DNA of 64,000 nt from an uncultured virus (IMG/VR IMGVR_UViG_3300005461_000009) (taxonomy: Duplodnaviria; Heunggongvirae; Uroviricota; Caudoviricetes). Of the stretch, positions 1 through 64,000 are shown in pieces. The DNA lies in the IMG/VR virus record IMGVR_UViG_3300005461_000009; one strand, given 5' to 3'. The translations under genes were made by a program, and so were the position numbers. Positions within the stretch are counted from its first letter, which is position 1. Each line of letters starts with the position of its first letter. Under the pieces are notes generated by a model. It had not been told where the DNA came from. It did not search any database and worked only from the letters and a program-made list of their open reading frames with translations.

Positions 1-2959
1 CAAATTCCCACATATATTCATCTTTTGCATATTTTTCTTGAAACTCTATCATGTGATTCTTATATTTTTGATTCTGTTCTTCTATAAATAATTTCTCTTT
101 TGCTTTGTTATAATCTATCAGTAATGCTTCCTTATTTACTTTTTTACCGTCCCTGTAATCATCAACATTCAATCCAAAAGGTATAAGTTTTGAATATGGA
201 GATGGCAATGTAGTTACTGGCTTATATTCTTTTCTTTCAAAAAGTCTATTTGCATATTTCTTCAAAGAAAGCATTTTATCTTTTGTTGGAATAGCACCAG
301 CTTTAATTAGTGTAATGATTGCTGTCTTATCAGCAACTTTCTCAATAAAATCATTCATACTCTGATATGGCCTATTTTCAATAATCTTATCAACAATAGA
401 CTCGCCAAGACCTTTTACAGCCAATAATCCAAACAAAATCTCATTATTTTCTGGTAGGGCAGTAAACTCAATATCTGATTTATTAACATTTGGTGGAGAC
501 ACTTTGATACCCAATCTCTTGCAGTCGTTGATTACGATACTAATTTTCTGTACCTTGTCGCTTTTAGATGTAAGTAGTGCTGCCATAAAATAAATTGTGT
601 AGTGAGTTTTCAAATATGCAGTAAGATAAGATAATAGACCATATGCAACAGCGTGACCACGATTAAAACAATATTCTGCCTGTTTTAGCATTAACTGCCA
701 AATCTCAATCAACTGTTCATTGTTCCATCCTTTTTGAGTAAGACCAGCTCTGAAATCTACTTCAAGCTGTTCCATTACTTCTTTCTTTTTCTTACCGATA
801 GCTCTTCTTGCATTATCAACCTGTTCTTCTGGGAACCCTGCGTGTCTGAATAATTGCAATGCCTGTTCCTGATACAGCAATATATAATGTGTTTTTCCAA
901 ACAACTCTCTTAAATCTTCATGCAAAATGCTTACATTTTCTGGATTTAGTTTATTTTGACAATATGTTGGAAAACTCTCTTTTGTTCCTGGACGATTGGC
1001 TGCATTGACAACAATAACATCCTCTACATTATCCGCTTTTGCTTCAATACACATTCGTCTTCCTTCTGCCGATTCCATCTGAAAGATACCAACTGTATTG
1101 CCATTCTTATATACTTTTTCAAAAACTTCTTTATCTTCTAAATTCAAATGGTTAATATCAACATCATCCCATGTAATACCAGCCATTTTTAGCGTGTCAT
1201 CAACAATATCAAGAGTCTCCAGACCAAGATAGTCCATCTTGACAAGCCCCAAATCATCCATAGCATTATGCATCTCTAACTCGATCATAATATTTTTTTC
1301 AGAATCATAACATAATGGACAATAATCTGTAACTGGAGTAGGTGTTATAAGTGTTCCTGCTGCGTGTCTTCCCATTGACTTAGGTAAACCCTCAACATCC
1401 ATGACATACTTGAACCAAAGTGGGAACTTTTCATATACTTCTTTCAACTTTTCATTCTTATTGAGAATATCTTTGAGCAGAACGTCTTTCTCTTCCTCTT
1501 CTCCTAAATCATTTAGCGTCTTGATTGTAGGGATCATCTTTGCAACTTCGTCACGCAATTTATACGGAATCTGTTTGTAGTATGGGGAATAGTCTTTCTC
1601 GTCCAATACCTTTCCAATATCACGAATTGCAACTTTTGTACTTAGTGTATTGAATGTAGCAATAGGAGCCACGTTTTCTTTCCCAAATAACTCCTCAGAT
1701 ATTTCAACCATTTCTTTTCTTCTTCGCTTTGATATGTCCCAGTCGAAATCTGCCATAGATTTTCTGCCAAGGTTTGCGAAACGTGAAAAGTCTAAATCCC
1801 ATCTAACACTGTCTATCTGTGTCACATTCAACATAAATAGACATAAACAGTTTGCTCCTGAACCTCTGGAATACCCCAATGGTATTTTTCTTTTTCTTGC
1901 CTCTTTTGCAAGCATATACAGCATAATGAAATAATCCGTATAGTCAACTGCATATAATACTGGCAGTTCTGTTTCAAGCCTTTGTCTTCTTATCTCCTGA
2001 TCTTCCTTAGACATATGACCAAATTTTTCATTAAAGGTTTTGAATACCAAATATCTCAAATATTCTTCGTGATTATCATAGCCATTTTCAATATTTATTT
2101 TTGGCATGATGTTACCTTTATTCAGACCAATATCAATGTTTTCAATAATGTCTGTTATATTTACAGACTCTTCAATGCCTTTTCTTATAATGTCTTCTGA
2201 AAATTGGTCAGATAACTTTTCGTATATCTCATTCTCAGTCTGTAAATAGCAGTCTGTATAACTTTCTCCCACTTCTCTCCCTTCCCCTATTTCAACAAAC
2301 ATTGCGTGTGATTCTTTGAAGGAATCACTTAACATATGTGCGTCTGTCGTAATCGTATATGGCAGATTGTGTTTCTGTGAGAAATCATAAATCAGTTGAT
2401 TTGCATTTGCCTGATCTTCTGTATTATGTGATTGAAGTTCGCAAACGACATAATCAAATGTATTTTTCAGTTTATTAATATATTGTTCTGCTTCTTCATA
2501 TTTGTCATTTACAAGGTATCTACTCAACCGCCCAGCTTGACAAGCTGTTAAGCAGATAATACCTTTCCCAAGACCATTTTCTTGTATATACTTAATATCA
2601 ATTCTTGGTTTCTTATAAAGACCCTCTGTTCTTGATACAGATGTGATTTTGATAAGGTTTTTATATCCTTCCTGAGTCCTTGCAAGTAAAATTAAATGAT
2701 AGCGTGGCTGAGTGTACTCTTTTGTATCTGCCTTTTTCCACATATCATCTACTTCATAAATCTCATTTCCGATTATGGGTTTAATATTATATTTATTGCA
2801 CTCTTTAACAAAATCTACAAATGAAGCCATACTCCCATGATCCGTTATAGCCATAGCTTTCATACCGTTTTCACTTGCAAATTTAACAGCCTCTTCAACA
2901 GTCAATATGGAATCTAACAGAGAACCTTTAGTTGTATGTATATGTAAAAGTGTAAACAA
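1..2959 (-). CDS. dnaE: DNA polymerase III alpha subunit (DnaE); 3' end runs off the window
   Basis: Not in the ORF track (no stop in the window). Read by hand from TTG at 2959 after AGGTG: MFTLLHIHTTKGSLLDS, AITDHG (PHP domain), SRGSGA, ADFDWD, GRHAAG, KMDYLGL, FNRGHA, all in one frame down to position 2. Confidence 0.93.
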   Translation of the reverse strand, partial: MFTLLHIHTTKGSLLDSILTVEEAVKFASENGMKAMAITDHGSMASFVDFVKECNKYNIKPIIGNEIYEVDDMWKKADTKEYTQPRYHLILLARTQEGYKNLIKITSVSRTEGLYKKPRIDIKYIQENGLGKGIICLTACQAGRLSRYLVNDKYEEAEQYINKLKNTFDYVVCELQSHNTEDQANANQLIYDFSQKHNLPYTITTDAHMLSDSFKESHAMFVEIGEGREVGESYTDCYLQTENEIYEKLSDQFSEDIIRKGIEESVNITDIIENIDIGLNKGNIMPKINIENGYDNHEEYLRYLVFKTFNEKFGHMSKEDQEIRRQRLETELPVLYAVDYTDYFIMLYMLAKEARKRKIPLGYSRGSGANCLCLFMLNVTQIDSVRWDLDFSRFANLGRKSMADFDWDISKRRRKEMVEISEELFGKENVAPIATFNTLSTKVAIRDIGKVLDEKDYSPYYKQIPYKLRDEVAKMIPTIKTLNDLGEEEEKDVLLKDILNKNEKLKEVYEKFPLWFKYVMDVEGLPKSMGRHAAGTLITPTPVTDYCPLCYDSEKNIMIELEMHNAMDDLGLVKMDYLGLETLDIVDDTLKMAGITWDDVDINHLNLEDKEVFEKVYKNGNTVGIFQMESAEGRRMCIEAKADNVEDVIVVNAANRPGTKESFPTYCQNKLNPENVSILHEDLRELFGKTHYILLYQEQALQLFRHAGFPEEQVDNARRAIGKKKKEVMEQLEVDFRAGLTQKGWNNEQLIEIWQLMLKQAEYCFNRGHAVAYGLLSYLTAYLKTHYTIYFMAALLTSKSDKVQKISIVINDCKRLGIKVSPPNVNKSDIEFTALPENNEILFGLLAVKGLGESIVDKIIENRPYQSMNDFIEKVADKTAIITLIKAGAIPTKDKMLSLKKYANRLFERKEYKPVTTLPSPYSKLIPFGLNVDDYRDGKKVNKEALLIDYNKAKEKLFIEEQNQKYKNHMIEFQEKYAKDEYMWEF

Positions 2960-2967
2960 TCAATCAC

Positions 2968-4743
2968 CTACCATTCTTCCTCGTCATCTGAATTATTCGT
3001 ACTTACCACCACAACATCTTCTATAATTATTTGCGGTGTTATGACACCGTTATATTCGTTAATTGATGGTTTCCCCACAATATTAAAGACAACACTATCA
3101 TTTTCATCCCAGGCATTTTGAAGCCAGTCATACAGTTGATTACCTTCTTTACATTTGAATTGGATATATTTAATATCATCAATCATAAAACTGATGGTAT
3201 CTTCATTTTTACCAAATATCTCAAACTGTTCTTTTGCAAGGCTGATATTTTCAACAGCAAGCATTGGTTCCTCAATACCTTGTCCAATAATATCCTCAAG
3301 CCTTGCTAATTCAGTAACAATTTTTATATTCACATCATCAATGTCCATAATGAAATCAACTCGGTATGTAGAATCATACTCGACATCTCGCAAAATATCA
3401 TTGAGTCTATTTAATGCGTCATCTTTTTTATCTATCTCTAAACCGACAACACCGAAAGCATTGGCATGACCTCTACCATCCAATATATTTGTACTGTTGA
3501 CTATATCCTTGAAACTATCAATAGGACTGTTATCAATATTTCTCGCACTACCGCCATATGTAATCTTCCCTGTTTTCTTATCTAAAAATTTGTTTAGTAA
3601 GATACATGGTTTATTAAACATTTCAGCAATTTTAATAGCAACAACGCCAGTTAAGCCATTATCAAGAATATCAGAGGTATCAATCATAACAACTTTATCT
3701 TCTTGTGGAATATGTCGTGCAATCTCTGCAATTTGTGATACACATTTTTCTTTTTGCTTATCTTGTCTACTTTTTGCATTCTTGCAAAGTCTGGCTGCCC
3801 TATCATATATACTTTCCTGTATTGTTTCAGCAGGTTTATCTTTAGTGGCACGTTTCTTATATTCAAAAAACTCATCCTGTTCAATAAATGCTCTAAATAG
3901 TAATTCTTTTTCCTCTGGGGAACCGATTCTAATCATCCCATTTAAGATAGGTGTAATATACCACTGTACGTTATGCACATTGATTTTGCCACTCATACTA
4001 TAATCCTGTGCATCTATAAGAGCTTTAAAACACTTATTTTGAATATTTAATAACCCCATGTCTGTTAAATAGCGTGTTTCAAAAGAACGCATATCCATTA
4101 CATCACTGATATTCGCCAATGCGCACAAATCTAAATAATCATCTGCAAATTCATCCCAATTTTCTTCATCCAATGCTTGAAGGAAACGATATACAACTCC
4201 AGCTCCGCACAAATTTTTATTGGAATAATCATTACTCATTTGATTATTGACAATCAGTGCATATGGATTATTTTCTTCCTTTTCATGATGATCTAAAATC
4301 AAAATATCAATACCACTCCCAGATAATTCTTTACACTGCTCATTATCATTTGTTCCGGCATCTGGAATAATCAATAACTGTATATCTTTAGGAATAACTA
4401 CATCGTCTGATAACCCATGTGCCTTTGCTCTTCCATGCAATATATAACCAACAGGATATTTACTATCCATTTGTTTGATGTATAAATACATCATTGCTGC
4501 AGAACAAAATCCGTCTGGATCTTCATCCACCAATATTCCAATCTTACTTTTTTGATTAAAATGCTTCATGAATAGATTTACTGCTTCTTCAATATGGTCT
4601 AAATTCTGATATGGTTCAACGACACTCTCATTTAAGTTTAAATATCTGTTATAATCATCTATTCCTCTATTTTTAAGAACTTCTGCTAACACATTAGAAG
4701 TATCATTATTTCCGTTTTCATATAATTTATATTGCAAATTCAC
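2968..4743 (-). CDS. recJ: RecJ-like DHH-family ssDNA exonuclease
   Basis: DEDPDG, PDAG, LDHH, ISDVMD, GSAR and GHANAFG motifs of DHH/DHHA1; lies next to dnaE as in SPbeta-type replication modules. Confidence 0.88.
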   Translation of the reverse strand: MNLQYKLYENGNNDTSNVLAEVLKNRGIDDYNRYLNLNESVVEPYQNLDHIEEAVNLFMKHFNQKSKIGILVDEDPDGFCSAAMMYLYIKQMDSKYPVGYILHGRAKAHGLSDDVVIPKDIQLLIIPDAGTNDNEQCKELSGSGIDILILDHHEKEENNPYALIVNNQMSNDYSNKNLCGAGVVYRFLQALDEENWDEFADDYLDLCALANISDVMDMRSFETRYLTDMGLLNIQNKCFKALIDAQDYSMSGKINVHNVQWYITPILNGMIRIGSPEEKELLFRAFIEQDEFFEYKKRATKDKPAETIQESIYDRAARLCKNAKSRQDKQKEKCVSQIAEIARHIPQEDKVVMIDTSDILDNGLTGVVAIKIAEMFNKPCILLNKFLDKKTGKITYGGSARNIDNSPIDSFKDIVNSTNILDGRGHANAFGVVGLEIDKKDDALNRLNDILRDVEYDSTYRVDFIMDIDDVNIKIVTELARLEDIIGQGIEEPMLAVENISLAKEQFEIFGKNEDTISFMIDDIKYIQFKCKEGNQLYDWLQNAWDENDSVVFNIVGKPSINEYNGVITPQIIIEDVVVVSTNNSDDEEEW

Positions 4744-4749
4744 ACCTCT

Positions 4750-5775
4750 CTATCTCAATTTGTAAACATTATGTTCTACCATATACTGCCACTTTGTAGG
4801 GTTATCCGAAGGTGATTCATGTTCGTTCAAAACATTGTCTTCATCATATATATAGAACAGAGGAACCCCATCAGGAAATCTATCAGCTAACTTTTCCAAT
4901 CCATCTTTTGTAACATCCTTATCAAAACAGAAAATAATCATTACTCCAAGCCTAACAAGCATATCTATCTGATGTTGTGATAATTCCTTGCCTCCAGTTC
5001 CTCCACTATTTCTATATCCATAACTCCATAGCTGTTGTGAAAATTTCTCACTTTCTCCTACAAATATCTTTCCAGATGATTTTATATAATCAATAGTCTT
5101 ATATAATCCATAAATAATTTTCGATCTTGCACATGGTTCTAAATAAATATATTTGTTTTCTCCTTCAGGAACTTCTCTATAAAAATATCTTCCTTTAATT
5201 CCTACCAAATCACCAAGCTCTGAGCGAATAGGAATTGTGTATCTGTTACTTTCTTCATCAAAGCCAATCTCAAATTCTTTTTGCGTGGAATAATCTATGT
5301 TATCTTCATAAAACAAATCGTTTCCATATCTTTTATAATAGGAAAGCACACTTTCACTGATTGGTTTTAATGGTTTCTCTTTTTCTATATTTGTATTAGA
5401 ACTCATGTCATCTATCATTTTCAGAATCTTAAAACTTTCTGGAATGTCTTCTTCAAAGTCGTGGTAATAAGACATTCCAATTTCATCACATATAAACTGC
5501 AAACCTTTAGGGAAAGTTAAATCCTTTGTATAACACACCAAATCAATAATATCTGTTTTTCGATTAGTTCTAATCATCTGTCTTGTATAGTTCTGACACA
5601 TTAAATATTCGCTGTTATATAAAACAATTGCCCCATTGTTATCTCCTGTTGCGTTTGCACAAGTCCAATAGCCGTTTGAAGCATGATATTTGATATGGTG
5701 GCAACCAATGGATTCTAGGATTTGCTCAACATATCTGTTTTCATATATGTAATTCTTTAATTCTTTTACATCCAA
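4750..5775 (-). CDS. DNA primase (TOPRIM), phage type
   Basis: TIPIR..G..VGIKGR, VGESEK and FDKD TOPRIM-like motifs; lies between the helicase and RecJ. Confidence 0.75.
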   Translation of the reverse strand: MDVKELKNYIYENRYVEQILESIGCHHIKYHASNGYWTCANATGDNNGAIVLYNSEYLMCQNYTRQMIRTNRKTDIIDLVCYTKDLTFPKGLQFICDEIGMSYYHDFEEDIPESFKILKMIDDMSSNTNIEKEKPLKPISESVLSYYKRYGNDLFYEDNIDYSTQKEFEIGFDEESNRYTIPIRSELGDLVGIKGRYFYREVPEGENKYIYLEPCARSKIIYGLYKTIDYIKSSGKIFVGESEKFSQQLWSYGYRNSGGTGGKELSQHQIDMLVRLGVMIIFCFDKDVTKDGLEKLADRFPDGVPLFYIYDEDNVLNEHESPSDNPTKWQYMVEHNVYKLR

Positions 5776-5790
5776 GTGCCACCCTCCAAA

Positions 5791-7338
5791 TTATTCTGTA
5801 CTTTTCGGTTTTTTAATGATATAACCTATATTTCTCCAAATATTAAAATTGAGATCTATTTCAAACAACATAACTTTGTCTTTACTACCAGCCCTGTTTT
5901 TATCAGGTTTAATACAAAAGTATTGCTTTTTTAAGTCTAAATCTTCTGTAACAGGCTCACCCCAACTATCATTTTCAGCAACCATTTGATATTTGTGATA
6001 TTCGTCCTTATTCAGTTTCTTACCAATATTCAAGATGTCAGCAACGTGCTTTATCTGCTTTGCATTTGCAATATTGTTACTACTTAGACTAAAAATATCT
6101 GTAAACACAGTATCATCGCTCAACTGGAATACCGCATAACCACTCATTCTTAATTCTTTTGTCAATTCTTTCAGTCTTGTGGCGAACTGTTTTATTTGTG
6201 ACCAATCATCTGTGTTATACCCTTTTAATGTGTCATATCCATAATATTTGATGTTTTGAACCATCTTTGCTTTACGCAGTTCAAACTCAATCTGCTCTGG
6301 ACTGTAATCATTACCAACATCTTTAAACAGCACTTTACCCTTACGGTCAGAGCTGTCGATCCATTCTGTTACAGTTTTTACTTGCCAATATTCGTCTGAT
6401 TCTGACTGTACTCTTTTAATATATTCTTCATTAGATTCTATATAGATACCAAAATCATCTATTTTTCTTCTAATGATTTCTCCCTTTTTATCATGGTACA
6501 CACCAAGAACAATTTCTTTCTCTGGCTTTTCAAGTACAACACCATGTAAATCCTGAAATTCCTTATTGTTGATTACCGTTGTTATTAAACAGCTTCTCAA
6601 ATCTTCTTCATCCATTTCATTACTCATAAGAAAAAAATTTTCATTCTGTACAAGCGCAACATAGGCTGCTAATAATACCAGTTTTCTTGTTTTGCCCTCA
6701 TTAGACAAGAAACCTTCAAATAACAGTTTTGTATCTCTCATACCAAGGAAATATTCATTATACATATACCAGGGAAACGGTAAACCGAAATTTGGCTTTT
6801 CAAGATACTTATCAATCTGTATTGTGTTATTATCTGTAAGTTCTACTGCCTCTTCTCCTGCATTGATTACTGTGTGTATTTTGTCTGCCTTTGTGCGGAT
6901 AATTCTATATATATCATTGGGTGACATCTTATCGAAGTTCTTATGAGACAGAATCTTTTCAACTGGGAATCCATTTCTTCCATATTCCCTTACAAGAGAA
7001 TACTTTTTGACTGTATCAAAATAATTCTTACAGTCGTTTTCATCTGCAAGATTCATATATTGCTGTATAGTTTTCCAACCTTTGTATTGTTTATATGTGC
7101 TTAATCTTTCTGAATTCTGACTCATAAACACATTCATTTTTGTCTCATCTACTGTCTGTGAAAAAGTCAAATAATATGTTTCAAAACTGTCATAAAAGAA
7201 TTTTACTGCCGGATCTGAGAAGTCGTATTTGCTTCTCATAAAATTACCATAATTAACAAATGAATCAGGATCTTTTAGTAGTGCGCCTACGAAGCATATC
7301 TCAGCTTGTATGTTTGAAGCACTATGTTCTTCTGCCAA
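5791..7338 (-). CDS. Replicative DnaB-like helicase
   Basis: N-terminal AE..FVGALL, variant Walker A NEGKT, SNEM, YDTLK, FQL, KNRAG; operon context. Confidence 0.75.
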   Translation of the reverse strand: MAEEHSASNIQAEICFVGALLKDPDSFVNYGNFMRSKYDFSDPAVKFFYDSFETYYLTFSQTVDETKMNVFMSQNSERLSTYKQYKGWKTIQQYMNLADENDCKNYFDTVKKYSLVREYGRNGFPVEKILSHKNFDKMSPNDIYRIIRTKADKIHTVINAGEEAVELTDNNTIQIDKYLEKPNFGLPFPWYMYNEYFLGMRDTKLLFEGFLSNEGKTRKLVLLAAYVALVQNENFFLMSNEMDEEDLRSCLITTVINNKEFQDLHGVVLEKPEKEIVLGVYHDKKGEIIRRKIDDFGIYIESNEEYIKRVQSESDEYWQVKTVTEWIDSSDRKGKVLFKDVGNDYSPEQIEFELRKAKMVQNIKYYGYDTLKGYNTDDWSQIKQFATRLKELTKELRMSGYAVFQLSDDTVFTDIFSLSSNNIANAKQIKHVADILNIGKKLNKDEYHKYQMVAENDSWGEPVTEDLDLKKQYFCIKPDKNRAGSKDKVMLFEIDLNFNIWRNIGYIIKKPKSTE

Positions 7339-7355
7339 TCAATTATCACCACCAA

Positions 7356-8048
7356 TCATCCGAAAATATCATCAACCAAAGCAGATATATCGTCTGAATC
7401 ATTTTTTCCAGATTTATTTGAAGCGGTATATCCAATACTTTTACCAACAATATTATCGCTTTTTTCTATTTCTTTTTCTGATGCTATAATCTTCTGTTTT
7501 TCAAGCCACTTTAAATAGCTGTCATATTTATTAATCAAAATTGATAAGTCATAGTTGATACGCTTATCAGAACTCATTACGATTCCTTTTGTTTTGTTCC
7601 TATCTTCAATACCATTCAACATATCAATCTTTCTTTTCCACATATCAAGCAAATGTTCTGGCGGTATTCCAACGGACATTCCCTTAAATGTACCATTATA
7701 AATTTCACCTAGTTTTTGCCATACAGTTGTTGGTACAATTGTGACATCATATGCATCCTTTATGAACTCGAAAACATTTTCTTTCGTAACTGACAAACTT
7801 AAATGTTGATAGGATTCTTTTCTTATCTGATCTAAATGATCCAGAATCCATGTCCATTTTTGTGAAATATCTTCTCTCTTCATTTTTGAGCGTTTGTTGC
7901 ATATATTGATAAAGCAAATACTATGATATGTTTGTTTATCATAGTAGATTGCATCGTCAATATTGTTATTGTTTATGTAAAAGTATTCTTTGCAACATCC
8001 GCATTTTCTTTTTATTCCCATGTGTTGTTCTTCTTTTATATACCGCAT
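7356..8048 (-). CDS. Hypothetical replication-module protein with N-terminal Cys/His Zn-binding motif
   Basis: CGCC...H..C; fixed position between the ATPase and helicase genes. Confidence 0.6.
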   Translation of the reverse strand: MRYIKEEQHMGIKRKCGCCKEYFYINNNNIDDAIYYDKQTYHSICFINICNKRSKMKREDISQKWTWILDHLDQIRKESYQHLSLSVTKENVFEFIKDAYDVTIVPTTVWQKLGEIYNGTFKGMSVGIPPEHLLDMWKRKIDMLNGIEDRNKTKGIVMSSDKRINYDLSILINKYDSYLKWLEKQKIIASEKEIEKSDNIVGKSIGYTASNKSGKNDSDDISALVDDIFG

Positions 8049-8074
8049 TAGTCCACCTTTACATAAAAAATTGA

Positions 8075-9235
8075 TTACTGAAACATATCGAGAACTTTCT
8101 GCAAAACAGTAGCATCCGTCACATTCTTATATGCTGTAGGTAGTCCTTCTGCTTCCAACTTTTCTTTCATTGCTTTCTTTTCCATAGGTGGTAGTGCATT
8201 TCGTTTAGCAATGATTTCTTTCTTCATTGCCTCAATATCTACACCAGAATTATTTTCTTCAGCAGACTCCTCATTTGCAGGTTCGCCTACCTTACCAAGA
8301 ATCTCCTTACTATAAATGTTCTGCTCAACATCAACAGCCTTAGTCAAGTCATTTTTAACAACAAATGCCTTTTTATCTGCTGTCTTATCAATAACTGCTT
8401 GCCAATCGACCAGCGTAGGATCTTCAATTATAATGTTGTCTTCATGCGTATGTGTCCTATCCTTCTTGACATGAGCGCATACGACACCATCTTCATTTCT
8501 GAACATACGAACTTCTGTTTTGACATTGTATGTCATACCCTTAAAGCCATCAGGGATCTTTCTACCCGTTGTAACACTCATAGTAGAACCATCTGCCTGT
8601 TTAATTGTCTCTTTCTCATCTGTTTCTCTTGCGGTTACAATGTAGTGAACACCAGATGCCATCAAATCAAGAATCAAGTCCTGTCCCTTAAAGTTGATAG
8701 TCTGATAATCCTTCAGTTCCATACCGGCTCCCTCAATCTTTACAAGCCGAGCATCACCTACAAGACCGTCCTTATCAGCCTTTATCTTATTTCTCTTCTT
8801 GGAAAACTCAATCAATCCCTGTTTGGTTGTCAAATTTAAAATGCTTGTACCATCAACAACAATCGCATCTGCCCTAAAAGGTTCACCGTCTGCATCAAGA
8901 AGAACTTCATCTGTTTCATCGCCAGTCTCTTCATCAAGAACATACAAATCCTCACCATTTTTTACCTTTGCAATGTACTCCCTTACTTCTCCAAGAGACT
9001 GTGTATATACGATATAAATATTTTCAAGGTCTACACCGTTTGCTTCTAATTCACCCAAATAATCATCAATAGAACCAGTCTCAGGATCAAGATACAGTAC
9101 CCTAAACGGCTTTCCGTCTGGACGCTTGAAATATGCTAACTGCATAGCCATAGTAGATTTACCTGTAAACTGTTCTCCATATAAAATCATTCCTAACTTA
9201 CTCTGTGTTACTGACGCTTTTCTAGCCTTTGCCAT
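8075..9235 (-). CDS. AAA_24/Sak4-like P-loop ATPase (recombination/annealing)
   Basis: YGEQFTGKST Walker A, YLDPETGS, IVVDG Walker B, KKDRT. Confidence 0.75.
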   Translation of the reverse strand: MAKARKASVTQSKLGMILYGEQFTGKSTMAMQLAYFKRPDGKPFRVLYLDPETGSIDDYLGELEANGVDLENIYIVYTQSLGEVREYIAKVKNGEDLYVLDEETGDETDEVLLDADGEPFRADAIVVDGTSILNLTTKQGLIEFSKKRNKIKADKDGLVGDARLVKIEGAGMELKDYQTINFKGQDLILDLMASGVHYIVTARETDEKETIKQADGSTMSVTTGRKIPDGFKGMTYNVKTEVRMFRNEDGVVCAHVKKDRTHTHEDNIIIEDPTLVDWQAVIDKTADKKAFVVKNDLTKAVDVEQNIYSKEILGKVGEPANEESAEENNSGVDIEAMKKEIIAKRNALPPMEKKAMKEKLEAEGLPTAYKNVTDATVLQKVLDMFQ

Positions 9236-9307
9236 TAAATTACCTCCGAAATAGTATTATTTTTAAGAGTTGTGGAACGCCATCTCTGACGTTCCTTAGT
9301 CCAAGAA

Positions 9308-10378
9308 TTACTCCCAAGCTGCATCATCGTCTGCATCAAGATTGACTTCTCCCCAATCATCATTGTCAGTATCGCCACCAAAATCATTTTCAGCTTTGTT
9401 TGCCTGTGCAATCTTCGACATAGCTTCTGTAACATTTGCTTCTGTGTAAAGTTCCTTGTCAACAGTAGAACCCTTTGCGTTGGTAATGATAAATTCCCTC
9501 TTAGTAGGTGCAAGAACCTTCTCCATAGATACTTCTTCACCCCAGTTGTCATCATCATCTTCAACTGTTTCTGTCTGTGTAGACGCTACCATATGACCGC
9601 TGACCTGAATCGCATTATATGGCTTTAAGGATTTCTTGAACTTATTTGCCAAATCCTTATTCTCGATAATAAACTCAACATCCTCAATGTTGCTGTATGT
9701 AATAACCTTTGCGGATACAATAAATCTTCCAGTCGGTTTATCATTTTCCTTTTCCTGTTCAATACCCATAAACACAATTACCTGGATAAAGTCATTCTGC
9801 TGAGTGAAGTTCTCATCATTAAAATCAATTTCTGAACAAAGTGAAATCTGATTAGGAACCAACTTGGTAAATGTCTTCTTATTACCGTTGTTATCCAAGA
9901 AGCTACTATAATCAAGACTACCTCTGATAAATACACTTGCTCCATCTTTCAGATTGTCATTTACTTCCTTGCAAGCATCAAAGTCTGTCATGACCTTTTT
10001 ATCATTAACGGTCTTACCATTCTCATCTACCTTCTTCTTTACTCCAATGTTCTTACCGATAAGACGAAATCCATCACGATTATAAGAAAATCTATCTGCC
10101 CAAGGAACCTTTGCAGTTTCAGGCTTATCGCCCTTCCTTTCAGCCTTCTTTGAGAAATACACATTTTCCTGCTCCATACCCTGTAAATTAACGTAGAGTG
10201 TGCTGCCTTCAGCGTATCCAACTCCAAAGTTAATCATTCTCATATCCTTGTTGCTCTTGGTCTTAATTTCCTTATAGAAGTTTTCCTTCTCTACGCCACT
10301 AACAACGCCCTTCAACTGGAATGATCCTTTTGTCTCAGGTAAATCAAATAGTCTTCCCTTTTTCTTCGTTTCTGTCAT
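9308..10378 (-). CDS. Putative single-stranded DNA-binding protein (tandem OB-like fold, acidic aromatic-ending tail)
   Basis: First gene of the replication operon; tail DDWGEVNLDADDDAAWE; beta-rich composition. Confidence 0.6.
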   Translation of the reverse strand: MTETKKKGRLFDLPETKGSFQLKGVVSGVEKENFYKEIKTKSNKDMRMINFGVGYAEGSTLYVNLQGMEQENVYFSKKAERKGDKPETAKVPWADRFSYNRDGFRLIGKNIGVKKKVDENGKTVNDKKVMTDFDACKEVNDNLKDGASVFIRGSLDYSSFLDNNGNKKTFTKLVPNQISLCSEIDFNDENFTQQNDFIQVIVFMGIEQEKENDKPTGRFIVSAKVITYSNIEDVEFIIENKDLANKFKKSLKPYNAIQVSGHMVASTQTETVEDDDDNWGEEVSMEKVLAPTKREFIITNAKGSTVDKELYTEANVTEAMSKIAQANKAENDFGGDTDNDDWGEVNLDADDDAAWE

Positions 10379-10434
10379 TAAATAAATGTCCTCCTGTAAA
10401 ATAAAATTATTAAAATATTTTCACATCATATATA

Positions 10435-10600
10435 ACTTCAACAGCCTTTTCAGACTGGAACATAGGATAGTAACTTTATGTCAATATCTATGCTAATCAG
10501 TGGTTTATGGCTAAATTAGGCGTAATTTAACTAAGGGTATGCTGTTCACCACCCAAAACGGATATAACTGTTCAGTTGTAATTATTTGGAATTGTCTACG
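10435..10600 (-). ncRNA. Candidate structured leader RNA upstream of the replication operon
   Basis: Nested stems: AACAGC(10440)/GCTGTT(10541), CATAGGATAGTAAC/GTCAATATCTATG (10461-10492), CTAAATTAG/TAATTTAAC (10511-10531). Confidence 0.4.
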
Positions 10601-10641
10601 AACTTACTTAGAATTTATTATATGTTTACACTTTATATTTC

Positions 10642-10675
10642 TCTACTTTGCAAGCTTATATACCTGCAAAGTAGA
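10642..10675. terminator. Hairpin (11-bp inverted repeat) downstream of the NACHT gene
   Basis: TCTACTTTGCA-N12-TGCAAAGTAGA. Confidence 0.4.
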
Positions 10676-10731
10676 TTAGAAGAATTTTTTACTTACAAAA
10701 CTCCTTTATAATGGCTTGTGATAGACTATAA

Positions 10732-12639
10732 TTATAAATCAAAAATAGTATTATTCATAAACTCTTCTTCTTTTTTAAGTTCCTCTATCATTTTTTTACA
10801 TTTACTATAATTAAATTTCATATTATCCGTTCTAATCACAAAATCATAAACCATATTTACAATTATACTAAATATTACATCATCTCTATTCATAAAGTTA
10901 TTAATATCATCATTAAAATCAACTACGCCTTCAATCTTAATATTATCAATTTTATTTCCATTTTGTGTTGTAGGCTCTAATAGTTCTATACATTTATCTT
11001 TAATAATTATATATAATGCAAGACTTCTAGTATTAAACCATATTACTATATTATCCCCTCTGTTATTAAATTCAGTAATACTTTCGATTCTTTCAGATAG
11101 TCCATTGAATTCATGTGATATTTTTGCATAATCAACAATAGCTGACACTTCCTTTGCTAAATATATATCCTCTTTCTTAAATTTATTGAAATAGGAATCT
11201 TCAAACATATTCTCATATAAGTCAATATATTTTTCTAAAAATGGTAATATGGCATATCTTCTAAAACAGATTGTGTCCATATCATAGCAAAAATCTAGCA
11301 CATTATAATACTTAAATGGATTTTTACAATAAATCATTTTGTTAAGATTTCTTTCTAAAAATATTTTGTTATCATAACAAATAAAACAAGCTGCAAAATA
11401 TTCCATAAAAGATTTATGAACCCATTTATACTCGTTCCCATCTTTCTGAATAAATGGAACCGTGTGTGTTATATCATAAAGGAAATCATCAACACTAATT
11501 TTCAACCAGCCAAATCTTTCAATTGACTGTTTTAATAGTTGATGTGCTAATTGGAAAGAATAGTCTACCTTATCAGCTTTTAAAGCTAAAAACCCAAATA
11601 CTCTTAAAATTTGTTCAAACTGAAATCTATCCAGTTTTGTTTTCTTCTCATGAACATATGCCGAACCTTTTGTTTTATCATGATCATTAAACAATGCAGC
11701 ATATACCTGTTCATAAAAATCTATCTTTTTATAGGGAATTTCTTCTTTATATTCAAATGTTTTGTATAATAATGACACCAACAGCGGATTTTTTAAAAAT
11801 TCATCCAAAACTTTCATTGACGAATCTTCTTTTAGCCTTTTGATCAATTTTTTAGAAATATCTCCACCATTGTCATACTTCTTTATTAGCTCATACGCCT
11901 CTTCTTTAGTTAACGGCTTTATATTTACACACTTATATTCTCCTAATGAATTTAAATCATCCTCCTCTCTTGATGTAATTACTATTTTTGTATTGGTTGC
12001 TTTACTTGTGAATTCTTGAATTTCATCTAAAACATATGATTTGTTCTCATTTGCAATTTCATCATAACCATCAAAAAAAATCACAAAATCCCCATTCTTT
12101 AATATATCTACTATTTCTTCTATTCTTATATTTTTATCAAAAGAATTAATTTGTGTTTGTATATATTCTAGTATTGACTGATTTTTCTCCAATTTTCTTA
12201 ATTCAATCACAATAGGAATACACTTATCTAAATTAACTCCTTGACAAGCAAAATATTTTACAATAGTAGATTTCCCCATGCCTGCCATATCAACAATTAG
12301 TATCCTAGAATAATTATCTAAGATATTATAACAATTTTCATCTATAACCCATTTTGCATCCTCATTCCTATATTCTTCTACAGTCAATGGAATATACAAA
12401 TCTTCTAATGTCTTCTGCAATCTCCCAAATACTATTGTTGTCATAATATTATTCTTACCATAACACCTTAATAAGTATTCACTCAAACATTCTTCTAATT
12501 CGACTGATCTTAAATCATCCTTTCCCCAATTTGCAAATATAGGTTTAATTTTTGTTTCAACAAAAGACTTCACAGATTCTTCAGTCAATACAACAACTCC
12601 TGTTTTTGCTAATTCTTTTAAAATAATTGGTATATTCAT
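10732..12639 (-). CDS. NACHT-family (STAND) NTPase, candidate anti-phage effector
   Basis: LYIPL, AGMGKST, PIVIELR, IFFDGYDE, ITSR, NPLL, WVHKSFMEYFAA; visibly more AT-rich than its neighbours. Confidence 0.85.
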   Translation of the reverse strand: MNIPIILKELAKTGVVVLTEESVKSFVETKIKPIFANWGKDDLRSVELEECLSEYLLRCYGKNNIMTTIVFGRLQKTLEDLYIPLTVEEYRNEDAKWVIDENCYNILDNYSRILIVDMAGMGKSTIVKYFACQGVNLDKCIPIVIELRKLEKNQSILEYIQTQINSFDKNIRIEEIVDILKNGDFVIFFDGYDEIANENKSYVLDEIQEFTSKATNTKIVITSREEDDLNSLGEYKCVNIKPLTKEEAYELIKKYDNGGDISKKLIKRLKEDSSMKVLDEFLKNPLLVSLLYKTFEYKEEIPYKKIDFYEQVYAALFNDHDKTKGSAYVHEKKTKLDRFQFEQILRVFGFLALKADKVDYSFQLAHQLLKQSIERFGWLKISVDDFLYDITHTVPFIQKDGNEYKWVHKSFMEYFAACFICYDNKIFLERNLNKMIYCKNPFKYYNVLDFCYDMDTICFRRYAILPFLEKYIDLYENMFEDSYFNKFKKEDIYLAKEVSAIVDYAKISHEFNGLSERIESITEFNNRGDNIVIWFNTRSLALYIIIKDKCIELLEPTTQNGNKIDNIKIEGVVDFNDDINNFMNRDDVIFSIIVNMVYDFVIRTDNMKFNYSKCKKMIEELKKEEEFMNNTIFDL

Positions 12640-12747
12640 AAAATTTTTCTCCTTCCATAGTATATATTACAAAAATCATACCACAGAAGATTATTTCATA
12701 CAATAATTTAACTAGCTCAATAAAATAAGAATTTCAACAGCTTATCA

Positions 12748-12795
12748 TGCCAATATATAGTGTTTGCTTTATCCGCTATACGCTATATATTGTGT
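12748..12795. promoter_or_regulatory. Tandem NrdR-box-like pair
   Basis: CAATATATAGTGT (12751) and ACGCTATATATTGTGT (core 12783); cores 32 bp apart, matching acaCwAtATaTwGtgt. Confidence 0.6.
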
Positions 12796-12800
12796 ACATT

Positions 12801-13448
12801 TCAGTCTCTATGCCACCAGATATGTTGGTCAAAAATTTCTGCCTTTACAAAACCATCTTCATAATAATCATCGCCTTCTTCCTCAGCAAATTCCGAAGGT
12901 GTTGTAAATTTTTCAATACCATCAGGTTCAAGGATCACACATGCTTGTCCATCATCAATCCAATCAGTTATAATTGCTGGTTCGCTTCGCCACCAAACCT
13001 TTCTGCCAATCATTTTCTCTGCATATCCATATTCATTCAAGTCTAATGGATGCTCGTCTAAATGTTTTATTCTCCATTCAGCTTCATCAATGCCTCCTCT
13101 GCAAAAATAGAAGTTTTCTCCATTTCTTGTAATCATAGCACCGCCGCTTGTATAACATTCTGATTCATCCCACTTATTTCTTACATAATTATGTGGTTCA
13201 TATTTAATTCCCCAACATACTCCAAAGTCTTCACACTGAAATTCAATCAGATTTTCATATGTAGGACTCTCATCTCTTGGATACATCCATAAATCATTTT
13301 CTCCTCGTCTACCCCCGATTGTATGAACATACCCCTTAATACTCACAACCTGATATGGTTTCCCATAAAGCATTACATCCCACGGCATTTTTGACATTTT
13401 AAGTTCTGATATGTTTGTATCTTTTTTAATCAATTTTATAATTCCCAA
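12801..13448 (-). CDS. Hypothetical phage protein
   Basis: 215-aa ORF with AAGGAG SD. Confidence 0.7.
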   Translation of the reverse strand: MGIIKLIKKDTNISELKMSKMPWDVMLYGKPYQVVSIKGYVHTIGGRRGENDLWMYPRDESPTYENLIEFQCEDFGVCWGIKYEPHNYVRNKWDESECYTSGGAMITRNGENFYFCRGGIDEAEWRIKHLDEHPLDLNEYGYAEKMIGRKVWWRSEPAIITDWIDDGQACVILEPDGIEKFTTPSEFAEEEGDDYYEDGFVKAEIFDQHIWWHRD

Positions 13449-13481
13449 TTAGCTATTCTCCTTTTCAAAATTCATATATGT

Positions 13482-13814
13482 TTATATCATTTTATAAATA
13501 CCTTCCGCAATCTCTTTCATAACTGAATCAATCTTTTCTTTTGAAAGATTAGACTTCTCCAAAGCATTTAAAATAGTACATGGCAGTTCTGTCCATCTAT
13601 GATAATTTGCATTCTCTAATTCATCACTAAGAATCTCAGCATAATTTTCGGCAGTCCATTCGTCACTTTCTATAAATTTGAAATTCGGATCTTGAATATC
13701 AAATTCTTCCTTTATTTCTTCAATGGATTCATTGTACACATAATAATATTTTCCATCGTTTCCAACTTTCCAATACTTAAACATATATTCCTCCTTCAAT
13801 AAAATTTGGTTCAA
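13482..13814 (-). CDS. Hypothetical protein
   Basis: ORF; likely starts at the internal ATG after AAGGAGG. Confidence 0.65.
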   Translation of the reverse strand: MNQILLKEEYMFKYWKVGNDGKYYYVYNESIEEIKEEFDIQDPNFKFIESDEWTAENYAEILSDELENANYHRWTELPCTILNALEKSNLSKEKIDSVMKEIAEGIYKMI

Positions 13815-14026
13815 TCAATAACTTCTAAGCACTGTACTGGAATTTCACAACACAAATCTACTGTTGCGTACTCTTGTCCATCATCATTTTTCCATAAAGC
13901 GAATATTTCTTGTTCTGTATTTACAAATCTCTCGTGCATACTTTCGCAAGTGCCATTATCAAATGTTAATTTCTTTAATTCGTCTTTCAGATTATCTTTT
14001 ACAATTACCTTATCCCCAACTTTCAA
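13811..14026 (-). CDS. Hypothetical SH3-like small protein (MKVGDKV start)
   Basis: ORF with AGGAG SD. Confidence 0.65.
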   Translation of the reverse strand: MKVGDKVIVKDNLKDELKKLTFDNGTCESMHERFVNTEQEIFALWKNDDGQEYATVDLCCEIPVQCLEVID

Positions 14027-14075
14027 TCTATTTTCTCCTTTTCTTTATATTTTTGCCATGAAAGAACGCATTCAT

Positions 14076-14486
14076 TTACTCTATATCAGTTTCTAAAATA
14101 AAGTGACAAAACTCACCGATATGAGATGACAGTTCCGTTTCTAAGTCATGACCACCAATAGTAAAGTTATCAACATCTATTCCTGTAATTGTATATTCTG
14201 AGTAACCTGTTTGATGATATTCAGATTCTACTTTGCCACCATATAACTTCATATCAAACTGTTCCATTATTTCTTCAAGTGTCCCTTCAAAATCTGAATA
14301 CCATATTCTCAATCTACAATGTGGATGAACTGCACACATTTTACCAAGTCCATAATCCGACCATGTACCATTTAAAAATTTTGCAACTTCTTTCGCAATA
14401 ATATCACCCCAACTTATTCCTTTAACTGGTTGAATTGCTACTCCATCATCACAAACTAGCCAGCCTCTTAAATGTAATTCTGCCAT
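14076..14486 (-). CDS. Hypothetical protein
   Basis: ORF with AAAGGA SD, bracketed by N6 sites at 14059 and 14507. Confidence 0.7.
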   Translation of the reverse strand: MAELHLRGWLVCDDGVAIQPVKGISWGDIIAKEVAKFLNGTWSDYGLGKMCAVHPHCRLRIWYSDFEGTLEEIMEQFDMKLYGGKVESEYHQTGYSEYTITGIDVDNFTIGGHDLETELSSHIGEFCHFILETDIE

Positions 14487-14519
14487 TTTATAATCCTTTC
14501 TTACATTGAAATTTCGGTT

Positions 14520-14909
14520 TTAAGACCTCACATTTAATCCATAGTTACATTCATATTCTTTTTCAAACAGTTTCTTATTTTTATTCATAGCACTTTCAAT
14601 ATGCTCGCTTGGATATAAAGTACCATTTGGTACATCCCTATATGTATAAACCTTATCAAAATCATTTGGATCTATAGAATAGTCGGTTTCTTTGCCGATA
14701 ACATTTTTCAAATAATCAGCATAACCATTATAAATCATGCTTCTTCCAAAACATCTTGGAGTATAAATCACATCTCCCTGGATAACATGCTTAACAAATT
14801 CTTTCTGATAATCCATCAATTTAATATCATACATTTTTTCTATATGATTGATTACTTCACTTGTTTTTAACATTTTTTCTCTTCCTTTTTTGCTCTTTAT
14901 ACAAAACAT
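14520..14909 (-). CDS. Hypothetical protein
   Basis: ORF; its stop codon forms an arm of the 14507 site. Confidence 0.6.
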   Translation of the reverse strand: MFCIKSKKGREKMLKTSEVINHIEKMYDIKLMDYQKEFVKHVIQGDVIYTPRCFGRSMIYNGYADYLKNVIGKETDYSIDPNDFDKVYTYRDVPNGTLYPSEHIESAMNKNKKLFEKEYECNYGLNVRS

Positions 14910-15013
14910 TCAATCTTTGTTCTAACTGTTTTCGTTCCATAGGGTTTTTGCAATACTTTATTCTCTTTTTAAGATTTGAAATGCTCTCTGTGTCAATTAT
15001 TTCTGTATCAATT

Positions 15014-15262
15014 TCAGAAAACATTTTTATTCAATTCTTCTAACGTTAGAGCGGATCTACAGTTCAATATTTCCTCATTTAAGCCCAAAACCTTCATCTG
15101 TTCCATTTTTATATATTCTTCTTCAGCCTTTATAATTTCTTTTGCTAAATTATTTATTGACTTTCCCATCCCGCAAATAGCAACAGTAGGTATTTTCTCT
15201 GCTATCATCTTCATTGGTTTAAATGCCTTGTTTATATTTTCTTCTATAATATCACCCCTCAA
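15014..15262 (-). CDS. Hypothetical protein
   Basis: ORF in the minus-strand gene array. Confidence 0.45.
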   Translation of the reverse strand: MRGDIIEENINKAFKPMKMIAEKIPTVAICGMGKSINNLAKEIIKAEEEYIKMEQMKVLGLNEEILNCRSALTLEELNKNVF

Positions 15263-15279
15263 ACCTTGAAATCGTGCTT

Positions 15280-15459
15280 TTAATACTTCTCTACAGGTCT
15301 ACCATTCTTTTCTTCTTTAAGTTTATCAATAAGATTATCTGTCATCGCCACTACACCATCGATCTAGTGTCCATATGTTTTACTTTCATCTTCTAATCCC
15401 CATTCTGTAGATTCTTTAATTGTTTCAAATGCTGTTTCATATATCTGATTCTTATCCAT
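15280..15459 (-). pseudogene. Small gene interrupted by an in-frame TAG
   Basis: AGGAG SD, MDKNQIYETAFETIKESTEWGLEDESKTYGH*IDGVVAMTDNLIDKLKEE...; TAG at 15364-15366; final TAA in the 15267 site. Confidence 0.55.
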
Positions 15460-15478
15460 ACTACTTCTTCTCCTTTTT

Positions 15479-16225
15479 CTATAATTTCTCATATGTTAGA
15501 TTCGGACTCTTTACTACCTTATAAACTATTTCTACATTTCTCATGTAATCAGATAATTCTTTTTCATTTGTGATTTCAACATCATCACACTCGTCTTCGT
15601 CCATACAACACAAATAGATTTCATAAAATCCATCTTTTTCTAACTGATCCAACTCATCTAATTGCTCACTCGTGATTTTCTTCTGTTTTTCAAGTTCAAT
15701 AAGTTCCCAAAATATTTTGTACTTTTCTAAATCACTTTCGGAAATTATATCGCATGAACTTCCACAACTTTTACATCTGAAATTATATTTCTTTTCAACA
15801 ATATCAATACTTTTTAACAATTCCAAGTCTTCAATAGATAATGGATATGTCATTTTTTTGATATTATTTTCATTCATATAATTTCTAACATTCCATCGTG
15901 CAGCTTTGTCTAATCTAATCTTCTCTGAATCAAAAATATCTAATGAATCAATTTCTGGATAATATGTAGGTTTTAATAATTCTGGATATTTTTTCAATCT
16001 TTTCTTCTCAACGATCGTAGATAATTGATTCAGTAAATTTTTATCATCAATGTAATATTGAATATGCTTATATAAGTTTCTACATTCCTCATATGTATGG
16101 TCATTTAGTTCAGATATATCTATACTATTCGCCTGTGAATTTAGCTTATTAGTAATAACTTTTAACTCTTTTTCTATTTTTGCTTTTAATTCAATTGTTG
16201 AAAATAAATCTTTAATCTTACTAAT
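15479..16225 (-). CDS. Hypothetical protein with CxxC Zn motif; probable ATT start
   Basis: Frame stays open 76 codons upstream of the track start, up to an ATT 7 nt after GAGGTG. Confidence 0.65.
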   Translation of the reverse strand: MSKIKDLFSTIELKAKIEKELKVITNKLNSQANSIDISELNDHTYEECRNLYKHIQYYIDDKNLLNQLSTIVEKKRLKKYPELLKPTYYPEIDSLDIFDSEKIRLDKAARWNVRNYMNENNIKKMTYPLSIEDLELLKSIDIVEKKYNFRCKSCGSSCDIISESDLEKYKIFWELIELEKQKKITSEQLDELDQLEKDGFYEIYLCCMDEDECDDVEITNEKELSDYMRNVEIVYKVVKSPNLTYEKL

Positions 16226-16240
16226 TATTTATCACCTCTC

Positions 16241-16555
16241 TTACCCAATAGTAAATCCACAAAATCCTTTTATAAAATCAGGCTCCTTAATCTGGAAATA
16301 TCTATCTTTTTCATGATTATATTCAAACCACCATCTCTTGCTTGCCGGATTATATAAACCTTCTTTACATTCTTCAATAAGTGCATACTTATAACAAGTT
16401 TCATTTATATCACAACAATTTCCAGATACAGATGAATAAGCGTCTTCAAATTCAAAATACCAGCCAACAAGATTTTCAGAACCAAACTTAGGAAATTTCG
16501 TTTGTTCATCATAAGTCAAATCTGTCATTACCATTACTGTATATATTGTGTTCAA
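16241..16555 (-). CDS. Hypothetical phage protein
   Basis: ORF with GGAGGTG SD. Confidence 0.7.
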   Translation of the reverse strand: MNTIYTVMVMTDLTYDEQTKFPKFGSENLVGWYFEFEDAYSSVSGNCCDINETCYKYALIEECKEGLYNPASKRWWFEYNHEKDRYFQIKEPDFIKGFCGFTIG

Positions 16556-16759
16556 GTTATTGCATCACCTCCCGCCACTTGAAACCAAGATTTCAATAGT
16601 AATAAAACCATTTCTTTAAACTATTTTCATAACATGCATCACACGGTTTACCAAAACTTTTACAATAACCAGTTTCTTTATCATAATCACTACATGGTTC
16701 TGGGTCTTTGCCATTAGAAGATTCTACTAATAAGTCATTTCTATCCATATCAAAATATC

Positions 16760-17182
16760 TTACATCCCTGTATTTTGATGACTCTCAATAGATGTACCAA
16801 ACCAACGAACCATTCTTAAAGGAATGTGACGGTTATTTCCATCTTCAAGTCTCATCCAGAGTAAATCTGATCCAAAACGTATCTCTGTTGCTCTGAAATC
16901 TTCTTTATATCCATCCCACCATCTCACTGCTACAGTATTTATTTTCTTATTTTCTTCCATTTGTTCTTCCTTATCCTCTCTGTCTTTTACATACATTGTT
17001 TCGCAAGTGCTTGTTAGCATTGAAGCAAGTGCCATTCCGTGAGCAACCGCACTCTTACATTCTGGTTTCCCAACAAAAACAGTGTTGCTAATCGTTTTAT
17101 CTAATTCATCAGAAGATTTATAATCTAATATCTTTTGCTGAAATTCTTCTACATTAATAACTCTTGTATAGTTATTATCCAT
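16760..17182 (-). CDS. Hypothetical protein
   Basis: ORF with AAGGAG SD. Confidence 0.7.
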   Translation of the reverse strand: MDNNYTRVINVEEFQQKILDYKSSDELDKTISNTVFVGKPECKSAVAHGMALASMLTSTCETMYVKDREDKEEQMEENKKINTVAVRWWDGYKEDFRATEIRFGSDLLWMRLEDGNNRHIPLRMVRWFGTSIESHQNTGM

Positions 17183-17213
17183 AATTTCTCCTTAAAATTA
17201 ACCTTTTATTGCC

Positions 17214-18044
17214 TCATTCATCTTTAAATTCTGTATCGTCTGTAACTGTTGCATTATCTACAATTTGAACATAAGTGTTTTCATCAGGAGTAATTATAAC
17301 AGTTTCTCTAGACAGTCCCCAAAATGTAAGTTGGTTTCCCTCTGCTTTTATTACACTTCCGTCCCATTCCAGTATCTTTGTGCTAAGTTTTACCTTTCCA
17401 GGAAGCAATGTAACCACCTTTGCCATTTTATCTCTATAATCTATATCCTCAATTCTATCTTCTATCTCTGGATATATCGTTTTTACTTTTTCATACATAT
17501 CTGACATATATCGTTTAAGCTGGTTACAGAATTTAGGGACTTCTTTCTTCTGATAGGAAGTAATCTCGCCACCCATTAATGCCTCTGGTCTATATTTTAT
17601 AAGTTCTACAATAAACTCAGGTGTAAAATCTTCCTTTTTAATAATATCTCCGTCACCTTTAAAGAAGTTTTTATCTCTAATTGAATTTGAATAATTAATC
17701 AAATGTGGTAATGGAAGAAACACATAGTCACCAATGTAACACAAAAATTTTAAATCTCCTTTGGAATGTGCAACATCTCCATACTCTTCTTTTCTCTTTC
17801 GTATTAAATCACCACATCTTCTTGCAGCTTTTGTATATCCTTCTTCTCTTCTCATTTGTCCATAAGGACAAGAATGCGAATATAATCCATTTAACATTAC
17901 ACACTTGTTTCTCTTACAAGCATCACAATTTTCTGAATTATTGCAAGTATAAACTGTAATCCTTTCTTTGTCACTTCTACCAGACTTAAACAAACTGCTT
18001 CGTGGATCATAATATGTAAAATTTATTGGAATATAATTATTTAT
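17214..18044 (-). CDS. Hypothetical Cys-rich phage protein; probable ATA start
   Basis: Open frame extends to an ATA 7 nt after GAGGTG. Confidence 0.7.
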   Translation of the reverse strand: MNNYIPINFTYYDPRSSLFKSGRSDKERITVYTCNNSENCDACKRNKCVMLNGLYSHSCPYGQMRREEGYTKAARRCGDLIRKRKEEYGDVAHSKGDLKFLCYIGDYVFLPLPHLINYSNSIRDKNFFKGDGDIIKKEDFTPEFIVELIKYRPEALMGGEITSYQKKEVPKFCNQLKRYMSDMYEKVKTIYPEIEDRIEDIDYRDKMAKVVTLLPGKVKLSTKILEWDGSVIKAEGNQLTFWGLSRETVIITPDENTYVQIVDNATVTDDTEFKDE

Positions 18045-18217
18045 AGTTTGTCACCTCTATTCTTTATCTCAATTCAAAAATTTTATTACTTTCTTTTTCT
18101 CACATCTTCTTTTTCTCCATTTTAATCAATTTTTATTTCATATAGATTTCCATGCATTTTTGTGATATAATTCTATAAACACTGAGAATCCAATTAAGAA
18201 TTAAGGAGAGAACACAT

Positions 18218-18706
18218 ATGGATGCATATTTAACTGCAATAAAGGATATTCTCGTTATTATTTCTCCAATAATTGTGGCATACATAAGTTACAGAAGTAA
18301 CAAAAAATCCAAAAATGATATACGTTTAGAAATTGAAAAAAGTCTAAAAGAAAAGGATGCTGATACTTCTCAAATATTAGCAAAAATTAACGCTGAATTA
18401 GAAAGTCAAAAACAAATAATTAGTTGGAACAATTCTCTACCAAAATCAGATGAATATGTCAATCAAATTGATATCCTTCGTTATGGTAATATTGCTGGTC
18501 TCACTGATTTAACAAATAAGGTGTCTTGCTATATTGATCGAAATAATTTACAATTGCAAGAACTATCAGACATCCATGATATGCTTTTAAAAATAAAATT
18601 ACCATTAAATGAGGACGAATTATATCCTTATGAAATTCCAATCATAATTGATTTTCGCAGGCTACTTCATACTATTGAGGGAAAAATAGATACCTTAAAC
18701 AGCTAA
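18218..18706 (+). CDS. Moron-like membrane-anchored protein (N-terminal TM plus coiled coil), opposite strand
   Basis: AAGGAG SD, upstream TATAAT, hydrophobic ILVIISPIIVAYI, own downstream hairpin. Confidence 0.75.
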   Translation: MDAYLTAIKDILVIISPIIVAYISYRSNKKSKNDIRLEIEKSLKEKDADTSQILAKINAELESQKQIISWNNSLPKSDEYVNQIDILRYGNIAGLTDLTNKVSCYIDRNNLQLQELSDIHDMLLKIKLPLNEDELYPYEIPIIIDFRRLLHTIEGKIDTLNS

Positions 18707-18724
18707 TATAAACAAACTTTTTCT

Positions 18725-18759
18725 GGCAGATATTATAAATCAAAATTATGGTATCTGCC
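18725..18759. terminator. Hairpin between convergent genes
   Basis: GGCAGATA-TTATAA...TTATGG-TATCTGCC. Confidence 0.5.
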
Positions 18760-18890
18760 TTGAAACTCTGGTTCTATTGCCTTTTAAAAGACATTCTACA
18801 TAGGCATATGCGTATGTAACGGGCTAGAAAACCGCCTATCCGATATCCAAATTGGAATTTCGGAATACATTTTATATTCCGTGTGGAATA

Positions 18891-19202
18891 TTACTTTTTA
18901 ATATTCTTCAATCTTTTATGACTAAGAATATTCAACATATCTTCAGCACCTTGCAAATATGCCGATTCATTATCACAATTTTCGTATGGCTCATGTTTGT
19001 CAAACAATTCATCAACATATTCTTTTTCATCTTTAACATCTGTAGAAAGATGCCTAATTTTTTTCATACATGAATTACAGATGTCTAATTTGTTGAATAA
19101 CCTATTCCAGATCCTATAACCATTAACAAAACCATAAACTCTTATATCTTTCTTTAAAATATCACCACAAATATCACATTTTCTGTAATTTACTTTTGAC
19201 AT
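18891..19202 (-). CDS. Hypothetical Zn-finger protein
   Basis: CDICG...ICNSC; GGAGTG SD. Confidence 0.65.
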   Translation of the reverse strand: MSKVNYRKCDICGDILKKDIRVYGFVNGYRIWNRLFNKLDICNSCMKKIRHLSTDVKDEKEYVDELFDKHEPYENCDNESAYLQGAEDMLNILSHKRLKNIKK

Positions 19203-19215
19203 AATTCACTCCATC

Positions 19216-20391
19216 TTAACTGTTCCTATTTGAATAATTCCACTTCATATGAAAATACTTCTCTGCAATCTCTGGATATTTGCGTGTGAATTCTTCGTAA
19301 TATCTCCATGACGAACCTTTCTTATTGCCATCTGCTAAGTATAAATCAAAATCCATTTTATATTTTTTGTAGTTTTCATTACTCATACCTCTCGCCATAC
19401 TGTACTCAGCAAAACTCATCTTACGAAATAGACTTGGCTGATTACACCAACTCGCAACATTGATATAAATCCCTTTATATGGACTCAGAACATAATCTTT
19501 GAATCTCATTACATAAGGCAAGCACCCATAAGTCATTAGAATTTTGATTCGCTCAAACAGATCTTCTATATCCTTAACCCAAAACTCCTCATCATAAACA
19601 CCTATGTTATCATGATTGTACGCACAAAATGTATAGAATTTAATCTGATCATTAGTGTGTCTCCTTATCATCTGTAACTTTCTTTCTATTACTTCTCTAT
19701 CTTTAATATTGTCAAATGCAAATATCCTGTCCCCTATCCACTTTGATCTCTCAAACAGAACCTCACATTTTTCATCTGTAAGAAGTCTCTCGTCACAACC
19801 TTGTTTGAACTGAAATTTCTTACCTGTCGCAATAAGTTCTTCAAATATATTTCTCCAGTCCTTGCAAGCCAGTACATTGTCATCCAACAAACAGATATAT
19901 GGTCTGCTCTCATCCAGAAACTCAGATAAATGACTGTGAACTTCACATGATTTATAATTCTTATTCACACAGAAACTACATTGTCTGATGCATCCACGAC
20001 TCATAAAGCCAATTGAATAATCAAGATAATATGTAAAATCCTTTCTCTTACCACCTTCGTTTAATCTGTCATTCACCCACTCATCATACAAATTATAATC
20101 CGGCATATGATGTTCTACTTCATTAGGAAGTTTCGGAGCTTTGTCATAAAAGAATCCTGTATCGCCATATTCTACATTTGAAAGTTTCAAAATCTCTTCA
20201 TCTATTGGTGTGTCAGTAAACACTTTGGAAATGAATACTTTATCACATGCTGCTAATTCTTCATAATCCATTTTCAATTCAACTTCAGCACCAAGTTCTT
20301 TATAATAACCTGATAGTTTCATACAAACTAGATTAGGAAACCTGTGCTTGTCCCTACCTATCAGATCCGCATCTATAATTGCTATTTTCAA
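19216..20391 (-). CDS. Radical SAM protein with N-terminal B12-binding-like domain (phage type)
   Basis: FPNLVCMKLS N-terminus; SRGCIRQCSFC (CxxxCxxC); LLDDN. Confidence 0.8.
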   Translation of the reverse strand: MKIAIIDADLIGRDKHRFPNLVCMKLSGYYKELGAEVELKMDYEELAACDKVFISKVFTDTPIDEEILKLSNVEYGDTGFFYDKAPKLPNEVEHHMPDYNLYDEWVNDRLNEGGKRKDFTYYLDYSIGFMSRGCIRQCSFCVNKNYKSCEVHSHLSEFLDESRPYICLLDDNVLACKDWRNIFEELIATGKKFQFKQGCDERLLTDEKCEVLFERSKWIGDRIFAFDNIKDREVIERKLQMIRRHTNDQIKFYTFCAYNHDNIGVYDEEFWVKDIEDLFERIKILMTYGCLPYVMRFKDYVLSPYKGIYINVASWCNQPSLFRKMSFAEYSMARGMSNENYKKYKMDFDLYLADGNKKGSSWRYYEEFTRKYPEIAEKYFHMKWNYSNRNS

Positions 20392-20446
20392 TATTATTTA
20401 GGAGTAAAGCGCACTTTTCTGTCATGACAAACCTCTTTGCCTCCCA
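20392..20446 (-). promoter_or_regulatory. Palindrome-bearing leader element (type A)
   Basis: GGAGG..GAGGTT-TGTCATGACA-..AAAGTGCGCTTT-ACTCCTAAATAA; shares blocks with 24504-24557. Confidence 0.6.
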
Positions 20447-20467
20447 TGTTTTTTTATTCTTTGTTCT

Positions 20468-20827
20468 TTATTGATACTTCCCTTTTTTATTCAAAACTTC
20501 CTCAAGTCTTCTCATTTTAATATTCATTGCTTTATGTAAGTCGTCATTGTTGACACCACAAACTTCTTGAACATAATAAATACTAAGCTGCACATCAGCC
20601 AATTCTTCAAGAATATTATATTGATCGCCTTTCCCTCTAAGTTCTTTTGAAATTTCTTTACTTAACTCAGCGAGTTCTTCCATGACAATAATTAAGTTTC
20701 TATGCCCTCTTGGATTACCATCATGTAAATTGGAATCTACAGACTGTTTCATTACACTCATAATCCATTGCTTGTCTATATTTTTCTCAGTTATAGGTAG
20801 CTGAGAAATAAATTTTTCTCTATCCAA
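20468..20827 (-). CDS. MazG-like nucleotide pyrophosphohydrolase
   Basis: MEELAEL...EELADV acidic motifs; TTG start after GGAGG. Confidence 0.75.
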   Translation of the reverse strand: MDREKFISQLPITEKNIDKQWIMSVMKQSVDSNLHDGNPRGHRNLIIVMEELAELSKEISKELRGKGDQYNILEELADVQLSIYYVQEVCGVNNDDLHKAMNIKMRRLEEVLNKKGKYQ

Positions 20828-20868
20828 TATTTCCTCCTTCCTCATCCAATAAAAGCAAAATTTCAAGA

Positions 20869-21465
20869 CTATTTTTCATTTAACCACACTTTAAATTTCT
20901 CATAAGTACCAAATTTTTCTTTCCACCCTGCAACGATTTCTGTTGGATTCAAATTGAACTGCTTACAAACATGTGTAATATATTCATTTTCATATAATTT
21001 CTTTCTTCTTTTATTCAGTTTCTTAACCTCTGCAAATACATCCTCTCTGGGTACACCATATTGCTTTAATAAGTAAGCACTAAGATCATATTCTGAGTAT
21101 TCAATAAATTGGCAAATAGGGCATACACACTCAGGAACTTCATAGCATCCACTATCTTCACAGCAAAATCCCCATAACTCATCTTCTTCCATTACAAGTA
21201 ATTCATCTTCCGAATAATCTTTGTAGTCTTTTAAATCAGAACTCCAAGCGTCTTTGTTCCACTCGTTCTCTATAATCATTTTAACCATTTCTTCTTTTGT
21301 AGGTTTTGGAAGAGATTCATCACAACAAAATGTATGACCATTAACACATTCCATCATTTCTGTATCTGACAAACACATATCCCACCCACTTTCAGTACGA
21401 CCACATATTTCGCAAACGAAACTAGAACTACTGCTATTTGTAACAAAATCAGTTCTTATCTTCAT
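20869..21465 (-). CDS. TNSSS-motif protein, Cys-rich
   Basis: Starts MKIRTDFVTNSSSSSF; CxxC pairs. Confidence 0.8.
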   Translation of the reverse strand: MKIRTDFVTNSSSSSFVCEICGRTESGWDMCLSDTEMMECVNGHTFCCDESLPKPTKEEMVKMIIENEWNKDAWSSDLKDYKDYSEDELLVMEEDELWGFCCEDSGCYEVPECVCPICQFIEYSEYDLSAYLLKQYGVPREDVFAEVKKLNKRRKKLYENEYITHVCKQFNLNPTEIVAGWKEKFGTYEKFKVWLNEK

Positions 21466-21470
21466 ATTTT

Positions 21471-21809
21471 TTATCCCACCTTAAAGTTTTCTGTGCCAAG
21501 TTTATATCCATAATCATACATAAACGCTCCAAACTCATCATCTTCATTGCAATATTCAACTGCTGATGCAATCCAATCTCCAAGATGCAAGTCTGATGGT
21601 TCTCTAAATAACTGATTGGATAAATCATTTATGAATTTTTCAACTGATTTACCATCAGTATCCATATCAAACATTTCCAATATGTATTTAATATTTTCTT
21701 TATTCTCATTTAAATTATTTCTTATTTCATCAATAGTGCAATTTTCTCTTTTTGCAATTATAAAACTGCTACTTGATGAATTAGTCACAAAATCGCTGCG
21801 TACTTTCAT
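21471..21809 (-). CDS. TNSSS-motif protein
   Basis: Starts MKVRSDFVTNSSSSSF. Confidence 0.8.
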   Translation of the reverse strand: MKVRSDFVTNSSSSSFIIAKRENCTIDEIRNNLNENKENIKYILEMFDMDTDGKSVEKFINDLSNQLFREPSDLHLGDWIASAVEYCNEDDEFGAFMYDYGYKLGTENFKVG

Positions 21810-22881
21810 ATAAATCTTTCTCCTTCCTGTCACATAAAACTATCTGTCTTCTAATAGGACAACCTCCCCTACATTCACACTGCCTACTACAACCACTACA
21901 TGAATTTCTAAAATGATCTCTAAAATCCTCAAACTGTTTACTGTTCCAGGCGTTCTGTACTGTATCATTTGAAATATCATATGCCCATCTCATATCTTGA
22001 TTATCAAAGCTACAAGGTAGCATTTTCATATCTGATGTAATATAAGCAGACCATCTACCACCTTCACAAGTATCAAAACTATCCTCATTTATATTTGAAG
22101 TCATATTGATAAGTGCTGGAACTGTACAAGAGTCAAAACCAATTTTGAAATCGAACTGCTGAGTATCAATAATATGAAAGAATTCTCTTACTCTTTTATC
22201 TTCTATATCTAACACATTATTTTCCTGCCCTAATCCTACCGGCTTATGCAACAAAAAAATTATCGCATTGATGCCTTTAGGGAAATCATTGCTTTTTAAT
22301 CTCTTAATTGCTTCATCAATAGAATTATTACCTAACACATAATGAATATTAGTTTTAATTCCTGCGTCTAACAACATCTGAATTGCTTTATATGTATGTT
22401 CCTGACGATACCAACTGATTGCAACAGCTCCACAAAGCTCTTTACAAAGTGAAACAATCTCTACAGTAAATCCAAGACCAGATGATGTAAAGTTTGGCAC
22501 GATACCATTTTCTCTACTATATCTTAGAATCTTTTCAAAATCTTCATGCTGATCCACATCACCTCTACCACCTAAAGCAAACTGAAAAGTTTTACCCTTA
22601 CACTCGTCCACAATTCTCTTGAAATTTTCAAAAGACATATTTGGATATTTTGTCTTTAAACCATTCTGATAACACTGAACGCCAGATTTAATACATAGAC
22701 CACTGTCTCCATGAACACAATGTCCCATTACTCCTATGTCTAATAATTCTGGAAATGAAGTCATAAAAGGATCTTTGCTTGTGTCTTTGCCATCTTCAAT
22801 AACTCCACTTCTCATGTAAAATCCTGTATTGGGATTAAACATAGATATAAATTTGTTCTTCTTATCAATTTTCTTAATCAT
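21781..22881 (-). CDS. Radical SAM/SPASM protein with an expanded cysteine motif
   Basis: C-x7-C-x6-C (CVHGDSGLCIKSGVQC), ALGGRGD, C-terminal CEGG..PCSF..CSGC..C.CRGGCP SPASM pattern. Confidence 0.82.
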   Translation of the reverse strand: MIKKIDKKNKFISMFNPNTGFYMRSGVIEDGKDTSKDPFMTSFPELLDIGVMGHCVHGDSGLCIKSGVQCYQNGLKTKYPNMSFENFKRIVDECKGKTFQFALGGRGDVDQHEDFEKILRYSRENGIVPNFTSSGLGFTVEIVSLCKELCGAVAISWYRQEHTYKAIQMLLDAGIKTNIHYVLGNNSIDEAIKRLKSNDFPKGINAIIFLLHKPVGLGQENNVLDIEDKRVREFFHIIDTQQFDFKIGFDSCTVPALINMTSNINEDSFDTCEGGRWSAYITSDMKMLPCSFDNQDMRWAYDISNDTVQNAWNSKQFEDFRDHFRNSCSGCSRQCECRGGCPIRRQIVLCDRKEKDLYESTQRFCD

Positions 22882-22926
22882 TTTATGACCTCATTTCTTT
22901 AAATTTTTCCCAATGAAAGAGTTGTT

Positions 22927-23169
22927 TTAACCGTTTGAGTTTTTACCATACAAACCAATAGCCTGTTCGTATGAAATACCATTATCCAATAAATAATGAT
23001 AACAATCTACACAAAAATCTAATTCTGATTCATCTCCAGGAAACGAGTGTAATATATCTTCGTCTGAAACTGTTTTTCCACATTTATCACATATCTCTTT
23101 CCATACCCACCAATTTCCATTACTATTCTCTGAACCATCATAATTAACTCTGTGTAGATTAACCTTCAT
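22927..23169 (-). CDS. Hypothetical Zn-finger protein
   Basis: CDKCG...FCVDC; ATG after AAGGAG. Confidence 0.6.
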   Translation of the reverse strand: MKVNLHRVNYDGSENSNGNWWVWKEICDKCGKTVSDEDILHSFPGDESELDFCVDCYHYLLDNGISYEQAIGLYGKNSNG

Positions 23170-23201
23170 TACTTGTTTCTCCTTCCTTTGAAATGAAAAA
23201 T

Positions 23202-23420
23202 TTATCCTAATGCTTGAAACTTTGTATATTCTAAAATCTTCCAATTATCAGGTGTCATATTTTCGATTCCACAGCAATCACTTTGGTCTACAAAAAATGG
23301 ACAATTACCACAATTTCCTTTCTCATTAAGGTTGTCCTTGCAAACCTGCTTAATAATTTTTAATGAAGTAATAATACTTTTACCATTAATTTCTACACCA
23401 TCTATTTCCCTCTTATCCAT
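23202..23420 (-). CDS. Hypothetical Cys-rich protein
   Basis: GGAGGT SD; C..CPF motif. Confidence 0.65.
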   Translation of the reverse strand: MDKREIDGVEINGKSIITSLKIIKQVCKDNLNEKGNCGNCPFFVDQSDCCGIENMTPDNWKILEYTKFQALG

Positions 23421-23444
23421 TTTATACCTCCAAATATTCTTTAA

Positions 23445-23592
23445 TGTAGTTTGCCCTTGTTCTCGTACAAGGAAGGAGCTACACTACCGCCTGTCGTAAA
23501 CGCCATTCCTACCGTTTGTTGGGAGTCGTTAGAATTGGTAAGGCAACTATCTCCCGAATGAGAACTACCAGTTATGAACTGATAACTCCCAA
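23445..23592. ncRNA. Candidate structured RNA (two large stem-loops)
   Basis: CCTTGT-tctcgt-ACAAGG inside TGTAGT/GCTACA; GGGAGT..GTTAG-AATTGGTA...TACCAGTT..CTGATAACTCCC; GC-rich non-coding island. Confidence 0.5.
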
Positions 23593-23621
23593 TGAAACCG
23601 ATGTTTTAAGTCTATATGTAT

Positions 23622-24503
23622 CTACTCTTCTTTTGCAAAATTCAACATTTCATCTTTTGCTCTCTGGTAGAAATTACGGTCAATTTCAAAACCGAAAGCA
23701 CTTCTGCCAAGTTCATAAGCTGCTCTTAGTGTTGTACCAGAACCTGCACATGGATCAATAACCACATCACCAGGATCAGTAAATATCTCAATCAAACGTT
23801 TCAGAACTGCTACTGGCTTCTGAGCCGGATGGATTTTGGGAACTTCCTTAGACTTATCTTTTTCCCACATCATATATGTACTGTTGCTATGATAAGTTCT
23901 TCCCCACTCATCCTCATCTCCACCATCAAACCAGTTAAAGATCATATGTCCTGTTCCTGGAATGTTCTTACCATTTTCATCAACTTGAAGACCATTTCTG
24001 AATTTTGGCAATTTATCTCTATATAATAGGAGTGCGTATTCAGCAGCTCCCACAACCCTCATGTTAGCTTTGAGTACCTGTGGACTATAATTCTTGCAAA
24101 AGATTAGTGGTATGTAATGAATGAACCCATGCCTTTCTGCCGCCTTAATAAGTGTCTGAATCTGTTCAAAAGAACAGAATACAATCATACAAGGTGAGTC
24201 ACTACTGCGTCCTCTCGGAACAGGTCTAGTATCATCTTTTTTAAGCATCTTGGAACAAAAATGAAAATATTCATATAGATTAAAATTAAAATCAGAATTG
24301 AAAGCTGCTTTACCAGCTAATTTACTTTCACCTTTTTTGTTGTCTCCTCCGTTGTACCACATCGGATTTGAACCGTAAAAATTATTTCCTACATTATATG
24401 GAACATCTGCAATAATTAACTGAGCAGGTGGAATTGCATACTTCTTATAATTCTGCATAGAGTCCCTATATAATTCACATTTGATTTTCTTTTGATATTC
24501 CAT
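23622..24503 (-). CDS. N6-adenine/N4-cytosine DNA methyltransferase (beta class)
   Basis: IADVPY (DPPY variant), HPAQKP, VIDPCAGSGTT, GFEID. Confidence 0.88.
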   Translation of the reverse strand: MEYQKKIKCELYRDSMQNYKKYAIPPAQLIIADVPYNVGNNFYGSNPMWYNGGDNKKGESKLAGKAAFNSDFNFNLYEYFHFCSKMLKKDDTRPVPRGRSSDSPCMIVFCSFEQIQTLIKAAERHGFIHYIPLIFCKNYSPQVLKANMRVVGAAEYALLLYRDKLPKFRNGLQVDENGKNIPGTGHMIFNWFDGGDEDEWGRTYHSNSTYMMWEKDKSKEVPKIHPAQKPVAVLKRLIEIFTDPGDVVIDPCAGSGTTLRAAYELGRSAFGFEIDRNFYQRAKDEMLNFAKEE

Positions 24504-24557
24504 TCTTATTTAGGAGTAAATCATGATTTATTCTGCGCAGAAACCTCATTTCCTCCT
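24504..24557 (-). promoter_or_regulatory. Palindrome-bearing leader element (type A)
   Basis: GGAGG..GAGGT-TTCTGCGCAGAA-TAAATCATGATTTA-CTCCTAAATAA then ATG. Confidence 0.6.
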
Positions 24558-24651
24558 GGTTTTATTATTCTAATTTTTGCATATGCTTATTTTGCTTCTA
24601 CTTTTTGACATACAATGAATCGAAATTTTCATTGCCACTTACCTTACTTAT

Positions 24652-25695
24652 TTATTTTTTCTTCTCGTCCATCTCCTTACAGAATTCTCTATACTTTCTT
24701 GTGTACTCATAACTGTCACCAAAAATATTATTCACAGCAACAAATAGCTTTGGTTCATACTTCTCTATAACTTCCAACTCCTGCTCAAAATCTCTTCCAA
24801 ATGGGCAACCAGCACAACCCGTTCTCTCTAACCCATATTCCGTATAACACTTACTATGTACAATTCCATAATGGTTTTCATAATCTTCTTTGTCTGAATT
24901 TGTGTACCAAAACAAAGGTCTGTAATTATCATAGCCTTCTCCATTTTCATCAAAACAGGATTTATATGCTGTTTGCCTAATACCTCCTTCAGCCCTTCTA
25001 ACCCCAAATACATTTAAATCATATCCTTCATTTGCAACAAGCTTATGTAATACATCTTTCTTTGCATATTTACAACACTTTGAAGAAATTTTGAACTTTG
25101 GAGGATTTTGAATCATGAACTCCTTTAGATATTTGTTATATGCAATATTAAATTGGACTGATTCATTTGCATTACACCACCACATTAACGCACCTTTACA
25201 TCCAACCCAATCTTGTTTCTTTGTATTCCATTCACAATATCTTTGCAATAATATGTCTAATGGTTCATCTTCCCATTGGAATCCATGACATTGTAATCTA
25301 TCAATCATTTCAGAAGCATTTTTTGAAACAAATGGTTGTCCATATTTTTTACAACTTGTAGGGATAGGAACGATTGCTTTATATGGTTTAATTTCTATAT
25401 TATACTTCTCTCTTAACAAGTTCAGATGGTTTTTTGTAGCCTGATATTCTAAACCAGTATCAAACCAAACATATTCTACCTTACCATCTTTATCACATTG
25501 CCAAATAATATCTGCCATTACATCACTGTCTGATCCGCCAGATAAAGCACATACAATTTTCTTGTATTTATCGTTGTTTATCTTTGACCACGCTCTTACT
25601 AAATTATCTCCTATTGTTTGATTTTGTGGAGCATTACTGATTAACTCCATCAGATCAGCAGATTTTGAATTTATATTTTTATCTTTTCCTTGCAA
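24652..25695 (-). CDS. PAPS-reductase-family (PP-loop) protein, phage type
   Basis: LSGGSDS, FDTGLE, KCC, GVRRAEG, RTGCAGCPFG. Confidence 0.85.
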   Translation of the reverse strand: MQGKDKNINSKSADLMELISNAPQNQTIGDNLVRAWSKINNDKYKKIVCALSGGSDSDVMADIIWQCDKDGKVEYVWFDTGLEYQATKNHLNLLREKYNIEIKPYKAIVPIPTSCKKYGQPFVSKNASEMIDRLQCHGFQWEDEPLDILLQRYCEWNTKKQDWVGCKGALMWWCNANESVQFNIAYNKYLKEFMIQNPPKFKISSKCCKYAKKDVLHKLVANEGYDLNVFGVRRAEGGIRQTAYKSCFDENGEGYDNYRPLFWYTNSDKEDYENHYGIVHSKCYTEYGLERTGCAGCPFGRDFEQELEVIEKYEPKLFVAVNNIFGDSYEYTRKYREFCKEMDEKKK

Positions 25696-25756
25696 TTATT
25701 GTACTTACAAGGTATGCGCATACATTTTACCTAGAATTACTTGTATAACTCCTTTC
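25696..25756 (-). promoter_or_regulatory. Palindrome-bearing leader element (type B)
   Basis: GAAAGGA..ACAAGTAATTC..TAAA..GTATGCGCATAC-CTTGTA; parallels 36295-36356. Confidence 0.6.
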
Positions 25757-25890
25757 ATAGTTTGCTGAATTGCTGATTTTTATTAACATTTGCAACTGCC
25801 AATAAAAATATAATTTCTTTTGGTTACTATCTTTTACATTCTATACAGATGATAATTTTACCGATGAAATTGGCTTTTCAAGGAATATTT

Positions 25891-26636
25891 CTATTTCTTA
25901 TATGTGAATAATTTCTCTACTCTGCTTTCATGTTCATGAACTTTTAAACTTGTGGTAACATTTTTGCACCAAATACATTCAAAATCCGAAGGAGCATTAT
26001 ATTCACTAACAAAAGCCAATTTTCTTTACTCATTTTTCTACACCAATCCCAAAACATATCATAATCAAATGAATCTGTAGCATATTTAGTTGTACCTTGA
26101 TACGGAGGATCACAATAAATAACTGCATCCCGTAAATTAGCATACTCATTGTTTCTATAATCGCTACATAAAAATTTAATATTTTGTATATTGGGAATTT
26201 GTTCTGATAAGTTTCTTAATGCTTCATTTGGGATGTCTCTTGGTGTAACTTTGTCTGCTTTAAATCCTCTTGCATACCCACCAAAATATTTAGACCCAAA
26301 AGTTGCATTAAACCCTATAAGACCTACATAATAATCTGGATAATCTTTTTTACTATTTCTAACTTTATTATATTCTTCTTCTGAAATATGCAATGGTATT
26401 TCCCAACCATTCTGAATTTCATTCCACATTGCAATCAATTCTTTATGTATATCATTACCAATACGATTTTCACATTTAATCTTGTCAATCATATTGGCCC
26501 CACCAACAAACGGCTCATAATATATTTTTATATTATTTTCGTCAATACACTTTTGAATAATAGGTACAATATACTTGCTTATTCTGTTTTTACTTCCAAC
26601 GTATTTTATTTTCTTCACCCAGAAAGGTATGATCAT
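25891..26636 (-). pseudogene. Dam-like (D12 class) adenine methyltransferase with a frameshift near the 3' end
   Basis: KYVGSK, YEPFVGG, YCDPPY; the family-like tail VSEYNAPSDFECIW...VEKLF continues in the -1 frame from about 26010 to TAG at 25891. Confidence 0.7.
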
Positions 26637-26669
26637 CTCACGGCAGCAGCACCTTTATTCCTTTCCGTG

Positions 26670-26888
26670 TTATTTAGATTTTCTATTTCCTTCTTTTACT
26701 CGTTCAGCCAACATACTGATTAGTCTTGCTCCATATGGATACAATGAAGGCTCAAATGATATGTAATCTAATTGCATTACACCTCTACCTTGATTTTCTT
26801 CAATAATATTTGCTAATTCATTAAAAAACTTCGCTTGCTGTTCTGAGTCCATGTTCCAAAATTCTTCAACTAATTCTCGTGGATTCAT
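26670..26888 (-). CDS. Hypothetical protein
   Basis: ORF; frame extends to an ATT after GGAGGTG. Confidence 0.6.
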   Translation of the reverse strand: MNPRELVEEFWNMDSEQQAKFFNELANIIEENQGRGVMQLDYISFEPSLYPYGARLISMLAERVKEGNRKSK

Positions 26889-26965
26889 TTCAATATCTAC
26901 TTCTCTTGTAATTATTTATATCACCTCCAAACTTGTGATAAAACAGATTTTTCCTTGGGTTATGC

Positions 26966-27877
26966 TCATGCTATCTTGCAGTAATTCTTATCATTTTCAA
27001 TATTGAATTCATACTGAATAAGTGCTTCATAAACATAATCAGGAATAATATTTTTGTACTCGTTGGCAATTTTAATAATATCTTCTTTCTTCTTTTTAAC
27101 ATAAACAGAATATGCTTCTTCAAGTGTCAAATAACTACCAAGTTCTTCATGATTATATTTTGCAGAGTATCCTCTGACACACTTTTTAATGCCATTAGGA
27201 AGACCACGGTTATTTGGTTTATTTACAAATAGCATATTAATTCTTTGAGGAACTAAAATGCAGTTATCTGGAGAATATACCTTATTCCCTGGATGTAAAA
27301 TATCTTTATCCAAATGTAATCTGCCATCGCATTTATATTCTCTTTCTTCATACCAGTCAGCAAATGTTTGGAAATTGAGCCATTCATTACAAACAGTAGA
27401 TATATCGAAATATGCTGGATGTAAATCTCTATTTTGTTTTCCATAACATCTATCAAGCATATTCTTCCAAGACATATATGTTTTAGTATTTGTCTTTGTA
27501 TCTAGATATTGCATTTTGTGTTTTCCTGCACCTAAATAACCAATGCCAAATACTGTTTTATCATATGGATTTTTGATTTGTCCTCTTCGAAAATTTACAT
27601 ATGTTTGATGTTTCTTTATATGATGGAAATCATCTATAAACTCAACATCAAGATCCTCGCTACTTCTATAAGAAACTATTTTCATTAAAGTACCTTTATT
27701 ATTACTTTTTGTTTCGCCTAATCTGTCCGTTATACCACCTCCATATATTCCTTTCCACACTTGACTACCTATCAGAATGCTCAAGCCACAAACTTGAACA
27801 TTCCAAAAAAAAGAGGTTAAAATGAAAACAACAAAATTTATCTGATTGAGTGATTGAACACTCTGGTAGATAGCCAA
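26966..27877 (-). CDS. HNH-type free-standing homing endonuclease-like protein
   Basis: Y.SW.NML.RC, VC.EW.NFQ.F..W, LDKDIL..GNKVYSP.NC..VP..IN; true start probably near 27733 after GGAGGTG. Confidence 0.7.
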   Translation of the reverse strand: MAIYQSVQSLNQINFVVFILTSFFWNVQVCGLSILIGSQVWKGIYGGGITDRLGETKSNNKGTLMKIVSYRSSEDLDVEFIDDFHHIKKHQTYVNFRRGQIKNPYDKTVFGIGYLGAGKHKMQYLDTKTNTKTYMSWKNMLDRCYGKQNRDLHPAYFDISTVCNEWLNFQTFADWYEEREYKCDGRLHLDKDILHPGNKVYSPDNCILVPQRINMLFVNKPNNRGLPNGIKKCVRGYSAKYNHEELGSYLTLEEAYSVYVKKKKEDIIKIANEYKNIIPDYVYEALIQYEFNIENDKNYCKIA

Positions 27878-27958
27878 GTGTATATTATATTTCTTATCTA
27901 TAATTGTTTTTATCCTTTTTTATCACATAATTTGTCACCTCTTTATAAAAATTTTGTA

Positions 27959-28008
27959 GAACTTATGTTTGTTTTTTCATTGACATTTGGTACAAATTGG
28001 TATATAGT
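27959..28008 (+). promoter_or_regulatory. SigA promoter of the retron locus with an upstream LexA-like box
   Basis: TTGACA(27980)-17 nt-TATAGT(28003); GAAC-TTAT-GTTT at 27959. Confidence 0.7.
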
Positions 28009-28014
28009 TATAGG

Positions 28015-28325
28015 TATCAGTGTTATATAGCAGATTTACTCCCGTTTGGTTCGTTATTTTATATAACGAATGGATGCTCAATGATTTATGAGCATTTTTT
28101 AGGATGGACAGGCTCTGTACCACCGGTATCATCCTGTGCCATCCTCCCCGACAGCACAGGTCATCACATGCTCTTTACATACTTCTTTCAAGAGAAGTAT
28201 AATAAAGTGCTTTTACGGGGAGAAGAATTTTGCTGGTGTAAGGTAGATATACGCTATAATCATATCTCTTTGTTATTTGAGGACTGGGGAGACTCCATTA
28301 TGGAGCCAATATAATAACAAGGAGG
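28015..28325 (+). ncRNA. Putative retron msr-msd ncRNA
   Basis: Series of hairpins: TTCGTTAT/ATAACGAA, ATGCTCA/TGAGCAT, AGGATGG-ACAGG/CCTGT-CCATCCT, and a long CTCCCCG..AGCAC..ATACTTCT/AGAAGTAT..GTGCT..CGGGGAG stem, between the promoter and the RT. Confidence 0.7.
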
Positions 28326-28333
28326 TGAAGCCA

Positions 28334-28513
28334 ATGAAAAAGGCGGATAAATTTGAAATCACTATTGACATCCACAAAAAGGTTCGTATTACTAAAAAAA
28401 TGGTGATTATTTCTGTATCATTAATTGTTCTACTTGCACTGATTATGTCTAACTGTAGTTCTGAAACATTAGCTGATATTATTCGCTCGTTAATCAGCAT
28501 TGTTTCTAACTAA
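28334..28513 (+). CDS. Small (59 aa) transmembrane protein, candidate retron effector
   Basis: AAGGAGGTG SD; hydrophobic MVIISVSLIVLLALIM. Confidence 0.7.
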   Translation: MKKADKFEITIDIHKKVRITKKMVIISVSLIVLLALIMSNCSSETLADIIRSLISIVSN

Positions 28514-28545
28514 CACCAGCATTTATTTGAATATTGAGGTTATTT

Positions 28546-29517
28546 ATGATAGATCCAACAAAATCAAATTTGTATAAATTATCCACCAAAAAATATTTAA
28601 TGATACTTTTAAAAGTTCCTACAAAAGAATATCTAAATCAAAATTTTGTTGCAAAGCAGATTAATCCATATATACAAGCAAATCCAAAACCTCGTTTAAT
28701 TGAAGCTCCTTCGGATTCTCTTAAAAAAATTCAGAAAAACATAAAATGCGAATTAAATAAAATAGAAGTTCCTTCAAATGCATTCTCTGGTATAAAAGGA
28801 AAATCTTATGTTGATAATGCTGCTATACACCAAAACTGCAATTTTCTTTTTAAAATAGATTTAACAGCATTTTTCCCATGTATAACTCGTGAAACAGTGT
28901 ATAATTTTTTTAAAGTTGATTTAAAAACACCTTCTGATATAGCCAATATTCTCACTAATTTTGTTACTATTGACTTAACTTTATGTGATATTCAGGAATC
29001 AGAACCTATTGAGCAATTCCTTTTATCTAAGGGAATAAAAACTACAAATCATTTAATTTCCGGTTCTCCTGCAAGTCAAATTCTATCTTATTTAGCGAAT
29101 CATAATATGTTTGATGAACTACAAAATTTTTGTGATAAAAATGAGATAATTATGTCTATATATGTAGATGATATTACCTTTTCTTCACAACACGAAATTT
29201 CACACAAGCACAAAGAAATAATTTATAATATTATTTCTAAATATTTATATAGGCTTTCAAGATCAAAAGTAAAATACTATACAAATACTTATCCAAAATC
29301 TGTTACTGGAACTATCATTTCTCCTAATGGGAACCTCAATATTCCTAACTCATTAAGCCATAAAGTAATGAATGAATTGCGTAATTATAAGAATAATCCA
29401 AATGACGAACACTCTCAAAAGAGACTTCAGGGTTTAATAGTGGCCGCACAACAAACTGAACCAACAAAATTCAGTAATATTTATAATCATGTTCGCAATG
29501 CTACTATTAAAGCATAA
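28546..29517 (+). CDS. Retron-type reverse transcriptase
   Basis: NAAIH (region X NAxxH), KIDLTAFFP, GSPAS, YVDD, VTG (region Y). Confidence 0.88.
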   Translation: MIDPTKSNLYKLSTKKYLMILLKVPTKEYLNQNFVAKQINPYIQANPKPRLIEAPSDSLKKIQKNIKCELNKIEVPSNAFSGIKGKSYVDNAAIHQNCNFLFKIDLTAFFPCITRETVYNFFKVDLKTPSDIANILTNFVTIDLTLCDIQESEPIEQFLLSKGIKTTNHLISGSPASQILSYLANHNMFDELQNFCDKNEIIMSIYVDDITFSSQHEISHKHKEIIYNIISKYLYRLSRSKVKYYTNTYPKSVTGTIISPNGNLNIPNSLSHKVMNELRNYKNNPNDEHSQKRLQGLIVAAQQTEPTKFSNIYNHVRNATIKA

Positions 29518-29941
29518 TTTTTAATCCACTAAAATCTGAATCCTTGAAAGTTTTATTCTTAAACTGCACCAAACATAACCTATTTTTATACATTCCAAGA
29601 ATTGACTGTGTAATACCATTTCTCTTTTCCAGTACATTTAAATATAGCTTTAGATAAAATGGTTTATCATTCTCTTTACACCACTCAATTAAGTCATACA
29701 CTTCTTTATTTTCTGCCATAGAATCAGCATCTTCATCACTTTCTTCTTCTGATACTTCCTTCTCTACTAATTCAAAATACTTTTCAAATTCGTTATAAGA
29801 CATACACCCAAGATGACAGCCACCAAATTTAAAACTGATAACGCCATCTTCTGATACATCTGTCACTTCGCAAACTTCTCCGATATTATCAAATACTCCC
29901 ATCGGCTTAATCAGCCTAATCTCATTTCCTTTTGTAATCAT
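29507..29941 (-). CDS. Hypothetical protein
   Basis: ORF coupled to the PcfJ-like gene. Confidence 0.6.
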   Translation of the reverse strand: MITKGNEIRLIKPMGVFDNIGEVCEVTDVSEDGVISFKFGGCHLGCMSYNEFEKYFELVEKEVSEEESDEDADSMAENKEVYDLIEWCKENDKPFYLKLYLNVLEKRNGITQSILGMYKNRLCLVQFKNKTFKDSDFSGLKIML

Positions 29942-31056
29942 GCTGTTTTCCTTTCTTTATCTGCAAATTTTTTATTCCATTTATCAATTGCTTCTTGGTC
30001 TTCTGATGTTACAGGATCGTTAAATCTTCTTCTGGCTTGTACAATATGATTGTTTCGTATCTCAATAGTGACAAGACTCTCTTTAGGATTAGATTTCTTA
30101 CGCAAGAACATAATATGACATTCTCCATCAATAACTTTATCTATGTAAGAAGCCACACAGTTATTTTGTGCTACTGCCTCATCTTTAATTTCTTGTGTGC
30201 TATCAGGATAAATAAACTGATAATCCCCAAATATACATTCCAAATTCTTATTTATTCTTGTCTTAAATATCTCCTCAGAAAATTCTTTCTTTAATCTATT
30301 ATAATTTCTACATGCAATCTTATGTGTAGTAAGAAAATTCCGTGGATATTTATCAAATTTTGGACTGATCGTATTCATCATTCTTGCATAATCTACCAAT
30401 TCACCAAGTAAATGACGCATATCTTCTATTGCTTCAAAAGTTTTTAGAGTGTCAAGATACAGCAACAATGCTTTCGGATTATATCCATATTCTTCAATCA
30501 ACTTATTAAAATAGGAAAAGTAATTACTAATCCCATCAACATAATCATAACTTTCTCTCATTAAAATTTTATTGATGTCTTCATCTGTTAAAGATATATA
30601 ATCAAGCTGATACGCCAGAAAATGAGCATCAGGATTTCTTTTCCAATAATCACAAAATCTATCTGATATTTTTATTTGTCTATCTCTCGCTATTTTGATT
30701 AAAGATTTTGGAATATCATTGATTGTTTTTGTAAAATTTCTATCTACAATACTATCGAATCCTGCTGAAAATATCTGTTCAAATTTTGAATACTGTGGAA
30801 CTTTTGAAAGAATTGTACCTATATTTGATATGTAATTTGGGTATCTATTCTGTACAAATTTGAGAAATTTAGCATATTTTTCATCAGCACAATACTCAAT
30901 TATCTGATTCATTGTTATGCCTGATAATTGGCTCTGCAATCCTTTTACTGGTTTACCTTTGATCCCTATACAAGTTTTTGTGGCAAAATCATATTTGACA
31001 GTCCTTCCATCTTCAAAATCAAATATTAAGAACTGTTTCTCTTTGTAAACTCTCGT
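29938..31056 (-). CDS. PcfJ-like domain protein; probable ACG/ATA start
   Basis: E...QNNCVASY...I.FLR...SLVTIEI...I.QA motif; frame open to ATA-ACG after GAGGTG. Confidence 0.72.
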   Translation of the reverse strand, partial: TRVYKEKQFLIFDFEDGRTVKYDFATKTCIGIKGKPVKGLQSQLSGITMNQIIEYCADEKYAKFLKFVQNRYPNYISNIGTILSKVPQYSKFEQIFSAGFDSIVDRNFTKTINDIPKSLIKIARDRQIKISDRFCDYWKRNPDAHFLAYQLDYISLTDEDINKILMRESYDYVDGISNYFSYFNKLIEEYGYNPKALLLYLDTLKTFEAIEDMRHLLGELVDYARMMNTISPKFDKYPRNFLTTHKIACRNYNRLKKEFSEEIFKTRINKNLECIFGDYQFIYPDSTQEIKDEAVAQNNCVASYIDKVIDGECHIMFLRKKSNPKESLVTIEIRNNHIVQARRRFNDPVTSEDQEAIDKWNKKFADKERKTA

Positions 31057-31101
31057 TATCTATCACCTCTTTTTCTGCCTTAAAATCTCGATTTCATTTC
31101 T

Positions 31102-31149
31102 ATACCATATATAGCAACCATTCATCCAACCGAACACTATATATGGTAT
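31102..31149. promoter_or_regulatory. Tandem NrdR-box-like pair
   Basis: CCATATATAG (31105) and ACACTATATATGGT (core 31137); cores 32 bp apart. Confidence 0.55.
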
Positions 31150-31153
31150 ATTT

Positions 31154-32056
31154 TTATTGTTCAGATACTATCTTTTTGAACATTTCATCTACAGAGTCCA
31201 ATAAATCATATCTCTTATCAAAATCGGCAGTAGAACTTCTTGCAAATTTCTGTTCAACCATATCAATATAATATGTCATGCTGCCATCATCCCCCATGTA
31301 AAACTCATCCCCCTCTTCCTGGCTCATTAATCTCTTAACTTCAAGCTGATCAATAGCCAGATTATCGAAACTCACTACTTTGAAACGCTCAATGATTCCA
31401 CCAAGATTTTCTTTCAGCCACATTTGCTTAATAATGATATTTTCGTGATCCTCACTATACCATTCACCACCACGCCTTAACTGCTTATATCCAAGGATAA
31501 GCATCTTCAAATTCTTATCAAATAACATTTCTACGTCTGAAGGCTTGAGAATACCGTTAATCACATGTATAACTGCATTTGGATATTGCTGAATTAGTGA
31601 TATAAATTCATCTGTTGGATTTACAAGAGATACACCAAGACCATATATTAGTTTTTCATCAACCAACTTCTTAATCAATTCCTGTTTCTGTTCAAAGTGT
31701 CGCTGGTTTACGGTCATATTTACAACGGCTTTCCTATCCTTCAGCTTATGTAAAAATGGAATCAGATCTGGATGGCTCGTTGCATCACCACCACCAAGCG
31801 CAACCTCCTGATACGGATGTAAAGTTTCAATAAACTTCTGGTTCAGAATATCTCCATGTTTACCATTCTTTGTGCTACCCTCATGACAGAAATTACATCC
31901 CATATCACAATAATTACTTATCTTGATATCCATATTCTCTGCAAAATCAGGGATAAACTCATCATCTTCTGTTTCTCTAATCTTGGTTCCATCTGAGAAT
32001 AACTTAGTGGTAAAATTCCCATTCTTATAAATTCCCAACAGATTCATTTCTACCAT
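31154..32056 (-). CDS. Radical SAM protein
   Basis: CDMGCNFCH (CxxxCxxC), EVALGGGD, TVN. Confidence 0.85.
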   Translation of the reverse strand: MVEMNLLGIYKNGNFTTKLFSDGTKIRETEDDEFIPDFAENMDIKISNYCDMGCNFCHEGSTKNGKHGDILNQKFIETLHPYQEVALGGGDATSHPDLIPFLHKLKDRKAVVNMTVNQRHFEQKQELIKKLVDEKLIYGLGVSLVNPTDEFISLIQQYPNAVIHVINGILKPSDVEMLFDKNLKMLILGYKQLRRGGEWYSEDHENIIIKQMWLKENLGGIIERFKVVSFDNLAIDQLEVKRLMSQEEGDEFYMGDDGSMTYYIDMVEQKFARSSTADFDKRYDLLDSVDEMFKKIVSEQ

Positions 32057-32062
32057 CCTTTC

Positions 32063-32434
32063 TTAATCGTGACCGTAATATCCAAATGCTACAACTTCTT
32101 CACCGTTTTGAGTGGTATACTTTTTCTCATATGTCTCATACCAATCATTTTCAAAATATTTTTCACAAGTTTTGATTCCTTCATCTGAAAAAATATCATC
32201 TACTGTATCCTCATTTTCCCAATTAACCTTTTCATATCGTGGTGTTCCATCATGCCACTTCATTTTTTTCATTTCTTCAATGATTTCTTCTTTGGTTCCA
32301 AATTTATTTTCCTCTTCCCAATATAATACTTCGCCGTTCTCCCACTTTTTGTACTCTTCTCCAGAACACATTGTTAAACTATGTACTGAACTACTATTTG
32401 TCTCGAATACTCCACGTCTTACTTCCCTCTTCAT
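32063..32434 (-). CDS. TNSSS-motif protein
   Basis: Starts MKREVRRGVFETNSSSVHSL. Confidence 0.8.
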   Translation of the reverse strand: MKREVRRGVFETNSSSVHSLTMCSGEEYKKWENGEVLYWEEENKFGTKEEIIEEMKKMKWHDGTPRYEKVNWENEDTVDDIFSDEGIKTCEKYFENDWYETYEKKYTTQNGEEVVAFGYYGHD

Positions 32435-32450
32435 AAAATAAACTTCCTCC

Positions 32451-32897
32451 TTAATCACAATCTGTTTTTAATGACACATACTTATTGAATACAAAATTGA
32501 TAACCGCATCCTCATCATAAACATTGACAATTTCAATATTGCCATAGGGCTGCGACTGATGATCAATCTCTGGTTCCTGTTCTCCTAAAATCTTAATTCC
32601 TGTCGCACCTGTATATTTACAAATAGCATCCTGAATTTCTCTAAATTCCCACTTGTCATAAATATCAGATATATCATATCCTGACAGATAATATAAACAA
32701 GTAATCAGATAGGAAAGTTTGTCATATTGTGATGTATAAATACGTTTGTCTTTTCCAAACTGTCCAAAATCAATTTCTATTTCTCCATCCTTATTCAGTT
32801 TGAATTCACTCGGTTCCCTGCCCTCATTAGAAATAACCAAACTGTGAACCGAAGACGAATTTGTTTCAAATACACCTTTTCTAATCTTCCTTTTCAT
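32451..32897 (-). CDS. TNSSS-motif protein
   Basis: Starts MKRKIRKGVFETNSSSVHSL. Confidence 0.8.
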   Translation of the reverse strand: MKRKIRKGVFETNSSSVHSLVISNEGREPSEFKLNKDGEIEIDFGQFGKDKRIYTSQYDKLSYLITCLYYLSGYDISDIYDKWEFREIQDAICKYTGATGIKILGEQEPEIDHQSQPYGNIEIVNVYDEDAVINFVFNKYVSLKTDCD

Positions 32898-32904
32898 TGA
32901 TCCC

Positions 32905-33618
32905 TTAATCCTCTCTTGGATATTCATGATCAATCATATCCATATTTACTAGCCCTGTTTGCTTCATATTGTCCCAATAGCAATATTCATCACCGTCTTG
33001 AATGACGACATATTTCTTATTTATAAGATATTCTTCAAGAGAAATACCTTCATGCTCTAAAAATCCACTTAGAATATCTTCATCAACATATCCTGTACAT
33101 GGTTTGTCATAATGCCACCAGCCATTTGAAGATTTCCAATACTCAAGTTCAAAACCCCAATCCTTTTCTTTCTGTGATAAATATTCTTTTAGTTCATCTT
33201 CTGTCTTACCATACTTCTGATAATAGTCATCGTTTTTATGTTCTTCATCATTTTTATCTGCAATACTATCACTGTCCATTGGCAGTTTGATCTTTTTAAG
33301 ACCTGGTATATATTTCAATGCAAGTGCAACGAGTTCTTTATAAACATCATCATTATAGTCATGAACCAACGAAGCACACGCATACAACCATTTATCTGTA
33401 AATGTTCCCAAAGCCCTAAATGGACTCCTACCAAATTCCAAATCGTGATCCCAAGGCTCCCAAACACAAGATTCCTCGCCTGTATCTTCGTCTTTACATA
33501 AATATATTCCGTCTAAAAATTCTTCTGGAGTATATTTATCATCTCTCTTCATAACTGTTAAACTATGCATAGAACTCGAATTTGTTTCAAAAACATTTCT
33601 TCTAATCTGTCTCTTCAT
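32905..33618 (-). CDS. TNSSS-motif protein
   Basis: Starts MKRQIRRNVFETNSSSMHSL. Confidence 0.8.
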   Translation of the reverse strand: MKRQIRRNVFETNSSSMHSLTVMKRDDKYTPEEFLDGIYLCKDEDTGEESCVWEPWDHDLEFGRSPFRALGTFTDKWLYACASLVHDYNDDVYKELVALALKYIPGLKKIKLPMDSDSIADKNDEEHKNDDYYQKYGKTEDELKEYLSQKEKDWGFELEYWKSSNGWWHYDKPCTGYVDEDILSGFLEHEGISLEEYLINKKYVVIQDGDEYCYWDNMKQTGLVNMDMIDHEYPRED

Positions 33619-34313
33619 ACTTCTCCTTTCACAACTCTCTCATTCACACTTGCTACAAATTCATTGATCCGCTTGTAGTCTGGATTATCTGGAAGATTTG
33701 TGTTATTCTTTGCATACTCTAACTTCTTCTCATAGACCTTCATACCACGTCTAATCGCATTATTATAAGCAGATGATCCACCCATAATCTTCTTGGAAAT
33801 ACAGATAGAAATTGCAGATTCCAAACTGAATGTATCAGGTTCTCTACATACAGATTTCTCTTTTGTTCCATCTGCAAATGTAACTTCTACAACCTTGTCT
33901 GGCACAATTAGATTTACATCTACAATTCTAATATCTTTCTCTCTACATGTTAAAATTTTTTCAATTGGTAACATTTCTGTATTAAATGCTCCGACATAAT
34001 GATCCATCATATTCTCTCCTCCATAACTTGAACATTTTTTATTTTCTAAATAGTTATAAATTATTTCTCTTAATGGTATTCCAGCTAATAATGCTTCATT
34101 TACTTTATCCAAACTTACAATAAAATCACCCCAACTCGAAGAACGTCTTTGTAAAGTCATGCAAAAATCATCCACAACGCTAGATTCTTCATTAGTAATT
34201 GTTTTCATGATTGTTTTTTGTTTATCAATTTTCCTTCTTATTTCTAATTCTTTTTTCTTACTTTCTGTTATAAATGTTTCTATCCAATTATGCTCAATAT
34301 TTATATTAATCAC
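33615..34313 (-). CDS. Hypothetical protein, possibly chimeric
   Basis: 232-aa ORF; AT-rich 5' half, more GC-rich 3' half. Confidence 0.55.
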   Translation of the reverse strand: MININIEHNWIETFITESKKKELEIRRKIDKQKTIMKTITNEESSVVDDFCMTLQRRSSSWGDFIVSLDKVNEALLAGIPLREIIYNYLENKKCSSYGGENMMDHYVGAFNTEMLPIEKILTCREKDIRIVDVNLIVPDKVVEVTFADGTKEKSVCREPDTFSLESAISICISKKIMGGSSAYNNAIRRGMKVYEKKLEYAKNNTNLPDNPDYKRINEFVASVNERVVKGEV

Positions 34314-34333
34314 CTTCCTTTGAAACGTGGGTT

Positions 34334-34927
34334 TTAAGACTTCTTTTCTTTGCCAATCTCCATAATTAAAATCGTCCCAGAATGTGTTGGACTTGTATTA
34401 GAATTTGCAGTTAAAGTCGATGCATAATCTTTACATTCAGTTCCGTTATATGGAACAAAATATTCTGGAATATAACCATATTTCTCATAAAACTCTGTAT
34501 ATTTCTTTTCGAACCAAGACTTATTTTCTACAATTAACGAGTCTTTCTGTACAGTTGTAATTGCATTAGACAACTCATCATCTCTTACTTCTATTTTCTG
34601 TTCTGTTTTTCCATCTGAATTGTACCTACCACGCATAGCGGCACCTCTTACCTCAACAACTTTTGGTAAATTCCCATGAAATTCAGAAATAAGTGTTGGC
34701 GAATGCCCATATGTTATCTGTGGTTTTTTATTTACCTTTCCTCTATCGTTGATACAAATATCTAAATATTCTTTATCTTTAATACAAGCAACTTTTAATC
34801 CGCTTCTTTGACTTCGCAATGTTGGAACATAATCTTTGTAAAATCTAGCACCATCAAAACCTTGTGTATCATCAATACATATTACTTCTTCGCCACAAGC
34901 AGAATTTACTCCGCTTGTGGTTTGGTA
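34334..34927 (-). CDS. Methyltransferase TRD-repeat module reached by a predicted -1 frameshift
   Basis: PTL/STL TRD-like repeats (VPTLRS, SPTLIS, ASTLTA); frame open up to the slippery site at 34927-34933; no SD of its own seen. Confidence 0.65.
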   Translation of the reverse strand, partial: YQTTSGVNSACGEEVICIDDTQGFDGARFYKDYVPTLRSQRSGLKVACIKDKEYLDICINDRGKVNKKPQITYGHSPTLISEFHGNLPKVVEVRGAAMRGRYNSDGKTEQKIEVRDDELSNAITTVQKDSLIVENKSWFEKKYTEFYEKYGYIPEYFVPYNGTECKDYASTLTANSNTSPTHSGTILIMEIGKEKKS

Positions 34928-34933
34928 AAATTT
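34893..34933 (-). promoter_or_regulatory. Programmed -1 ribosomal frameshift signal
   Basis: In-frame A_AAT_TTT heptamer, 6-nt spacer, 11-bp hairpin CCACAAGCGGA/TCTGCTTGTGG. Confidence 0.75.
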
Positions 34934-36294
34934 CCAGTATTAATGCTTTCATACAATCTGTCCAAACTAGCCTCAAATGCACCAATACCTGAGAAGAAAC
35001 TGCTCAGTTTTAAATCATCAAATAGGTACGGCATTGCCTTATATAACTCAACTAATATGTAATATAAAACATCTACTACTATTGAATTCCCTGATTGTTT
35101 ATAAAGCTGGCTGTTGCTAACAACTTTGCTTGCAGCGTCATATGCCGAATCAGAAAATCCCATAAGCCTGAAAGTTTCTTTTGGCGTTAGTTTGCGGATT
35201 CTAATACCTGTTAAAATTTTATTTCCTTCACCTTTATTTGTTGTTAAAGTTGGTGCTAGTCCATCTTCTGAAAATACATTACCATTCATACCTTTACCAG
35301 ATGGATTTACATTACCAACCTGAACAATCTTAGGTTCATGGCTACCTCCGCCACAAGTATTTAATGTCGGTGAACAACCATCGGGATCATAAATTCTCCC
35401 CACTTGTGGATTCTTCCAATTCCCATTGCAATCAGAAATATTTCCGACTTGTTTTACTACATTTTCATTTACCAATCTGGGATCTTTATAGTCTCTTGAA
35501 GTGAGAGTTGGACAGTAATCATTATATTCCCTTGATTTACCCTCTCTTTTTACCTGACACGGATCATATAGTAAAGAAGTATTAGTATTTAGATTTGTTA
35601 AAAATCTCTGCACTTTATCATCAAAAATATAATATTTTTCATCTACCTCATCTTCCAAAACATCTTTCAAACGAATTCCATTATCAAATTCTCTAGGGAA
35701 CACAAACTTACCGTTGTCTAAGTCTTTCTTGATAAAGATCAGATATACTCGCTCTCTGTTTTGAGGAATACCATAATCTTTTGCGTTCAGCACTTTCCAA
35801 TATGTATTGTAGCCATACTCATGTAACTCATCTTCAAATAATTTGAATGTAGTATCTCTGAATTGTTTACCCACAATATTTTTAACATTTTCATACATTC
35901 CAAAATTAGGTTTATTTCCTCGGATTACTCTCAAATACTCAACAAGAAGTGACGATCTTGTTTTTTCAATATTATTACTTCCACAATTAGGACATTTATC
36001 TCTCTGACTCCAATGTACCGTTAGAGGGTTATATTCATGTCCACAACCATTACAAGTCCACACAGAACCCTTTTGTTTACCAGCTACGCTGAAATCCTGA
36101 CAAGGACTCCCTCCACAAATCATATTAAAATCTTCTAATTTTGTTCCATCAACCTCAGTAATATCACCAAGGTTTAAATTCTCATCTACTCTGTGAATTG
36201 CACAATAGCTTTTAGTCGCATACTTATCAAACTCACAGAAATTTACCAGTTTCCAATTTTTTGATAAACTAAATCTTTTATTATTACTTTCCAA
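34906..36294 (-). CDS. Circularly permuted C5-cytosine DNA methyltransferase with multiple TRD repeats and a Zn-ribbon insert
   Basis: CEFD (II), GGSPCQDFS (IV), ENV (VI), QNRER (VIII), RKLTPKE (IX), YKQSGNS (X), then SFFSGIGAFE (motif I) at the C-terminus. Confidence 0.88.
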   Translation of the reverse strand: MESNNKRFSLSKNWKLVNFCEFDKYATKSYCAIHRVDENLNLGDITEVDGTKLEDFNMICGGSPCQDFSVAGKQKGSVWTCNGCGHEYNPLTVHWSQRDKCPNCGSNNIEKTRSSLLVEYLRVIRGNKPNFGMYENVKNIVGKQFRDTTFKLFEDELHEYGYNTYWKVLNAKDYGIPQNRERVYLIFIKKDLDNGKFVFPREFDNGIRLKDVLEDEVDEKYYIFDDKVQRFLTNLNTNTSLLYDPCQVKREGKSREYNDYCPTLTSRDYKDPRLVNENVVKQVGNISDCNGNWKNPQVGRIYDPDGCSPTLNTCGGGSHEPKIVQVGNVNPSGKGMNGNVFSEDGLAPTLTTNKGEGNKILTGIRIRKLTPKETFRLMGFSDSAYDAASKVVSNSQLYKQSGNSIVVDVLYYILVELYKAMPYLFDDLKLSSFFSGIGAFEASLDRLYESINTGNFTKPQAE

Positions 36295-36356
36295 ATGCCT
36301 TATCTACAAGGCGTTGCAACGCTAATTTATCCGGAATTACTTGTTATATCCTTTCT
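36295..36356 (-). promoter_or_regulatory. Palindrome-bearing leader element (type B)
   Basis: GAAAGGA..ACAAGTAATTC..TAAA..GCGTTGCAACGC-CTTGTA. Confidence 0.6.
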
Positions 36357-36408
36357 CTAATTTGTTATTTTGTGAATCTTTCATGGGTTCATGACTCCCG
36401 TTGAAATA

Positions 36409-37053
36409 TTACCTAATGTTTTTTTCACAAATATCAACAATATGCTCACATAATGCTGATGGAATTTTACTTCGTTCAATACTACCTTTAAGTCCCTGTG
36501 TTCCTGTTTTAGCTCCCCTTGGAGCAGATACATGACATGGATCGCCATTCTTACACATGGGTTTAAACTTAGGATTTGGATGATTAGTCCAGATATCAGT
36601 AGGTTTCATTCTTTCATCGCCATACTGACAATATGTAACCGTATATCGTGGTAAGTCTTGCATCCAAGACATCTTTCTCATGCCACCACGGGGATTTTCG
36701 ATGAAGTAGTATGTAGGATTTAATTCTTTGATAAGCGAAATAACATGTTGATCTACTTTATCACAGAACTTTGCATAATCACTGATAGGTTCAAGACTTC
36801 CTGTTTCTGGATTCTTTCTTCTGTGATGACTAATTGCCGCAATGCTGAAAGTCGTACAGTCAGGACTCGCCCAAATAACATCAGGTTTTCCAAACTTGTT
36901 TAAAATGTCTTGTGCTGTAACTTTACTAATATCTTCATATAGGTCGATGTTTTCAAAATCTTTATTCCATTCAACACTGAAAACTTTATGACCTCTTGCT
37001 TCAAATGCTTTACCAATACTTCTTGTACCTGCGAATAATTCTAATACCTTAAT
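36409..37053 (-). CDS. Short C5-methyltransferase-like protein; ATT start
   Basis: Read by hand: (I)KVLELFAGTRS, WASPDC, IENPRG, KPTDIW, RSKIP; an in-frame TGA lies three codons before the ATT. Confidence 0.8.
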   Translation of the reverse strand: MKVLELFAGTRSIGKAFEARGHKVFSVEWNKDFENIDLYEDISKVTAQDILNKFGKPDVIWASPDCTTFSIAAISHHRRKNPETGSLEPISDYAKFCDKVDQHVISLIKELNPTYYFIENPRGGMRKMSWMQDLPRYTVTYCQYGDERMKPTDIWTNHPNPKFKPMCKNGDPCHVSAPRGAKTGTQGLKGSIERSKIPSALCEHIVDICEKNIR

Positions 37054-37255
37054 TTTTGTTCACCATTACTTAGTAGCTGCGCAGCTTTCTTCACCAGTGA
37101 ACATTCGTATCCTTTCTGTATTTATATTTTTGCCATCTATGGCAATAAAAGATTTAATTCATCGGGTAAAATACCCATTTATGTATCAAAAAAATTCTGA
37201 TACAACGGCTGAGAACCACAACCACTATCCTATCGTTTTACTCTTTAGGAATACT

Positions 37256-37771
37256 TTATTTTACTTTTCTCTCTACAACAACAATCGTGTCATTGTGCCA
37301 TCCTCCATGTGGCACTAATAATATCTCTTCAATATCAAATCCATATTTCTTTCCAATGCCACCACTGTTCCAGCTACAAGTAATAACTATTCCATCTTTC
37401 TTTACAATTCTTCCTATTTGTTCTTTCTGTTTTGACCAATATGAAGCTTGAGTTGTTTGCATATTTACAGTTCTTTCCAATTTTCTATAACATTCCGATA
37501 CTTGGCGAGCACTGTATTGTGGATCATACAATATAGTATCAACGGAACAATCATCAAACATTTTAAGAAAATCTAATGTATCCATATGATAATCAGTATC
37601 ATATTGTGTGTCTAAATCGTTTGTAATTGTTGCTATTTTATTACTGTTTGCAAACAGATCTATAATCTGCCCATACGCATATTTATGTATAAGTTCTTCA
37701 ATCGGTTTGATTGAAAAAGTTTTGCTGTTTGGCATTTGCCAGATTCGATTAATAATCGTTACTACATCACC
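37256..37771 (-). CDS. Small adenine-specific methyltransferase-like protein, possibly degenerate
   Basis: IIDLFAN and YDPQYS where DPFA and DPPY would be expected; HGGWHNDTI tail; frame extends to ACG-ATT after GGTGG. Confidence 0.6.
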   Translation of the reverse strand, partial: GDVVTIINRIWQMPNSKTFSIKPIEELIHKYAYGQIIDLFANSNKIATITNDLDTQYDTDYHMDTLDFLKMFDDCSVDTILYDPQYSARQVSECYRKLERTVNMQTTQASYWSKQKEQIGRIVKKDGIVITCSWNSGGIGKKYGFDIEEILLVPHGGWHNDTIVVVERKVK

Positions 37772-38122
37772 ACCTATATTCTATTTTTTATTTGTGGAAT
37801 TACCGACTTGATTAAATCTAATAGAATTGATATACTAAGACTTATCAAAGCGGTTATCCGTTTTGTTGCTTATAGGCATCTTGCCCACTCGCCAAAGTAT
37901 CAGGATGCCTATTTTATTATTTCTCCATTATTAAACGCTTTAATTAGCATATGTGCTATTTCTGTTTCATAATTACCACACAAACAATTCATATCTGCTA
38001 TTACTCTTGAAAAGAAATCTTTGAATTTATCTGCTTTAAAATCAATTTCATATTCTTTTGGTATTTCTATAGCGATCTTCATACCAAATCATCACCTCCA
38101 GTTAAAATGTTTCTTCTATTGG

Positions 38123-38446
38123 CTAAATATTGTCTTTGATATACTTCACAATATCATCAATGATTTCTTCATCAAATTCTTCAAAATCATCAAGAGATAT
38201 GGTTCCTTCAGAAAAAGCAGTTTTATGTCTTGTTAGATTATACGCATATGTGTCAGATGGAACATCAAAGTAATTCATCAATACATCTTTAAGCCTTTCT
38301 GTAAAGAAATTCTCATATTCATATAACTGATTTGCCAATCTAGCTACTATACCATTTTCATTCTTGGCAACTGTATATTCCGTAAATCCATATCTGTCCA
38401 TGACATCTATTGATCCGTCATTATTTTTACTTAAAATATTTTCCAA
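38123..38446 (-). CDS. Hypothetical protein
   Basis: GAGGTG SD; bracketed by N6 sites 38103 and 38467. Confidence 0.65.
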   Translation of the reverse strand: MENILSKNNDGSIDVMDRYGFTEYTVAKNENGIVARLANQLYEYENFFTERLKDVLMNYFDVPSDTYAYNLTRHKTAFSEGTISLDDFEEFDEEIIDDIVKYIKDNI

Positions 38447-38479
38447 ATTACCACCTCACTTTTACTTGAAACCTTCGTT

Positions 38480-38770
38480 TCATCCAATATAAATTTCTTC
38501 CACATTTTCAATAACATATTTGGGTATTTTATTCTCATCAATAGAGATAAACTGACCACACACAGGACAAATAATTCCATAATCTGTTCCACTATAATCT
38601 GGATACTTGCTCCACCTATGTTTCTTTATATCATCTGAATCAATTTCAAGTTCACTTCCACAAAAATCTTCTTTCTTTCCATATGCAAATCCATATTCAT
38701 CTACGACTCTTTTACATGTTATTTTCATAGGAAATGTCCCAGAAAAATTATTCTCTTTTAATACTTTCAT
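38480..38770 (-). CDS. Hypothetical Zn-ribbon protein
   Basis: C...CGS...CPVCG; bracketed by N6 sites. Confidence 0.65.
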   Translation of the reverse strand: MKVLKENNFSGTFPMKITCKRVVDEYGFAYGKKEDFCGSELEIDSDDIKKHRWSKYPDYSGTDYGIICPVCGQFISIDENKIPKYVIENVEEIYIG

Positions 38771-38808
38771 CTTTTCGCCTTTCTCATCAATTGAAACGGA
38801 AATTTTAT

Positions 38809-39246
38809 CTACAACTCATATTCTTCATTTTCTATTTCTTTAATAGATTTTTTCGCCCACTTTTTTATATCCTTAAATCTCTTTAAAAGAATTTTTTTGC
38901 GCTCCTCTTCATTTATAGATGCTGGCAAATGGTCAACATCATATTCTTCACTATCAAACTTTTCTGGATAATCACCCAATACTTTTCTAATTTCATTTCT
39001 AACCCACAACGGAAGACAATCAGGAATAACATACTCATCTTTATCAGCATATTCTACTTTTTGTAATCCTCCATTTCTATACATACACAAAGTAGCCCCT
39101 AAAAGAGCAAGAGACTCCACATCTCCCATACTCAATTTATGATCCTGATAATTGAATGGAAATGTGCATAAACAACCATATCTATAGTCATCATATCCAA
39201 ACCTAACCACTTTCTTATCTCCTAACGGATATCTTGTTTCTCCCAT
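38809..39246 (-). CDS. Hypothetical protein
   Basis: ATG at 39246 after AAAGGAG. Confidence 0.6.
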   Translation of the reverse strand: MGETRYPLGDKKVVRFGYDDYRYGCLCTFPFNYQDHKLSMGDVESLALLGATLCMYRNGGLQKVEYADKDEYVIPDCLPLWVRNEIRKVLGDYPEKFDSEEYDVDHLPASINEEERKKILLKRFKDIKKWAKKSIKEIENEEYEL

Positions 39247-39280
39247 ATGTTCTATTTCTCCTTTCTTTGAAACTCGTGTT

Positions 39281-39514
39281 TCATTTCCTTTTAAGTTTCT
39301 TATATAAATTATCCCAAAATATCGTCCATACTGCACACCAACAAACGAATAATCCCACATTAATATCTGCGGTTTCCCATTTATTAATATAATAGATTAC
39401 GATAAATGTTATGATGAAAATTAATCGAATTAAGTCTCTCAATTTATTACAATATCCAGTATATAAAGCAGGTGTTCCAGCTAATATAAATGAAAACAAA
39501 ATATATTCCATCAT
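39281..39514 (-). CDS. Small membrane protein
   Basis: Three hydrophobic segments; overlaps the RT stop. Confidence 0.6.
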   Translation of the reverse strand: MMEYILFSFILAGTPALYTGYCNKLRDLIRLIFIITFIVIYYINKWETADINVGLFVCWCAVWTIFWDNLYKKLKRK

Positions 39515-40554
39515 TTTTCTCCTATAAATAATTTTTCTATATATCTATCCATCTCATATCCAAATTTCACACAATTGCCATGTGATATATGATTTTTCCA
39601 AGCATTGTAACTCTCATAAAATTTCTCTTTGCTAAGTTTTCCACACCTCACTAATCCAACCATTTTCTTAAATTTCTTTTTAGCGGCACGTTTATTTTCG
39701 TTCTTCAGCTTTCGGATTACTTTACCACCTGAAGTCACATATGTATGAAAACCACAAAATTTGATTCCATTTTTAAAAGGAATGACCTGAGTCTTACTGT
39801 TTAATTCAAGACCTAATGAATACACAAACTCATAAATAGCTGCTAAACACCATTTCGCATATTCTTTATTTTGTACTATCAAATAAAAATCATCCATATA
39901 TCTACCATAATATTTAACTCCAAGTTCTCCTGTGATAAAGTGATCTAACACTGATAAATATAAAAGTGCAAATACTTGACTAACCTGATTACCTAATGGA
40001 AGTCCTACTCCCTCAGTACTATCAATAAACTTCTCACACAGCCAATACACTTCTTTATTTTCTATAAAATATTTCAAAATATCCTTCAAAATATCGTGAT
40101 TGATATTGTAAAAGAACTTGCTAACATCAGCTTTTATAATCCAACAATCATATCCATACTTCTGATATGCAAGATACATCTGAGCTTTTAAGCAATCCAA
40201 TCCATACAATGTACCTTTGCCAATCTGTCCAGCATAATTTGTTTGAATAAACTCTTTATTCAATCTTGGAATCAGTACATTATCACACAAACTATGCTGT
40301 ACAATTTTATCTACAAACGAACATGCTTTAATGACTCTCTCTTTCGGTTCATATATTATAAATTCATTGTATTTTGATACTTGATATGTTTTAGTTTCTA
40401 ATCTTCTCTTTATTTGATGAATTCCATCAAGAGCTAATACTTGGAATTTTTGACTGCTTTTTGAAAAACCTTTACCTGATTTAGATTTTAAATATGCTTG
40501 ATATAAATTACCGAAATCTACTACTTTTTCAAAATCTGTTTTATCTTCTATCAT
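39511..40554 (-). CDS. DGR reverse transcriptase
   Basis: YEPKER, GKGT, ADVSKFF, GLPLGNQVSQ (GxxxSQ), RYMDDF, FCGF. Confidence 0.95.
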   Translation of the reverse strand: MIEDKTDFEKVVDFGNLYQAYLKSKSGKGFSKSSQKFQVLALDGIHQIKRRLETKTYQVSKYNEFIIYEPKERVIKACSFVDKIVQHSLCDNVLIPRLNKEFIQTNYAGQIGKGTLYGLDCLKAQMYLAYQKYGYDCWIIKADVSKFFYNINHDILKDILKYFIENKEVYWLCEKFIDSTEGVGLPLGNQVSQVFALLYLSVLDHFITGELGVKYYGRYMDDFYLIVQNKEYAKWCLAAIYEFVYSLGLELNSKTQVIPFKNGIKFCGFHTYVTSGGKVIRKLKNENKRAAKKKFKKMVGLVRCGKLSKEKFYESYNAWKNHISHGNCVKFGYEMDRYIEKLFIGEK

Positions 40555-40673
40555 AGTATTTTGTTCCTTTGTATTTATCCTGACATTTTTGAATCAGGAA
40601 AGGTTATTTATTCTTTTGATATCGGGACTCTAATTTCAGTGTTTCTCTTACTTTCATTCGTCTTCCGATCCAG

Positions 40674-40755
40674 AACGGACGCACGCCTTTGTCATTCCAG
40701 TTGCAATCGTTGTAGTTCACATTGCCATTGGAGTTAACGTACTGAACATAGTGGG
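40674..40755 (-). repeat. DGR template repeat (TR)
   Basis: 82-bp ungapped match to 41267-41348; all 15 mismatches are at TR adenines. Confidence 0.95.
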
Positions 40756-40777
40756 TCATACAACAAACAACCTAAAA

Positions 40778-41146
40778 TTATCTCTCTTTATCTTTTGAAC
40801 GCCATGCAATACTCATATATTTCACATCATTTATTTGTTTCTGCCAATATCCTACTGTATCACTTCCAATTAATTTCAATTTCATAGAAAGTTCCACATA
40901 ACAAGACAACTTATCACAACATGAAATTGCTTTTGTTTGTAATTCTTGGCGTTCCGATTTTGAAGTATCCAATTTCAGCCTATTTGCATCAAGCAAATAT
41001 TCATATATATCCATACAGCGATTTTGGATGCGTTTTACCAATGTTAAATGCTTAACTGAATACCTCTTTCGGTTTGATGTAATTGTCATAGTATATTCCA
41101 TAAGATTTATTGCTTTTACAATAACATCCAGTTTCGCTTCGCTCAC
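40778..41146 (-). CDS. avd: DGR accessory variability determinant (Avd-like four-helix bundle)
   Basis: 122-aa basic helical protein between the target and TR; L...A..L..YT, RY..K, W...W pattern. Confidence 0.85.
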   Translation of the reverse strand: MSEAKLDVIVKAINLMEYTMTITSNRKRYSVKHLTLVKRIQNRCMDIYEYLLDANRLKLDTSKSERQELQTKAISCCDKLSCYVELSMKLKLIGSDTVGYWQKQINDVKYMSIAWRSKDKER

Positions 41147-41174
41147 TGGTTTTCCCCGCTCCTTTCAGTCGCTC

Positions 41175-41226
41175 ATCGGCTGCCTACGGGATGCTGACGC
41201 ATTCCTGATTACTGGCTACCCGATGA
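41175..41226 (-). promoter_or_regulatory. GC-rich hairpin downstream of the VR (candidate DGR target-recognition cruciform)
   Basis: GGGATGC-TGAC-GCATTCC inner stem; outer CATCGG/CCGATG. Confidence 0.55.
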
Positions 41227-41247
41227 TTTTTTGCAAGATTCAAAGAT

Positions 41248-42018
41248 TTAAGATTGAAGGATGAAAAACGGACGCACGCCCCAGTCATTCCAGCCGCAAT
41301 CGCCGCAGCGCACATCGCCATCGGAGATAACGTACCGAACATAGCGGGCATCGTTTCTCTTCGGTGTCTGATTAGGATTAGCAAGCCAATACCAATTATC
41401 AATCAATGGAATACTTTCACCAAACTTCATAAGCAACTGAATATTTGGGATTGCTAAAATATCACCTTCAACACTTCCATAATCTTTAAATCCATCCATA
41501 GAAGTCAAATCAAGAGAAATCGGAACAAGTTTATCTCCAAATTCTTTCTTTAAATCCTCAGACAATTCACTATTAATAAGATCATTTCGTACATAAGATT
41601 CTACATAATTATTTGTTTTACCAAACTCTGACTTTTTAAGAATTCCATTCATGAAGTAATATGTACAATCTCCATCCTGTACACTTGTCCAATAATGCCC
41701 GCAAATGAATTTGAACTGTTTTCTCCACTCATTCATATATTCTTCAACTGCATTTCTAAAATCCTGCTCATATCTCTCTGGGTCTCTTTCGTACCAATCA
41801 GGTACAATATCCTGATCGACCTTATATCTCCAGTCTTTTACATTGGTCATTTTATCATTATTTTTAGGAATTAACTCTGCTCTTACAAATGTTTTAGATG
41901 CATTCATGTGAGTATCCTCAATCCCAAGACTCTCTAACAAATCCAAATGACTTTCATTTCCTTCTGGTGCTAAAACAACCCTGTTCTTCAAAATAATTCC
42001 ACTTTTAAAATTACACAT
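41248..42018 (-). CDS. DGR target protein with a C-terminal C-type-lectin-like variable domain
   Basis: WYWL..P...GVRP C-terminus carrying the VR. Confidence 0.9.
   Translation of the reverse strand: MCNFKSGIILKNRVVLAPEGNESHLDLLESLGIEDTHMNASKTFVRAELIPKNNDKMTNVKDWRYKVDQDIVPDWYERDPERYEQDFRNAVEEYMNEWRKQFKFICGHYWTSVQDGDCTYYFMNGILKKSEFGKTNNYVESYVRNDLINSELSEDLKKEFGDKLVPISLDLTSMDGFKDYGSVEGDILAIPNIQLLMKFGESIPLIDNWYWLANPNQTPKRNDARYVRYVISDGDVRCGDCGWNDWGVRPFFILQS
41267..41348 (-). repeat. DGR variable repeat (VR)
   Basis: Encodes RYVRYVISDGDVRCGDCGWNDWGVRP; differs from the TR only at TR adenines. Confidence 0.95.
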
Positions 42019-42079
42019 AATATCTCTCCTTTTCTATTTGTGTGTTTAATATATACTTCTCTTTTTGCACTTGAAAGTT

Positions 42080-42283
42080 TCATTTTATTGACTTCTTGAC
42101 TAAATTTCCGCAACAATATGTACCAACCATGTCAAAAGTCTGTTTACATTTACATTGTTTCTTCTTTACATCATCATCAGACATCCAAACCTGATGTAGT
42201 CTGCACCAATATGTAGGATTTTTGCAGATTTTATTGTCAAGCCCCCTGAATGGGTGTCTTTGGTCTGCTATTTGGTAGGTCAT
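42080..42283 (-). CDS. Hypothetical Cys-rich protein
   Basis: GGAGTG SD. Confidence 0.55.
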   Translation of the reverse strand: MTYQIADQRHPFRGLDNKICKNPTYWCRLHQVWMSDDDVKKKQCKCKQTFDMVGTYCCGNLVKKSIK

Positions 42284-42289
42284 TGGGTA

Positions 42290-42622
42290 TCACTCCAATC
42301 TCTGACCGCATTTGTGGCAATAATTACTCCCACCGACCGGCTCTGTGCCGCAAACGGGGCATTCATAACTATTAAAACCGCAATATGAATCTAAAACCCT
42401 TTTCTTCCCCCTCTGCCTTTCCCTTGTCTCCCAGCATTCCTCGACTGTGCCGATTGCTCGGTATTGCTGGATTTCTTCAAGAGAAGATATGGAAAGAGTT
42501 AGTGCATCCGAAAATTTGCAGAAATCCTCCAATTCTTTATCGCTCATATCCTTTCCCCTAGCAAAATTCATTCTATCTTCACAAAACTTTGCAATTAGTT
42601 TCTTTGCTTCATTCTCCGTCAT
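42290..42622 (-). CDS. Hypothetical Zn-ribbon protein
   Basis: CPVCG..YCHKCGQRL. Confidence 0.7.
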   Translation of the reverse strand: MTENEAKKLIAKFCEDRMNFARGKDMSDKELEDFCKFSDALTLSISSLEEIQQYRAIGTVEECWETRERQRGKKRVLDSYCGFNSYECPVCGTEPVGGSNYCHKCGQRLE

Positions 42623-42891
42623 CCTATCACCTCACACCACAAAATCAAATTTTCATCTTATAATATCTGTTGCTCCAATTAATTCTCCAATTCCAACAAG
42701 AGATGTATTTTCATCACATTTATGAATTTGAAGTTTATCTAATTTTTTATTTTTTTTAATGTTGTAGATTCTGCTACAGTTATATCTTTTGCATTTATAA
42801 AAAATGTAGCGCCACAACATTTACACCTATATACAAAACACTTTTTATCCATCTCTTCTACTCCTATTTAATTATAATTAAAATACGACTT

Positions 42892-43155
42892 TTAAGACTC
42901 ATACAAAATTTTTAAAAACTCTCCAAATGGAAGATATTCTCCCATTGTTATACCAAATTTGTCATAATAAGTTTGTGTAAGTTCACTTAACTCCTTACAC
43001 TTCTGACAAATCTGATCCATCAAAGTTTTGCGTTCAGATTCTAACTTCTCTTTCTTAATTCTCTCATCCTCTTTTGCTTTTCTGATCTGTTGTTCATGTT
43101 TACAATATTCCTGTTCTGTATCGAATACCCTTCCATCATCACTAATATATTTCAT
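42892..43155 (-). CDS. Hypothetical coiled-coil protein
   Basis: GGAGGG SD. Confidence 0.65.
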   Translation of the reverse strand: MKYISDDGRVFDTEQEYCKHEQQIRKAKEDERIKKEKLESERKTLMDQICQKCKELSELTQTYYDKFGITMGEYLPFGEFLKILYES

Positions 43156-43169
43156 AACAATTACCCTCC

Positions 43170-44621
43170 TTATGCACTCAGTTTTCGTTTTCTATAATAA
43201 TGTTCAAAATCCTTTTTCATAAAAAAGAAATTCTTTTTTTGATCCACAAAATATGTATTGTTATCTTTTGCATATTTTGTCAGCCATTCATCCAAATCAA
43301 TATCTTCTTTGTATGAATAAACCACCATTGCTAATAAAGATGGTCTATTTTCAATCTGCAACAGTTTAGAACCATTTTTAATCGTTTTTTTTGCCAAATC
43401 ATCTAATGATTCATTATAAAATTCGATATCATCTTTTATTTCTTCTACATCCATATTTAAATTTTCAGATATAAAAGATTCTAAATCAAAATGCGATTCA
43501 GATTTATTTATATGTAAAAAATCATTAAGTAAAGTTTCCAAAATATGTAATTTATCTTCTATTACCCCTTTATCTTTAGTAGATTTACAACCATCAAGTT
43601 CTGCAAACGAAATATTGCTTGTATACTCTCCACTTCCTTTAACAAGTTCATACTCATGATTGACTTTTACTTTTATTTTTTTTATTTCTTCATAATGCTC
43701 TAAAAACATTTGAAATTTATTATCGTCGAATCCTTTTTTATCAAACCTATCAAAAAGCATAAACCATATAATCGCATTTTTCGCAGAAAATAACACTCCA
43801 GTTTGTGGTGTAACCACTTCCAATAACCTGTCTAAATACAACGAAAAATTATCAAACATATCTTTTGTTGCATTTTCGTTCAAATGCTTACCTATTTTTT
43901 TTGCCTGTTTATTCCAAGATTCAAAAAAATTCAATCCCATAACCGTCTCAGATACCACTTTATCAACTGTTCCATTCTTGTCAGCAGTTTCAGAATAATT
44001 AGCACAGTCATTGAAGAAAGCATGTCCAGACAACTTCTTCACATATTTTGCTGTATTATGCATATAAGCTGATATTTTCTGAGCTACCACCATTGGCCTT
44101 CCAGAATTATACCTGACAATATGTCTGCCCACTTCCTCATCTGTACAATCCAAATGCTTCCTTATATCAACAGGGCAATTATCAAAATCTTCTTTTAACT
44201 TTTCTGGTAAATCTTTATAACCCTTTCCTCTTAAATCATAAGAAATATTTTTATATGTTATTTTACCTTCTTCATCTCTTGTTGCTTCTTGAAATTCAAT
44301 TACATATGGATCAATTTTTCTCCCCAACGCAAATTTACCAGCTTTAAAATTTGCAATGGTAGTAGAACGCTGAAGACCGTCAATCAACCAAAGAATTACT
44401 CCATCTTCTGTGAGCTGTTCACATATTTTGATTGGATCAAAATCTTCATTTTTGATAACAGTAACAATAAAATTATCACGAGTACTATTATCCCATTGTC
44501 CAGATTTTCTTTGTTGTGGATGATTATCTTTTAAATCCCCTCTGCCAATCATCCCACAAAGTTTGGACACCATATAAGTGTCTCTTTTGATCTTATCTCT
44601 CAATAACTTCATAATCTTCAA
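43170..44621 (-). CDS. DUF262/ParB-like N-terminal domain protein
   Basis: QR...W, LIDGLQR, YNSG motifs. Confidence 0.75.
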   Translation of the reverse strand: MKIMKLLRDKIKRDTYMVSKLCGMIGRGDLKDNHPQQRKSGQWDNSTRDNFIVTVIKNEDFDPIKICEQLTEDGVILWLIDGLQRSTTIANFKAGKFALGRKIDPYVIEFQEATRDEEGKITYKNISYDLRGKGYKDLPEKLKEDFDNCPVDIRKHLDCTDEEVGRHIVRYNSGRPMVVAQKISAYMHNTAKYVKKLSGHAFFNDCANYSETADKNGTVDKVVSETVMGLNFFESWNKQAKKIGKHLNENATKDMFDNFSLYLDRLLEVVTPQTGVLFSAKNAIIWFMLFDRFDKKGFDDNKFQMFLEHYEEIKKIKVKVNHEYELVKGSGEYTSNISFAELDGCKSTKDKGVIEDKLHILETLLNDFLHINKSESHFDLESFISENLNMDVEEIKDDIEFYNESLDDLAKKTIKNGSKLLQIENRPSLLAMVVYSYKEDIDLDEWLTKYAKDNNTYFVDQKKNFFFMKKDFEHYYRKRKLSA

Positions 44622-45196
44622 ATCCTTTCTACCAACGGCCTAAGTGGTTTTATTCTCTCATCTGCCAAAATTCTTTTCATAGAATTTTTAAAGTGCTTTA
44701 CCGTTATATGTAATTCTTCGCATATTTCATCAGGTGTACTATTATCAGATAGCAAAAAAGCTATTTTTCTTTGCAATGGAGATAAATTATTAAGATATTC
44801 CTCTACTTCTTTTCTCCATTCTTCCCTCTTTTTCTTTTCAAACACTTCTTTTTCAATAGTAAAATCACCAGCAATAACATCTCTCAATGTAGAACCATCA
44901 TCTTCCCCAATAGGTGCATCAATTGAAACAGCCATTCTGTCTGCTTTACGTTTTTCTCTATTTCGTTTTGTCATTTCTGTTTTTATTTTCTTCGATAAAC
45001 ATGAATAAAGAAATCCATCAAATGATTGAGATGCATCATATCTTCTCATTACATCCACAAACACCTCATTAGCAAGCGAATAAAAATCATCGACATCCTT
45101 ATTTGATAGTCCTCCAAATTTGAATAATATTTTATCAACTGTTTTATGAAGTTTTTTTGCATTGTCAGCATAGTACACATTTAATATCTCTTCCAT
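44618..45196 (-). CDS. Sigma-70-like factor (regions 2 and 4)
   Basis: D.YS.A..VF....RYD....F.GFL; SIDAP; LSPLQRKI...TPDEICEEL HTH. Confidence 0.75.
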   Translation of the reverse strand: MEEILNVYYADNAKKLHKTVDKILFKFGGLSNKDVDDFYSLANEVFVDVMRRYDASQSFDGFLYSCLSKKIKTEMTKRNREKRKADRMAVSIDAPIGEDDGSTLRDVIAGDFTIEKEVFEKKKREEWRKEVEEYLNNLSPLQRKIAFLLSDNSTPDEICEELHITVKHFKNSMKRILADERIKPLRPLVERI

Positions 45197-45378
45197 CTTG
45201 ATACACCTCTCTGAACTATTTTATTTTATAAGTTTTACGCAACACTTCTCCAAAACTCAAATCAATATCTTTCATTGTTTGATGCCTTGTTTCTCTCATG
45301 CATTTAGGACATCTACAATACTTCTCATGTTTGTCTTTAGAAAATGACATAACTCCCACCATAGGGACAAAACATTTC

Positions 45379-45993
45379 TTACAAATCACCATAATCTTCC
45401 ACCTCTCTTATCTCAAAAATTCTATTACTAAGTCTTTTCACCACTTTCTCTACCTTATTTGCCGCCATACTTTCTAAGTTTGATTCCAATATTGATTGTA
45501 CAACTATTAATTCATCTTTTATTTTCCTTCTTTTTTCAAGTACATTTTTCACTAATTTGTATTCTTTATATCCGTCACATCCATTTTTCCATTTGGTTAA
45601 TTCAATCTTATGTAAACAATTTGACAAATCTCTATCGGCATTAGTAAGCATTTGCAACAATTCATTTTTTCGTACAGATGCATCTTTGGCCAAGTCATTA
45701 CAATTCTTTACCCGTTCAATCCAGTTGGTTACTGTATTTGGTACGGTGTAACACGTACTGATAATAATTTCTTCCTTTTCTTCACCTTTATCCTCTTCAG
45801 CCGAAATTTTATCAGGAAGAGGAATTACTTTAAAATGAAATCTTTTCATCGTTTTAGGTAAATTATCTAAAATATTCCTTGCTTTAGAATTTTCAAATTT
45901 CTGTGCCATTTGCTTTGTGCATGTTTCTGGTGTACCATTCTTATCCAAGCGGATATATACTTTTTTATTTGAATTAGCTATCACATAATCCAT
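45379..45993 (-). CDS. Hypothetical coiled-coil protein
   Basis: GGAGGG SD; LHKIE...RRKIKDE. Confidence 0.7.
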   Translation of the reverse strand: MDYVIANSNKKVYIRLDKNGTPETCTKQMAQKFENSKARNILDNLPKTMKRFHFKVIPLPDKISAEEDKGEEKEEIIISTCYTVPNTVTNWIERVKNCNDLAKDASVRKNELLQMLTNADRDLSNCLHKIELTKWKNGCDGYKEYKLVKNVLEKRRKIKDELIVVQSILESNLESMAANKVEKVVKRLSNRIFEIREVEDYGDL

Positions 45994-46103
45994 TCTATCC
46001 CTCCTCTTTATTTTGGTATTTAATCAAACATTATTAACACTTTTCTCTTTTCATTTCCTAAAAATAGGTGCAAAAAATACAGTGTCATTAAACACTGATC
46101 TAA

Positions 46104-46177
46104 TGAATCTGTTGAGACTTGAACTCAAGACCTATCGTTTATGAGACAGTTGCTCTGACCAACTGAGCCTCAGATCC
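46104..46177 (-). tRNA. tRNA with CAU anticodon (Met or Ile2), imperfect
   Basis: GGATCTG acceptor/CAGATTC, D-arm GCTC-AGTTGGTCA-GAGC, loop CTCATAA, T-arm TTGAG-TTCAAGT-CTCAA; one mismatch in the anticodon stem; A at position 8; no CCA. Confidence 0.75.
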
Positions 46178-46361
46178 ATATCTCTTATTAATTATTCTCC
46201 TTTTAAATTCTTGAATTTTTGCAGAACCGCCTGAATTTACCACTTGACCAAAATGATTATAATATGTAAAATACAAGTGAGCGTTCTGCTCTATTATGTA
46301 TAGGCCTATCCGATGGTGCGCCAACACCGTTTGAGGATAGGTCTTTGTGTTTCTGTTGATA

Positions 46362-46414
46362 ATTATACAACAAACGTACGTTCCTTGTCAATAGTTTTCA
46401 GAGAACGTACGTTT
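46362..46414 (-). promoter_or_regulatory. Consensus SigA promoter with two LexA (SOS)-like boxes
   Basis: TTGACA-18 nt-TATAAT; GAAC-GTAC-GTTT inside the spacer and a second inverted copy upstream of the -35. Confidence 0.75.
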
Positions 46415-46435
46415 GCATTTTATTCCAATTGTGGA

Positions 46436-46753
46436 TTATTCTCGTAACAATACTATTTTTTGGAATCCATGTGGTTTTATATTATATATATCTTGCGCTT
46501 CAGTGAATAAATTTAATTGTTTTACAAAATCATTGCATAATGAAGCTGCTGTTTTAACATCTTCAAACATCTTTCTGTATTCCTCTTTCTTTTTGGGAAC
46601 AAATATAACATCTATGTCGTCTTTTTCTTCCAAGTTCTGCAACGCAACTAAAACCTTTGTATTCTTATTGCACTCTCTAACAGCTTCCTCTAATGTCATT
46701 TCTACATACCGCATTACACCGTACCTCCATTTATTCTCCAAAATTGGCATCAT
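46436..46753 (-). CDS. Hypothetical protein
   Basis: GGAGGT SD inside the ORF's 5' end. Confidence 0.6.
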   Translation of the reverse strand: MMPILENKWRYGVMRYVEMTLEEAVRECNKNTKVLVALQNLEEKDDIDVIFVPKKKEEYRKMFEDVKTAASLCNDFVKQLNLFTEAQDIYNIKPHGFQKIVLLRE

Positions 46754-47081
46754 ACACCCTGCGTATTTCTCTTCTCTCTTTCTCGTCTGTTACAACGCCA
46801 ATTTTTCTTTTTATGCGCTGATTGCTTATTACTCTCATTTGTTCACCAAGTAAAACAGAATCCATTTTCAACCCAGTATCAGCACTTTTCTTTATCAGAG
46901 TATGCGTAGGCTGATTAGGATTCTTAAAAATTTTCGTTGAAAATGGCATTACAATAGTTGTTTGGCTATGTAAATTGCCAATGTCATTTTGAATAATAAG
47001 CACAGGTCTAATGCCACCTTGTTCAGAACCAATTGTTCCAAACAAATCGGCTTGTACTATGTCATATCTTTTTATTTCCAT
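46731..47081 (-). CDS. mazF: PemK/MazF-family endoribonuclease
   Basis: RYDI..ADL....GSEQGGIRP.LIIQND.GN; DS.LL.EQ.R.I. Confidence 0.88.
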   Translation of the reverse strand: MEIKRYDIVQADLFGTIGSEQGGIRPVLIIQNDIGNLHSQTTIVMPFSTKIFKNPNQPTHTLIKKSADTGLKMDSVLLGEQMRVISNQRIKRKIGVVTDEKERREIRRVYDANFGE

Positions 47082-47131
47082 CTCGCATCCTCCTTTCATC
47101 TTTATGTAGTAAATCAACTTTTATATTATCA

Positions 47132-47160
47132 ATTATATACTTAACAATATATATTGTCAA
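47132..47160 (-). promoter_or_regulatory. SigA promoter for mazF with an overlapping palindrome
   Basis: TTGACA-17 nt-TATAAT; CAATATATATTG palindrome. Confidence 0.7.
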
Positions 47161-47235
47161 CTATTATTACAAATATTTTTTATATTTTAATTTCTTTATA
47201 TATATGATACTATATATAAAGAAAGGTTGGTTAAT

Positions 47236-47463
47236 ATGAAAATTTCTATACAAAACAAATTAAAAGAAAAAGGAATGACACGATATGAACTGGCAAAACG
47301 TATTGGTGTAACATATCCGACTATTGACAATATATATAAAGGAACATCAACATCTATAAAATTTGAAATACTCGAAGCAATTTGCAAGGAACTAGAGTGT
47401 TCTCCTATAGACATATTAATTTCCGATGATCCAAAAATGCAACGTTTACTAGCGCTTCGTTAA
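47236..47463 (+). CDS. Xre/Cro-family HTH regulator
   Basis: GMTRYELAKRIGVTYPTI...LEAIC..L.C.P.DIL; divergent from mazF. Confidence 0.88.
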   Translation: MKISIQNKLKEKGMTRYELAKRIGVTYPTIDNIYKGTSTSIKFEILEAICKELECSPIDILISDDPKMQRLLALR

Positions 47464-47505
47464 TCCTAATTATAAAATAACAATTCAATAAATCTTATGT
47501 AAATA

Positions 47506-47679
47506 AAACCATAATTCTATTGTATATGATGTGTTAAAAAAATGCCTATTTTCCTATGTTTTTTATTTTTTTGATTTGATAGCTAATTTACAGTTTTATC
47601 CAAGTCTTCCATATTTTTTGCATAGAAATAAGGCTTTTTCTATGTTATATTTTTATCATATACAATAGAATTATGGTTT
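47506..47679. repeat. 25-bp perfect inverted repeat enclosing 124 bp (MITE-like or invertible segment)
   Basis: AAACCATAATTCTATTGTATATGAT ... ATCATATACAATAGAATTATGGTTT. Confidence 0.85.
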
Positions 47680-47691
47680 CTAAAATAAGAT

Positions 47692-47721
47692 AAAAGCGAT
47701 ACAGTGTTCAGTATCGCTTTT
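47692..47721. terminator. Bidirectional rho-independent terminator
   Basis: AAAAGCGATAC-N8-GTATCGCTTTT between convergent genes. Confidence 0.7.
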
Positions 47722-47923
47722 GCCTTTAAATAGTTACTTTATTTTCTCATAATATTTTTCAAGATCTTCTATCGCCATTTCATATCCCTGTAATAAAGCA
47801 TCTTCGTGTACAAAGTCATAATTATTTTGATGTGTCTTTTGTTCTTTCTTTAAATAATCTAATATCTCTTCTATATTTTGAACGCTAAGCAAATATAATT
47901 CCTCCACACTTAAAATTTCACTT

Positions 47924-48241
47924 TTATTTAATCAAATTCCCATACATATCAGTATAAACATAGCTATTACCTTCCTCTAAAGTTTCCCAATTTATCACTT
48001 CATATGTTTTAAAAATACCAACTATGCTTTCATGCATAGCATATATTTTGGAAACATAATTCCAACTATTTTCACCAACTTCATGTTCCACATATTCCTT
48101 TAATGATGAATATCGTTTTAAAAGAATTTCATATGGTTCAATTTTATCAATCTTATAATCTTTAAAAATAACAGAATACTTTATCATTTTACCTCCCATT
48201 GAAGCTGAACAACATCCAAATCCTACATAAAATATTTGCAC
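47924..48241 (-). CDS. Hypothetical protein
   Basis: Likely ATG after GGAGGT at about 48187. Confidence 0.55.
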   Translation of the reverse strand: MQIFYVGFGCCSASMGGKMIKYSVIFKDYKIDKIEPYEILLKRYSSLKEYVEHEVGENSWNYVSKIYAMHESIVGIFKTYEVINWETLEEGNSYVYTDMYGNLIK

Positions 48242-48978
48242 TTCTCAAAATAAAACTGCTGTTCTTTTTCAAAAAGTGTAATCAATTTATCCAGACTTTT
48301 TTCTTCTCTATATTCTTTCAACGCTTCCAGATACTCATTTCTATTTGCATCTTCAATCACAACCGGCACAACACCATTTTTCAAGCATTCCCTAAAGAGA
48401 ATCAATCTTCCTGTCCTACCGTTCCCGTCTTGGAAAGGATGAATGCTCTCGTATCTTGCATGGAACTCGGCTAATACAGAAATATTTATCGCCTGACCAT
48501 CATACCAGTCCATTAGTAAATACATTTCTTGGGCAATATCTTCTGGTCTTACAGTTTGATACATTCCAATCATATTAGGACGCTGCTTATAATCACCGAT
48601 TGCATATCCGTTAGCACGATCCTCAAATACACCTGACTTTAATTCATAATGAAATTGTTTTATCAATTCCTGTGATAACGGTTCATCCAGTGTATCCAAC
48701 ATTTTATTGAACATGAGAAAATGACCATTCATTTCTTCTATATCTTTTGCCCTATAATAATCATCTGATTTTGGCAAAGTGCCGTTGTCAAATAACGAAG
48801 ACGTTTGTTCCTCAGTAAGTGTACTGCCCTCAATCTTATTTGAGTTATAAGCAAGTAAACGTTGTGTATATGCGTACACACCAGATCTATCGAATTTTTG
48901 TCTTTCTATTTTGAATCTTTCTAAAAGGAAATATAAAAACTCTTTATTCGTAAGATTATTCATATCTGCACCTCGCAT
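48223..48978 (-). CDS. Fic-domain protein
   Basis: Canonical HPFQDGNGRTGR; SNKIEG inhibitory-helix-like motif. Confidence 0.92.
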   Translation of the reverse strand: MRGADMNNLTNKEFLYFLLERFKIERQKFDRSGVYAYTQRLLAYNSNKIEGSTLTEEQTSSLFDNGTLPKSDDYYRAKDIEEMNGHFLMFNKMLDTLDEPLSQELIKQFHYELKSGVFEDRANGYAIGDYKQRPNMIGMYQTVRPEDIAQEMYLLMDWYDGQAINISVLAEFHARYESIHPFQDGNGRTGRLILFRECLKNGVVPVVIEDANRNEYLEALKEYREEKSLDKLITLFEKEQQFYFEKCKYFM

Positions 48979-48988
48979 ATATCATTAA

Positions 48989-49522
48989 TTATCCAAGTTC
49001 TTGAATCATTTTTCTTACTTTTTCAATCTCACCACTTGTATGTGGTGTTCCGCCAGCATTCATATCCACATACCATTGTAACACTTCTTTTTCTGATTTC
49101 AAATCATTTATATTAACCTTAATTGTAAATTTCATTCGCAATTTATCAGTATATTCTCTAAAATACGAATCAAATATTTTAATTTCATTGTTTATAAATC
49201 TCCGAAATGCTGTAATACGTTGCAAACCATCAACACATACAAATTCATTATATTCGCCAACTGGCATATTAATATTCCAATCAGGTTTATTTAAATAAAT
49301 TACTGTTCCAGATTTTCCACCTTTCAAAAAATATTCAATGTATGCTATTTGCTGTTTACTTGACCAGACGTGTCCTCTTTGAAACTTAGGATTAAGTTGT
49401 AATCCTTCTTCGGATACTTGTTCATCTATAAATTTTATCAAACCAACAGGTTCAAAATCGCACTGCCAATTACCACTTGTCGTAAACTGCGGAATATCCT
49501 TAAACCTCGCTATCTTCTCCAT
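48989..49522 (-). CDS. DUF262-domain protein (short)
   Basis: P.FQRGHVW, VDGLQR, MNAGGT. Confidence 0.8.
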   Translation of the reverse strand: MEKIARFKDIPQFTTSGNWQCDFEPVGLIKFIDEQVSEEGLQLNPKFQRGHVWSSKQQIAYIEYFLKGGKSGTVIYLNKPDWNINMPVGEYNEFVCVDGLQRITAFRRFINNEIKIFDSYFREYTDKLRMKFTIKVNINDLKSEKEVLQWYVDMNAGGTPHTSGEIEKVRKMIQELG

Positions 49523-49565
49523 AATATTATCCCTACCTATACCACAAAACTAGAATTTCAATGCT

Positions 49566-49856
49566 CTACTCTCCTTGATGTCTTAATTTTCGCATATATT
49601 TCTCTACACTAATCTTTATATCTACATACGCATTTAGTCTTTCCTTCGCTCGTTCCAATTCAATTTCCGCTGAATCTATCAAACATTGTTCATCTTCAAA
49701 ATAACAACTTCGTTTCGTATCTTGAAAATTCTGTTCAGCTTTTTCAACAACATTTTTTTGTTCTTTGCATTTTTTATCTAACCATTTGAATACATCTTTT
49801 ACGCCTTCAGATTTCAACAATATCCCTCCTAAATACCCTTGAATCCAGCCTTTCAT
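49566..49856 (-). CDS. Hypothetical protein
   Basis: ORF in the array. Confidence 0.5.
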   Translation of the reverse strand: MKGWIQGYLGGILLKSEGVKDVFKWLDKKCKEQKNVVEKAEQNFQDTKRSCYFEDEQCLIDSAEIELERAKERLNAYVDIKISVEKYMRKLRHQGE

Positions 49857-50057
49857 TGCTAAAAATCACCAAAAACATCTTGATCTCCGTCACACCATTG
49901 ATATTCTTTTCCCTTATACTTTTCTTCTAAAAACTTCTCAATTTCATCATCTGAAATATTTCCTGGCAATTCAATAATATGTTTAATCGCAACTTGAATT
50001 ACTCTTTTCCCATTTTTATTAAACATTCAAAACCTCCACTTAGAAACAGCATTTCAT

Positions 50058-50291
50058 TTAATCTTTATACAAATATCTATCAGATTTTTCATAAGATAAA
50101 TCACAGTAATGTTCATTATCATCTGATGTGATTGTAACGCCAGATTCATCTTGATCCACATGATACCACATATCTTTTTTAAATATAAATATATGCCCGT
50201 CAGTTGAATAACAATCTTTTTTCATCTTTACTCTACCATATTTGGCAGCTTCTCGCAAAACTTCAATGTCCATAATATTATCTATATCCAT
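50058..50291 (-). CDS. Hypothetical protein
   Basis: AGGAGG SD; bracketed by N6 sites 50041 and 50305. Confidence 0.65.
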   Translation of the reverse strand: MDIDNIMDIEVLREAAKYGRVKMKKDCYSTDGHIFIFKKDMWYHVDQDESGVTITSDDNEHYCDLSYEKSDRYLYKD

Positions 50292-50508
50292 TTTATCCTC
50301 CTATTGAAAGCAACATTCTATTGGCATTTTTAATCCCATTGACGAATATCAATAAGATCGTCTTTTTCTGACCACATAACTTCCTTACCATCAGCTATTT
50401 TATTGATTTTATTATCGATTTCATGATCGCTCATATCATCTGGAACTTCTATTGAATCAACTACAGCATACCAAATTGTTTTCATGTTATTAACCTCCAA
50501 TATTATAA

Positions 50509-50937
50509 TTATGCAGTTTTCCTTCTTCTCCTAACATTTCTGATTTTCCACATTTCCCTCTCAGGAATATAGCACCCTCCCCATAATACAGTAGAGTCAG
50601 AAATAGTTATCAACTTCTCCCAATTGCAATCATAACACTCAATGTCATCAGGAACATCAGCTTCCCAACATGGAACTTTCTTCTTCAGATGATTCAATGA
50701 TTGATTGCTCTTATGTCCATCCACAAAACACCAAATACCACGTTTAAAATCTTCCAAGTGTTCTTTATAGAAAACCACCTTTTGCTCATGGATACACTGA
50801 ATCTGCCACCTCGCAAATTCTGGAAATTTTTCTATATCAAAATCATATAGATGATACTGGATATGTTTTGCATGATGTGTCTGTTCCTTTGGTTCAAATG
50901 CTACTACTGAATAGCGGATAATTTTCATATTCGTCAC
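50509..50937 (-). CDS. Hypothetical protein
   Basis: ORF in the array. Confidence 0.6.
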   Translation of the reverse strand: MTNMKIIRYSVVAFEPKEQTHHAKHIQYHLYDFDIEKFPEFARWQIQCIHEQKVVFYKEHLEDFKRGIWCFVDGHKSNQSLNHLKKKVPCWEADVPDDIECYDCNWEKLITISDSTVLWGGCYIPEREMWKIRNVRRRRKTA

Positions 50938-50945
50938 CTGCCTAA

Positions 50946-51314
50946 TTAATATGGATTCCTATTTCTATATCTCTTGCCACGAAAGGGAATAATATTAATT
51001 GCTTCAAATCCATACTCCTCCAAATCCTGATTACTCGTTTCTATGTCTTGTATTAAATCCAATGGAATTGCAATAACTTTATGTCCTTTTTTAAAACCTT
51101 CATCTTCTATCCTTCCACATCCCATTATGATTTTATTATCAATTATATCTCCTGGCACACAATCCTTTTCACATTCCATCAAATAATCTTCAAGATGTCT
51201 TTCTATCTCTAATTGTGTTATGTTTCTAGTTTCATATATAATTGCGTATGGTTCCATCTGTTTACCTCCAATTTTTTGCCATGAAAACCGGATTTCAAGA
51301 CTATCATTTACCAA
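50946..51314 (-). CDS. Hypothetical protein
   Basis: Likely ATG after GGAGGT at about 51257. Confidence 0.6.
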   Translation of the reverse strand: MVNDSLEIRFSWQKIGGKQMEPYAIIYETRNITQLEIERHLEDYLMECEKDCVPGDIIDNKIIMGCGRIEDEGFKKGHKVIAIPLDLIQDIETSNQDLEEYGFEAINIIPFRGKRYRNRNPY

Positions 51315-51688
51315 TTACAAACATCTCTATAAAGCAATCTATGAGAATTGCACATTTTTTCTTCGTTAAGAGAATCTAATTCCTTTTGACAATCTTCATT
51401 CCAAGTTCCAGAAATTTTCTTATTAAGTAAAATTCTTAATTTGCTTTCAATTTCCAATTCAGTATCGTAATCTGTCTTATCATTATTTGGAAATTCCATA
51501 TTAAACGCATATGTCATTTTAGAAACCAACACGCCCATGCATTCGGTACATAAATTTATTTTTAATGGATTCAAATTTCCTATAGTAATTGAATATATTT
51601 TTCTATATTCATCTTGCTTCTCGTTACAATTTAAACACGAAGTATATTTACCATTATCTAATCCAACATCAAGCATGATATCCTCCAA
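51308..51688 (-). CDS. Hypothetical Zn-binding protein
   Basis: CLNC...CTEC. Confidence 0.6.
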   Translation of the reverse strand: MEDIMLDVGLDNGKYTSCLNCNEKQDEYRKIYSITIGNLNPLKINLCTECMGVLVSKMTYAFNMEFPNNDKTDYDTELEIESKLRILLNKKISGTWNEDCQKELDSLNEEKMCNSHRLLYRDVCNW

Positions 51689-51697
51689 TCTAAAAAT

Positions 51698-52102
51698 TTA
51701 CTGTTGCAAATTTATATCATAAATATTTTCCACAACATTTAGCAATGAGTATCCGTACCCACCAAGCAATCCTTCCCACTCACAATATTCATTAAACACA
51801 TCCTGTTTCGCCATACTCATAATATCACTATCTTGTGACGCATCGCCAGGTTTTAATCCTCTACGCTGCCTAAGGGCTTCCATAACTTTCTTATTATATG
51901 TCTTCTGTGCTGGTTCCAACCAATTCACACTGACATGTTTCTGTTCTATATATCCATCTTCGGCTTCAAATTCAACATCACATTCTTCTTCAGTTTCCCA
52001 TGCATAATCAACAAAAGTACCATACTGTTTTAAATTTCTGTGATAAACTCTATCGCCATGTTTGAATTTTTTATCCATGCTTATGTCCTCCAATCTATAC
52101 AT
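51698..52102 (-). CDS. Hypothetical protein
   Basis: GGAGG SD; FKHGDRV SH3-like start. Confidence 0.6.
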   Translation of the reverse strand: MYRLEDISMDKKFKHGDRVYHRNLKQYGTFVDYAWETEEECDVEFEAEDGYIEQKHVSVNWLEPAQKTYNKKVMEALRQRRGLKPGDASQDSDIMSMAKQDVFNEYCEWEGLLGGYGYSLLNVVENIYDINLQQ

Positions 52103-52322
52103 TACAAGGTAAATAATGCCCTTCTATGTGATATTCTCCATCTTCCAAAACCAATGACGTATTTTCCTTTGTCCATTCTACTAACTCTTCTGTACTAAGA
52201 AAATATTTTGCCACCATAAAATCATTACACACCGGAATACCATCACCAGGAACTTCTCTACCCTCTACAATATCCTCTTTATCATTATTGAGAACTATAA
52301 AATATCTCCATTCACATTTCAT
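52095..52322 (-). CDS. Hypothetical protein
   Basis: GAGGTG SD. Confidence 0.55.
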   Translation of the reverse strand: MKCEWRYFIVLNNDKEDIVEGREVPGDGIPVCNDFMVAKYFLSTEELVEWTKENTSLVLEDGEYHIEGHYLPCNV

Positions 52323-52501
52323 ACAATCACCTCACACCACATCCGGTAGCATATTTCAAAATATCATTATCTGTTGGATATGTATCTTCCCATCCAGAAA
52401 CAGTATAACTTTCACCGTTCTTGATATCATTTACTATTCCTGCCAATTCTTCTTTGTCTAATTTATATAAACATTTCCAAGTGATCATATCGTGTAATCT
52501 C

Positions 52502-52732
52502 CTAAATATTTTCTGCCCATCTAAAAGCAATTGTTCTCAATAAATCAATCATACATACTGTATGCCATCCAACACCCAATTTATCAAAGTACGCATCACG
52601 CATTTTTCCTAACTCATTATTTGGAATTGAACCCGTTTTCTCAGATTCTAAAAACTGCTCAAATAATAAGATTAATTCTTCATGAGTTTTACTATAAAAA
52701 ACATTATTGTTGTCTACCATATATACCTCCAT
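52502..52732 (-). CDS. Hypothetical protein
   Basis: GGAGGT SD. Confidence 0.55.
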   Translation of the reverse strand: MEVYMVDNNNVFYSKTHEELILLFEQFLESEKTGSIPNNELGKMRDAYFDKLGVGWHTVCMIDLLRTIAFRWAENI

Positions 52733-52754
52733 ACTACTAAATAAAATCAGACAT

Positions 52755-53105
52755 TCATCGTGTCATAACTTCTTTCCAATCAACCTGTCCCATAACACTA
52801 TTACTAAATAATTCTAACTCTTCCTTCTGAGCACAACTATCAGATTCACAATACTTATCTACGTCATCAAAATAATCATCACCTGTTTCTAAATACCAAT
52901 CATTCCACTCGCCTTCCAATTCGTCAAACATCTGCAAACCACCAACATTACAATAATCTGGCTTAACTCTATTTTGATACTGAAACGCATCATAAGCTGC
53001 CAATACATCTATCATCTTTTTACCTTCTTCTACACTATTAACTGGTATATAGAAAGTCTCCTTTATTCCCACTTGCGGAATCCACCACACTCTTAATTTA
53101 CTCAT
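52755..53105 (-). CDS. Protein resembling the P22 gp17 / 'superinfection exclusion' family
   Basis: KLRVWWIPQV...F..PV.SVEEG....DVLA.YD.FQ..NR.KPDY.N.GGL. Confidence 0.55.
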   Translation of the reverse strand: MSKLRVWWIPQVGIKETFYIPVNSVEEGKKMIDVLAAYDAFQYQNRVKPDYCNVGGLQMFDELEGEWNDWYLETGDDYFDDVDKYCESDSCAQKEELELFSNSVMGQVDWKEVMTR

Positions 53106-53142
53106 AGTTTTAATCCTCCAATAAAATCAAGTATTCAACTGC

Positions 53143-53838
53143 TTATTCCATGTTAATATCAACAGGATTTTCCAACTTTAAAAAATCATCTCTATGTTCT
53201 ACTAAAGCTGCACTTGCAATGGAATTAATTTTATTCTGGCAGAAAGATTCAATCTCACCTTTTGCTTCCATTACCGTCTTATCCATTTGTTCATTAAATT
53301 GATCTGCAATAAAATCCATATTACACCCGATTTCCATACTCAGTTTATTCAATTTACTGAGAATTTCCTGCTTATCTGATTTAGTAAGTGTTTTCTTTTG
53401 ATTAAATAATTCTGTTACATCTTTAATAATTTGCTGTGATTCCATAGTCACTTCTTTTCTTTTTTCTTTAAACTCATCAGCAAATTGTTCTCTCTTACTA
53501 ATAAAATCACAATCTGGTATACGTCCATCTCTTTCTGTCCAACGTACAGTAACAGGAACACCACTCCCCATATTCATAGATGTAATAGCTTCAGCAAATT
53601 GTGAATAACTCATTTCTACTTCTACAATTTTTTTATCGCCATAAATAGAATCATAATGCAATCCTCTTGTAATATCTGCATGATACAAAGTCATTGCAAT
53701 TGTGTCTCTATGTTCTATACTACTTCCAAATAAAGACGTACCTCTCCCACCAGTTCTTCTACCAAAAGCCAACGTTCCGTAACTCGGATGACTTGTTTTT
53801 GTTCCAAATTGCGTATTTTCTACTTTATAATCATTCAT
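53143..53838 (-). CDS. Hypothetical conserved phage protein
   Basis: GGAGG SD; HPSYG, EVEMS..QFAE.ITS.N.G.GVP.T. Confidence 0.7.
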   Translation of the reverse strand: MNDYKVENTQFGTKTSHPSYGTLAFGRRTGGRGTSLFGSSIEHRDTIAMTLYHADITRGLHYDSIYGDKKIVEVEMSYSQFAEAITSMNMGSGVPVTVRWTERDGRIPDCDFISKREQFADEFKEKRKEVTMESQQIIKDVTELFNQKKTLTKSDKQEILSKLNKLSMEIGCNMDFIADQFNEQMDKTVMEAKGEIESFCQNKINSIASAALVEHRDDFLKLENPVDINME

Positions 53839-54130
53839 AATATTTCCTCCGTTCCAATAAAATCAATCATTCATTTCCATTTTCTTGCGTTTCTCATTCC
53901 AATACTTATTTGCTTCTTCGGAACCTCTAATATACAATGTTGTATATATCCCTTTTCAGAAACAGCCAGGACACAAGCAACCATGATACGCCATAATATC
54001 TCTTATAGAATACATATTGTGTCCACAATCTGTAAAGAAAAATGTTCCATCTCCATGCTTTTCTGGTGTTGTTTGATATGTTGCAATATTCATCTATGTT
54101 TCACCCACTTCCCATTATACCATACATTTT

Positions 54131-55126
54131 CTATTCTAGTGCTAGTTTTTCTCTAATACCATATCCCCCATCTACATAAGTATTTACTGTGACATTCACA
54201 TTCTTATGCCCTAACTGTTGCTGTGCGAATGCAACTCCATATTTTTCTGTTATTACAGTTCCATACCAATGCCTGATCATATGTGGAGTAAGTTTTTTAC
54301 CACTATATACAAAAAACATTGCTCTCAAGTCAGACTCTTGCATTCTTTTCCCTGTCTTATTTAAGAAAATAGCTCTGTCATCTATGACATTTATTGTATT
54401 TCTGACTTCAAGCCATTTCAAAAATGCATCTTTTGCGGTAAGATTAAGCAAAATATTTCTTCCTAGTGCAGAATAATATACCCCTTTTCCCATTACTCTG
54501 ATATGTGGCGTTTTTTCTATTTCGTTTCCATCTAAGAATAATGAAGAAAATTCTAATTCTATAAGTTCACATGCCCTCAAACCTGTATTCATCAGGATTG
54601 TAAGTATAAGCAGGTTCCTGTCCCTTACAAAACGGTCATTCTTCTTTTTCTGATTAATATTTTTCCTCATTTCTTCCAGATCGTCCTTTGATGGCATTTT
54701 AACATAGCGATTATATCCAGAATCCAAACCTTCATATGCTACATCTTCAATAATGTTACATTTTACAGGTACACTAGGAGAATTAACCATAGACTTCCAA
54801 AAACTTCTAAAAATGTTTTTCCTTGTGTTCAATGTTGTCGGCGATATTCCTTCATTTTGTTTTTCTTCTAAATACATATTTATATAAGCTGACTCTATAT
54901 ATTCCATATCTGGCGGTGTAATTTCTGATATACTATTCTTTTGAATCAGCCTTTTATCTATCATCCATCGTAACAAATTTTTAATAACAGAATAATAATT
55001 TAATGCACCTAATTTACTTTTTCTGTTTAAAAGATATAACTGTATGAACATTGGTATATTGTCTTCATTCATTTTCCTTTGTAATTTTTCCGCATTTTTC
55101 TTCTGAATTTCATCCTTATAACACAT
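54131..55126 (-). CDS. Tyrosine recombinase/integrase with an intact catalytic set
   Basis: TGLRACE (R), GKG (K), HMIRH (HxxR), LGH, TY. Confidence 0.92.
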   Translation of the reverse strand: MCYKDEIQKKNAEKLQRKMNEDNIPMFIQLYLLNRKSKLGALNYYSVIKNLLRWMIDKRLIQKNSISEITPPDMEYIESAYINMYLEEKQNEGISPTTLNTRKNIFRSFWKSMVNSPSVPVKCNIIEDVAYEGLDSGYNRYVKMPSKDDLEEMRKNINQKKKNDRFVRDRNLLILTILMNTGLRACELIELEFSSLFLDGNEIEKTPHIRVMGKGVYYSALGRNILLNLTAKDAFLKWLEVRNTINVIDDRAIFLNKTGKRMQESDLRAMFFVYSGKKLTPHMIRHWYGTVITEKYGVAFAQQQLGHKNVNVTVNTYVDGGYGIREKLALE

Positions 55127-55226
55127 AATAAATCCATCCTTTCTATGTTTTTCTACATTATACTTCTACATTCAAAAAGAAAAGCACTAACGTTTCCGTC
55201 AATGCTTCTCAACACACTCTAAACTA

Positions 55227-55481
55227 TCAATAATGATATCTACATGTATACACAATCAAATTATTTCCTTCCACTTGATACACTAACCTATGTTCATCCG
55301 TTATTCTTCTACTCCACTTTCCAGCTAAATCGTATTTTAGCGGTTCTGGCTTTCCAAGTCCCTCAAATGGATTTCTCTTTATATCTTTAATCAATTCATT
55401 TATTCTTTTTACAATTTTCTTGTCCATCTTCTGCCAATAAAGATAATCCTCCCAAGCATTTTCCGTGAAAGATACATTCAT
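55227..55481 (-). CDS. yoeB: YoeB/Txe toxin
   Basis: AWEDY.YWQ, GKPEPLK, WSRRITDEHRLVY, RYHY. Confidence 0.95.
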   Translation of the reverse strand: MNVSFTENAWEDYLYWQKMDKKIVKRINELIKDIKRNPFEGLGKPEPLKYDLAGKWSRRITDEHRLVYQVEGNNLIVYTCRYHY

Positions 55482-55484
55482 AGA

Positions 55485-55736
55485 CTAATCCTCCACATCA
55501 AAACTTACAAGTTTTCCATCTTCAGCTTGCTTGATAGACTCTTTCAACCACTCATAATTCGCTTTACTTTCCCTTATATGAAGATTTTCCATCAGATTAT
55601 CATACTGTGCCTGAGACATAAGCACAACATTTTCATCGTTTTTTCTCGTAATTATTGCGATATCAGAATCATGTACAACCCGATCGCAAACTTCTTTGAA
55701 GTTATTCCTTACATTTGAAAAATTTGTTGCTATCAT
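55485..55736 (-). CDS. yefM: YefM/Axe antitoxin
   Basis: NFS.VR.N.K...D.V, IITR, VLMS...Y....E. Confidence 0.92.
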   Translation of the reverse strand: MIATNFSNVRNNFKEVCDRVVHDSDIAIITRKNDENVVLMSQAQYDNLMENLHIRESKANYEWLKESIKQAEDGKLVSFDVED

Positions 55737-55758
55737 ACAATCACACTCCTTTGAATAT

Positions 55759-55810
55759 AGTATATTCTATATTCTTAGTATTGTCAATATTTTGTACAAT
55801 ATTCTGTGCA
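55759..55810 (-). promoter_or_regulatory. yefM-yoeB promoter and TGTACA operator
   Basis: TTGACA-17 nt-TATACT; TTGTACAA palindrome just upstream. Confidence 0.7.
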
Positions 55811-55839
55811 ACTATGTATCACAAGTTGAAACGATGATT

Positions 55840-56403
55840 TCAAGTCTGTTTTAAAATTCTTCTCATTACTATTAAAAATCTATTTTTCTGTTTCAATCGC
55901 CTTATGTAATATAATTTTTTCCATAAGTCATCATCATATGATTTCTTCATTTGATATAAGATAATTTCCGTTAATTTCTTCATTAAATCTTCTGGTAAAA
56001 TATCCTGTTTAATAAGATTACATACGCTACAGGCAACTTGAAGATTATCCATTGCATTAGTTCCACCTTTTGCTAAAGGAACAATATGATCGACTGTAAA
56101 ACTGTCATATGGAATAAATTTTCCGCATATTGCACATCTCCCTTTACCCTTATTATAAATTTTAATTCTTTCCTCTGACGAAAATTGTTTGCGCTTAATT
56201 TTATGAATATCTCCTACCTGTTGCATGGTTTCCATATCAACAATCTTATAGTCTTTCAATTTCTTTGTCGCTTTATTTAGCATAGCTCTGGCACTACCTT
56301 GTGTTTCAAACCTTGTTGCCAAATTTAGGTTTTGTGTTTTACATATTGTATGTTTGCCATCCAGATAGCAATAATAAGCGTCTTTTTGCAAAATATATGC
56401 CAT
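55840..56403 (-). CDS. HNH endonuclease
   Basis: CAICG, TVDHIVPLAKGGTN..DNLQ.AC..CN..K; ATG after GGAGG. Confidence 0.88.
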   Translation of the reverse strand: MAYILQKDAYYCYLDGKHTICKTQNLNLATRFETQGSARAMLNKATKKLKDYKIVDMETMQQVGDIHKIKRKQFSSEERIKIYNKGKGRCAICGKFIPYDSFTVDHIVPLAKGGTNAMDNLQVACSVCNLIKQDILPEDLMKKLTEIILYQMKKSYDDDLWKKLYYIRRLKQKNRFLIVMRRILKQT

Positions 56404-56519
56404 ATATTTTATCCTCCAAATCGTTTTATATAAACTACTTCTCTTTTTCGTGTTGAAGTATAGAACACGATTCCATGCATATACAGCATGAAACAATCTA
56501 TATCAAATCATATACACTT

Positions 56520-57563
56520 TCAACTTGCTTCGGCCAAAGATTTCGTATTTCCAAAATACCTATCATAATCCTTTTTGATTTCCTCCACCCTCTTCATAAC
56601 AGCAGAATTCTTTCCAGTTCCTCTTCCGGCAGCGTCATTATATGCTTTAGAAGTTGTAGCAGATTTCTTTCCGCTAAAGAAATTTACAAACCATTCCATC
56701 ATTTGTTTGTCAGAATATCCGTCATTAAGCGACTCTGCAACAATCGGCACAATACTAATCATATGCGTCCTGGCATAAATCCTCTTTGCAATTTTCTTAT
56801 CCTCTATCATGGCATGTATATTGTAAATACGGTCGAATACTTCGCTAAGTAAGAATTCATCATCCTTTGTAATATCTGCCATTCTCATGTAAGGACGAAT
56901 CCATTTTGCATCTGTAGAAACTTCACTGTCATTTAAGATTGCATGTGCTTTGGCCACCATATCTTCATTCACATGTCCATCTAAAGCTGTCTGACTTAAA
57001 GCATCAGCAAACAACTTATGCTTCCCAAGATTGATAATCTGTTCCTTTGATTTTGCTTTTACACGGTTCATCGTAGCAGCGTTTAATGCCTGACCATTAT
57101 TCAGATTATAGAATGTATCCGCCTGTTCTTCCTGATTCGCATTGTCCGTATAGCAAATTGTGAATGAATACTCCTTAATAGCGTTCTGGAAACATTCAGG
57201 AAGATCACTAAACTTGTACCCGTTGATGTCAATTTCCTCTGTTTCGCTCTCATCATTTATAACTGTAAATTCTTCAAGTCCGCTCAATTCAAACTCATTA
57301 TTCAAGAATTTGATGATAGTTAATGTCCGCTGTTTCCCATCTTCGCCCTCATAAACATCTTCCACTTTATTGAAATACAGAGGAGGAACATGTCTATCCA
57401 ATATCAAAGAGCGAATCAAAGCAGATTTCTTGTCATTATCTTTCCACACATAACCCCTTTGAATATCAATGTTAAAATTCACTGTTCCATCTTCCACTAA
57501 TTCAACAAGTTTCCGTGCTGTCCACTCTGTTCTTCCACGATCCGCACCTTTAATTATCTTCAT
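56520..57563 (-). CDS. DUF262/ParB-like domain protein
   Basis: IQRGYVW, PPLY, DGKQR, F..LNNG. Confidence 0.82.
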   Translation of the reverse strand: MKIIKGADRGRTEWTARKLVELVEDGTVNFNIDIQRGYVWKDNDKKSALIRSLILDRHVPPLYFNKVEDVYEGEDGKQRTLTIIKFLNNEFELSGLEEFTVINDESETEEIDINGYKFSDLPECFQNAIKEYSFTICYTDNANQEEQADTFYNLNNGQALNAATMNRVKAKSKEQIINLGKHKLFADALSQTALDGHVNEDMVAKAHAILNDSEVSTDAKWIRPYMRMADITKDDEFLLSEVFDRIYNIHAMIEDKKIAKRIYARTHMISIVPIVAESLNDGYSDKQMMEWFVNFFSGKKSATTSKAYNDAAGRGTGKNSAVMKRVEEIKKDYDRYFGNTKSLAEAS

Positions 57564-57586
57564 GACATTTCCTCCATTTCACCAAA

Positions 57587-58516
57587 TCATTTTGAGATTT
57601 TAACTTTCTTCCCGTTCTCTACATATATCTTCTTCTCTATTCCAAGTCCATCACATACCAAATCTTCCACATAAAGAACACAAGATACTCTGTGGTCACG
57701 CTTCGGATATTTTGATTTTGCTTCTGCACTGAATAACGCAGGATCAATCTGCCTTAATTCCTTTGACAAATACCTATGTATTTCTTTCCTATCATTCGGA
57801 TGGGCAATCCAAACCTCCCTTAATGCCCTCATTACAAATGTCGCATATCCGTTTGTCTCTTTATTCCACCCAGCATTATCAACGATAGAAAAAATAAAGT
57901 CCAGACACTTTTCACCATGCACTTTCGCAATTGAATACGCATCTGTATAACTTCCAAGTATAGACTCTCCTCTATTTCCTTTAGTGGCTACAAATTTAAT
58001 TCCATATTTGTTTAAAAGTTTATCCAGAGAAACGGCAGCATTATCACCAATAATCACTCTTGAAAGATGCTTTTCAAGAGGCTTCACATTTTCCACTTCT
58101 GAATCCTGTCCGATAAAATACTCAGCTTCAAATTTCAGACGTTCATCCAAATCTTCAGGAGCATCCATGAGAATGATTGCATTAAGACGATCCATACCCT
58201 TCTCAGGAGCCACAAGACACCTCCCCTGACCATCTACAACCGCAAATCTGGATTCTTCTGGATGTGGTACTAAGATAATAGGTGTCAACTTTCGTTCATC
58301 CCATTTATTCTTTAACCGATTCAGATGCTTATGTGTTCTCATGCCCTGATACCTTGAATCCACAAAACAACAAGACAACGGAACAACTGCACTCCCTGTA
58401 ATTGCTCTCTGATTCTTACCTTTTCCAACAGTCATAAGTGGCTTGATATTTGCCACTATGTCATTGAACTGCTCCATCCTCCTTGTTTCCTCATTCATTG
58501 CCACAACTGTGCTCAT
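57587..58516 (-). CDS. ParB/Srx-like N-terminal domain protein
   Basis: VD.RYQ, F.VVDGQGR. Confidence 0.7.
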   Translation of the reverse strand: MSTVVAMNEETRRMEQFNDIVANIKPLMTVGKGKNQRAITGSAVVPLSCCFVDSRYQGMRTHKHLNRLKNKWDERKLTPIILVPHPEESRFAVVDGQGRCLVAPEKGMDRLNAIILMDAPEDLDERLKFEAEYFIGQDSEVENVKPLEKHLSRVIIGDNAAVSLDKLLNKYGIKFVATKGNRGESILGSYTDAYSIAKVHGEKCLDFIFSIVDNAGWNKETNGYATFVMRALREVWIAHPNDRKEIHRYLSKELRQIDPALFSAEAKSKYPKRDHRVSCVLYVEDLVCDGLGIEKKIYVENGKKVKISK

Positions 58517-58631
58517 ACTGGAACCTCCTTGAATATGTAATTTTTTGTATAATAAAAAGCATCTGGATTTTTATTTTCCAAATGCTTTACTACCTTAATG
58601 TATTTAGTTAAATATCACATTGTCGTGCCTA

Positions 58632-58976
58632 CTATATCACTAATGCCAATGATCTTTGCAAATCTCTTATTTCTTTTTGAAGTCCTTCAGCAATACATTT
58701 TTTTATTTCTCCCAAATAATCATCTATGTTCTGTTCATTAGTCAAGAAGATAAAATATTCATATGAATTTGAACTCCAATGTTGCATTTTCCATTTTTCA
58801 AAGCAATCAAATGGGATATGATATCCAAAGCCGAACGTTTTAAACCCGTCTTCATAAACTGCGTCTACTTCACATTCACTTTTTCTTAAATCTTCTTTTC
58901 CTGCTTCGACCTCATATGTATATTTATATATTCTTCCACCATTTTCTATCCATTTGAGAAATTGTTCTTTATCCAT
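58632..58976 (-). CDS. Hypothetical protein
   Basis: GAGGA SD. Confidence 0.6.
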   Translation of the reverse strand: MDKEQFLKWIENGGRIYKYTYEVEAGKEDLRKSECEVDAVYEDGFKTFGFGYHIPFDCFEKWKMQHWSSNSYEYFIFLTNEQNIDDYLGEIKKCIAEGLQKEIRDLQRSLALVI

Positions 58977-59016
58977 TTATCCTCATCCCTTCCTTAAATA
59001 TCTAATTTCATCAATA

Positions 59017-59385
59017 TCATAAAACGGTTTCTTCTAAAACGCCTTCTCCATTTCTAAACCATATTACTTTACTTACTACTTTTTCCTCTTGAATTTTTTG
59101 AATTTCTAACTGAAGTTTTTCAATTTTCTGGTTATCATATTCAGAAAAAAGCATAATTACCTGATTGTCATTTCTCTGTAAAAGATAGCACATACCATTT
59201 ATTACTTTACCAATATTTTTTGCATCAATCCTGCTATGAAATCCACCTATATCTTGATTATAATATATACTATCATTGTTTATTCCACCATATTTTGCTT
59301 TTGATTTATCAAAAACTAATTCATTTCCCTTTTTTTTGTAAATAAATATCTCCATATTTTTTCCTTTCCCTCTTGAAACAATCAT
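59017..59385 (-). CDS. Hypothetical protein
   Basis: Likely ATG after AAAGGA; bracketed by N6 sites. Confidence 0.55.
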   Translation of the reverse strand: MIVSRGKGKNMEIFIYKKKGNELVFDKSKAKYGGINNDSIYYNQDIGGFHSRIDAKNIGKVINGMCYLLQRNDNQVIMLFSEYDNQKIEKLQLEIQKIQEEKVVSKVIWFRNGEGVLEETVL

Positions 59386-59589
59386 TTTATTTAATCTTCA
59401 ATTCCAAACATATCTAACAGTCTAACTTTTAAACTATTAATAATTTCTTGTTCCCTTTCCTCAAACAATCTATTATAACCCATTTCTGATTCTATAGCTT
59501 GATTTATTATCTCTTTTATTTCTTTCAGATTATACGTTTCATACATATTATTCATTATAATTCCTCCATTTTTCCATGAAATAATCCTT

Positions 59590-60639
59590 CTATTCGCTAC
59601 TACTTTCTTCCAAAAACTCCTCAAAATTTTCTAACAATATTTTCCCTCTCAGTTCAACCGCCTCTTCCGTAACTGCAACACGACCTTTTGAATATTCATT
59701 ATACTTGTTGTTAATAGATACAAATCTAGTTCCTGTTCCAAAAAACGTAATCAACCATTTTTCGACTAATTCAATATTTATATTTTCATGAATAGTTTTT
59801 TTCAATATAGACATTAAAGAAATTAAATGAACTTTTCCTAAAATCTTTTTGACAACCTTAAACTGTTCGGCATTCTGCAAAATCTTATAAACTTTTAGAA
59901 AAGCATCATATATTCTATTAATTTCTTCTACCTGATCCTTTGTAATTACTGTTTCCCGCATTACAGGACGTATATTTTTTGTTTCAAATGATTTTTTAGT
60001 GCCATATAACAATATCCATGTCTTAATTACAACATCTTCATTTGCATATGCAGCCAATGACTTTTCTGATAAAGCAACATTAAACATTTCATGTTTTGCA
60101 AGTTGACTAATTTCTATTTTAGAGATTGCATTTGCTCTTGTCAATTCTATTGCCGTCAGCGATTTTCCATTATTTAATCTACGGAACATTTCTTCGGCGT
60201 CTTCCTGATCCATATTTTCATAATAATAAATAGTCAGGTTATATGTTTTAATAGTGTCCCTTATATCTTCCGGAAGTTGAGAAAATGTCAATCCATTAAA
60301 ATCATGCTCAATTCCATCCTCATCTTCAAAGGAGGGAGTATTTACAAGCGGAAATTCATCATTCAAAAATTTTATAACAGTCGTTGTTCTTTGTTTTCCA
60401 TCAAGGAAATCATATGTTTTATTTTTGATATCTTCAAATATACAATTACAATACATTGCAGGAATTGGAAACCCTCTCATCATACTGTCTATCAATATAC
60501 TCATGCGATTGTCTTTAGAAGTATTTTTCCACACAAATGATCTCTGTACTGCGTTATCAAAAGATAAATTGCCCTTATCATACATCACCTTTAAATCTCT
60601 TGCCATTCTAGGAAAAGACTTTCTCTCATAAGTCTTCAT
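59590..60639 (-). CDS. DUF262/ParB-like domain protein (similar to 56520-57563)
   Basis: VQRSFVW, IPAMY, LDGKQR, F.RLNNG. Confidence 0.82.
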   Translation of the reverse strand: MKTYERKSFPRMARDLKVMYDKGNLSFDNAVQRSFVWKNTSKDNRMSILIDSMMRGFPIPAMYCNCIFEDIKNKTYDFLDGKQRTTTVIKFLNDEFPLVNTPSFEDEDGIEHDFNGLTFSQLPEDIRDTIKTYNLTIYYYENMDQEDAEEMFRRLNNGKSLTAIELTRANAISKIEISQLAKHEMFNVALSEKSLAAYANEDVVIKTWILLYGTKKSFETKNIRPVMRETVITKDQVEEINRIYDAFLKVYKILQNAEQFKVVKKILGKVHLISLMSILKKTIHENINIELVEKWLITFFGTGTRFVSINNKYNEYSKGRVAVTEEAVELRGKILLENFEEFLEESSSE

Positions 60640-60998
60640 ATTAATTCCTCCTAATATTATCAATTAAGCTGTTTTATATTTTCGTTTTTTATCTCGATGT
60701 TCTAAATGTCGTTTTTTAGATGTACGTTTCCATTCATCTATATACATAACATGTGTTCCATGCTCTAATTTTACTACAACCATATGTTTTCCATAACATA
60801 TAAAATCTAATATAATTTCTTTATCCATATTCTAAACTCCTATATTATAACATTTTTCCATAATTAAAGCCACCAGATAATTCCAGTGGCATTTAACCTT
60901 TGTTTTAATCAAGTAACCAAGCAATAATTAAAAAGATTATTCCTCCAAGTATTGACAATTATAACACCTCCTCATATTGTTGTCTTAAAATGCGAATT

Positions 60999-61253
60999 TT
61001 AAAGATAATCTAATAATTCACTTGCTAAATTTACTTTTCCTTGTGTAATTCCAACAAGTGCAGCATTTAACATATTCCTACTTGCTTGTTCACTTTCTTT
61101 TGCTCTTTCAAAAATTGAATTTTGATATTCTTTTTCAATCTTGCTAAGTCTATTATTTTCTTTTCTTAAATACCTGTTCTCTCTAACAATATCTGCCATT
61201 GTTAAAATTATGTCTTCTACCTCATATCTTTCCATGTCTTTTCCTCCAATCAC
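60999..61253 (-). CDS. Hypothetical coiled-coil protein
   Basis: GGAGG SD. Confidence 0.55.
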   Translation of the reverse strand: MIGGKDMERYEVEDIILTMADIVRENRYLRKENNRLSKIEKEYQNSIFERAKESEQASRNMLNAALVGITQGKVNLASELLDYL

Positions 61254-61313
61254 TCATTCTATTATTTAACTTCCGACACAAACAATTCTTTATTATATTT
61301 GTAATCTTCTCCG

Positions 61314-61559
61314 TCACTTAGATCTATTATATCTATAATAACTTCCAAACCACACATGGTTAGGTTTCAATATCGTTCCAATATTCTCTTTTACTTGACC
61401 ACTATCTTCAAATCCTCTTTTTTTCATACGTTGTGAATGTCCATTCTTTTCTTCTTCATTCCTATAATGATACTGTTCAATTTCTTCCACAAAAGTAGTA
61501 CAACTTCCATTTTCTTCATATTGATATGACTTTGTTATTATTTCTTTTACCAATACCAT
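61314..61559 (-). CDS. Hypothetical protein
   Basis: GGAGGG SD. Confidence 0.6.
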   Translation of the reverse strand: MVLVKEIITKSYQYEENGSCTTFVEEIEQYHYRNEEEKNGHSQRMKKRGFEDSGQVKENIGTILKPNHVWFGSYYRYNRSK

Positions 61560-61608
61560 TTATTCCCTCCAATTCTGTCTTGAAATACGAGATTCATTGT
61601 TCTAATTT

Positions 61609-61929
61609 CTATAAATATAATCCGATATCTTCAGAATATTTTAAATTGGCATTTTTTATATTGCTATAATATTTTGAAATATCAACTGATTCTCTGTCTT
61701 CCTCAACTTTATATTTTTCCAGTACATTCCAATAGGATAAATCCTCTATGCAATACACTTCATACTCAGGTGTATCCCACCAACAAAATCCAGACACTTG
61801 ACTACCAACAACTGGATGATAAACATGGGCAACTTTAGTATGTCCATGCATAGAATACGACACTAAATTTCCAATATCTAAAACTTTATTGTCTCCTTTC
61901 CTAGTCACAACATAACACGCCATACACAT
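61609..61929 (-). CDS. Hypothetical protein
   Basis: GGAAGG SD; bracketed by N6 sites 61581 and 61945. Confidence 0.6.
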   Translation of the reverse strand: MCMACYVVTRKGDNKVLDIGNLVSYSMHGHTKVAHVYHPVVGSQVSGFCWWDTPEYEVYCIEDLSYWNVLEKYKVEEDRESVDISKYYSNIKNANLKYSEDIGLYL

Positions 61930-62207
61930 ATACCTTCCTTTCGATGAAATTCCGATTTCATTGTTATTTTCTGTTCCAATTTCTGATTATACTTGTCACA
62001 TAATTAAGTTCCGTTTTCGATAGTTTATATTCTTCTTCCACTTCATTCCAATCTATACGTCCTAATCCTGAAAAATAAACTTTTTTAGCAATTTCCGTTA
62101 ATCTCTTATTCTTCATATTGTCCTCCATTCATTTTCGATAAAATCCTGATTTCCAGTCTTTAATCAACTAACTCAAACCCAAAGTGGTAAAATCTAGTGT
62201 CATGCTT

Positions 62208-62837
62208 TTAGGAATTTCCCTCTTTATCATTTATTAATTCTTTATCATTTATTAATTTAATAAGTAACTTGGCTTGTATCTGAAGTTCAGGCTCTTGTAT
62301 ACGTGGGATTAAAATTTCTGAAATAAATATAAAAGCATTACCATAATACCTTTTACACAAATCTCTAGCATTACATGCCTCAAGACTGTAATCATTATCA
62401 TTATAAAATTTTACAAGATTACTTGCGTAATTACGGGACATATCAAGGACATTATTCCAAAGCAATCTACATTTCGAACAATCATTTTCGCAATGTTTGC
62501 AAGCATTTTCTAACTTCTTCACAACATTTGCATGAAACAAAATTGATGAAAGATGCATTCCCAACATCGCATGAAATGAAGAATGGAAATTTGAATATTT
62601 CTTGTGATATTTAATCTGTAGATTCTCCTCAACTCCTGAAAACATGAATTGAGCAATTCCCTCCTCACAGGAGGAATTATTTAAGTTTACATGGCATTCT
62701 CTATGATTTCCATCCCAATAGTAATTACTGCATCTTGTACATTTCCCATATCCAATAATAAAGTTTACAAAATCACGCGCATCTGCACTTTTAAGTTTTT
62801 CTAAGAATATTTCTCTATTAGTCATAACAATCACCAA
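62208..62837 (-). CDS. Hypothetical Cys-rich protein
   Basis: GGAGG SD; several CxxC motifs. Confidence 0.6.
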   Translation of the reverse strand: MVIVMTNREIFLEKLKSADARDFVNFIIGYGKCTRCSNYYWDGNHRECHVNLNNSSCEEGIAQFMFSGVEENLQIKYHKKYSNFHSSFHAMLGMHLSSILFHANVVKKLENACKHCENDCSKCRLLWNNVLDMSRNYASNLVKFYNDNDYSLEACNARDLCKRYYGNAFIFISEILIPRIQEPELQIQAKLLIKLINDKELINDKEGNS

Positions 62838-62841
62838 CCTC

Positions 62842-63090
62842 CTAAATTTCCCATCTTTTTAATATTGCATAGCCTAATAACCTTCTATACATCCTGGCTT
62901 TTGTCATCCCATTAAATGCTCTATTTACTGGATGTGTTACGGATTCATATGGAAACAGCGCAAGCATAACTTCCCTTAAGGTTTTTCTTGTGTACATATT
63001 TAAAAAATTAGGATCTTCTATTTCCTTTTTAATCCTTTTTTCCATTTCCAACTGTTTTTTTCTTAATTCATCATTAACAACATTTTTCAT
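62842..63090 (-). CDS. Hypothetical protein
   Basis: AGGAG SD. Confidence 0.55.
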   Translation of the reverse strand: MKNVVNDELRKKQLEMEKRIKKEIEDPNFLNMYTRKTLREVMLALFPYESVTHPVNRAFNGMTKARMYRRLLGYAILKRWEI

Positions 63091-64000
63091 TTTTTATTCT
63101 CCTACCACATGCCTAATTTTTATCGACTAAACATAGATAAACCAAATTTTGTAGCCAGTGCTGCCATTGTAAGCAAACGTATATCAGTTTCATTTTTATT
63201 AATAATTCCAAGTTTTTTCAAAAATTCAACGCACTCATCTTTAGAACCACTAAAAATAACTTTATCTTCTTTTTCAATTTCTATCATTGTCTTTACCTCT
63301 CCTTTATTAGCAAATTATAATATTCCATGCTCAATTTCAAATTTTACTAGGTTTTCTACAGCTTCATCATATTCCCTTTCTGTTTCTAAATTTTTACGAT
63401 TAAAAATTATATAACCAGCCATTCTGGCTTTTTCTTTCAGATCTTCCCATATTATTTCTTCATTTTTTGTCATATTTTTTATCTCCTTTATGCAATATTA
63501 ATAATTTCCATTGTAAATTTCTTCATTATATACTTTTTGTGCATCATTTTTTATAAAAATAAAAGCATCGTTTTCACTTGCAAATGTATCATAACTTACA
63601 ATTTTCTTTTCGTGTATTGCGTAACAAATAACAATCTTCATTTTTATTCTCCTTTTAATTTAAAATCATTTTAACCTTATTTCGTTGCCTTTTATGGTTC
63701 AAAATCAAATTCAGACAATCCATGCTGCCATATAATCCATATCGCACCATTTTTCTTTTGGATATGTATTATAATCTTTTTCTTCCGTCCATCGTCCTAA
63801 ATTATCAACCATAACCATACCTCCATATATCTAATAATTATTTCTGACAAATTTTATCTTGTTTCTGATCACTCTCAAAAATCCTCCATTCTATGTACTT
63901 GAAACCATTGTTTCAAGACTTATACAGTTCTGCTTCTCGTTTCCATGTTTCTTTATCTACAATCTGGTTAATTCTCCATTCAATAGACATTCCATTATTA

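What the first reader, a model, noticed from the sequence alone, without database searches (positions are those of the whole stretch)
12721..63915. Gene-cassette architecture: about 38 TRAAA-N6-WTTYA palindromes at gene junctions, with a tyrosine recombinase (candidate phage integron-like system)
SEEN: a 16-bp palindrome with 5-bp arms and a 6-nt core recurs at junction after junction in the accessory regions. Perfect TGAAA-N6-TTTCA copies are at 16580, 25865, 38467, 39268, 51282, 55827, 61945 and 63900; about 30 variants have TAAAA/TAGAA/CAAAA or TTTTA/ATTCA/TTCTA arms. All 38 cores I read are different. In 12 ORFs of the supplied track (stops at 14520, 22927, 23202, 34334, 38480, 39281, 42892, 47924, 52755, 55840, 59590, 60999) the stop codon is the first 3 nt of the arm, and the next gene's SD follows the site. 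I saw none at junctions of the replication operon (1-10.4 kb) or inside the DGR or retron. Sites bracket whole modules, e.g. the radical-SAM/TNSSS cluster between 20850 and 22914. A rough calculation assuming about 31% GC gives about 0.3 perfect copies expected in 64 kb, against 8 seen. KNOWN: tyrosine recombinases act on inverted arms around a 6-8 bp core, and Tn916/Tn1549-type integrases tolerate heterologous cores of about 6 nt. INFERENCE: these are recombination sites or scars of a cassette capture/shuffling system, possibly driven by the intact integrase at 54131-55126. Alternatives are operators of a phage regulator, ParB/DUF262 loading sites, or RNA-processing hairpins.
Basis: partly seen in the sequence, partly recalled or inferred. 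Interest (0 to 1): 0.92.

Follow-up and report, generated by a model that had tools for sequence, protein, structure and literature searches.

The report
Addressed junctions between swappable phage genes
A short mirror-image DNA signal with its own six-letter middle sits between the accessory genes of this gut-bacterial virus. Related viruses keep the same signals in the same order while the genes between them are replaced, so the signals mark the seams where gene cassettes are exchanged.

Summary
TGAAA-N6-TTTCA occurs 9 times in the window against 0.56 expected. The wider family TRAAA-N6-TTTYA gives 42 window sites, 38 of them in intergenic gaps just before a ribosome-binding site. All 12 stop-codon claims hold.

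The element is not a stable hairpin, a promoter or a terminator.

The 'N6' is a site-specific address. Of 35 strict sites in the genome, 25 (G006) and 24 (G001) have a same-core site in a relative, in collinear order; permutation gives about 1.7. Flanks and whole slots are often unrelated: 23 of 58 and 22 of 55 slots have no DNA or protein similarity. Arm position 2 travels with the upstream gene and position 15 with the downstream gene, so exchange falls within AAA-core-TTT. Two other lineages show the same pattern.

The cassette reading is therefore supported. The integron or Tn916-like mechanism, and the role of the integrase at 54131-55126, are not.

Best reading: position-specific crossover joints, a variant of the PeSL-type shuffling known from T4-like phages. 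The enzyme is unresolved. The scan noted the same kind of element before on another genome (e1-5870008).

The parts
63900..63915 (-). junction site (perfect arms)
   Evidence: 24.1 bits; same-core site in G006 with both flanks unrelated
62139..62154 (-). junction site (one arm mismatch)
   Evidence: 14.5 bits; same core in G001, G006, G007
61945..61960 (-). junction site (perfect arms)
   Evidence: 19.3 bits; same core in G001, G007, flanks unrelated
61581..61596 (-). junction site (one arm mismatch)
   Evidence: 15.4 bits; same core in G001, G006, G007, flanks unrelated
60986..61001 (-). junction site; stop codon of upstream gene = first 3 nt
   Evidence: 19.2 bits; same core in G001, G006, G007 with four different flank pairs
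59577..59592 (-). junction site (degenerate left arm); stop codon in arm
   Evidence: 10.9 bits
59374..59389 (-). junction site
   Evidence: 18.9 bits; same core in G006, G007
58995..59010 (-). junction site (one mismatch, under 10 bits)
   Evidence: homology to G001 starts 1 nt before it
58061..58076 (-). perfect palindrome inside gene 57587-58516 (arms extend to 9 bp)
   Evidence: conserved with its gene in G001 and G006; not a junction
55827..55842 (-). junction site; stop codon in arm
   Evidence: homology to G001 starts exactly at the site
53858..53873 (-). junction site (one mismatch)
   Evidence: 10.8 bits; G001 homology starts 3 nt before it
53122..53137 (-). junction site (one mismatch)
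   Evidence: 10.9 bits; G001 homology ends inside its right arm
52742..52757 (-). junction site (one mismatch, under 10 bits); stop codon in arm
51282..51297 (-). junction site (perfect arms)
   Evidence: G001 identical upstream through position 14, differs at position 15 and beyond
50305..50320 (-). junction site (degenerate left arm)
   Evidence: 12.3 bits; same core in G001, G006, G007
50041..50056 (-). junction site (degenerate right arm)
   Evidence: 11.2 bits
49840..49855 (-). junction site
   Evidence: 21.4 bits; G001 homology starts 3 nt before it, arm position 2 differs
49545..49560 (-). junction site (one mismatch)
   Evidence: 14.3 bits; G001 homology ends 7 nt after it
47911..47926 (-). 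junction site; stop codon in arm
   Evidence: 15.8 bits
42879..42894 (-). junction site; stop codon in arm; no same-core partner found
   Evidence: 17.7 bits
42072..42087 (-). site inside the conserved DGR block
   Evidence: both flanks conserved in G001 and G006
39268..39283 (-). junction site (perfect); stop codon in arm
   Evidence: G006 identical upstream, differs at position 15 and downstream
38792..38807 (-). junction site
   Evidence: in G001 this core is joined to the downstream flank of site 34321 (deletion or insertion between two sites)
38467..38482 (-). junction site (perfect); stop codon in arm
   Evidence: G006 identical downstream, differs at position 2 and upstream
37146..37161 (-). 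junction site (one mismatch)
   Evidence: 11.0 bits
34321..34336 (-). junction site; stop codon in arm
   Evidence: 24.8 bits; G001 homology starts inside the core
31081..31096 (-). junction site
   Evidence: 21.6 bits; same core in G001, G006, flanks unrelated
25865..25880 (-). junction site (perfect)
   Evidence: 21.0 bits
24616..24631 (-). junction site (one mismatch)
   Evidence: G001 homology starts 4 nt before it, arm position 2 differs
23593..23608 (-). junction site
   Evidence: 22.8 bits; G001 homology ends 1 nt after it
23189..23204 (-). junction site (one mismatch, under 10 bits); stop codon in arm
22914..22929 (-). junction site; stop codon in arm; upstream edge of the radical-SAM slot
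20850..20865 (-). junction site; downstream edge of the radical-SAM slot
   Evidence: a variant contig of run X15 leaves the window sequence at 20862
18761..18776 (-). junction site (degenerate arm)
   Evidence: 18.1 bits; same core in G001, G006, flanks unrelated
17193..17208 (-). junction site
   Evidence: 18.6 bits; both arm R/Y positions differ in G006
16580..16595 (-). junction site (perfect); stop codon in arm
   Evidence: same core in G001, G006, G002
15267..15282 (-). junction site
   Evidence: 23.3 bits
14507..14522 (-). junction site; stop codon in arm
   Evidence: 21.7 bits
14059..14074 (-). junction site (one mismatch)
   Evidence: 13.0 bits
12721..12736 (-). first junction site after the replication/STAND block
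   Evidence: 16.4 bits
   Evidence: homologues 85% in G001, 34% in G006, none found in G003, G005, G007
8075..9235 (-). 386-aa replication-module protein, weakly RadB/Sak4-like (possible phage annealase)
   Evidence: E 0.005, far below cut-off; E 0.008 to the annotated Sak4-like protein of phage Amboise; conserved in all relatives

Best explanation
The 16-bp element has this layout: the upstream gene's stop codon (or the base just after it), T-R-AAA, a six-letter core, TTT-Y-A, then the ribosome-binding site of the next gene. It is a conserved slot boundary in the accessory arms of a clade of 110-217-kb phages of gut Firmicutes.

Each boundary has its own core. Close relatives share the same series of cores in the same order. 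When two such genomes meet (co-infection, or a phage meeting a prophage), a crossover inside the 12-bp island AAA-core-TTT joins the left part of one genome to the right part of the other. Whole cassettes, each with its own stop codon and its own ribosome-binding site, are thereby swapped without disturbing gene order.

Because the cores differ from site to site, exchange is position-specific, and deletions between sites of one genome are rare.

Shown here: the sites exist, the cores are conserved and collinear, the cassettes are replaced, and breakpoints lie between arm positions 2 and 15.

Inferred: recombination happens at the sites. I think it is most likely carried out by general short-homology recombination (a phage annealase or the host machinery), possibly stimulated by an unidentified dimeric protein that reads the two arms.
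For: Enrichment and placement.

The arms and the exact N6 spacing are kept across the clade. TAAAA-N6-TTTTA occurs 21 times against 0.79 expected in G005 (PolIII 64% identical, 41% GC) and 28 against 4.6 in G003.

The cores are addresses. Of 35 G000 sites, 25 have a same-core partner in G006, with a collinear chain of 25. For G001 the figures are 24 and 23. Permutation gives a mean of 1.7 and a largest value of 5.

Whole slots are replaced. 23 of 58 slots against G006 and 22 of 55 against G001 have 0.00 blastn and 0.00 tblastn coverage and different lengths.

The identity island covers positions 0-16 only. Among strictly perfect site pairs, 32 of 59 have no detectable homology in either 60-nt flank.

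Breakpoints. Where only the upstream flank is homologous (n=14), arm position 2 is the same in 12 and position 15 in 6. Where only the downstream flank is homologous (n=17), position 2 is the same in 9 and position 15 in 16. Fisher p is 0.004 for position 15 and 0.07 for position 2.

Of 40 block ends against G001, 13 lie at a site by inspection.

Independent lineages repeat the pattern. G003 against G008: 26 of 38 sites in a chain (permutation 2.1). G005 against G010: 15 of 21 (permutation 0.8). Both include sites with unrelated flanks.

Sequence identity shifts more across sites (median 0.067, n=32) than across site-less gene starts (0.033, n=510; p=0.004).

Boundaries also occur at ribosome-binding sites and start codons without a motif. 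That fits a general short-homology process acting together with selection for intact genes.
Against: A 12-16-bp identity is very short for ordinary homologous recombination.

The conserved palindromic arms, the strict spacing, the GC-rich cores and the avoidance of similar cores are not needed for a passive linker. They hint at a dedicated protein.

A second count with lenient blast scoring put only 5 of 41 and 2 of 42 block ends at sites, against a random expectation of 0.8-0.9.

The control in the identity-shift test includes some false gene starts.

No recombination event was observed directly. The laid contigs were inconclusive.

G004 and phage Amboise have similar replication modules but no motif.
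Confidence: 0.55

Rival explanations
1. A dedicated site-specific exchange system. A recombinase or nuclease binds the two arms as a dimer and exchanges or cuts strands at the edges of the 6-bp core. It needs identical cores in the two partners, as engineered lox/FRT spacer variants do in recombinase-mediated cassette exchange. The array would then be a natural set of mutually incompatible sites.
For: The geometry is inverted arms around exactly 6 bp, kept across the clade while the cores drift. Breakpoints lie between arm positions 2 and 15. Near-identical cores (distance 0 or 1) are depleted within genomes: 3 against 7.2, 5 against 10.4, 4 against 9.1, 3 against 8.5 and 0 against 3.1 expected, and 6 of 1508 within genomes against 34 of 2863 between genomes. 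Identity shifts across sites even where both flanks are homologous. Every genome has 1-3 tyrosine recombinases.
Against: Only 5 (at most 7) arm bases are conserved, fewer than the 9-13 of simple recombinase sites (recalled). The cores are GC-richer than the genome (0.46 against 0.32), whereas known overlap regions are AT-rich (recalled). No recombinase is distributed together with the motif: the window's integrase has no detected homologue in G003, G005 or G007, and motif-less G004 and Amboise also have integrases. One junction in G001 joins two sites whose cores differ at 4 of 6 positions. Many mosaic boundaries lie elsewhere. The depletion tests are each only borderline (fractions 0.03-0.06).
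Confidence: 0.2
2. Purely regulatory DNA sites. They would be operators or roadblock sites of a dimeric phage or host regulator placed before many accessory genes, comparable in distribution to the stoperators of cluster A mycobacteriophages or to ParB/KorB-type loading sites. On this reading cassette swapping is unrelated to them.
For: Two 5-bp half-sites lie 11 bp centre to centre. There is no covariation between the arms: in G000 the position 2/15 combinations are GC 11, AT 5, AC 12 and GT 7, Fisher p=0.72. Other pairs sit at marginal expectation, as expected for half-sites read by sequence. The sites are region-specific. An HTH gene and several ParB-fold (DUF262) genes lie in the arm.
Against: This reading does not explain why the non-contacted core is kept, site by site and in order, while both neighbouring cassettes are replaced. 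Nor does it explain why arm positions 2 and 15 segregate with opposite flanks, or why similar cores are avoided. No regulator is distributed together with the motif. It is compatible with the best explanation if the regulatory role is the primary one and recombination a by-product.
Confidence: 0.12
3. An RNA element between cistrons: a hairpin or processing site (for example for the MazF-like endoribonuclease at 46731-47081, or a host RNase) that sets mRNA ends or controls translation of the next gene.
For: The site lies on the coding strand between the stop codon and the ribosome-binding site, with its end 10-24 nt before the start codon at many sites. A PemK/MazF-like gene is present in G000, G002, G003, G005, G006 and G007.
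Against: The arm hairpin is thermodynamically negligible. Mean MFE is -1.7 against -1.0 kcal/mol for shuffles, and 11 of 36 sites do not fold at all. A-C mismatches at arm positions 2/15 are as common as expected by chance (12 of 35). There is no covariation and no Rfam match. G001 has 43 strict sites, but no homologue of the MazF-like protein was detected in it.
Confidence: 0.05

Closest known systems
PeSL (promoter-early stem-loop) cassettes of T4-type phages (Arbiol et al. 2010, PMC2839356: abstract and section 13 read; Comeau et al. 2014, PMC4122927: abstract read)
   Same: A short repeated intergenic element placed between the stop codon of one gene and the Shine-Dalgarno sequence of the next. 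It is concentrated in the variable (hyperplastic) regions among ORFans. It marks the points where closely related phages differ by insertion, deletion and replacement of genes.
   Different: PeSLs are composite sigma-70 promoters plus stable terminator stem-loops. All copies share one sequence, so copies within a genome recombine and give mini-circles. Here there is no promoter and no stable stem-loop. The element is only 16 bp. Each copy has a unique core that is conserved in order among relatives, so exchange is position-specific.
Heterospecific lox/FRT spacer variants used for recombinase-mediated cassette exchange (engineered; recalled, no paper read)
   Same: Inverted arms around a short central region whose identity decides which sites can recombine. 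A cassette flanked by two different sites is swapped for another cassette flanked by the same two sites.
   Different: Those arms are 13 bp and the enzyme is known. Here only 5-7 arm bases are conserved, the cores are GC-rich, and no enzyme has been identified. Whether any site-specific enzyme acts here is untested.
Integrons (attC/attI with IntI; definition recalled)
   Same: An array of small, mostly single-gene cassettes, each bounded by a palindromic site, with a tyrosine recombinase gene nearby.
   Different: No IntI-type integrase (17 bits against a cut-off of 265). No 57-141-bp attC fold. There is no single insertion point. Cassettes here are tied to fixed, ordered slots rather than moving to one attI.
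Linker or short-homology model of phage mosaicism, and phage annealases that recombine short, diverged sequences (PMC5499656 and PMC8093625: abstract starts in the search listing only)
   Same: Mosaic joints at gene boundaries that arise at short shared sequences. The phage probably encodes its own annealase.
   Different: The joints here are a defined, palindromic, clade-wide motif with per-site addresses. They are not arbitrary conserved stretches.
Stoperators of cluster A mycobacteriophages (PMC9283540: abstract start in the search listing only)
   Same: Dozens of copies of a short site spread through intergenic gaps of a phage genome.
   Different: Stoperators are asymmetric, nearly identical in sequence and bound by a monomeric repressor. 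Here the sites are palindromic with variable cores, and no binding protein is known.

Membership tests
Integron | IntI-type integron integrase | tested here: not met
   NCBIfam TIGR02249 scores 17.1 bits against a cut-off of 265 for the protein at 54131-55126; the best hits are generic XerC/XerS/XerA-like and far below their cut-offs
Integron | attC sites: long imperfect palindromes that fold as single strands (definition recalled) | tested here: not met
   The sites are 16 bp; arm-hairpin energy ranges from -2.4 to +2.5 kcal/mol, and 11 of 36 do not fold
Integron | Cassettes enter at one attI next to the integrase | tested here: not met
   The sites are spread over about 60 kb on both sides of the integrase and keep a fixed order among relatives
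PeSL | Sigma-70-type promoter inside the element | tested here: not met
   No -10 element at the expected distance in the position profile; promoter-like hits are not above shuffles, 75 against 114.5 and 118 against 112.4
PeSL | Stable stem-loop acting as a terminator | tested here: not met
   Mean MFE -1.7 against -1.0 kcal/mol for shuffles
PeSL | Lies between stop codon and Shine-Dalgarno sequence in variable regions | tested here: met
PeSL | Replacement and indel breakpoints between relatives fall at the element | tested here: met
   weaker in the lenient recount
Tyrosine-recombinase core site (lox/FRT/dif type) | Inverted arms around a 6-8-bp central region | tested here: met
   5-bp arms, exactly 6 bp between them
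Tyrosine-recombinase core site (lox/FRT/dif type) | Arms long enough for specific binding (9-13 bp; recalled) | tested here: inconclusive
   Only 5 positions are near-invariant, with weak extension to 7
Tyrosine-recombinase core site (lox/FRT/dif type) | A cognate recombinase that occurs together with the sites | tested here: inconclusive
   1-3 recombinases in every genome, motif-less ones included; the window's integrase has no detected homologue in G003, G005 or G007
Tyrosine-recombinase core site (lox/FRT/dif type) | Binding, cleavage and strand exchange at the core edges | not testable with these tools
   Only indirect evidence: breakpoints lie between arm positions 2 and 15
Stoperator or operator array | Near-identical sites bound by the phage repressor | not testable with these tools
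   The sites are palindromic with unique cores; no co-distributed regulator was found
Structured RNA family | Conserved base pairing with covariation | tested here: not met

The most novel reading that the evidence does not exclude
The array is a natural, addressable cassette-exchange system. A dedicated protein reads the two arms and cuts or exchanges DNA at the six-letter address. Only sites with the same address in two co-resident genomes can be joined, and selection keeps the addresses within one genome mutually distinct. This would be the natural counterpart of heterospecific lox/FRT cassette exchange, or of ordered assembly by unique overhangs.
Probability: 0.2. Interest if true: 0.95.

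Novelty: new variant of a known kind. Interest (0 to 1): 0.8.

Why it matters
Phage genomes are mosaics, but how unrelated accessory genes come to be swapped so cleanly at gene borders is rarely visible.

Here the seams are explicit. A 16-bp motif has a per-slot address that relatives share in order, while the cargo between addresses turns over. That cargo includes ORFans, methylases, nuclease-like genes, toxin-antitoxin genes, and radical-SAM and reverse-transcriptase modules.

This gives a directly testable model for how large gut phages renew their accessory gene sets without breaking gene order or expression. It also offers a simple computational handle for finding slots and their alleles in metagenomes.

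If a dedicated enzyme exists, it would be a new kind of multi-site, address-dependent recombination tool.

Tried and rejected
1. RNA family search of the window: only a tRNA was found.

2. Promoter and terminator reading: rejected.

3. Hairpin reading: rejected.

4. Co-distribution of candidate proteins with the motif. The window's integrase, the sigma-like protein with its 480-aa neighbour, the MazF-like toxin, and the DUF262/DUF6551 proteins were tested. None fits.

5. Looking for cassette genes elsewhere so as to see which sites flank them. The 136-aa protein at 14076-14486 had no relative. The 145-aa protein at 38809-39246 found only L249, which is 100% identical to G000 over 3,435 nt and so is not independent.

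6. Population of 60 loci around PolIII in the G005 group. The sites and their cores are shared (for example 59, 57 and 46 of 60 loci). My ungapped breakpoint estimate was confounded by indels and is not used.

7. Public runs. The 10-kb stretch is held at 81-100% of sampled words in 14 runs, labelled mouse gut metagenome where a label is given. Laying the contigs of 4 runs showed variant contigs leaving the sequence at 20862 (inside a site), and at 31071/31073 and 17177 (8-16 nt from sites). Most of the 24 loose ends shown (166 more were not shown) are elsewhere, and contigs cannot show circles. I count this as no evidence either way.

8. Recount of block ends with lenient blast scoring: 5 of 41 and 2 of 42 at sites, much lower than the 13 of 40 by inspection.

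9. Nearest cultured phage, Clostridium phage Amboise (PolIII 53% aa): no motif, 1 and 0 matches against 1.3 and 1.2 expected. It is therefore not an experimental stand-in.

10. A scan of viral contigs for the extended 21-bp pattern returned scattered single hits in unrelated contigs and was uninformative.

11. Literature. Searches found PeSLs but no description of this motif or of ordered, per-site cores. The supplements of the PeSL papers were not opened.

Full report
WHAT IS THERE.
The window is the minus strand of bases 75376-139375 of a 159,091-bp virus record. The record has 32% GC, and nearly all genes of the window lie on its minus strand. Pfam and PHROG scans show:
- A replication operon: PolIII alpha, a RecJ-like protein, primase and a DnaB-like helicase.
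- A long accessory arm of small ORFans mixed with methylases, two reverse transcriptases, HNH and DUF262-type genes, toxin-antitoxin genes, a sigma-like factor and a tyrosine recombinase.

- TGAAA-N6-TTTCA occurs 9 times in the window against 0.56 expected (largest 3 in 100 shuffles).
- No copy has a spacer of 4, 5, 7 or 8.
- On the coding strand the consensus is (g)tcT-TRAAA-y-N4-r-TTTYA-Ag.
- A weight matrix finds 42 sites of 12 bits or more in the genome against 4.4 expected. The 25 training sites are included.
- The sites are concentrated at genome positions 67-127 kb and 143-152 kb.
- In the window I count 42 sites, 38 at junctions and 4 inside genes.
- In the accessory arm, 38 of 70 gaps of 25 nt or more hold a site and 0 of 35 shorter gaps do. 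The replication operon has none at its junctions. The structural arm has 5 in 40 gaps of 25 nt or more.

WHAT IT IS NOT.
- Not a base-paired element. The arm positions that vary (2 and 15) combine freely in G000: GC 11, AT 5, AC 12, GT 7, Fisher p=0.72. Every other candidate pair is complementary only as often as its marginals predict, in four genomes.
- Not a stable hairpin. As RNA the element folds at -1.7 kcal/mol on average against -1.0 for shuffles, and 11 of 36 sites do not fold.
- Rfam finds only a tRNA.
- Not a promoter. No -10 element follows the TTGAAA-like left arm, and sigma-70-type promoter hits are not above shuffles.

Two half-sites are thus read by sequence, 11 bp centre to centre. 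That points to a dimeric protein on duplex DNA, but I could not identify one.

CLADE-WIDE CONSERVATION.
PolIII relatives were found in 78 viral-contig loci. I took the whole records of nine of them.
- The same palindrome is the top-ranked one in G001 (18 against 1.7) and is enriched in G002 (7 against 0.95), where it ranks second.
- In more distant genomes the arms are TAAAA/TTTTA: G003 28 against 4.6, and G005 21 against 0.79 at 41% GC.
- There too it sits directly before the ribosome-binding site.
- G004 has no such motif. Nor does the nearest named phage, Clostridium phage Amboise, whose PolIII is 53% identical.

THE KEY RESULT: THE 'N6' IS AN ADDRESS.
- I matched G000 sites to sites in relatives by identical core. 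This pairs 25 of 35 strict sites with G006 in a collinear chain of 25, and 24 of 35 with G001 in a chain of 23. Permutation gives a mean of 1.7 and a largest value of 5.
- The 40-nt flanks on both sides are mostly at random identity.
- The identity island spans positions 0-16 only.
- Taking consecutive shared sites as slot borders, 23 of 58 slots against G006 and 22 of 55 against G001 have no blastn and no tblastn similarity, and they differ in length. Examples, as G000 / G006 / G001 lengths in nt:
  - window 20866-22913: 2048 / 1973 / 413
  - window 18777-20849: 2073 / 1625 / 1674
  - window 16596-17192: 597 / 1121 / 1517
  - window 14075-14506: 432 / 485 / 846
- Among strictly perfect site pairs in four genomes, 32 of 59 have no detectable homology in either 60-nt flank.
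- Of the 42 window sites, 40 have a same-core site in at least one of G001, G006, G007 or G002. Partners in that count were not restricted to the chain, so a few may be chance.
- The replication module of these genomes is 86-99% identical in protein. Most accessory genes of the window have no homologue at all in the relatives. The cassettes were therefore replaced; they did not diverge in place.
- Core sharing fades with distance: G007 7 (a partial record), G002 3, and G003, G004 and G005 at chance. The cores thus drift, and they are shared by descent within a lineage.

The pattern repeats in two other lineages. G003 against G008 gives 26 of 38 sites in a chain (permutation 2.1, largest 5). 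G005 against G010 gives 15 of 21 (permutation 0.8, largest 3). Both include sites with unrelated flanks.

WHERE THE EXCHANGE HAPPENS.
- Where only the upstream flank is homologous (14 pairs), arm position 2 agrees in 12 and position 15 in 6.
- Where only the downstream flank is homologous (17 pairs), position 2 agrees in 9 and position 15 in 16.
- Where neither flank is homologous (139 pairs), they agree in 72 and 71. Fisher p is 0.004 for position 15 and 0.07 for position 2.

Position 2 is the second letter of the upstream stop codon where the two overlap. The unit that moves is therefore right arm, ribosome-binding site, gene(s) and left arm, and the joint lies within AAA-core-TTT.

Printed alignments of 40 block ends between G000 and G001 show 13 at a site. 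Typically they fall at its outer edge, and three fall inside it. One junction in G001 carries the core of site 38792 fused to the downstream flank of site 34321. That is a deletion or insertion between two different sites, joined in a shared 8-nt stretch.

HINTS THAT THE SITES ARE ACTIVE RATHER THAN PASSIVE.
- The cores are GC-richer than the genome (0.46 against 0.32). They contain CG in 13 of 35 cases against 8% of genome 6-mers. They rarely begin with A or end with T.
- Near-identical cores (distance 0 or 1) are depleted within genomes: 3 against 7.2, 5 against 10.4, 4 against 9.1, 3 against 8.5 and 0 against 3.1. The fractions of permutations at or below the observed value are 0.03-0.06, and the first three genomes are not independent.
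- Pooled, the count is 6 of 1508 within genomes against 34 of 2863 between genomes (p=0.007). The between-genome value is inflated by a few orthologous sites.
- Where both flanks align, identity shifts more across sites (median 0.067, n=32) than across site-less SD+ATG positions (0.033, n=510; p=0.004). Some of those controls are not real gene starts.

RESULTS AGAINST, OR LIMITING.
- Mosaic boundaries also lie at ribosome-binding sites and start codons without a motif, and inside genes.
- A recount with lenient blast scoring put only 5 of 41 and 2 of 42 block ends at sites, against a random expectation of 0.8-0.9.
- No protein is distributed together with the motif. The integrase at 54131-55126 has homologues in G001 (85%), G006 (34%) and G002 (25%, half length), and none was found in G003, G004, G005 or G007.
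- Every genome tested has 1-3 tyrosine recombinases, motif-less G004 included, and none has a serine recombinase. Amboise has three annotated integrases and no motif.
- The window's integrase is generic Xer-like and is not an integron integrase.
- Laid public contigs were inconclusive.

ENZYMES AVAILABLE.
A 386-aa protein of the replication module is weakly RadB/Sak4-like (E 0.005; E 0.008 to the annotated Sak4-like annealase of Amboise). Amboise is also annotated with an exonuclease and a Holliday-junction resolvase. Phage annealases are reported to recombine short and diverged sequences and to generate mosaicism (PMC5499656 and PMC8093625; I saw only the abstract starts in the listing).

COMPARISON WITH WHAT IS KNOWN.
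The closest known kind is the PeSL of T4-type phages: intergenic elements between stop codon and Shine-Dalgarno sequence in hyperplastic regions that mediate modular shuffling (PMC2839356, abstract and section 13; PMC4122927, abstract).

This element works like a PeSL as a seam, but it fails the two defining PeSL features, the promoter and the terminator stem-loop. It also differs in having per-site cores kept in order, which makes exchange position-specific.

It is not an integron. It has the geometry of a tyrosine-recombinase core site, but with short arms and GC-rich cores. My searches found no description of this motif or of this architecture.

I saw that note. It is not independent evidence.

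VERDICT.
The cassette architecture is supported by comparative evidence in three lineages. The integron/Tn916/integrase mechanism is not supported.

Most likely (0.55) these are conserved, addressed crossover joints used by short-homology recombination, perhaps helped by an unknown arm-binding protein. A dedicated address-dependent exchange system remains possible (0.2).

Noticed in passing
window 27854-29517 (+ strand): A plus-strand block ending in a reverse transcriptase (28534-29517, PF00078) is skipped in a variant contig of public run X10. The joint is 27883>29506 with 9 other letters between, so this block is itself present or absent in the population.
   Followed up: partly
window 46731-47463: A PemK/MazF-like toxin gene (46731-47081; PF02452, E 1.8e-24) lies behind a 12-of-12 sigma-70-type promoter (47160-47132). 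It is divergent from a Cro/CI-type HTH gene (47236-47463). Homologues occur in 5 of 7 relatives.
   Followed up: partly
window 58057-58080: A perfect palindrome with 9-bp arms around a 6-bp core lies inside gene 57587-58516. It is conserved with the gene in G001 and G006. It is the only perfect motif copy that is not at a junction.
   Followed up: partly
window 43170-44612, 48989-49522, 56520-57563, 59590-60639: Four paralogous DUF262/GmrSD_N-type (ParB-fold) genes lie in one accessory arm. In G005 a DUF6551 protein, with 23-26% tblastn matches in G000, G001, G002, G006 and G007, ends about 10 nt before the first junction site.
   Followed up: partly
whole genome G000 against G001: The replication module is 86-98% identical in protein, while structural genes are only 21-47% identical or absent. 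This is module-level mosaicism on top of the cassette-level exchange.
   Followed up: partly
window 10732-12639: A STAND/NACHT-type NTPase gene between the replication operon and the first junction site has no homologue in any of 7 relatives.
   Followed up: no
G000 46508-47530 (outside the window) and relatives: Every genome of the clade carries 1-3 tyrosine recombinase genes, and Clostridium phage Amboise is annotated with three. That is unusual for phages. G000's second one is 62% identical to those of G002 and G003, and a degenerate junction-type site lies 9 nt after its stop codon.
   Followed up: partly
window 39511-42622: The DGR-type reverse transcriptase block is conserved at 91-99% protein identity in G001 and G006 and behaves as one multi-gene slot.
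   Followed up: no

Follow-up and report, generated by a model that had tools for sequence, protein, structure and literature searches.

In phage T4 genes 25 and 38, the Shine-Dalgarno sequence (SD) lies far from the start codon, and intervening RNA structure, one hairpin in a gap of 22–27 nt, shortens the distance, giving a functional SD-start spacing of 5 and 11 nt for genes 38 and 25, respectively (PMC3014915, partial text). In phage Mu, mRNA structure holds off translation of the DNA-modification gene mom, which needs the sequence-specific zinc finger Com (PMC6483171, partial text). A self-complementary segment pairs two RNA copies in the kissing-loop homodimers of HIV (DIS) and the umbravirus PEMV2, eukaryotic RNA viruses in which packaging or transcription is concerned; dimerization of PEMV2 activates a step of gene expression, and the possibility of RNA “quorum sensing” has been put forward (PMC10484742, PMC9104694, PMC7357161, partial texts). 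The guanidine-II riboswitch possesses two small stem-loops with a palindromic kissing contact, and its loops, which are conserved and resemble each other, make this contact inside a single RNA (PMC7357161, partial text). Riboswitches of the SAM-III and SAM-VI classes, in which the SD is part of the fold, have conserved ligand-contacting junction bases and precede genes of SAM metabolism. At the level of DNA, tyrosine-recombinase invertons flip segments between short inverted sites, and methyltransferases are among their targets. To our knowledge, regulatory RNA homodimers are rare and known mostly from eukaryotic viruses.

The window analysed here is a stretch of 64,000 nt from an uncultured Caudoviricetes virus whose genome, G000, is a 159-kb provirus (92% complete). 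Six leaders, all on the minus strand, were confirmed at the places given by the earlier note, except that the one before the short C5 methyltransferase (MTase) gene reaches 37116 and not 37106, and all the palindromes and closing stems named there are present. From 5′ to 3′ the order is SD, palindrome A, a different palindrome B, a 3′ arm, and the start codon, 40–56 nt from the SD, which is thus displaced in all six (about 50–60 nt in the former estimate). The centres of A and B are mostly 13–16 nt apart, and each segment is fully self-complementary, with the exception of a broken A in the Dam-like leader. A second palindrome is found in five of the six leaders and an anti-SD in three; the earlier note had neither, nor did it include the spread to non-SAM genes, the inversions, or RNA-RNA pairing.

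Two leaders are of type Ib. That of the radical SAM gene (20392..20445; SD 20440-20445, SD-mimic 20432-20435, A 20418-20431, B 20406-20417 with one U-G, anti-SD 20401-20405; SD-start distance 48 nt) scores 65.5 bits against CM R1, whose alignment contains this very sequence, and precedes a TTG-started radical SAM domain protein (19216..20391; PHROG 9298, E 1e-48) that begins at the same residue as its homologues. That of the N6/N4 DNA MTase (24504..24557; SD 24552-24557, mimic 24544-24547, A 24531-24542, B 24517-24530, anti-SD 24512-24516; 48 nt) precedes an ATG-started gene (23622..24503; PF01555, E 5e-28). The type I leader of the Dam-like gene (26619..26666; SD 26659-26666, mimic 26651-26656, broken A 26643-26650, B 26629-26636, anti-SD 26621-26628), whose A is intact in relatives, lies before a D12 MTase (25944..26618; PF02086) starting with GTG at 26618 or ATA at 26609, 40 or 49 nt from the SD; the frame of this MTase departs from its homologues near the 3′ end (split tblastn match), and the gene is probably decaying. 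Type III leaders precede the TTG-started PAPS-reductase-like gene (24652..25695; PF01507, E 4e-11, PHROG 424) and the TTG-started, circularly permuted C5 cytosine MTase (34906..36294; PF00145, E 4e-59, two stretches): the former leader spans 25696..25756 (SD 25749-25756, closing stem 25740-25745 with 25706-25711, A 25730-25735, B 25712-25723; 53 nt), the latter 36295..36355 (SD 36349-36355, closing stem 36340-36344 with 36306-36310, A 36330-36335, B 36311-36322; 54 nt). The type II leader (37054..37116; SD 37110-37116, closing stem 37097-37103 with 37057-37063, A 37090-37101 overlapping the closing stem, B 37075-37086; 56 nt) belongs to a short C5 MTase starting at ATT (36409..37053; PF00145, PHROG 757), whose homologues start at the same codon as ATG, GTG, ATT, or ATA. 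The gene labels proposed earlier agree with Pfam and PHROG, apart from “B12-like,” since the radical SAM protein matched PHROG 9298 alone, with no Pfam or NCBIfam match.

These six leaders are members of a widespread RNA family in temperate phages of Bacillota, with Ruminococcus phage phiRM10 and Enterococcus phages phiFL1A and phiEf11 as cultured carriers. In 115 type Ib leaders the SD-start span is 42–52 nt. Counts given here are of sequences, not independent events; loci L001, L081, L161, L166, L239, and L297 amount to a single contig that matches the window exactly, and rows were removed by eye before energy counts (six GC-rich false positives, two more, then five in the opening-cost set). 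The Rfam search proposed in the earlier note matched no described family: with Rfam 15 covariance models only tRNA reached the gathering cut-off in the window and nothing did in 10 related loci, and at E up to 10 the region 20000-38000 gave five sub-threshold matches, none on a leader. The D12-methyl motif likewise gave no Rfam match. The motif was not found described in the literature searched, although the Weinberg 2017 supplement and the Fremin 2023 alignments may hold related motifs. Among the candidates of Fremin et al. (2023), DNAVirus_3104 and 3131 precede D12/Dam genes and 4173 precedes Dcm; all three derive from Ruminococcaceae phages of the gut and, judged by catalogue description, may represent subfamilies of the present motif; they are catalogue entries whose description, in the available part of that source, gives no mechanism (PMC10690425).

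The palindromes are conserved as symmetry, not as sequence. Although pattern scans imposed no palindrome requirement, both palindromes were present in 58 of the 60 unique viral matches and in 71 of the 108 unique matches from genomes, and B accompanied A in 71 of 79 matches versus 1 of 29 without A (34/39 versus 3/51 in a scan for the second subtype). In a protein-anchored test, a Watson-Crick palindromic 4-nt centre occurred in the best stem of 80 of 133 distal-SD leaders, compared with 10 of 99 homologues that have a canonical SD and with 89 of 1343 stems after shuffling. The covariation that the earlier note had called for is found in homologous leaders: in alignment A2 the adjacent central pairs, columns 26/27 and 44/45, show both-side changes in 11 of 27 each, a covariation score reached by none of 500 shuffles, while no consensus structure for A2 was found by RNAalifold. 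Since a hairpin cannot pair adjacent central bases, their covariation suggests pairing between two RNA copies. Consistent with this, median energies in 115 leaders are −0.4 (A) and +1.1 (B) kcal/mol as hairpins and −19.3 and −12.4 kcal/mol as self-duplexes, and self-complementarity is retained through the centre while the sequence changes, as in palindromic kissing-loop homodimers. The likeness to HIV DIS and PEMV2 ends where two palindromes are tied to an SD in a bacterial 5′ leader; and unlike the guanidine-II loops, A and B have different centres in every one of 129 leaders and therefore cannot form a kissing contact inside a single molecule.

The 3′ arm has two partners with which it covaries and which exclude each other, and this gives the leader the appearance of a two-state switch. 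For type I the arm pairs either with the SD or with the SD-mimic that follows shortly after it; for type II, it pairs with the first half of palindrome A or stays without a partner. The mimic helix has both-side changes at 5 of 5 pairs, with G.A/A.G 94/26 versus 9 at the mimic end, and the SD helix is made of U-A 61, C-G 17, U-G 10, and C-A 3. In 10 type II leaders the predicted pairing of palindrome A with the 3′ arm is −6.75 kcal/mol for the leader's own arm versus −2.25 for the arms of others. The idea that folding brings the SD to the start has the covarying closing helix in its favour, but a two-state switch is indicated rather than plain loop-out, since the 3′ arm also pairs with the SD itself. 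Folded, the SD-start spacing is about 6–10 nt in type II and mostly 12–16 nt plus the helix in type Ib, where the SD is predicted to be buried; the latter, the predicted ON spacing, is longer than in T4 genes 38 and 25 (PMC3014915, partial text). In the monomer, opening SD and start costs a predicted 5.6–6.7 kcal/mol, so that the start signals would be occluded, as at Mu mom. When A and B are constrained to form helices, this cost drops from 6.7 to 5.6 in type I (lower in 61 of 84), from 6.2 to 2.2 in type II (21 of 27), and from 5.6 to 2.9 kcal/mol in type III (10 of 13), a drop that has no matched control and is partly built in, because any constraint takes away competing pairs. RNAcofold, which cannot model two duplexes at once, gave unchanged SD access on dimerizing (0.08 versus 0.06 in 87 leaders; 0.91 versus 0.92 in 49).

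G000 itself is poor in palindromes, with 189 perfect ones of at least 10 nt compared to 252–283 in five Markov sets, and its tetramers GGCC and CGCG stand at 0.17 and 0.24 of expectation. When 166 ORFs of at least 100 aa were scored for SD plus two palindromes at −20 kcal/mol or better, six passed: four window leader genes, a seventh leader outside the window before a D12-like MTase (G000:144115-144178), and one false match inside upstream coding sequence. The short-C5 leader was missed by the start rule of this control and recovered in another scan, and the Dam-like leader reaches just −11. Other genes of G000 carry no such leaders by this scoring, which, together with the covariation of homologues, upholds the earlier reading of a translational control element with a displaced SD. 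Own promoters or terminators for the leaders were rejected, as promoter-like sites numbered 81 versus 105.5 expected, with none tied to a leader among the matches listed. An upstream ORF, frameshift, or ribosome hop was rejected too: many type Ib leaders have a TTG after the SD, but the genes are distributed 31/44/28 over the three frames counted from it, the ORF it would initiate stops before the gene in 56 of 103, and an ATG stands at that place in 1 of 129.

The type III leaders appear, from sequence comparison, to lie on an invertible cassette whose inversion would remove SD and start altogether, suggestive of phase variation. Segments of ~150 bp carry leader and first codons. That of the PAPS-like gene (putative; 25667..25817) is bounded by a 16-nt inverted pair with one mismatch (25802-25817 and 25667-25682) and is reversed in relative L240; matched inverted sites also occur in relatives. 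That of the permuted C5 gene (36264..36410) is inverted in relatives, with a 147-nt inverted match at 95% to L275; its right site (36265-36280) is intact and its left site degenerate in this genome, and a matched inverted pair was not found for it in the window. One contig of run X17 holds an opposite-strand joint 36275/36406 at 90% likeness, possibly from a relative (contigs, not raw reads). L260 and L255 are 96% colinear apart from a 173-nt inverted match, L315 and L310 likewise occur in both orientations, and the leader points away from its gene in 4 of 21 matches. Short inverted sites, the occurrence of both orientations, and affected methyltransferases recall tyrosine-recombinase invertons, whereas what flips here is the start codon of a phage MTase together with its leader and SD, not an hsdS domain or promoter. 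Two PF00589 genes exist in G000, neither adjacent to the segments. The inversion sites resemble sites at many gene ends of this phage.

We consider the chances about even that the leader is a cis-acting translational switch gated by pairing of two copies of the same mRNA. A lone leader would hide its SD or start region in the fold (OFF); at high transcript levels, two copies would pair A with A and B with B into two short side-by-side duplexes, which would free the SD, let the mimic helix close, bulge the palindromes out, and bring the SD near the start (ON). Such a cooperative threshold could keep DNA-modifying enzymes silent under leaky prophage transcription and allow their synthesis on induction. 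The dimer is probably the ON state, the sign being uncertain. The fuller picture, to which we would give even weight for and against, is a protein- and ligand-free self-sensing riboregulator that would gauge how much of its own mRNA is present by means of two palindromic duplexes, acting as a second-order cooperative SD switch, with a largely separate channel for each of a phage's modification genes from different palindrome pairs (self-pairing of the strong palindromes is predicted to exceed cross-pairing between leaders), DNA inversion as an ON/OFF layer, and the same module on several methyltransferase bodies.

The same homodimer might act with the opposite sign, the monomer translating by loop-out and the dimer shutting off or becoming an RNase III substrate, so that enzyme levels would be limited when the phage reaches higher copy numbers. 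In type II, the closing stem excludes palindrome A and covaries with it, and pairing A in trans cuts the looped-out ON fraction from 0.23 to 0.05 in type II, and from 0.89 to 0.02 in the short-C5 leader of the window, which points this way; weak starts would fit low expression. However, the SD is already buried in type I monomers (predicted median of 0.08 unpaired), the type Ib mimic helix ends beside B, which is unstable as a hairpin, and several type II leaders have the stem directly against the start codon. This reading is unlikely, if the foremost of the rivals. Ranking after it, and doubtful, is a protein trigger that would flip the switch on binding the hairpins or duplexes, either a zinc finger like Com of Mu, where a DNA-modification gene is controlled so (PMC6483171, partial text), or a host or phage duplex-binding factor. 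Two Mom-like genes sit behind leaders, and 23 of the 186 downstream proteins are zinc-ribbon repeat proteins. An Atlas search for a Com-like factor gave zinc-ribbon clusters and no others. Against this stand 66 distinct A and 63 distinct B sequences in 134 leaders and the needlessness of self-complementary loops for a hairpin binder; the zinc-ribbon family had no match in G000 by tblastn, nor by an HMM, though one contaminated with D12 proteins, and a universal Com-like factor was not found in G000. The MTases of L009 and L010 are identical over the part compared and have centres CGCG and GCGC, which also led us to reject the palindrome as the enzyme's own target.

The earlier note had favoured a SAM-responsive riboswitch or an operator bound by the modification enzymes, and both fared poorly. 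About 91 of the 186 downstream proteins use SAM (methyltransferases or radical SAM), U3/A3/U3 tracts are preserved in type Ib along with a G.A pair and might form triples, an SD/anti-SD platform is present, and a three-way junction is possible as in SAM-III and SAM-VI. But at least 83 of the 186 are PAPS-reductase-like, zinc-ribbon, SNF2 helicase, Mom-like, sigma, or similar proteins, and RNA ligases carry leaders too; thus the spread to non-SAM genes, named beforehand as damaging, holds for about half of the downstream proteins, if not for the other genes of this genome. No SAM synthesis or transport gene occurred among 51 + 15 downstream proteins scanned, the conserved junction bases are not matched, invariant columns number just 2–3 in A1, A3, and A4 while the two stems vary freely, and the U/A tracts were part of the search pattern and are absent outside that subtype. 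A likeness to the SAM-III box was rejected, being found in just two window leaders and not conserved in A4. With no Rfam match either, we regard a SAM/SAH or other small-ligand riboswitch as improbable, and identical enzymes with different palindromes, like one leader serving unrelated enzymes, speak against self-operators. Still less probable is a role of the palindromes in DNA, as methylation or restriction targets or recombination enhancers separate from the RNA helices: most are perfect Watson-Crick, with common MTase target tetramers, type III leaders lie on invertible DNA, and the protein-anchored G-U test was neutral (10 G-U versus 8 C-A), but B hexamers of 126 leaders count 356 Watson-Crick, 21 G-U, and 1 C-A pairs on the sense strand, centres draw on most 4-nt palindromes regardless of enzyme, type II A covaries with the RNA 3′ arm, and no inverted leader occurs among 159 N6/N4, 91 short-C5, and 76 radical SAM loci. 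We give least credence to a static split ribosome-binding site in which template-switch repair would have produced the symmetry incidentally. There is precedent for split sites (PMC3014915, partial text), and type Ib joins the extended SD-start distance to a conserved, covarying closing helix, yet T4 has one hairpin where the leaders have two palindromes, an anti-SD, and an alternative helix; a static site would leave unexplained the covarying anti-SD helix, two palindromes at fixed spacing across unrelated genes, and their retention in a genome that avoids such sites.

Concentration sensing by RNA dimerization has been raised as a possibility (PMC9104694, partial text). If dimerization is not the trigger, the family would be another form of structured translational leader, and in either case the starts of leader-bearing genes are easy to misannotate. 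If the homodimer switch is true, a 50-nt bacterial leader would represent a new class of gene control in which a gene senses the level of its own message without protein, an idea directly testable in vitro that would offer programmable, cooperative parts for synthetic biology, and it would explain how the DNA modifiers of gut temperate phages stay quiet in the lysogen, yet the progeny are shielded from restriction.

The window corresponds to G000:C1:75376-139375 on the minus strand of G000, a 159-kb provirus that is 92% complete, and its sequence is present in mouse gut runs. The earlier note had described six leaders with stems and palindromes, and all of them were found as stated in the window sequence, in front of genes for a radical SAM protein, an N6/N4 MTase (95-97% identity to genes of Lachnospiraceae genomes), a D12 (Dam-like) MTase, two C5 MTases (one permuted, one short) and a PAPS-reductase-like protein. 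Palindromes are avoided by the G000 genome overall, and a strong score for an SD plus two palindromes was obtained for 6 of 166 G000 ORFs, namely four of the six window genes, a seventh leader and one false hit. This seventh leader (type Ib; G000:144115-144178, locus L324) precedes a D12-like MTase outside the window (entry G000:C1:144115-145038). A type Ib leader model matched G000 three times, every match being already in its training set, and the Rfam search that had been proposed for the leaders matched no family. Sequence comparison indicates that the leader family is real and widespread among phages.

Each leader carries two different palindromes, A and B, arranged in one of three layouts. 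In type I (radical SAM, N6/N4 and Dam-like leaders in the window) the SD is followed by the SD-mimic, then by A and B with a short A-rich stretch between them, then by the anti-SD, and the start comes some 10 nt later. In type II (short C5 in the window, and also before RNA ligase and Pnkp genes) the first half of A doubles as the 5′ arm of a stem behind the SD; B and a small hairpin separate it from the 3′ arm, after which comes the start. In type III (PAPS-like and permuted C5) the SD precedes a closing stem, an A of 6 nt and a B of 12 nt, with a competing hairpin ahead of the start. Among 280 unique upstream regions of homologues, 136 have a distal SD, 114 a canonical SD and 30 neither, and relatives of the same genes are divided between an ordinary SD and a distal-SD leader. 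Unrelated enzymes can be preceded by one and the same leader sequence. Among the matches listed, positive records of the genome collection come chiefly from Lachnospiraceae and further Clostridia, and some from Enterococcus; the cultured phages phiRM10, phiFL1A and phiEf11 carry the leader. The ATG that follows the leader in phiRM10 and phiEf11 is about 36-39 nt upstream of the start annotated for the MTase (L646:2499-2537, L790:955-991). Compared with its homologues, the window Dam-like gene (25944-26666, minus strand) changes frame close to the 3′ end, and its palindrome A is broken; the gene may be in decay along with its leader.

The palindromes recur in scans of a viral and a genome collection whose pattern fixed the SD, mimic, U/A tracts and anti-SD and did not demand them: among the matches listed (168 unique sequences), both were present in 58 of the 60 viral sequences and in 71 of the 108 from genomes. 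Of the listed genomic matches, 71 of 79 with A also had a palindromic B, versus 1 of 29 without A; a second-subtype scan gave 34/39 versus 3/51.

Downstream genes were tallied by hand (186 unique proteins in 52 clusters, one representative each, a few being placed by visible sequence likeness) and comprise 89 MTases, 47 PAPS-reductase-like, 23 zinc-ribbon repeat and 9 SNF2-like proteins, two each of radical SAM, Mom-like, sigma and Myb/D5-like proteins, one excisionase-domain protein and 9 unassigned. Judged from these sequences, what unites them is the modification of DNA and binding to it rather than SAM, and the leaders lack the features of SAM-III/VI riboswitches (PMC6914780), which speaks against the SAM-responsive element previously suggested. 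The zinc-ribbon protein, a phage protein of about 200 aa behind type Ib leaders (L538:1355-2020, L412, L526 and relatives), was searched for in G000 and not found.

The covariation among homologues on which the earlier note had staked its proposal is seen, the innermost pairs of both A and B changing on both sides (sequence counts, kinship ignored). Adjacent central bases covary but cannot pair inside one hairpin, and therefore a second RNA copy is needed. Predicted energies are near zero for the hairpin and -12 to -19 kcal/mol for the self-duplex. In 126 leaders chosen by A alone, B pairs comprise 356 Watson-Crick, 21 G-U and 1 C-A (kinship ignored); departures in unique hexamers are 9 G-U versus 1 C-A, an excess that reads as a sense-strand RNA signature, and a cruder test gave 10 versus 8. 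The centres of A and B differ from each other in 129 of 129 leaders, and palindrome centres differ in front of identical MTases. Comparative evidence for self-pairing between transcripts is thus strong.

The 3′ arm, the anti-SD side with two alternative partners, shows covariation with both the SD flank and the mimic, with the latter at 5 of 5 pairs, and the G.A/A.G swap at the mimic end persists inside each SD-flank class. In type II, each 5′ arm is fitted better by its own 3′ arm than by those of other leaders, and the closing stem and A are mutually exclusive. Comparison thus argues strongly for a two-state ribosome-site switch, and mRNA dimerisation, with either sign, probably gates translation. 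For the sign, we give about an even chance to a leader whose pairing with a second copy would permit translation. In the predicted type I monomer the SD is buried, and the predicted cost of opening the ribosome site drops in all types with A and B fixed, a drop that is partly built in; cofolding of two leaders showed no change. The opposite sign, in which pairing of two leaders shuts translation, is the direction to which the predicted type II loop-out measure points, and we consider it unlikely. We infer the switching mechanism as a whole from sequence.

Type III leaders, together with SD, start and first codons, are often found in reverse orientation in relatives. Automatic counts, near-duplicate loci included, gave 65 forward, 8 reversed and 14 neither for permuted C5 loci and 7, 2 and 6 for PAPS-like loci, with no reversed leader among 159 N6/N4, 91 short-C5 and 76 radical SAM loci; a lone D12 call proved false when inspected. 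Pairwise BLAST shows inverted blocks of 147-173 nt within colinear flanks, 4 of 21 pattern hits are oriented away from their own gene, and one module stands in front of at least four different MTase bodies. The inverted sites of the window PAPS-like segment match, the left site of the permuted-C5 segment is degenerate, and one contig of RNA run X17, possibly from a relative, links position 36275 on one strand with 36406 on the other. Two genes of the integrase family are present in G000. These alignments indicate that type III is also subject to DNA inversion. At their 5′ ends the invertible type III segments also bear a third palindrome, which is imperfect (window ~25785-25800 and ~36385-36400; L246, L309, L318). 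Sites of 16 nt, built as arm-6N-arm around a variable core, number 39 on the coding strand versus 4-16 expected; 20 of the 39 fall in the zone from -6 to +45 nt around a stop codon, which makes up 6.6% of the genome; examples on the minus strand are at window 20865, 22929, 23608, 34336, 38482, 38807, 39283, 42894, 47926, 55842, 59389 and 61001. They look like a gene-cassette array, with sites seemingly of the kind found at the leader inversions.

Elsewhere in the window, a retron-like reverse transcriptase (28028-29517, plus strand, opposite to the leaders) has retron St85 as best NCBIfam match, below cut-off, and a non-coding stretch related to its upstream region forms a contig of depth 119 in run X17. 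For a second reverse transcriptase (39511-40554, minus strand) the NCBIfam likeness is to group II introns, again below cut-off, and a diversity-generating element is one possibility. NB-ARC/NACHT, Fic-domain and three GmrSD-domain genes (10732-12639, 48223-48978, 48989-49522, 56520-57563, 59590-60663) are likely prophage-borne defence genes, judging from their domains. There is one tRNA gene (46104-46177, minus strand).

Our literature search found no prior description of the leader family, and the available portions of Weinberg 2010 and 2017 show none. Fremin 2023 catalogues candidates without names in Ruminococcaceae phages, DNAVirus_3104 and 3131 preceding Dam genes and 4173 preceding a Dcm gene, which may overlap with it when compared by description. 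As far as the available accounts describe these systems, the leader palindromes resemble viral kissing-loop dimers, and the leader would work like a cross of the T4 split RBS and the mom-type occluded site. By analogy with Mu mom, within the accessible part of PMC6483171, the switch may be tied to prophage induction.

Follow-up and report, generated by a model that had tools for sequence, protein, structure and literature searches.

A phage-borne, HTH-less type VI retron carries the ORF of a predicted membrane effector inside its structured RNA

Results

Organization of the locus

The window, i.e. the whole 64,000-nt stretch of viral DNA that was analyzed, carries a two-gene unit on the + strand, whereas the surrounding phage genes lie nearly all on the − strand. 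The unit consists of a promoter, a structured leader, a small ORF of 59 aa (28334-28513, +) and, at a spacing of 33 nt, a gene for a type VI retron reverse transcriptase (RT) of 323 aa (28546-29517, +) that is not preceded by an HTH gene. Such a counter-oriented unit had been proposed before from the sequence, and upon re-examination all the elements named in that original prediction were found in their places. The promoter (27980-28008, +) is of the sigma-70/sigma-A type, with a −35 box TTGACA at 27980 and a −10 box TATAGT at 28003-28008. It matches the consensus at 11 of 12 positions, as its earlier description as a consensus promoter implied, and the −10 box lies at the same distance in the relatives compared. 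The leader, previously given as about 300 nt of hairpins, extends over approximately 320 nt. The region folds better than shuffled sequences (z = −4.0). The small ORF is surrounded by a perfect inverted repeat, TGCTGGTGT (28231-28239, IR1) and ACACCAGCA (28513-28521, IR2), as had also been noted; the first base of IR2 is the last base of the stop codon (28513). A 105-aa ORF overlying the RNA (27997-28314) was rejected as a gene, having no Pfam match and being broken in the nearest relative, L004. An Rfam search of the region gave a chance match only (E = 0.28).

The unit is part of an inserted cassette with approximate limits at 27895 and 29505 (+). These were derived from L226 and L227 (phages 94-95% identical), in which 27886/27894 is joined to 29505/29506, and from a DNA contig in run X9 that skips 27883-29506. 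The cassette was absent from seven related phage contigs, with a clean empty site in two. On one side it is flanked by a leader hairpin of the phage, and on the other by the end of a phage gene for 144 aa, which the final RT codons overlap. In Lachnospiraceae bacterium A4, the same insertion site holds an RT that is 93% identical. The notion of a lysogen gained support from an identical locus in a 159-kb record classed as provirus and from an integrase-family protein encoded in the window. Runs containing this DNA were mostly labeled mouse gut metagenome. Across 58 loci the neighbors varied, with no fixed neighbor gene; PADLOC matched neighbors at 29 of them, a raw count with no background rate.

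Two further features of the phage were observed. A 28-bp inverted repeat (27757-27881), located in front of an HNH endonuclease gene (26966-27877, −), is common to retron-less phages and several other contigs (runs X9 and X14) and looks like a reused leader at a cassette swap point. The region 19216-36294 (−) is dense in radical-SAM-, DNA methyltransferase- and PAPS-reductase-like genes, named by reading their translations; one methyltransferase was confirmed by search. The region also encodes small proteins that have an N-terminal 'TNSSS' motif in common.

Type assignment of the reverse transcriptase

The RT motifs of the original prediction were recovered as NAAIH (residues 91-95), YVDD (206-209) and VTG (253-255). 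RT_VI was the best PADLOC model (E = 4.4 × 10−68), the next one (2 × 10−37) being 30 orders of magnitude worse, and the predicted structure (pLDDT 93) had retron RTs as top structural matches (TM 0.72). Two trees, both built without type IV RTs, agreed with PADLOC on type VI, so that the claim of a retron held upon clade placement. In a quick IQ-TREE tree of 36 HTH-less and 29 HTH-linked RTs, the HTH-less RTs formed one side (SH-aLRT 90), sister to the HTH-linked ones. In a larger FastTree tree, the HTH-less RTs together with that of Enterococcus faecalis L207 were sister to eight HTH-linked RTs of Bacillota (0.98), inside type VI; given this nesting, loss of the HTH gene would be derived. By its RT the locus is therefore type VI, yet it lacks the Cro/C1 HTH gene before the RT by which the text available of Mestre et al. 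(2020, PMC7736814) defines that type.

The HTH-less RTs are also set apart by an insert. In the window it comprises 24 aa (residues 144-167; 28975-29046, +), with a helix at residues 153-161 and a model confidence of about 90. An insert of 21-32 aa was present in 36/36 HTH-less RTs and 0/29 HTH-linked RTs, and a pattern [IV]xxF[LI]xxK was conserved in all 36. It represents a single evolutionary event. The L207 RT has 6 aa only at that site, and the type XIII RTs L211, L244, L245, L253 and L272 carry an unrelated 18-aa insert in the same RT loop. These three circumstances make a role of the insert as a brake speculative. The RT frame seems broken in L062 and split in L103, with RNA and small ORF intact in both, which may reflect assembly error or decay.

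Absence of the HTH gene throughout a lineage

The homologue search returned 559 proteins at E = 10−20 or better, from which 204 loci were taken. L001-L159, mostly from Clostridia, had RTs 39-100% identical. Upstream of these RTs, a search with an HTH profile built from L160-L204 themselves gave no match, and matches in four of the loci lay more than 1.2 kb downstream; the same profile matched upstream of the RT in 43 of the 45 loci L160-L204, the other two being devoid of upstream sequence. The 146 loci that had 620 nt of upstream sequence were reduced to 62 non-redundant ones, again mostly from Clostridia. In the window's own record, the best match to HTH_VI had E = 2 × 10−4 (vs 2 × 10−28 for a true HTH) and was 19 kb away, and supply of the HTH from elsewhere in the phage was rejected on account of this weak and distant match. 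HTH proteins of the host may act in trans.

Since the homologue searches were seeded by the lineage itself, we scanned 800 Clostridia genomes with RT_VI and found at least 59 loci, at least seven of them type VI-grade; these counts are lower bounds, given that G003's own copy was missed. Five of the seven type VI-grade RTs have an HTH gene and no insert, which speaks against HTH absence as a general trait of Clostridia. The other two are HTH-less, with the insert and the small protein of the present lineage. Within the literature searched, an HTH-less type VI lineage is undescribed, although the supplements of Mestre et al. (2020) or of the bioRxiv preprints discussed below may list such RTs. 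A 2026 survey treats 23 Bacillota type VI RTs as an expansion of a known type, with no RNA model in the available text (PMC13712802).

Just upstream of the retron promoter, the palindrome TCGC-N5-GCGA or a close form was seen in L188, L191, L202, L174, L206, L213 and others. Palindromes of this kind, a pattern picked after inspection of HTH-linked loci, occurred in 18/35 HTH-linked loci vs 0/60 HTH-less loci. The palindrome is likely an HTH operator, and its absence from HTH-less loci would be consistent with loss of that operator. Neither an operator nor a palindrome is mentioned in the main texts of 10.1101/2025.10.22.683967 and 10.64898/2026.04.27.721009.

Other arrangements were observed as well. 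An Enterococcus faecalis plasmid (L207:2242-3469) carries an RT_VI gene with an overlapping 93-aa hydrophobic ORF at its start, no HTH gene and the 6-aa insert mentioned above, and is a further HTH-less type VI form. L060, L061, L063, L064, L067 and L070 constitute a divergent subgroup, likewise HTH-less, whose small protein and enclosing repeat are different and which has its own direct repeat variant in both copies.

Small protein

The small protein has a basic N-terminus, a hydrophobic helix (residues 21-40) and an amphipathic helix (43-58). Its linkage to the retron persisted in homologues: an ORF of 57-79 aa, led by a Shine-Dalgarno sequence (SD) and ending 27-77 nt before the RT gene, was found in 61 of the 62 non-redundant loci. 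Small proteins of the main group share the basic start and both helices, while the small proteins of about seven divergent, Bacilli/Mollicutes-like loci are different. The pN/pS ratio was 0.12 against L004, with a median of 0.66 over 732 non-independent and partly saturated pairs; judged by these ratios, the small ORF is under purifying selection.

No Pfam, PADLOC or PHROG family was found for the small protein. For 47 of 48 small-protein members PADLOC gave no match, and for the remaining one a weak and unrelated match. As to the type VI small-protein clusters cl2075, cl2760, cl3272 and cl3897, the comparison covered a single proteobacterial small protein, which was not similar. The best ESM Atlas score (0.87) fell on an unnamed cluster and is a lead only, and the structure model is of low confidence (pLDDT 67). 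The protein is predicted to be a toxic membrane effector.

RNA fold enclosing the small ORF

Alignment A2 contained 50 of the 62 loci; nine divergent or frameshifted and three unanchored loci were dropped. The 9-nt inverted repeat alone does not exceed chance, being present in 72 of 300 dinucleotide shuffles, and it is covariation across the 50 loci, not the sequence by itself, that establishes it as real. IR1 (28231-28239, +) forms the 5′ arm of a long-range helix with IR2 that is 93% paired, and 7 of its 11 pairs show two-sided changes. This covariation of the enclosing helix bears out the earlier proposal that the effector ORF is part of the RNA fold. Three helices together displayed two-sided changes in 13 of 27 pairs vs 5.8 in shuffles, and none of 500 shuffles reached the total. 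IR2 is continued by a U-rich tract (28513-28529, +); at least four T among the 8 nt after IR2 were counted in 44/50 loci.

A second helix covers the SD. The stem TGTTATT/AATAACA of the original prediction is present; it does not end at the SD, however, but belongs to a 12-bp stem that includes AAGGAG of the SD. The anti-SD strand (28266-28277, +) pairs with 28313-28324 (93.5% paired in 50 loci), and the 3′ strand with the SD spans 28313-28328 (+), so that the SD AGGAGGTGA (28320-28328) is predicted to be sequestered. The probability of an unpaired SD was below 0.2 in 47/50 loci. When the sequence from 28029 to IR2 was folded, the inverted repeat was paired in 50/50 loci, the SD closed in 47/50 and the loop with the direct repeat (see below) open in 44/50.

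The fold has three arms: msr/msd, riboregulator, and small-protein coding. The msr hairpins (28046-28144, +) include an invariant TGG (28047-28049). The predicted msd, the RT template (28144-28230, +), would be copied leftwards from 28230, as inferred from Retron-Vpa2; its 5′ limit is approximate. It corresponds to the length-variable stem-loop region in alignment A2, and the predicted cDNA folds at z = −4.3. G28030 is the best branch candidate in the folding model, where it is unpaired and adjoins the end of the IR1:IR2 helix; G28033 is an alternative, G being found in 49/50 loci at each of the two positions. The fold of 28029-28521 brings the 3′ end, the 5′ AGC and the first template base together at a single junction. 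Further upstream, the 5′ leader (28016-28023, +) is an a1-like alternative partner of IR1, with 97% of cells paired in 50 loci and an invariant GT (50/50). As a supported priming helix, leader:IR1 was rejected, since its covariation was within the range of shuffles (66-205 of 500).

Transcript evidence

RNA contigs were available from relatives 95-99% identical to the window; such contigs fix neither ends, strand nor level. A contig in X15 spans 28029-28521, and those in X18 and X19 (one study) span 28029-28520, all with no loose ends. This span was hence seen in three of six RNA runs and two studies, and DNA contigs run through both ends. Other RNA contigs start at 28028 (X20) and 28007 (X17), and X16 covers the RT and not the RNA region; because cover of the RT and flanking genes is scattered in X16, X17 and X20, and these runs may contain DNA, their gaps were not used. 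Most RNA contigs are without the 28016-28023 leader. A second, L053-like contig stops about 1 nt or less from its IR2 in X18, assuming no indels, and runs past IR2 in X19. Taken together, the contigs hint weakly at a discrete RNA that ends at IR2 and is about 493 nt long; with the three-arm fold they make 28029-28521 (+) the likely mature hybrid RNA. The IR1:IR2 helix and the U-tract would likely function as a leaky terminator.

Covariation of a direct repeat

The motif GGGGAGA occurs twice in the RNA: copy 1 (28217-28223, +) just 5′ of IR1, close to the cDNA's predicted 5′ end, and copy 2 (28286-28292, +) in the internal loop of the riboregulator, where it is mostly unpaired in 44/50 loci. 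The two copies share at least 7 nt in 48/50 loci. Eight variants of the 6-nt core were distinguished; in 48 of 50 loci the variant recurred in the partner copy of that locus, vs 2 of 350 foreign comparisons. On the RT tree (49 loci), ten changes to the same letter in both copies fell on the same branch, where about 1.3 were expected; shifted controls gave 0-1 shared changes, and the two copies underwent 19 and 27 changes in total. In 19 loci the copies differ somewhere in an 8-nt window, mostly at its edges. HTH-linked loci inspected by eye have a similar direct repeat of different sequence.

An msr segment (28031-28043, +, including 28038-28043) is complementary to both copies and predicted to close arm 1 with copy 1, with a pairing probability above 0.5 in 39/50 loci. 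Cognate msr:repeat duplex energies beat all permutations. Part of the covariation is therefore explained without any cDNA. Five of the ten shared changes, however, fall at a position where the msr segment pairs in only 25/50 loci, which favors a requirement for identity, as in a cDNA:RNA hybrid. As a comparative signal, the covariation supports the proposed pairing of the cDNA with the riboregulator loop. In the predicted cDNA of the window, the complement of the repeat is partly held in a hairpin.

Discussion

Proposed mechanism and alternatives

We consider it probable, from the analysis as a whole, that the locus is an HTH-free two-gene type VI retron in a temperate phage, whose Vpa2-like translational lock would protect the lysogen. 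The sequence itself shows a promoter, a structured RNA in which the long-range IR1:IR2 helix encloses the small ORF, a stem over the SD, and an intact RT. Upon infection, the RT would copy the msd leftwards from 28230, and the first cDNA bases, complementary to repeat copy 2, would pair in the riboregulator loop; both steps are modeled on Vpa2. The cDNA:RNA hybrid, of 7-10 bp, would then open the 12-bp stem at the SD, in all likelihood aided by a further factor, for instance RNase H cleavage, and the small protein would damage the membrane and abort the infection. RT insert and RNA fold might, speculatively, stand in for the HTH brake. Direct opening of the stem by loop occupancy was rejected in silico: with the loop forced unpaired, the SD stayed closed (median 0.00). 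With all sequence 5′ of the loop removed, it was partly open (median 0.39; above 0.5 in 12/50 loci). It is because blocking of the loop alone leaves the SD closed that we propose, as a guess, an RNase H cut. A bolder elaboration of this mechanism seems unlikely to us. It holds that the retron is self-contained and dispenses with any accessory regulator; that the 3′ end of the toxin mRNA itself forms the priming helix; that after loss of the leader, IR2 and the free 5′ AG*C make up a nicked, circularly permuted a1/a2 junction, or else the 3′-OH primes; that the RT insert replaces the HTH as brake and sensor; and that the first cDNA bases guide an RNase H cut which frees the ribosome-binding site.

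One alternative is an RNA switch in place of a cDNA key: reverse transcription would remove copy 1, and the freed msr segment (28038-28043) would pair with copy 2 as a pseudoknot and refold the riboregulator. The msr segment is able to base-pair with copy 2 at five core positions (in 48, 49 or 50 of 50 loci at four, and in 37/50 at the fifth), cognate duplexes outdo permuted ones, and the invariant TGG of the msr is complementary to a CCA that is conserved across the loop from copy 2. This switch nevertheless leaves shared changes at positions unpaired with the msr, and exact identity where a wobble would suffice (L046, L057), without a cause; msDNA supplied in trans is sufficient in Vpa2 according to the text available of the preprint (10.1101/2025.10.22.683967), and nested folding gave msr:copy 2 in 0/50 loci, albeit with a method blind to pseudoknots. 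We regard it as rather doubtful. Control could also be exerted after translation, as in Retron-Sen3, with the small protein always made and held inactive; the insert of the RT would here take over the part of an HTH protein. Sen3, as far as described in its preprint, combines an SD-sequestering fold and IR1-IR2 with constitutive toxin, from which it follows that the RNA layout is no proof of translational gating, and none of the HTH-less RTs in the main set lacks the insert. The nearly full pairing of the SD in 47/50 loci tells against such control, as does the covarying direct repeat, which would have no role; a soluble RT, moreover, would hardly be able to hold a strongly hydrophobic helix. 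Overall, this arrangement appears improbable. Least probable, in our estimation to a high degree, is a function other than defense, be it an addiction or maintenance module of a mobile element or a non-toxic membrane peptide under retron control. The occurrence in prophages and varied mobile-looking contexts would fit it, and no family match ties the small protein to toxins. On the other hand, all type VI members tested so far defend, as reported in the partial record available, defense-type neighbors are found at 29 of 58 loci (again with no background rate), and the cassette is a counter-oriented accessory insertion with its own promoter. The translational lock remains our preferred reading, although the dependence of both Vpa2 and Sen3 on their HTH counts against it.

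Significance

Type VI retrons invert the normal logic of retrons. Two preprints of 2025-2026, in the text available, disagree on how the toxin is released, and both systems described are HTH-dependent. The widespread HTH-less lineage of gut Clostridia reduces the system to RNA, toxin ORF and RT and thereby isolates the RNA switch, a minimal two-gene version in which activation of the toxin by copied DNA could be tested. Its natural variants lend support by comparison to the direct-repeat pairing proposed by Zhang et al., and they supply compensatory alleles ready for use. These loci would probably escape pipelines that demand RT and HTH. Engineering, too, could make use of a compact DNA-triggered translation switch.

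Comparison with known systems

The closest described relative is Retron-Vpa2, in which an inverted repeat surrounds the toxin ORF within a hybrid RNA of 470 nt, and whose msDNA, even in trans, unlocks translation of the toxin (Zhang et al., 10.1101/2025.10.22.683967). The HTH protein of Vpa2 represses reverse transcription and is essential, and the authors propose, leaving this for future work, that a 7-nt direct repeat pairs msDNA with the riboregulator (same preprint, in the text available). The core idea of the original prediction, translation gated by reverse transcription, is thus already known from Vpa2, and bioRxiv supplements may already show its repeat model. The type assignment, the Vpa2 precedent, the direct repeat and the missing HTH gene were no part of the original prediction. 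The present locus resembles Vpa2, as far as the preprint describes it, in its type VI RT, a likely three-arm hybrid RNA of about 470-490 nt, an ORF enclosed by an inverted repeat, an SD in a stem, and a direct repeat of about 7 nt common to msd and riboregulator loop. It differs from Vpa2, on the same footing, in having no HTH gene, an insert in the RT and a Bacillota host; its small protein is unrelated and has a hydrophobic helix of membrane length, and repeat copy 1 is predicted to be paired with the msr rather than to lie in a hairpin loop. As to the host, Bacillota have AddAB rather than RecBCD.

In Retron-Sen3, a type VI member of cl2075, toxin and ssDNA are constitutive and the HTH is needed as antitoxin (Garcia-Rodriguez et al., 10.64898/2026.04.27.721009, in the text available). 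Like Sen3, the present locus has IR1-IR2 around a small ORF, an alternative 5′ partner of IR1, a sequestered SD and a likely transcript spanning the ORF; unlike Sen3, which depends on its HTH antitoxin, it has no HTH. The text available of the same preprint also gives 158 type VI entries, 78% of them with an HTH cluster and about 22% without. With type IV retrons (Ec48, with a two-TM effector; PMC7736814, as far as available) the locus shares a clade 3 RT, a membrane effector and the lack of an HTH. The type IV effector is described there as a separate gene downstream of or overlapping the RT, whereas here the ORF lies inside the RNA and upstream, and the RT scores as RT_VI. We rejected an assignment to type IV, given one hydrophobic helix instead of two TM segments and the upstream position of the ORF.

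Short hydrophobic toxins silenced by SD-sequestering mRNA structure are also known from type I toxin-antitoxin and abortive-infection modules. There an antisense RNA is the key; here the likely key would be DNA that the RT copies from the very RNA encoding the toxin. It is the missing HTH gene that is the real point of difference from the published type VI systems.
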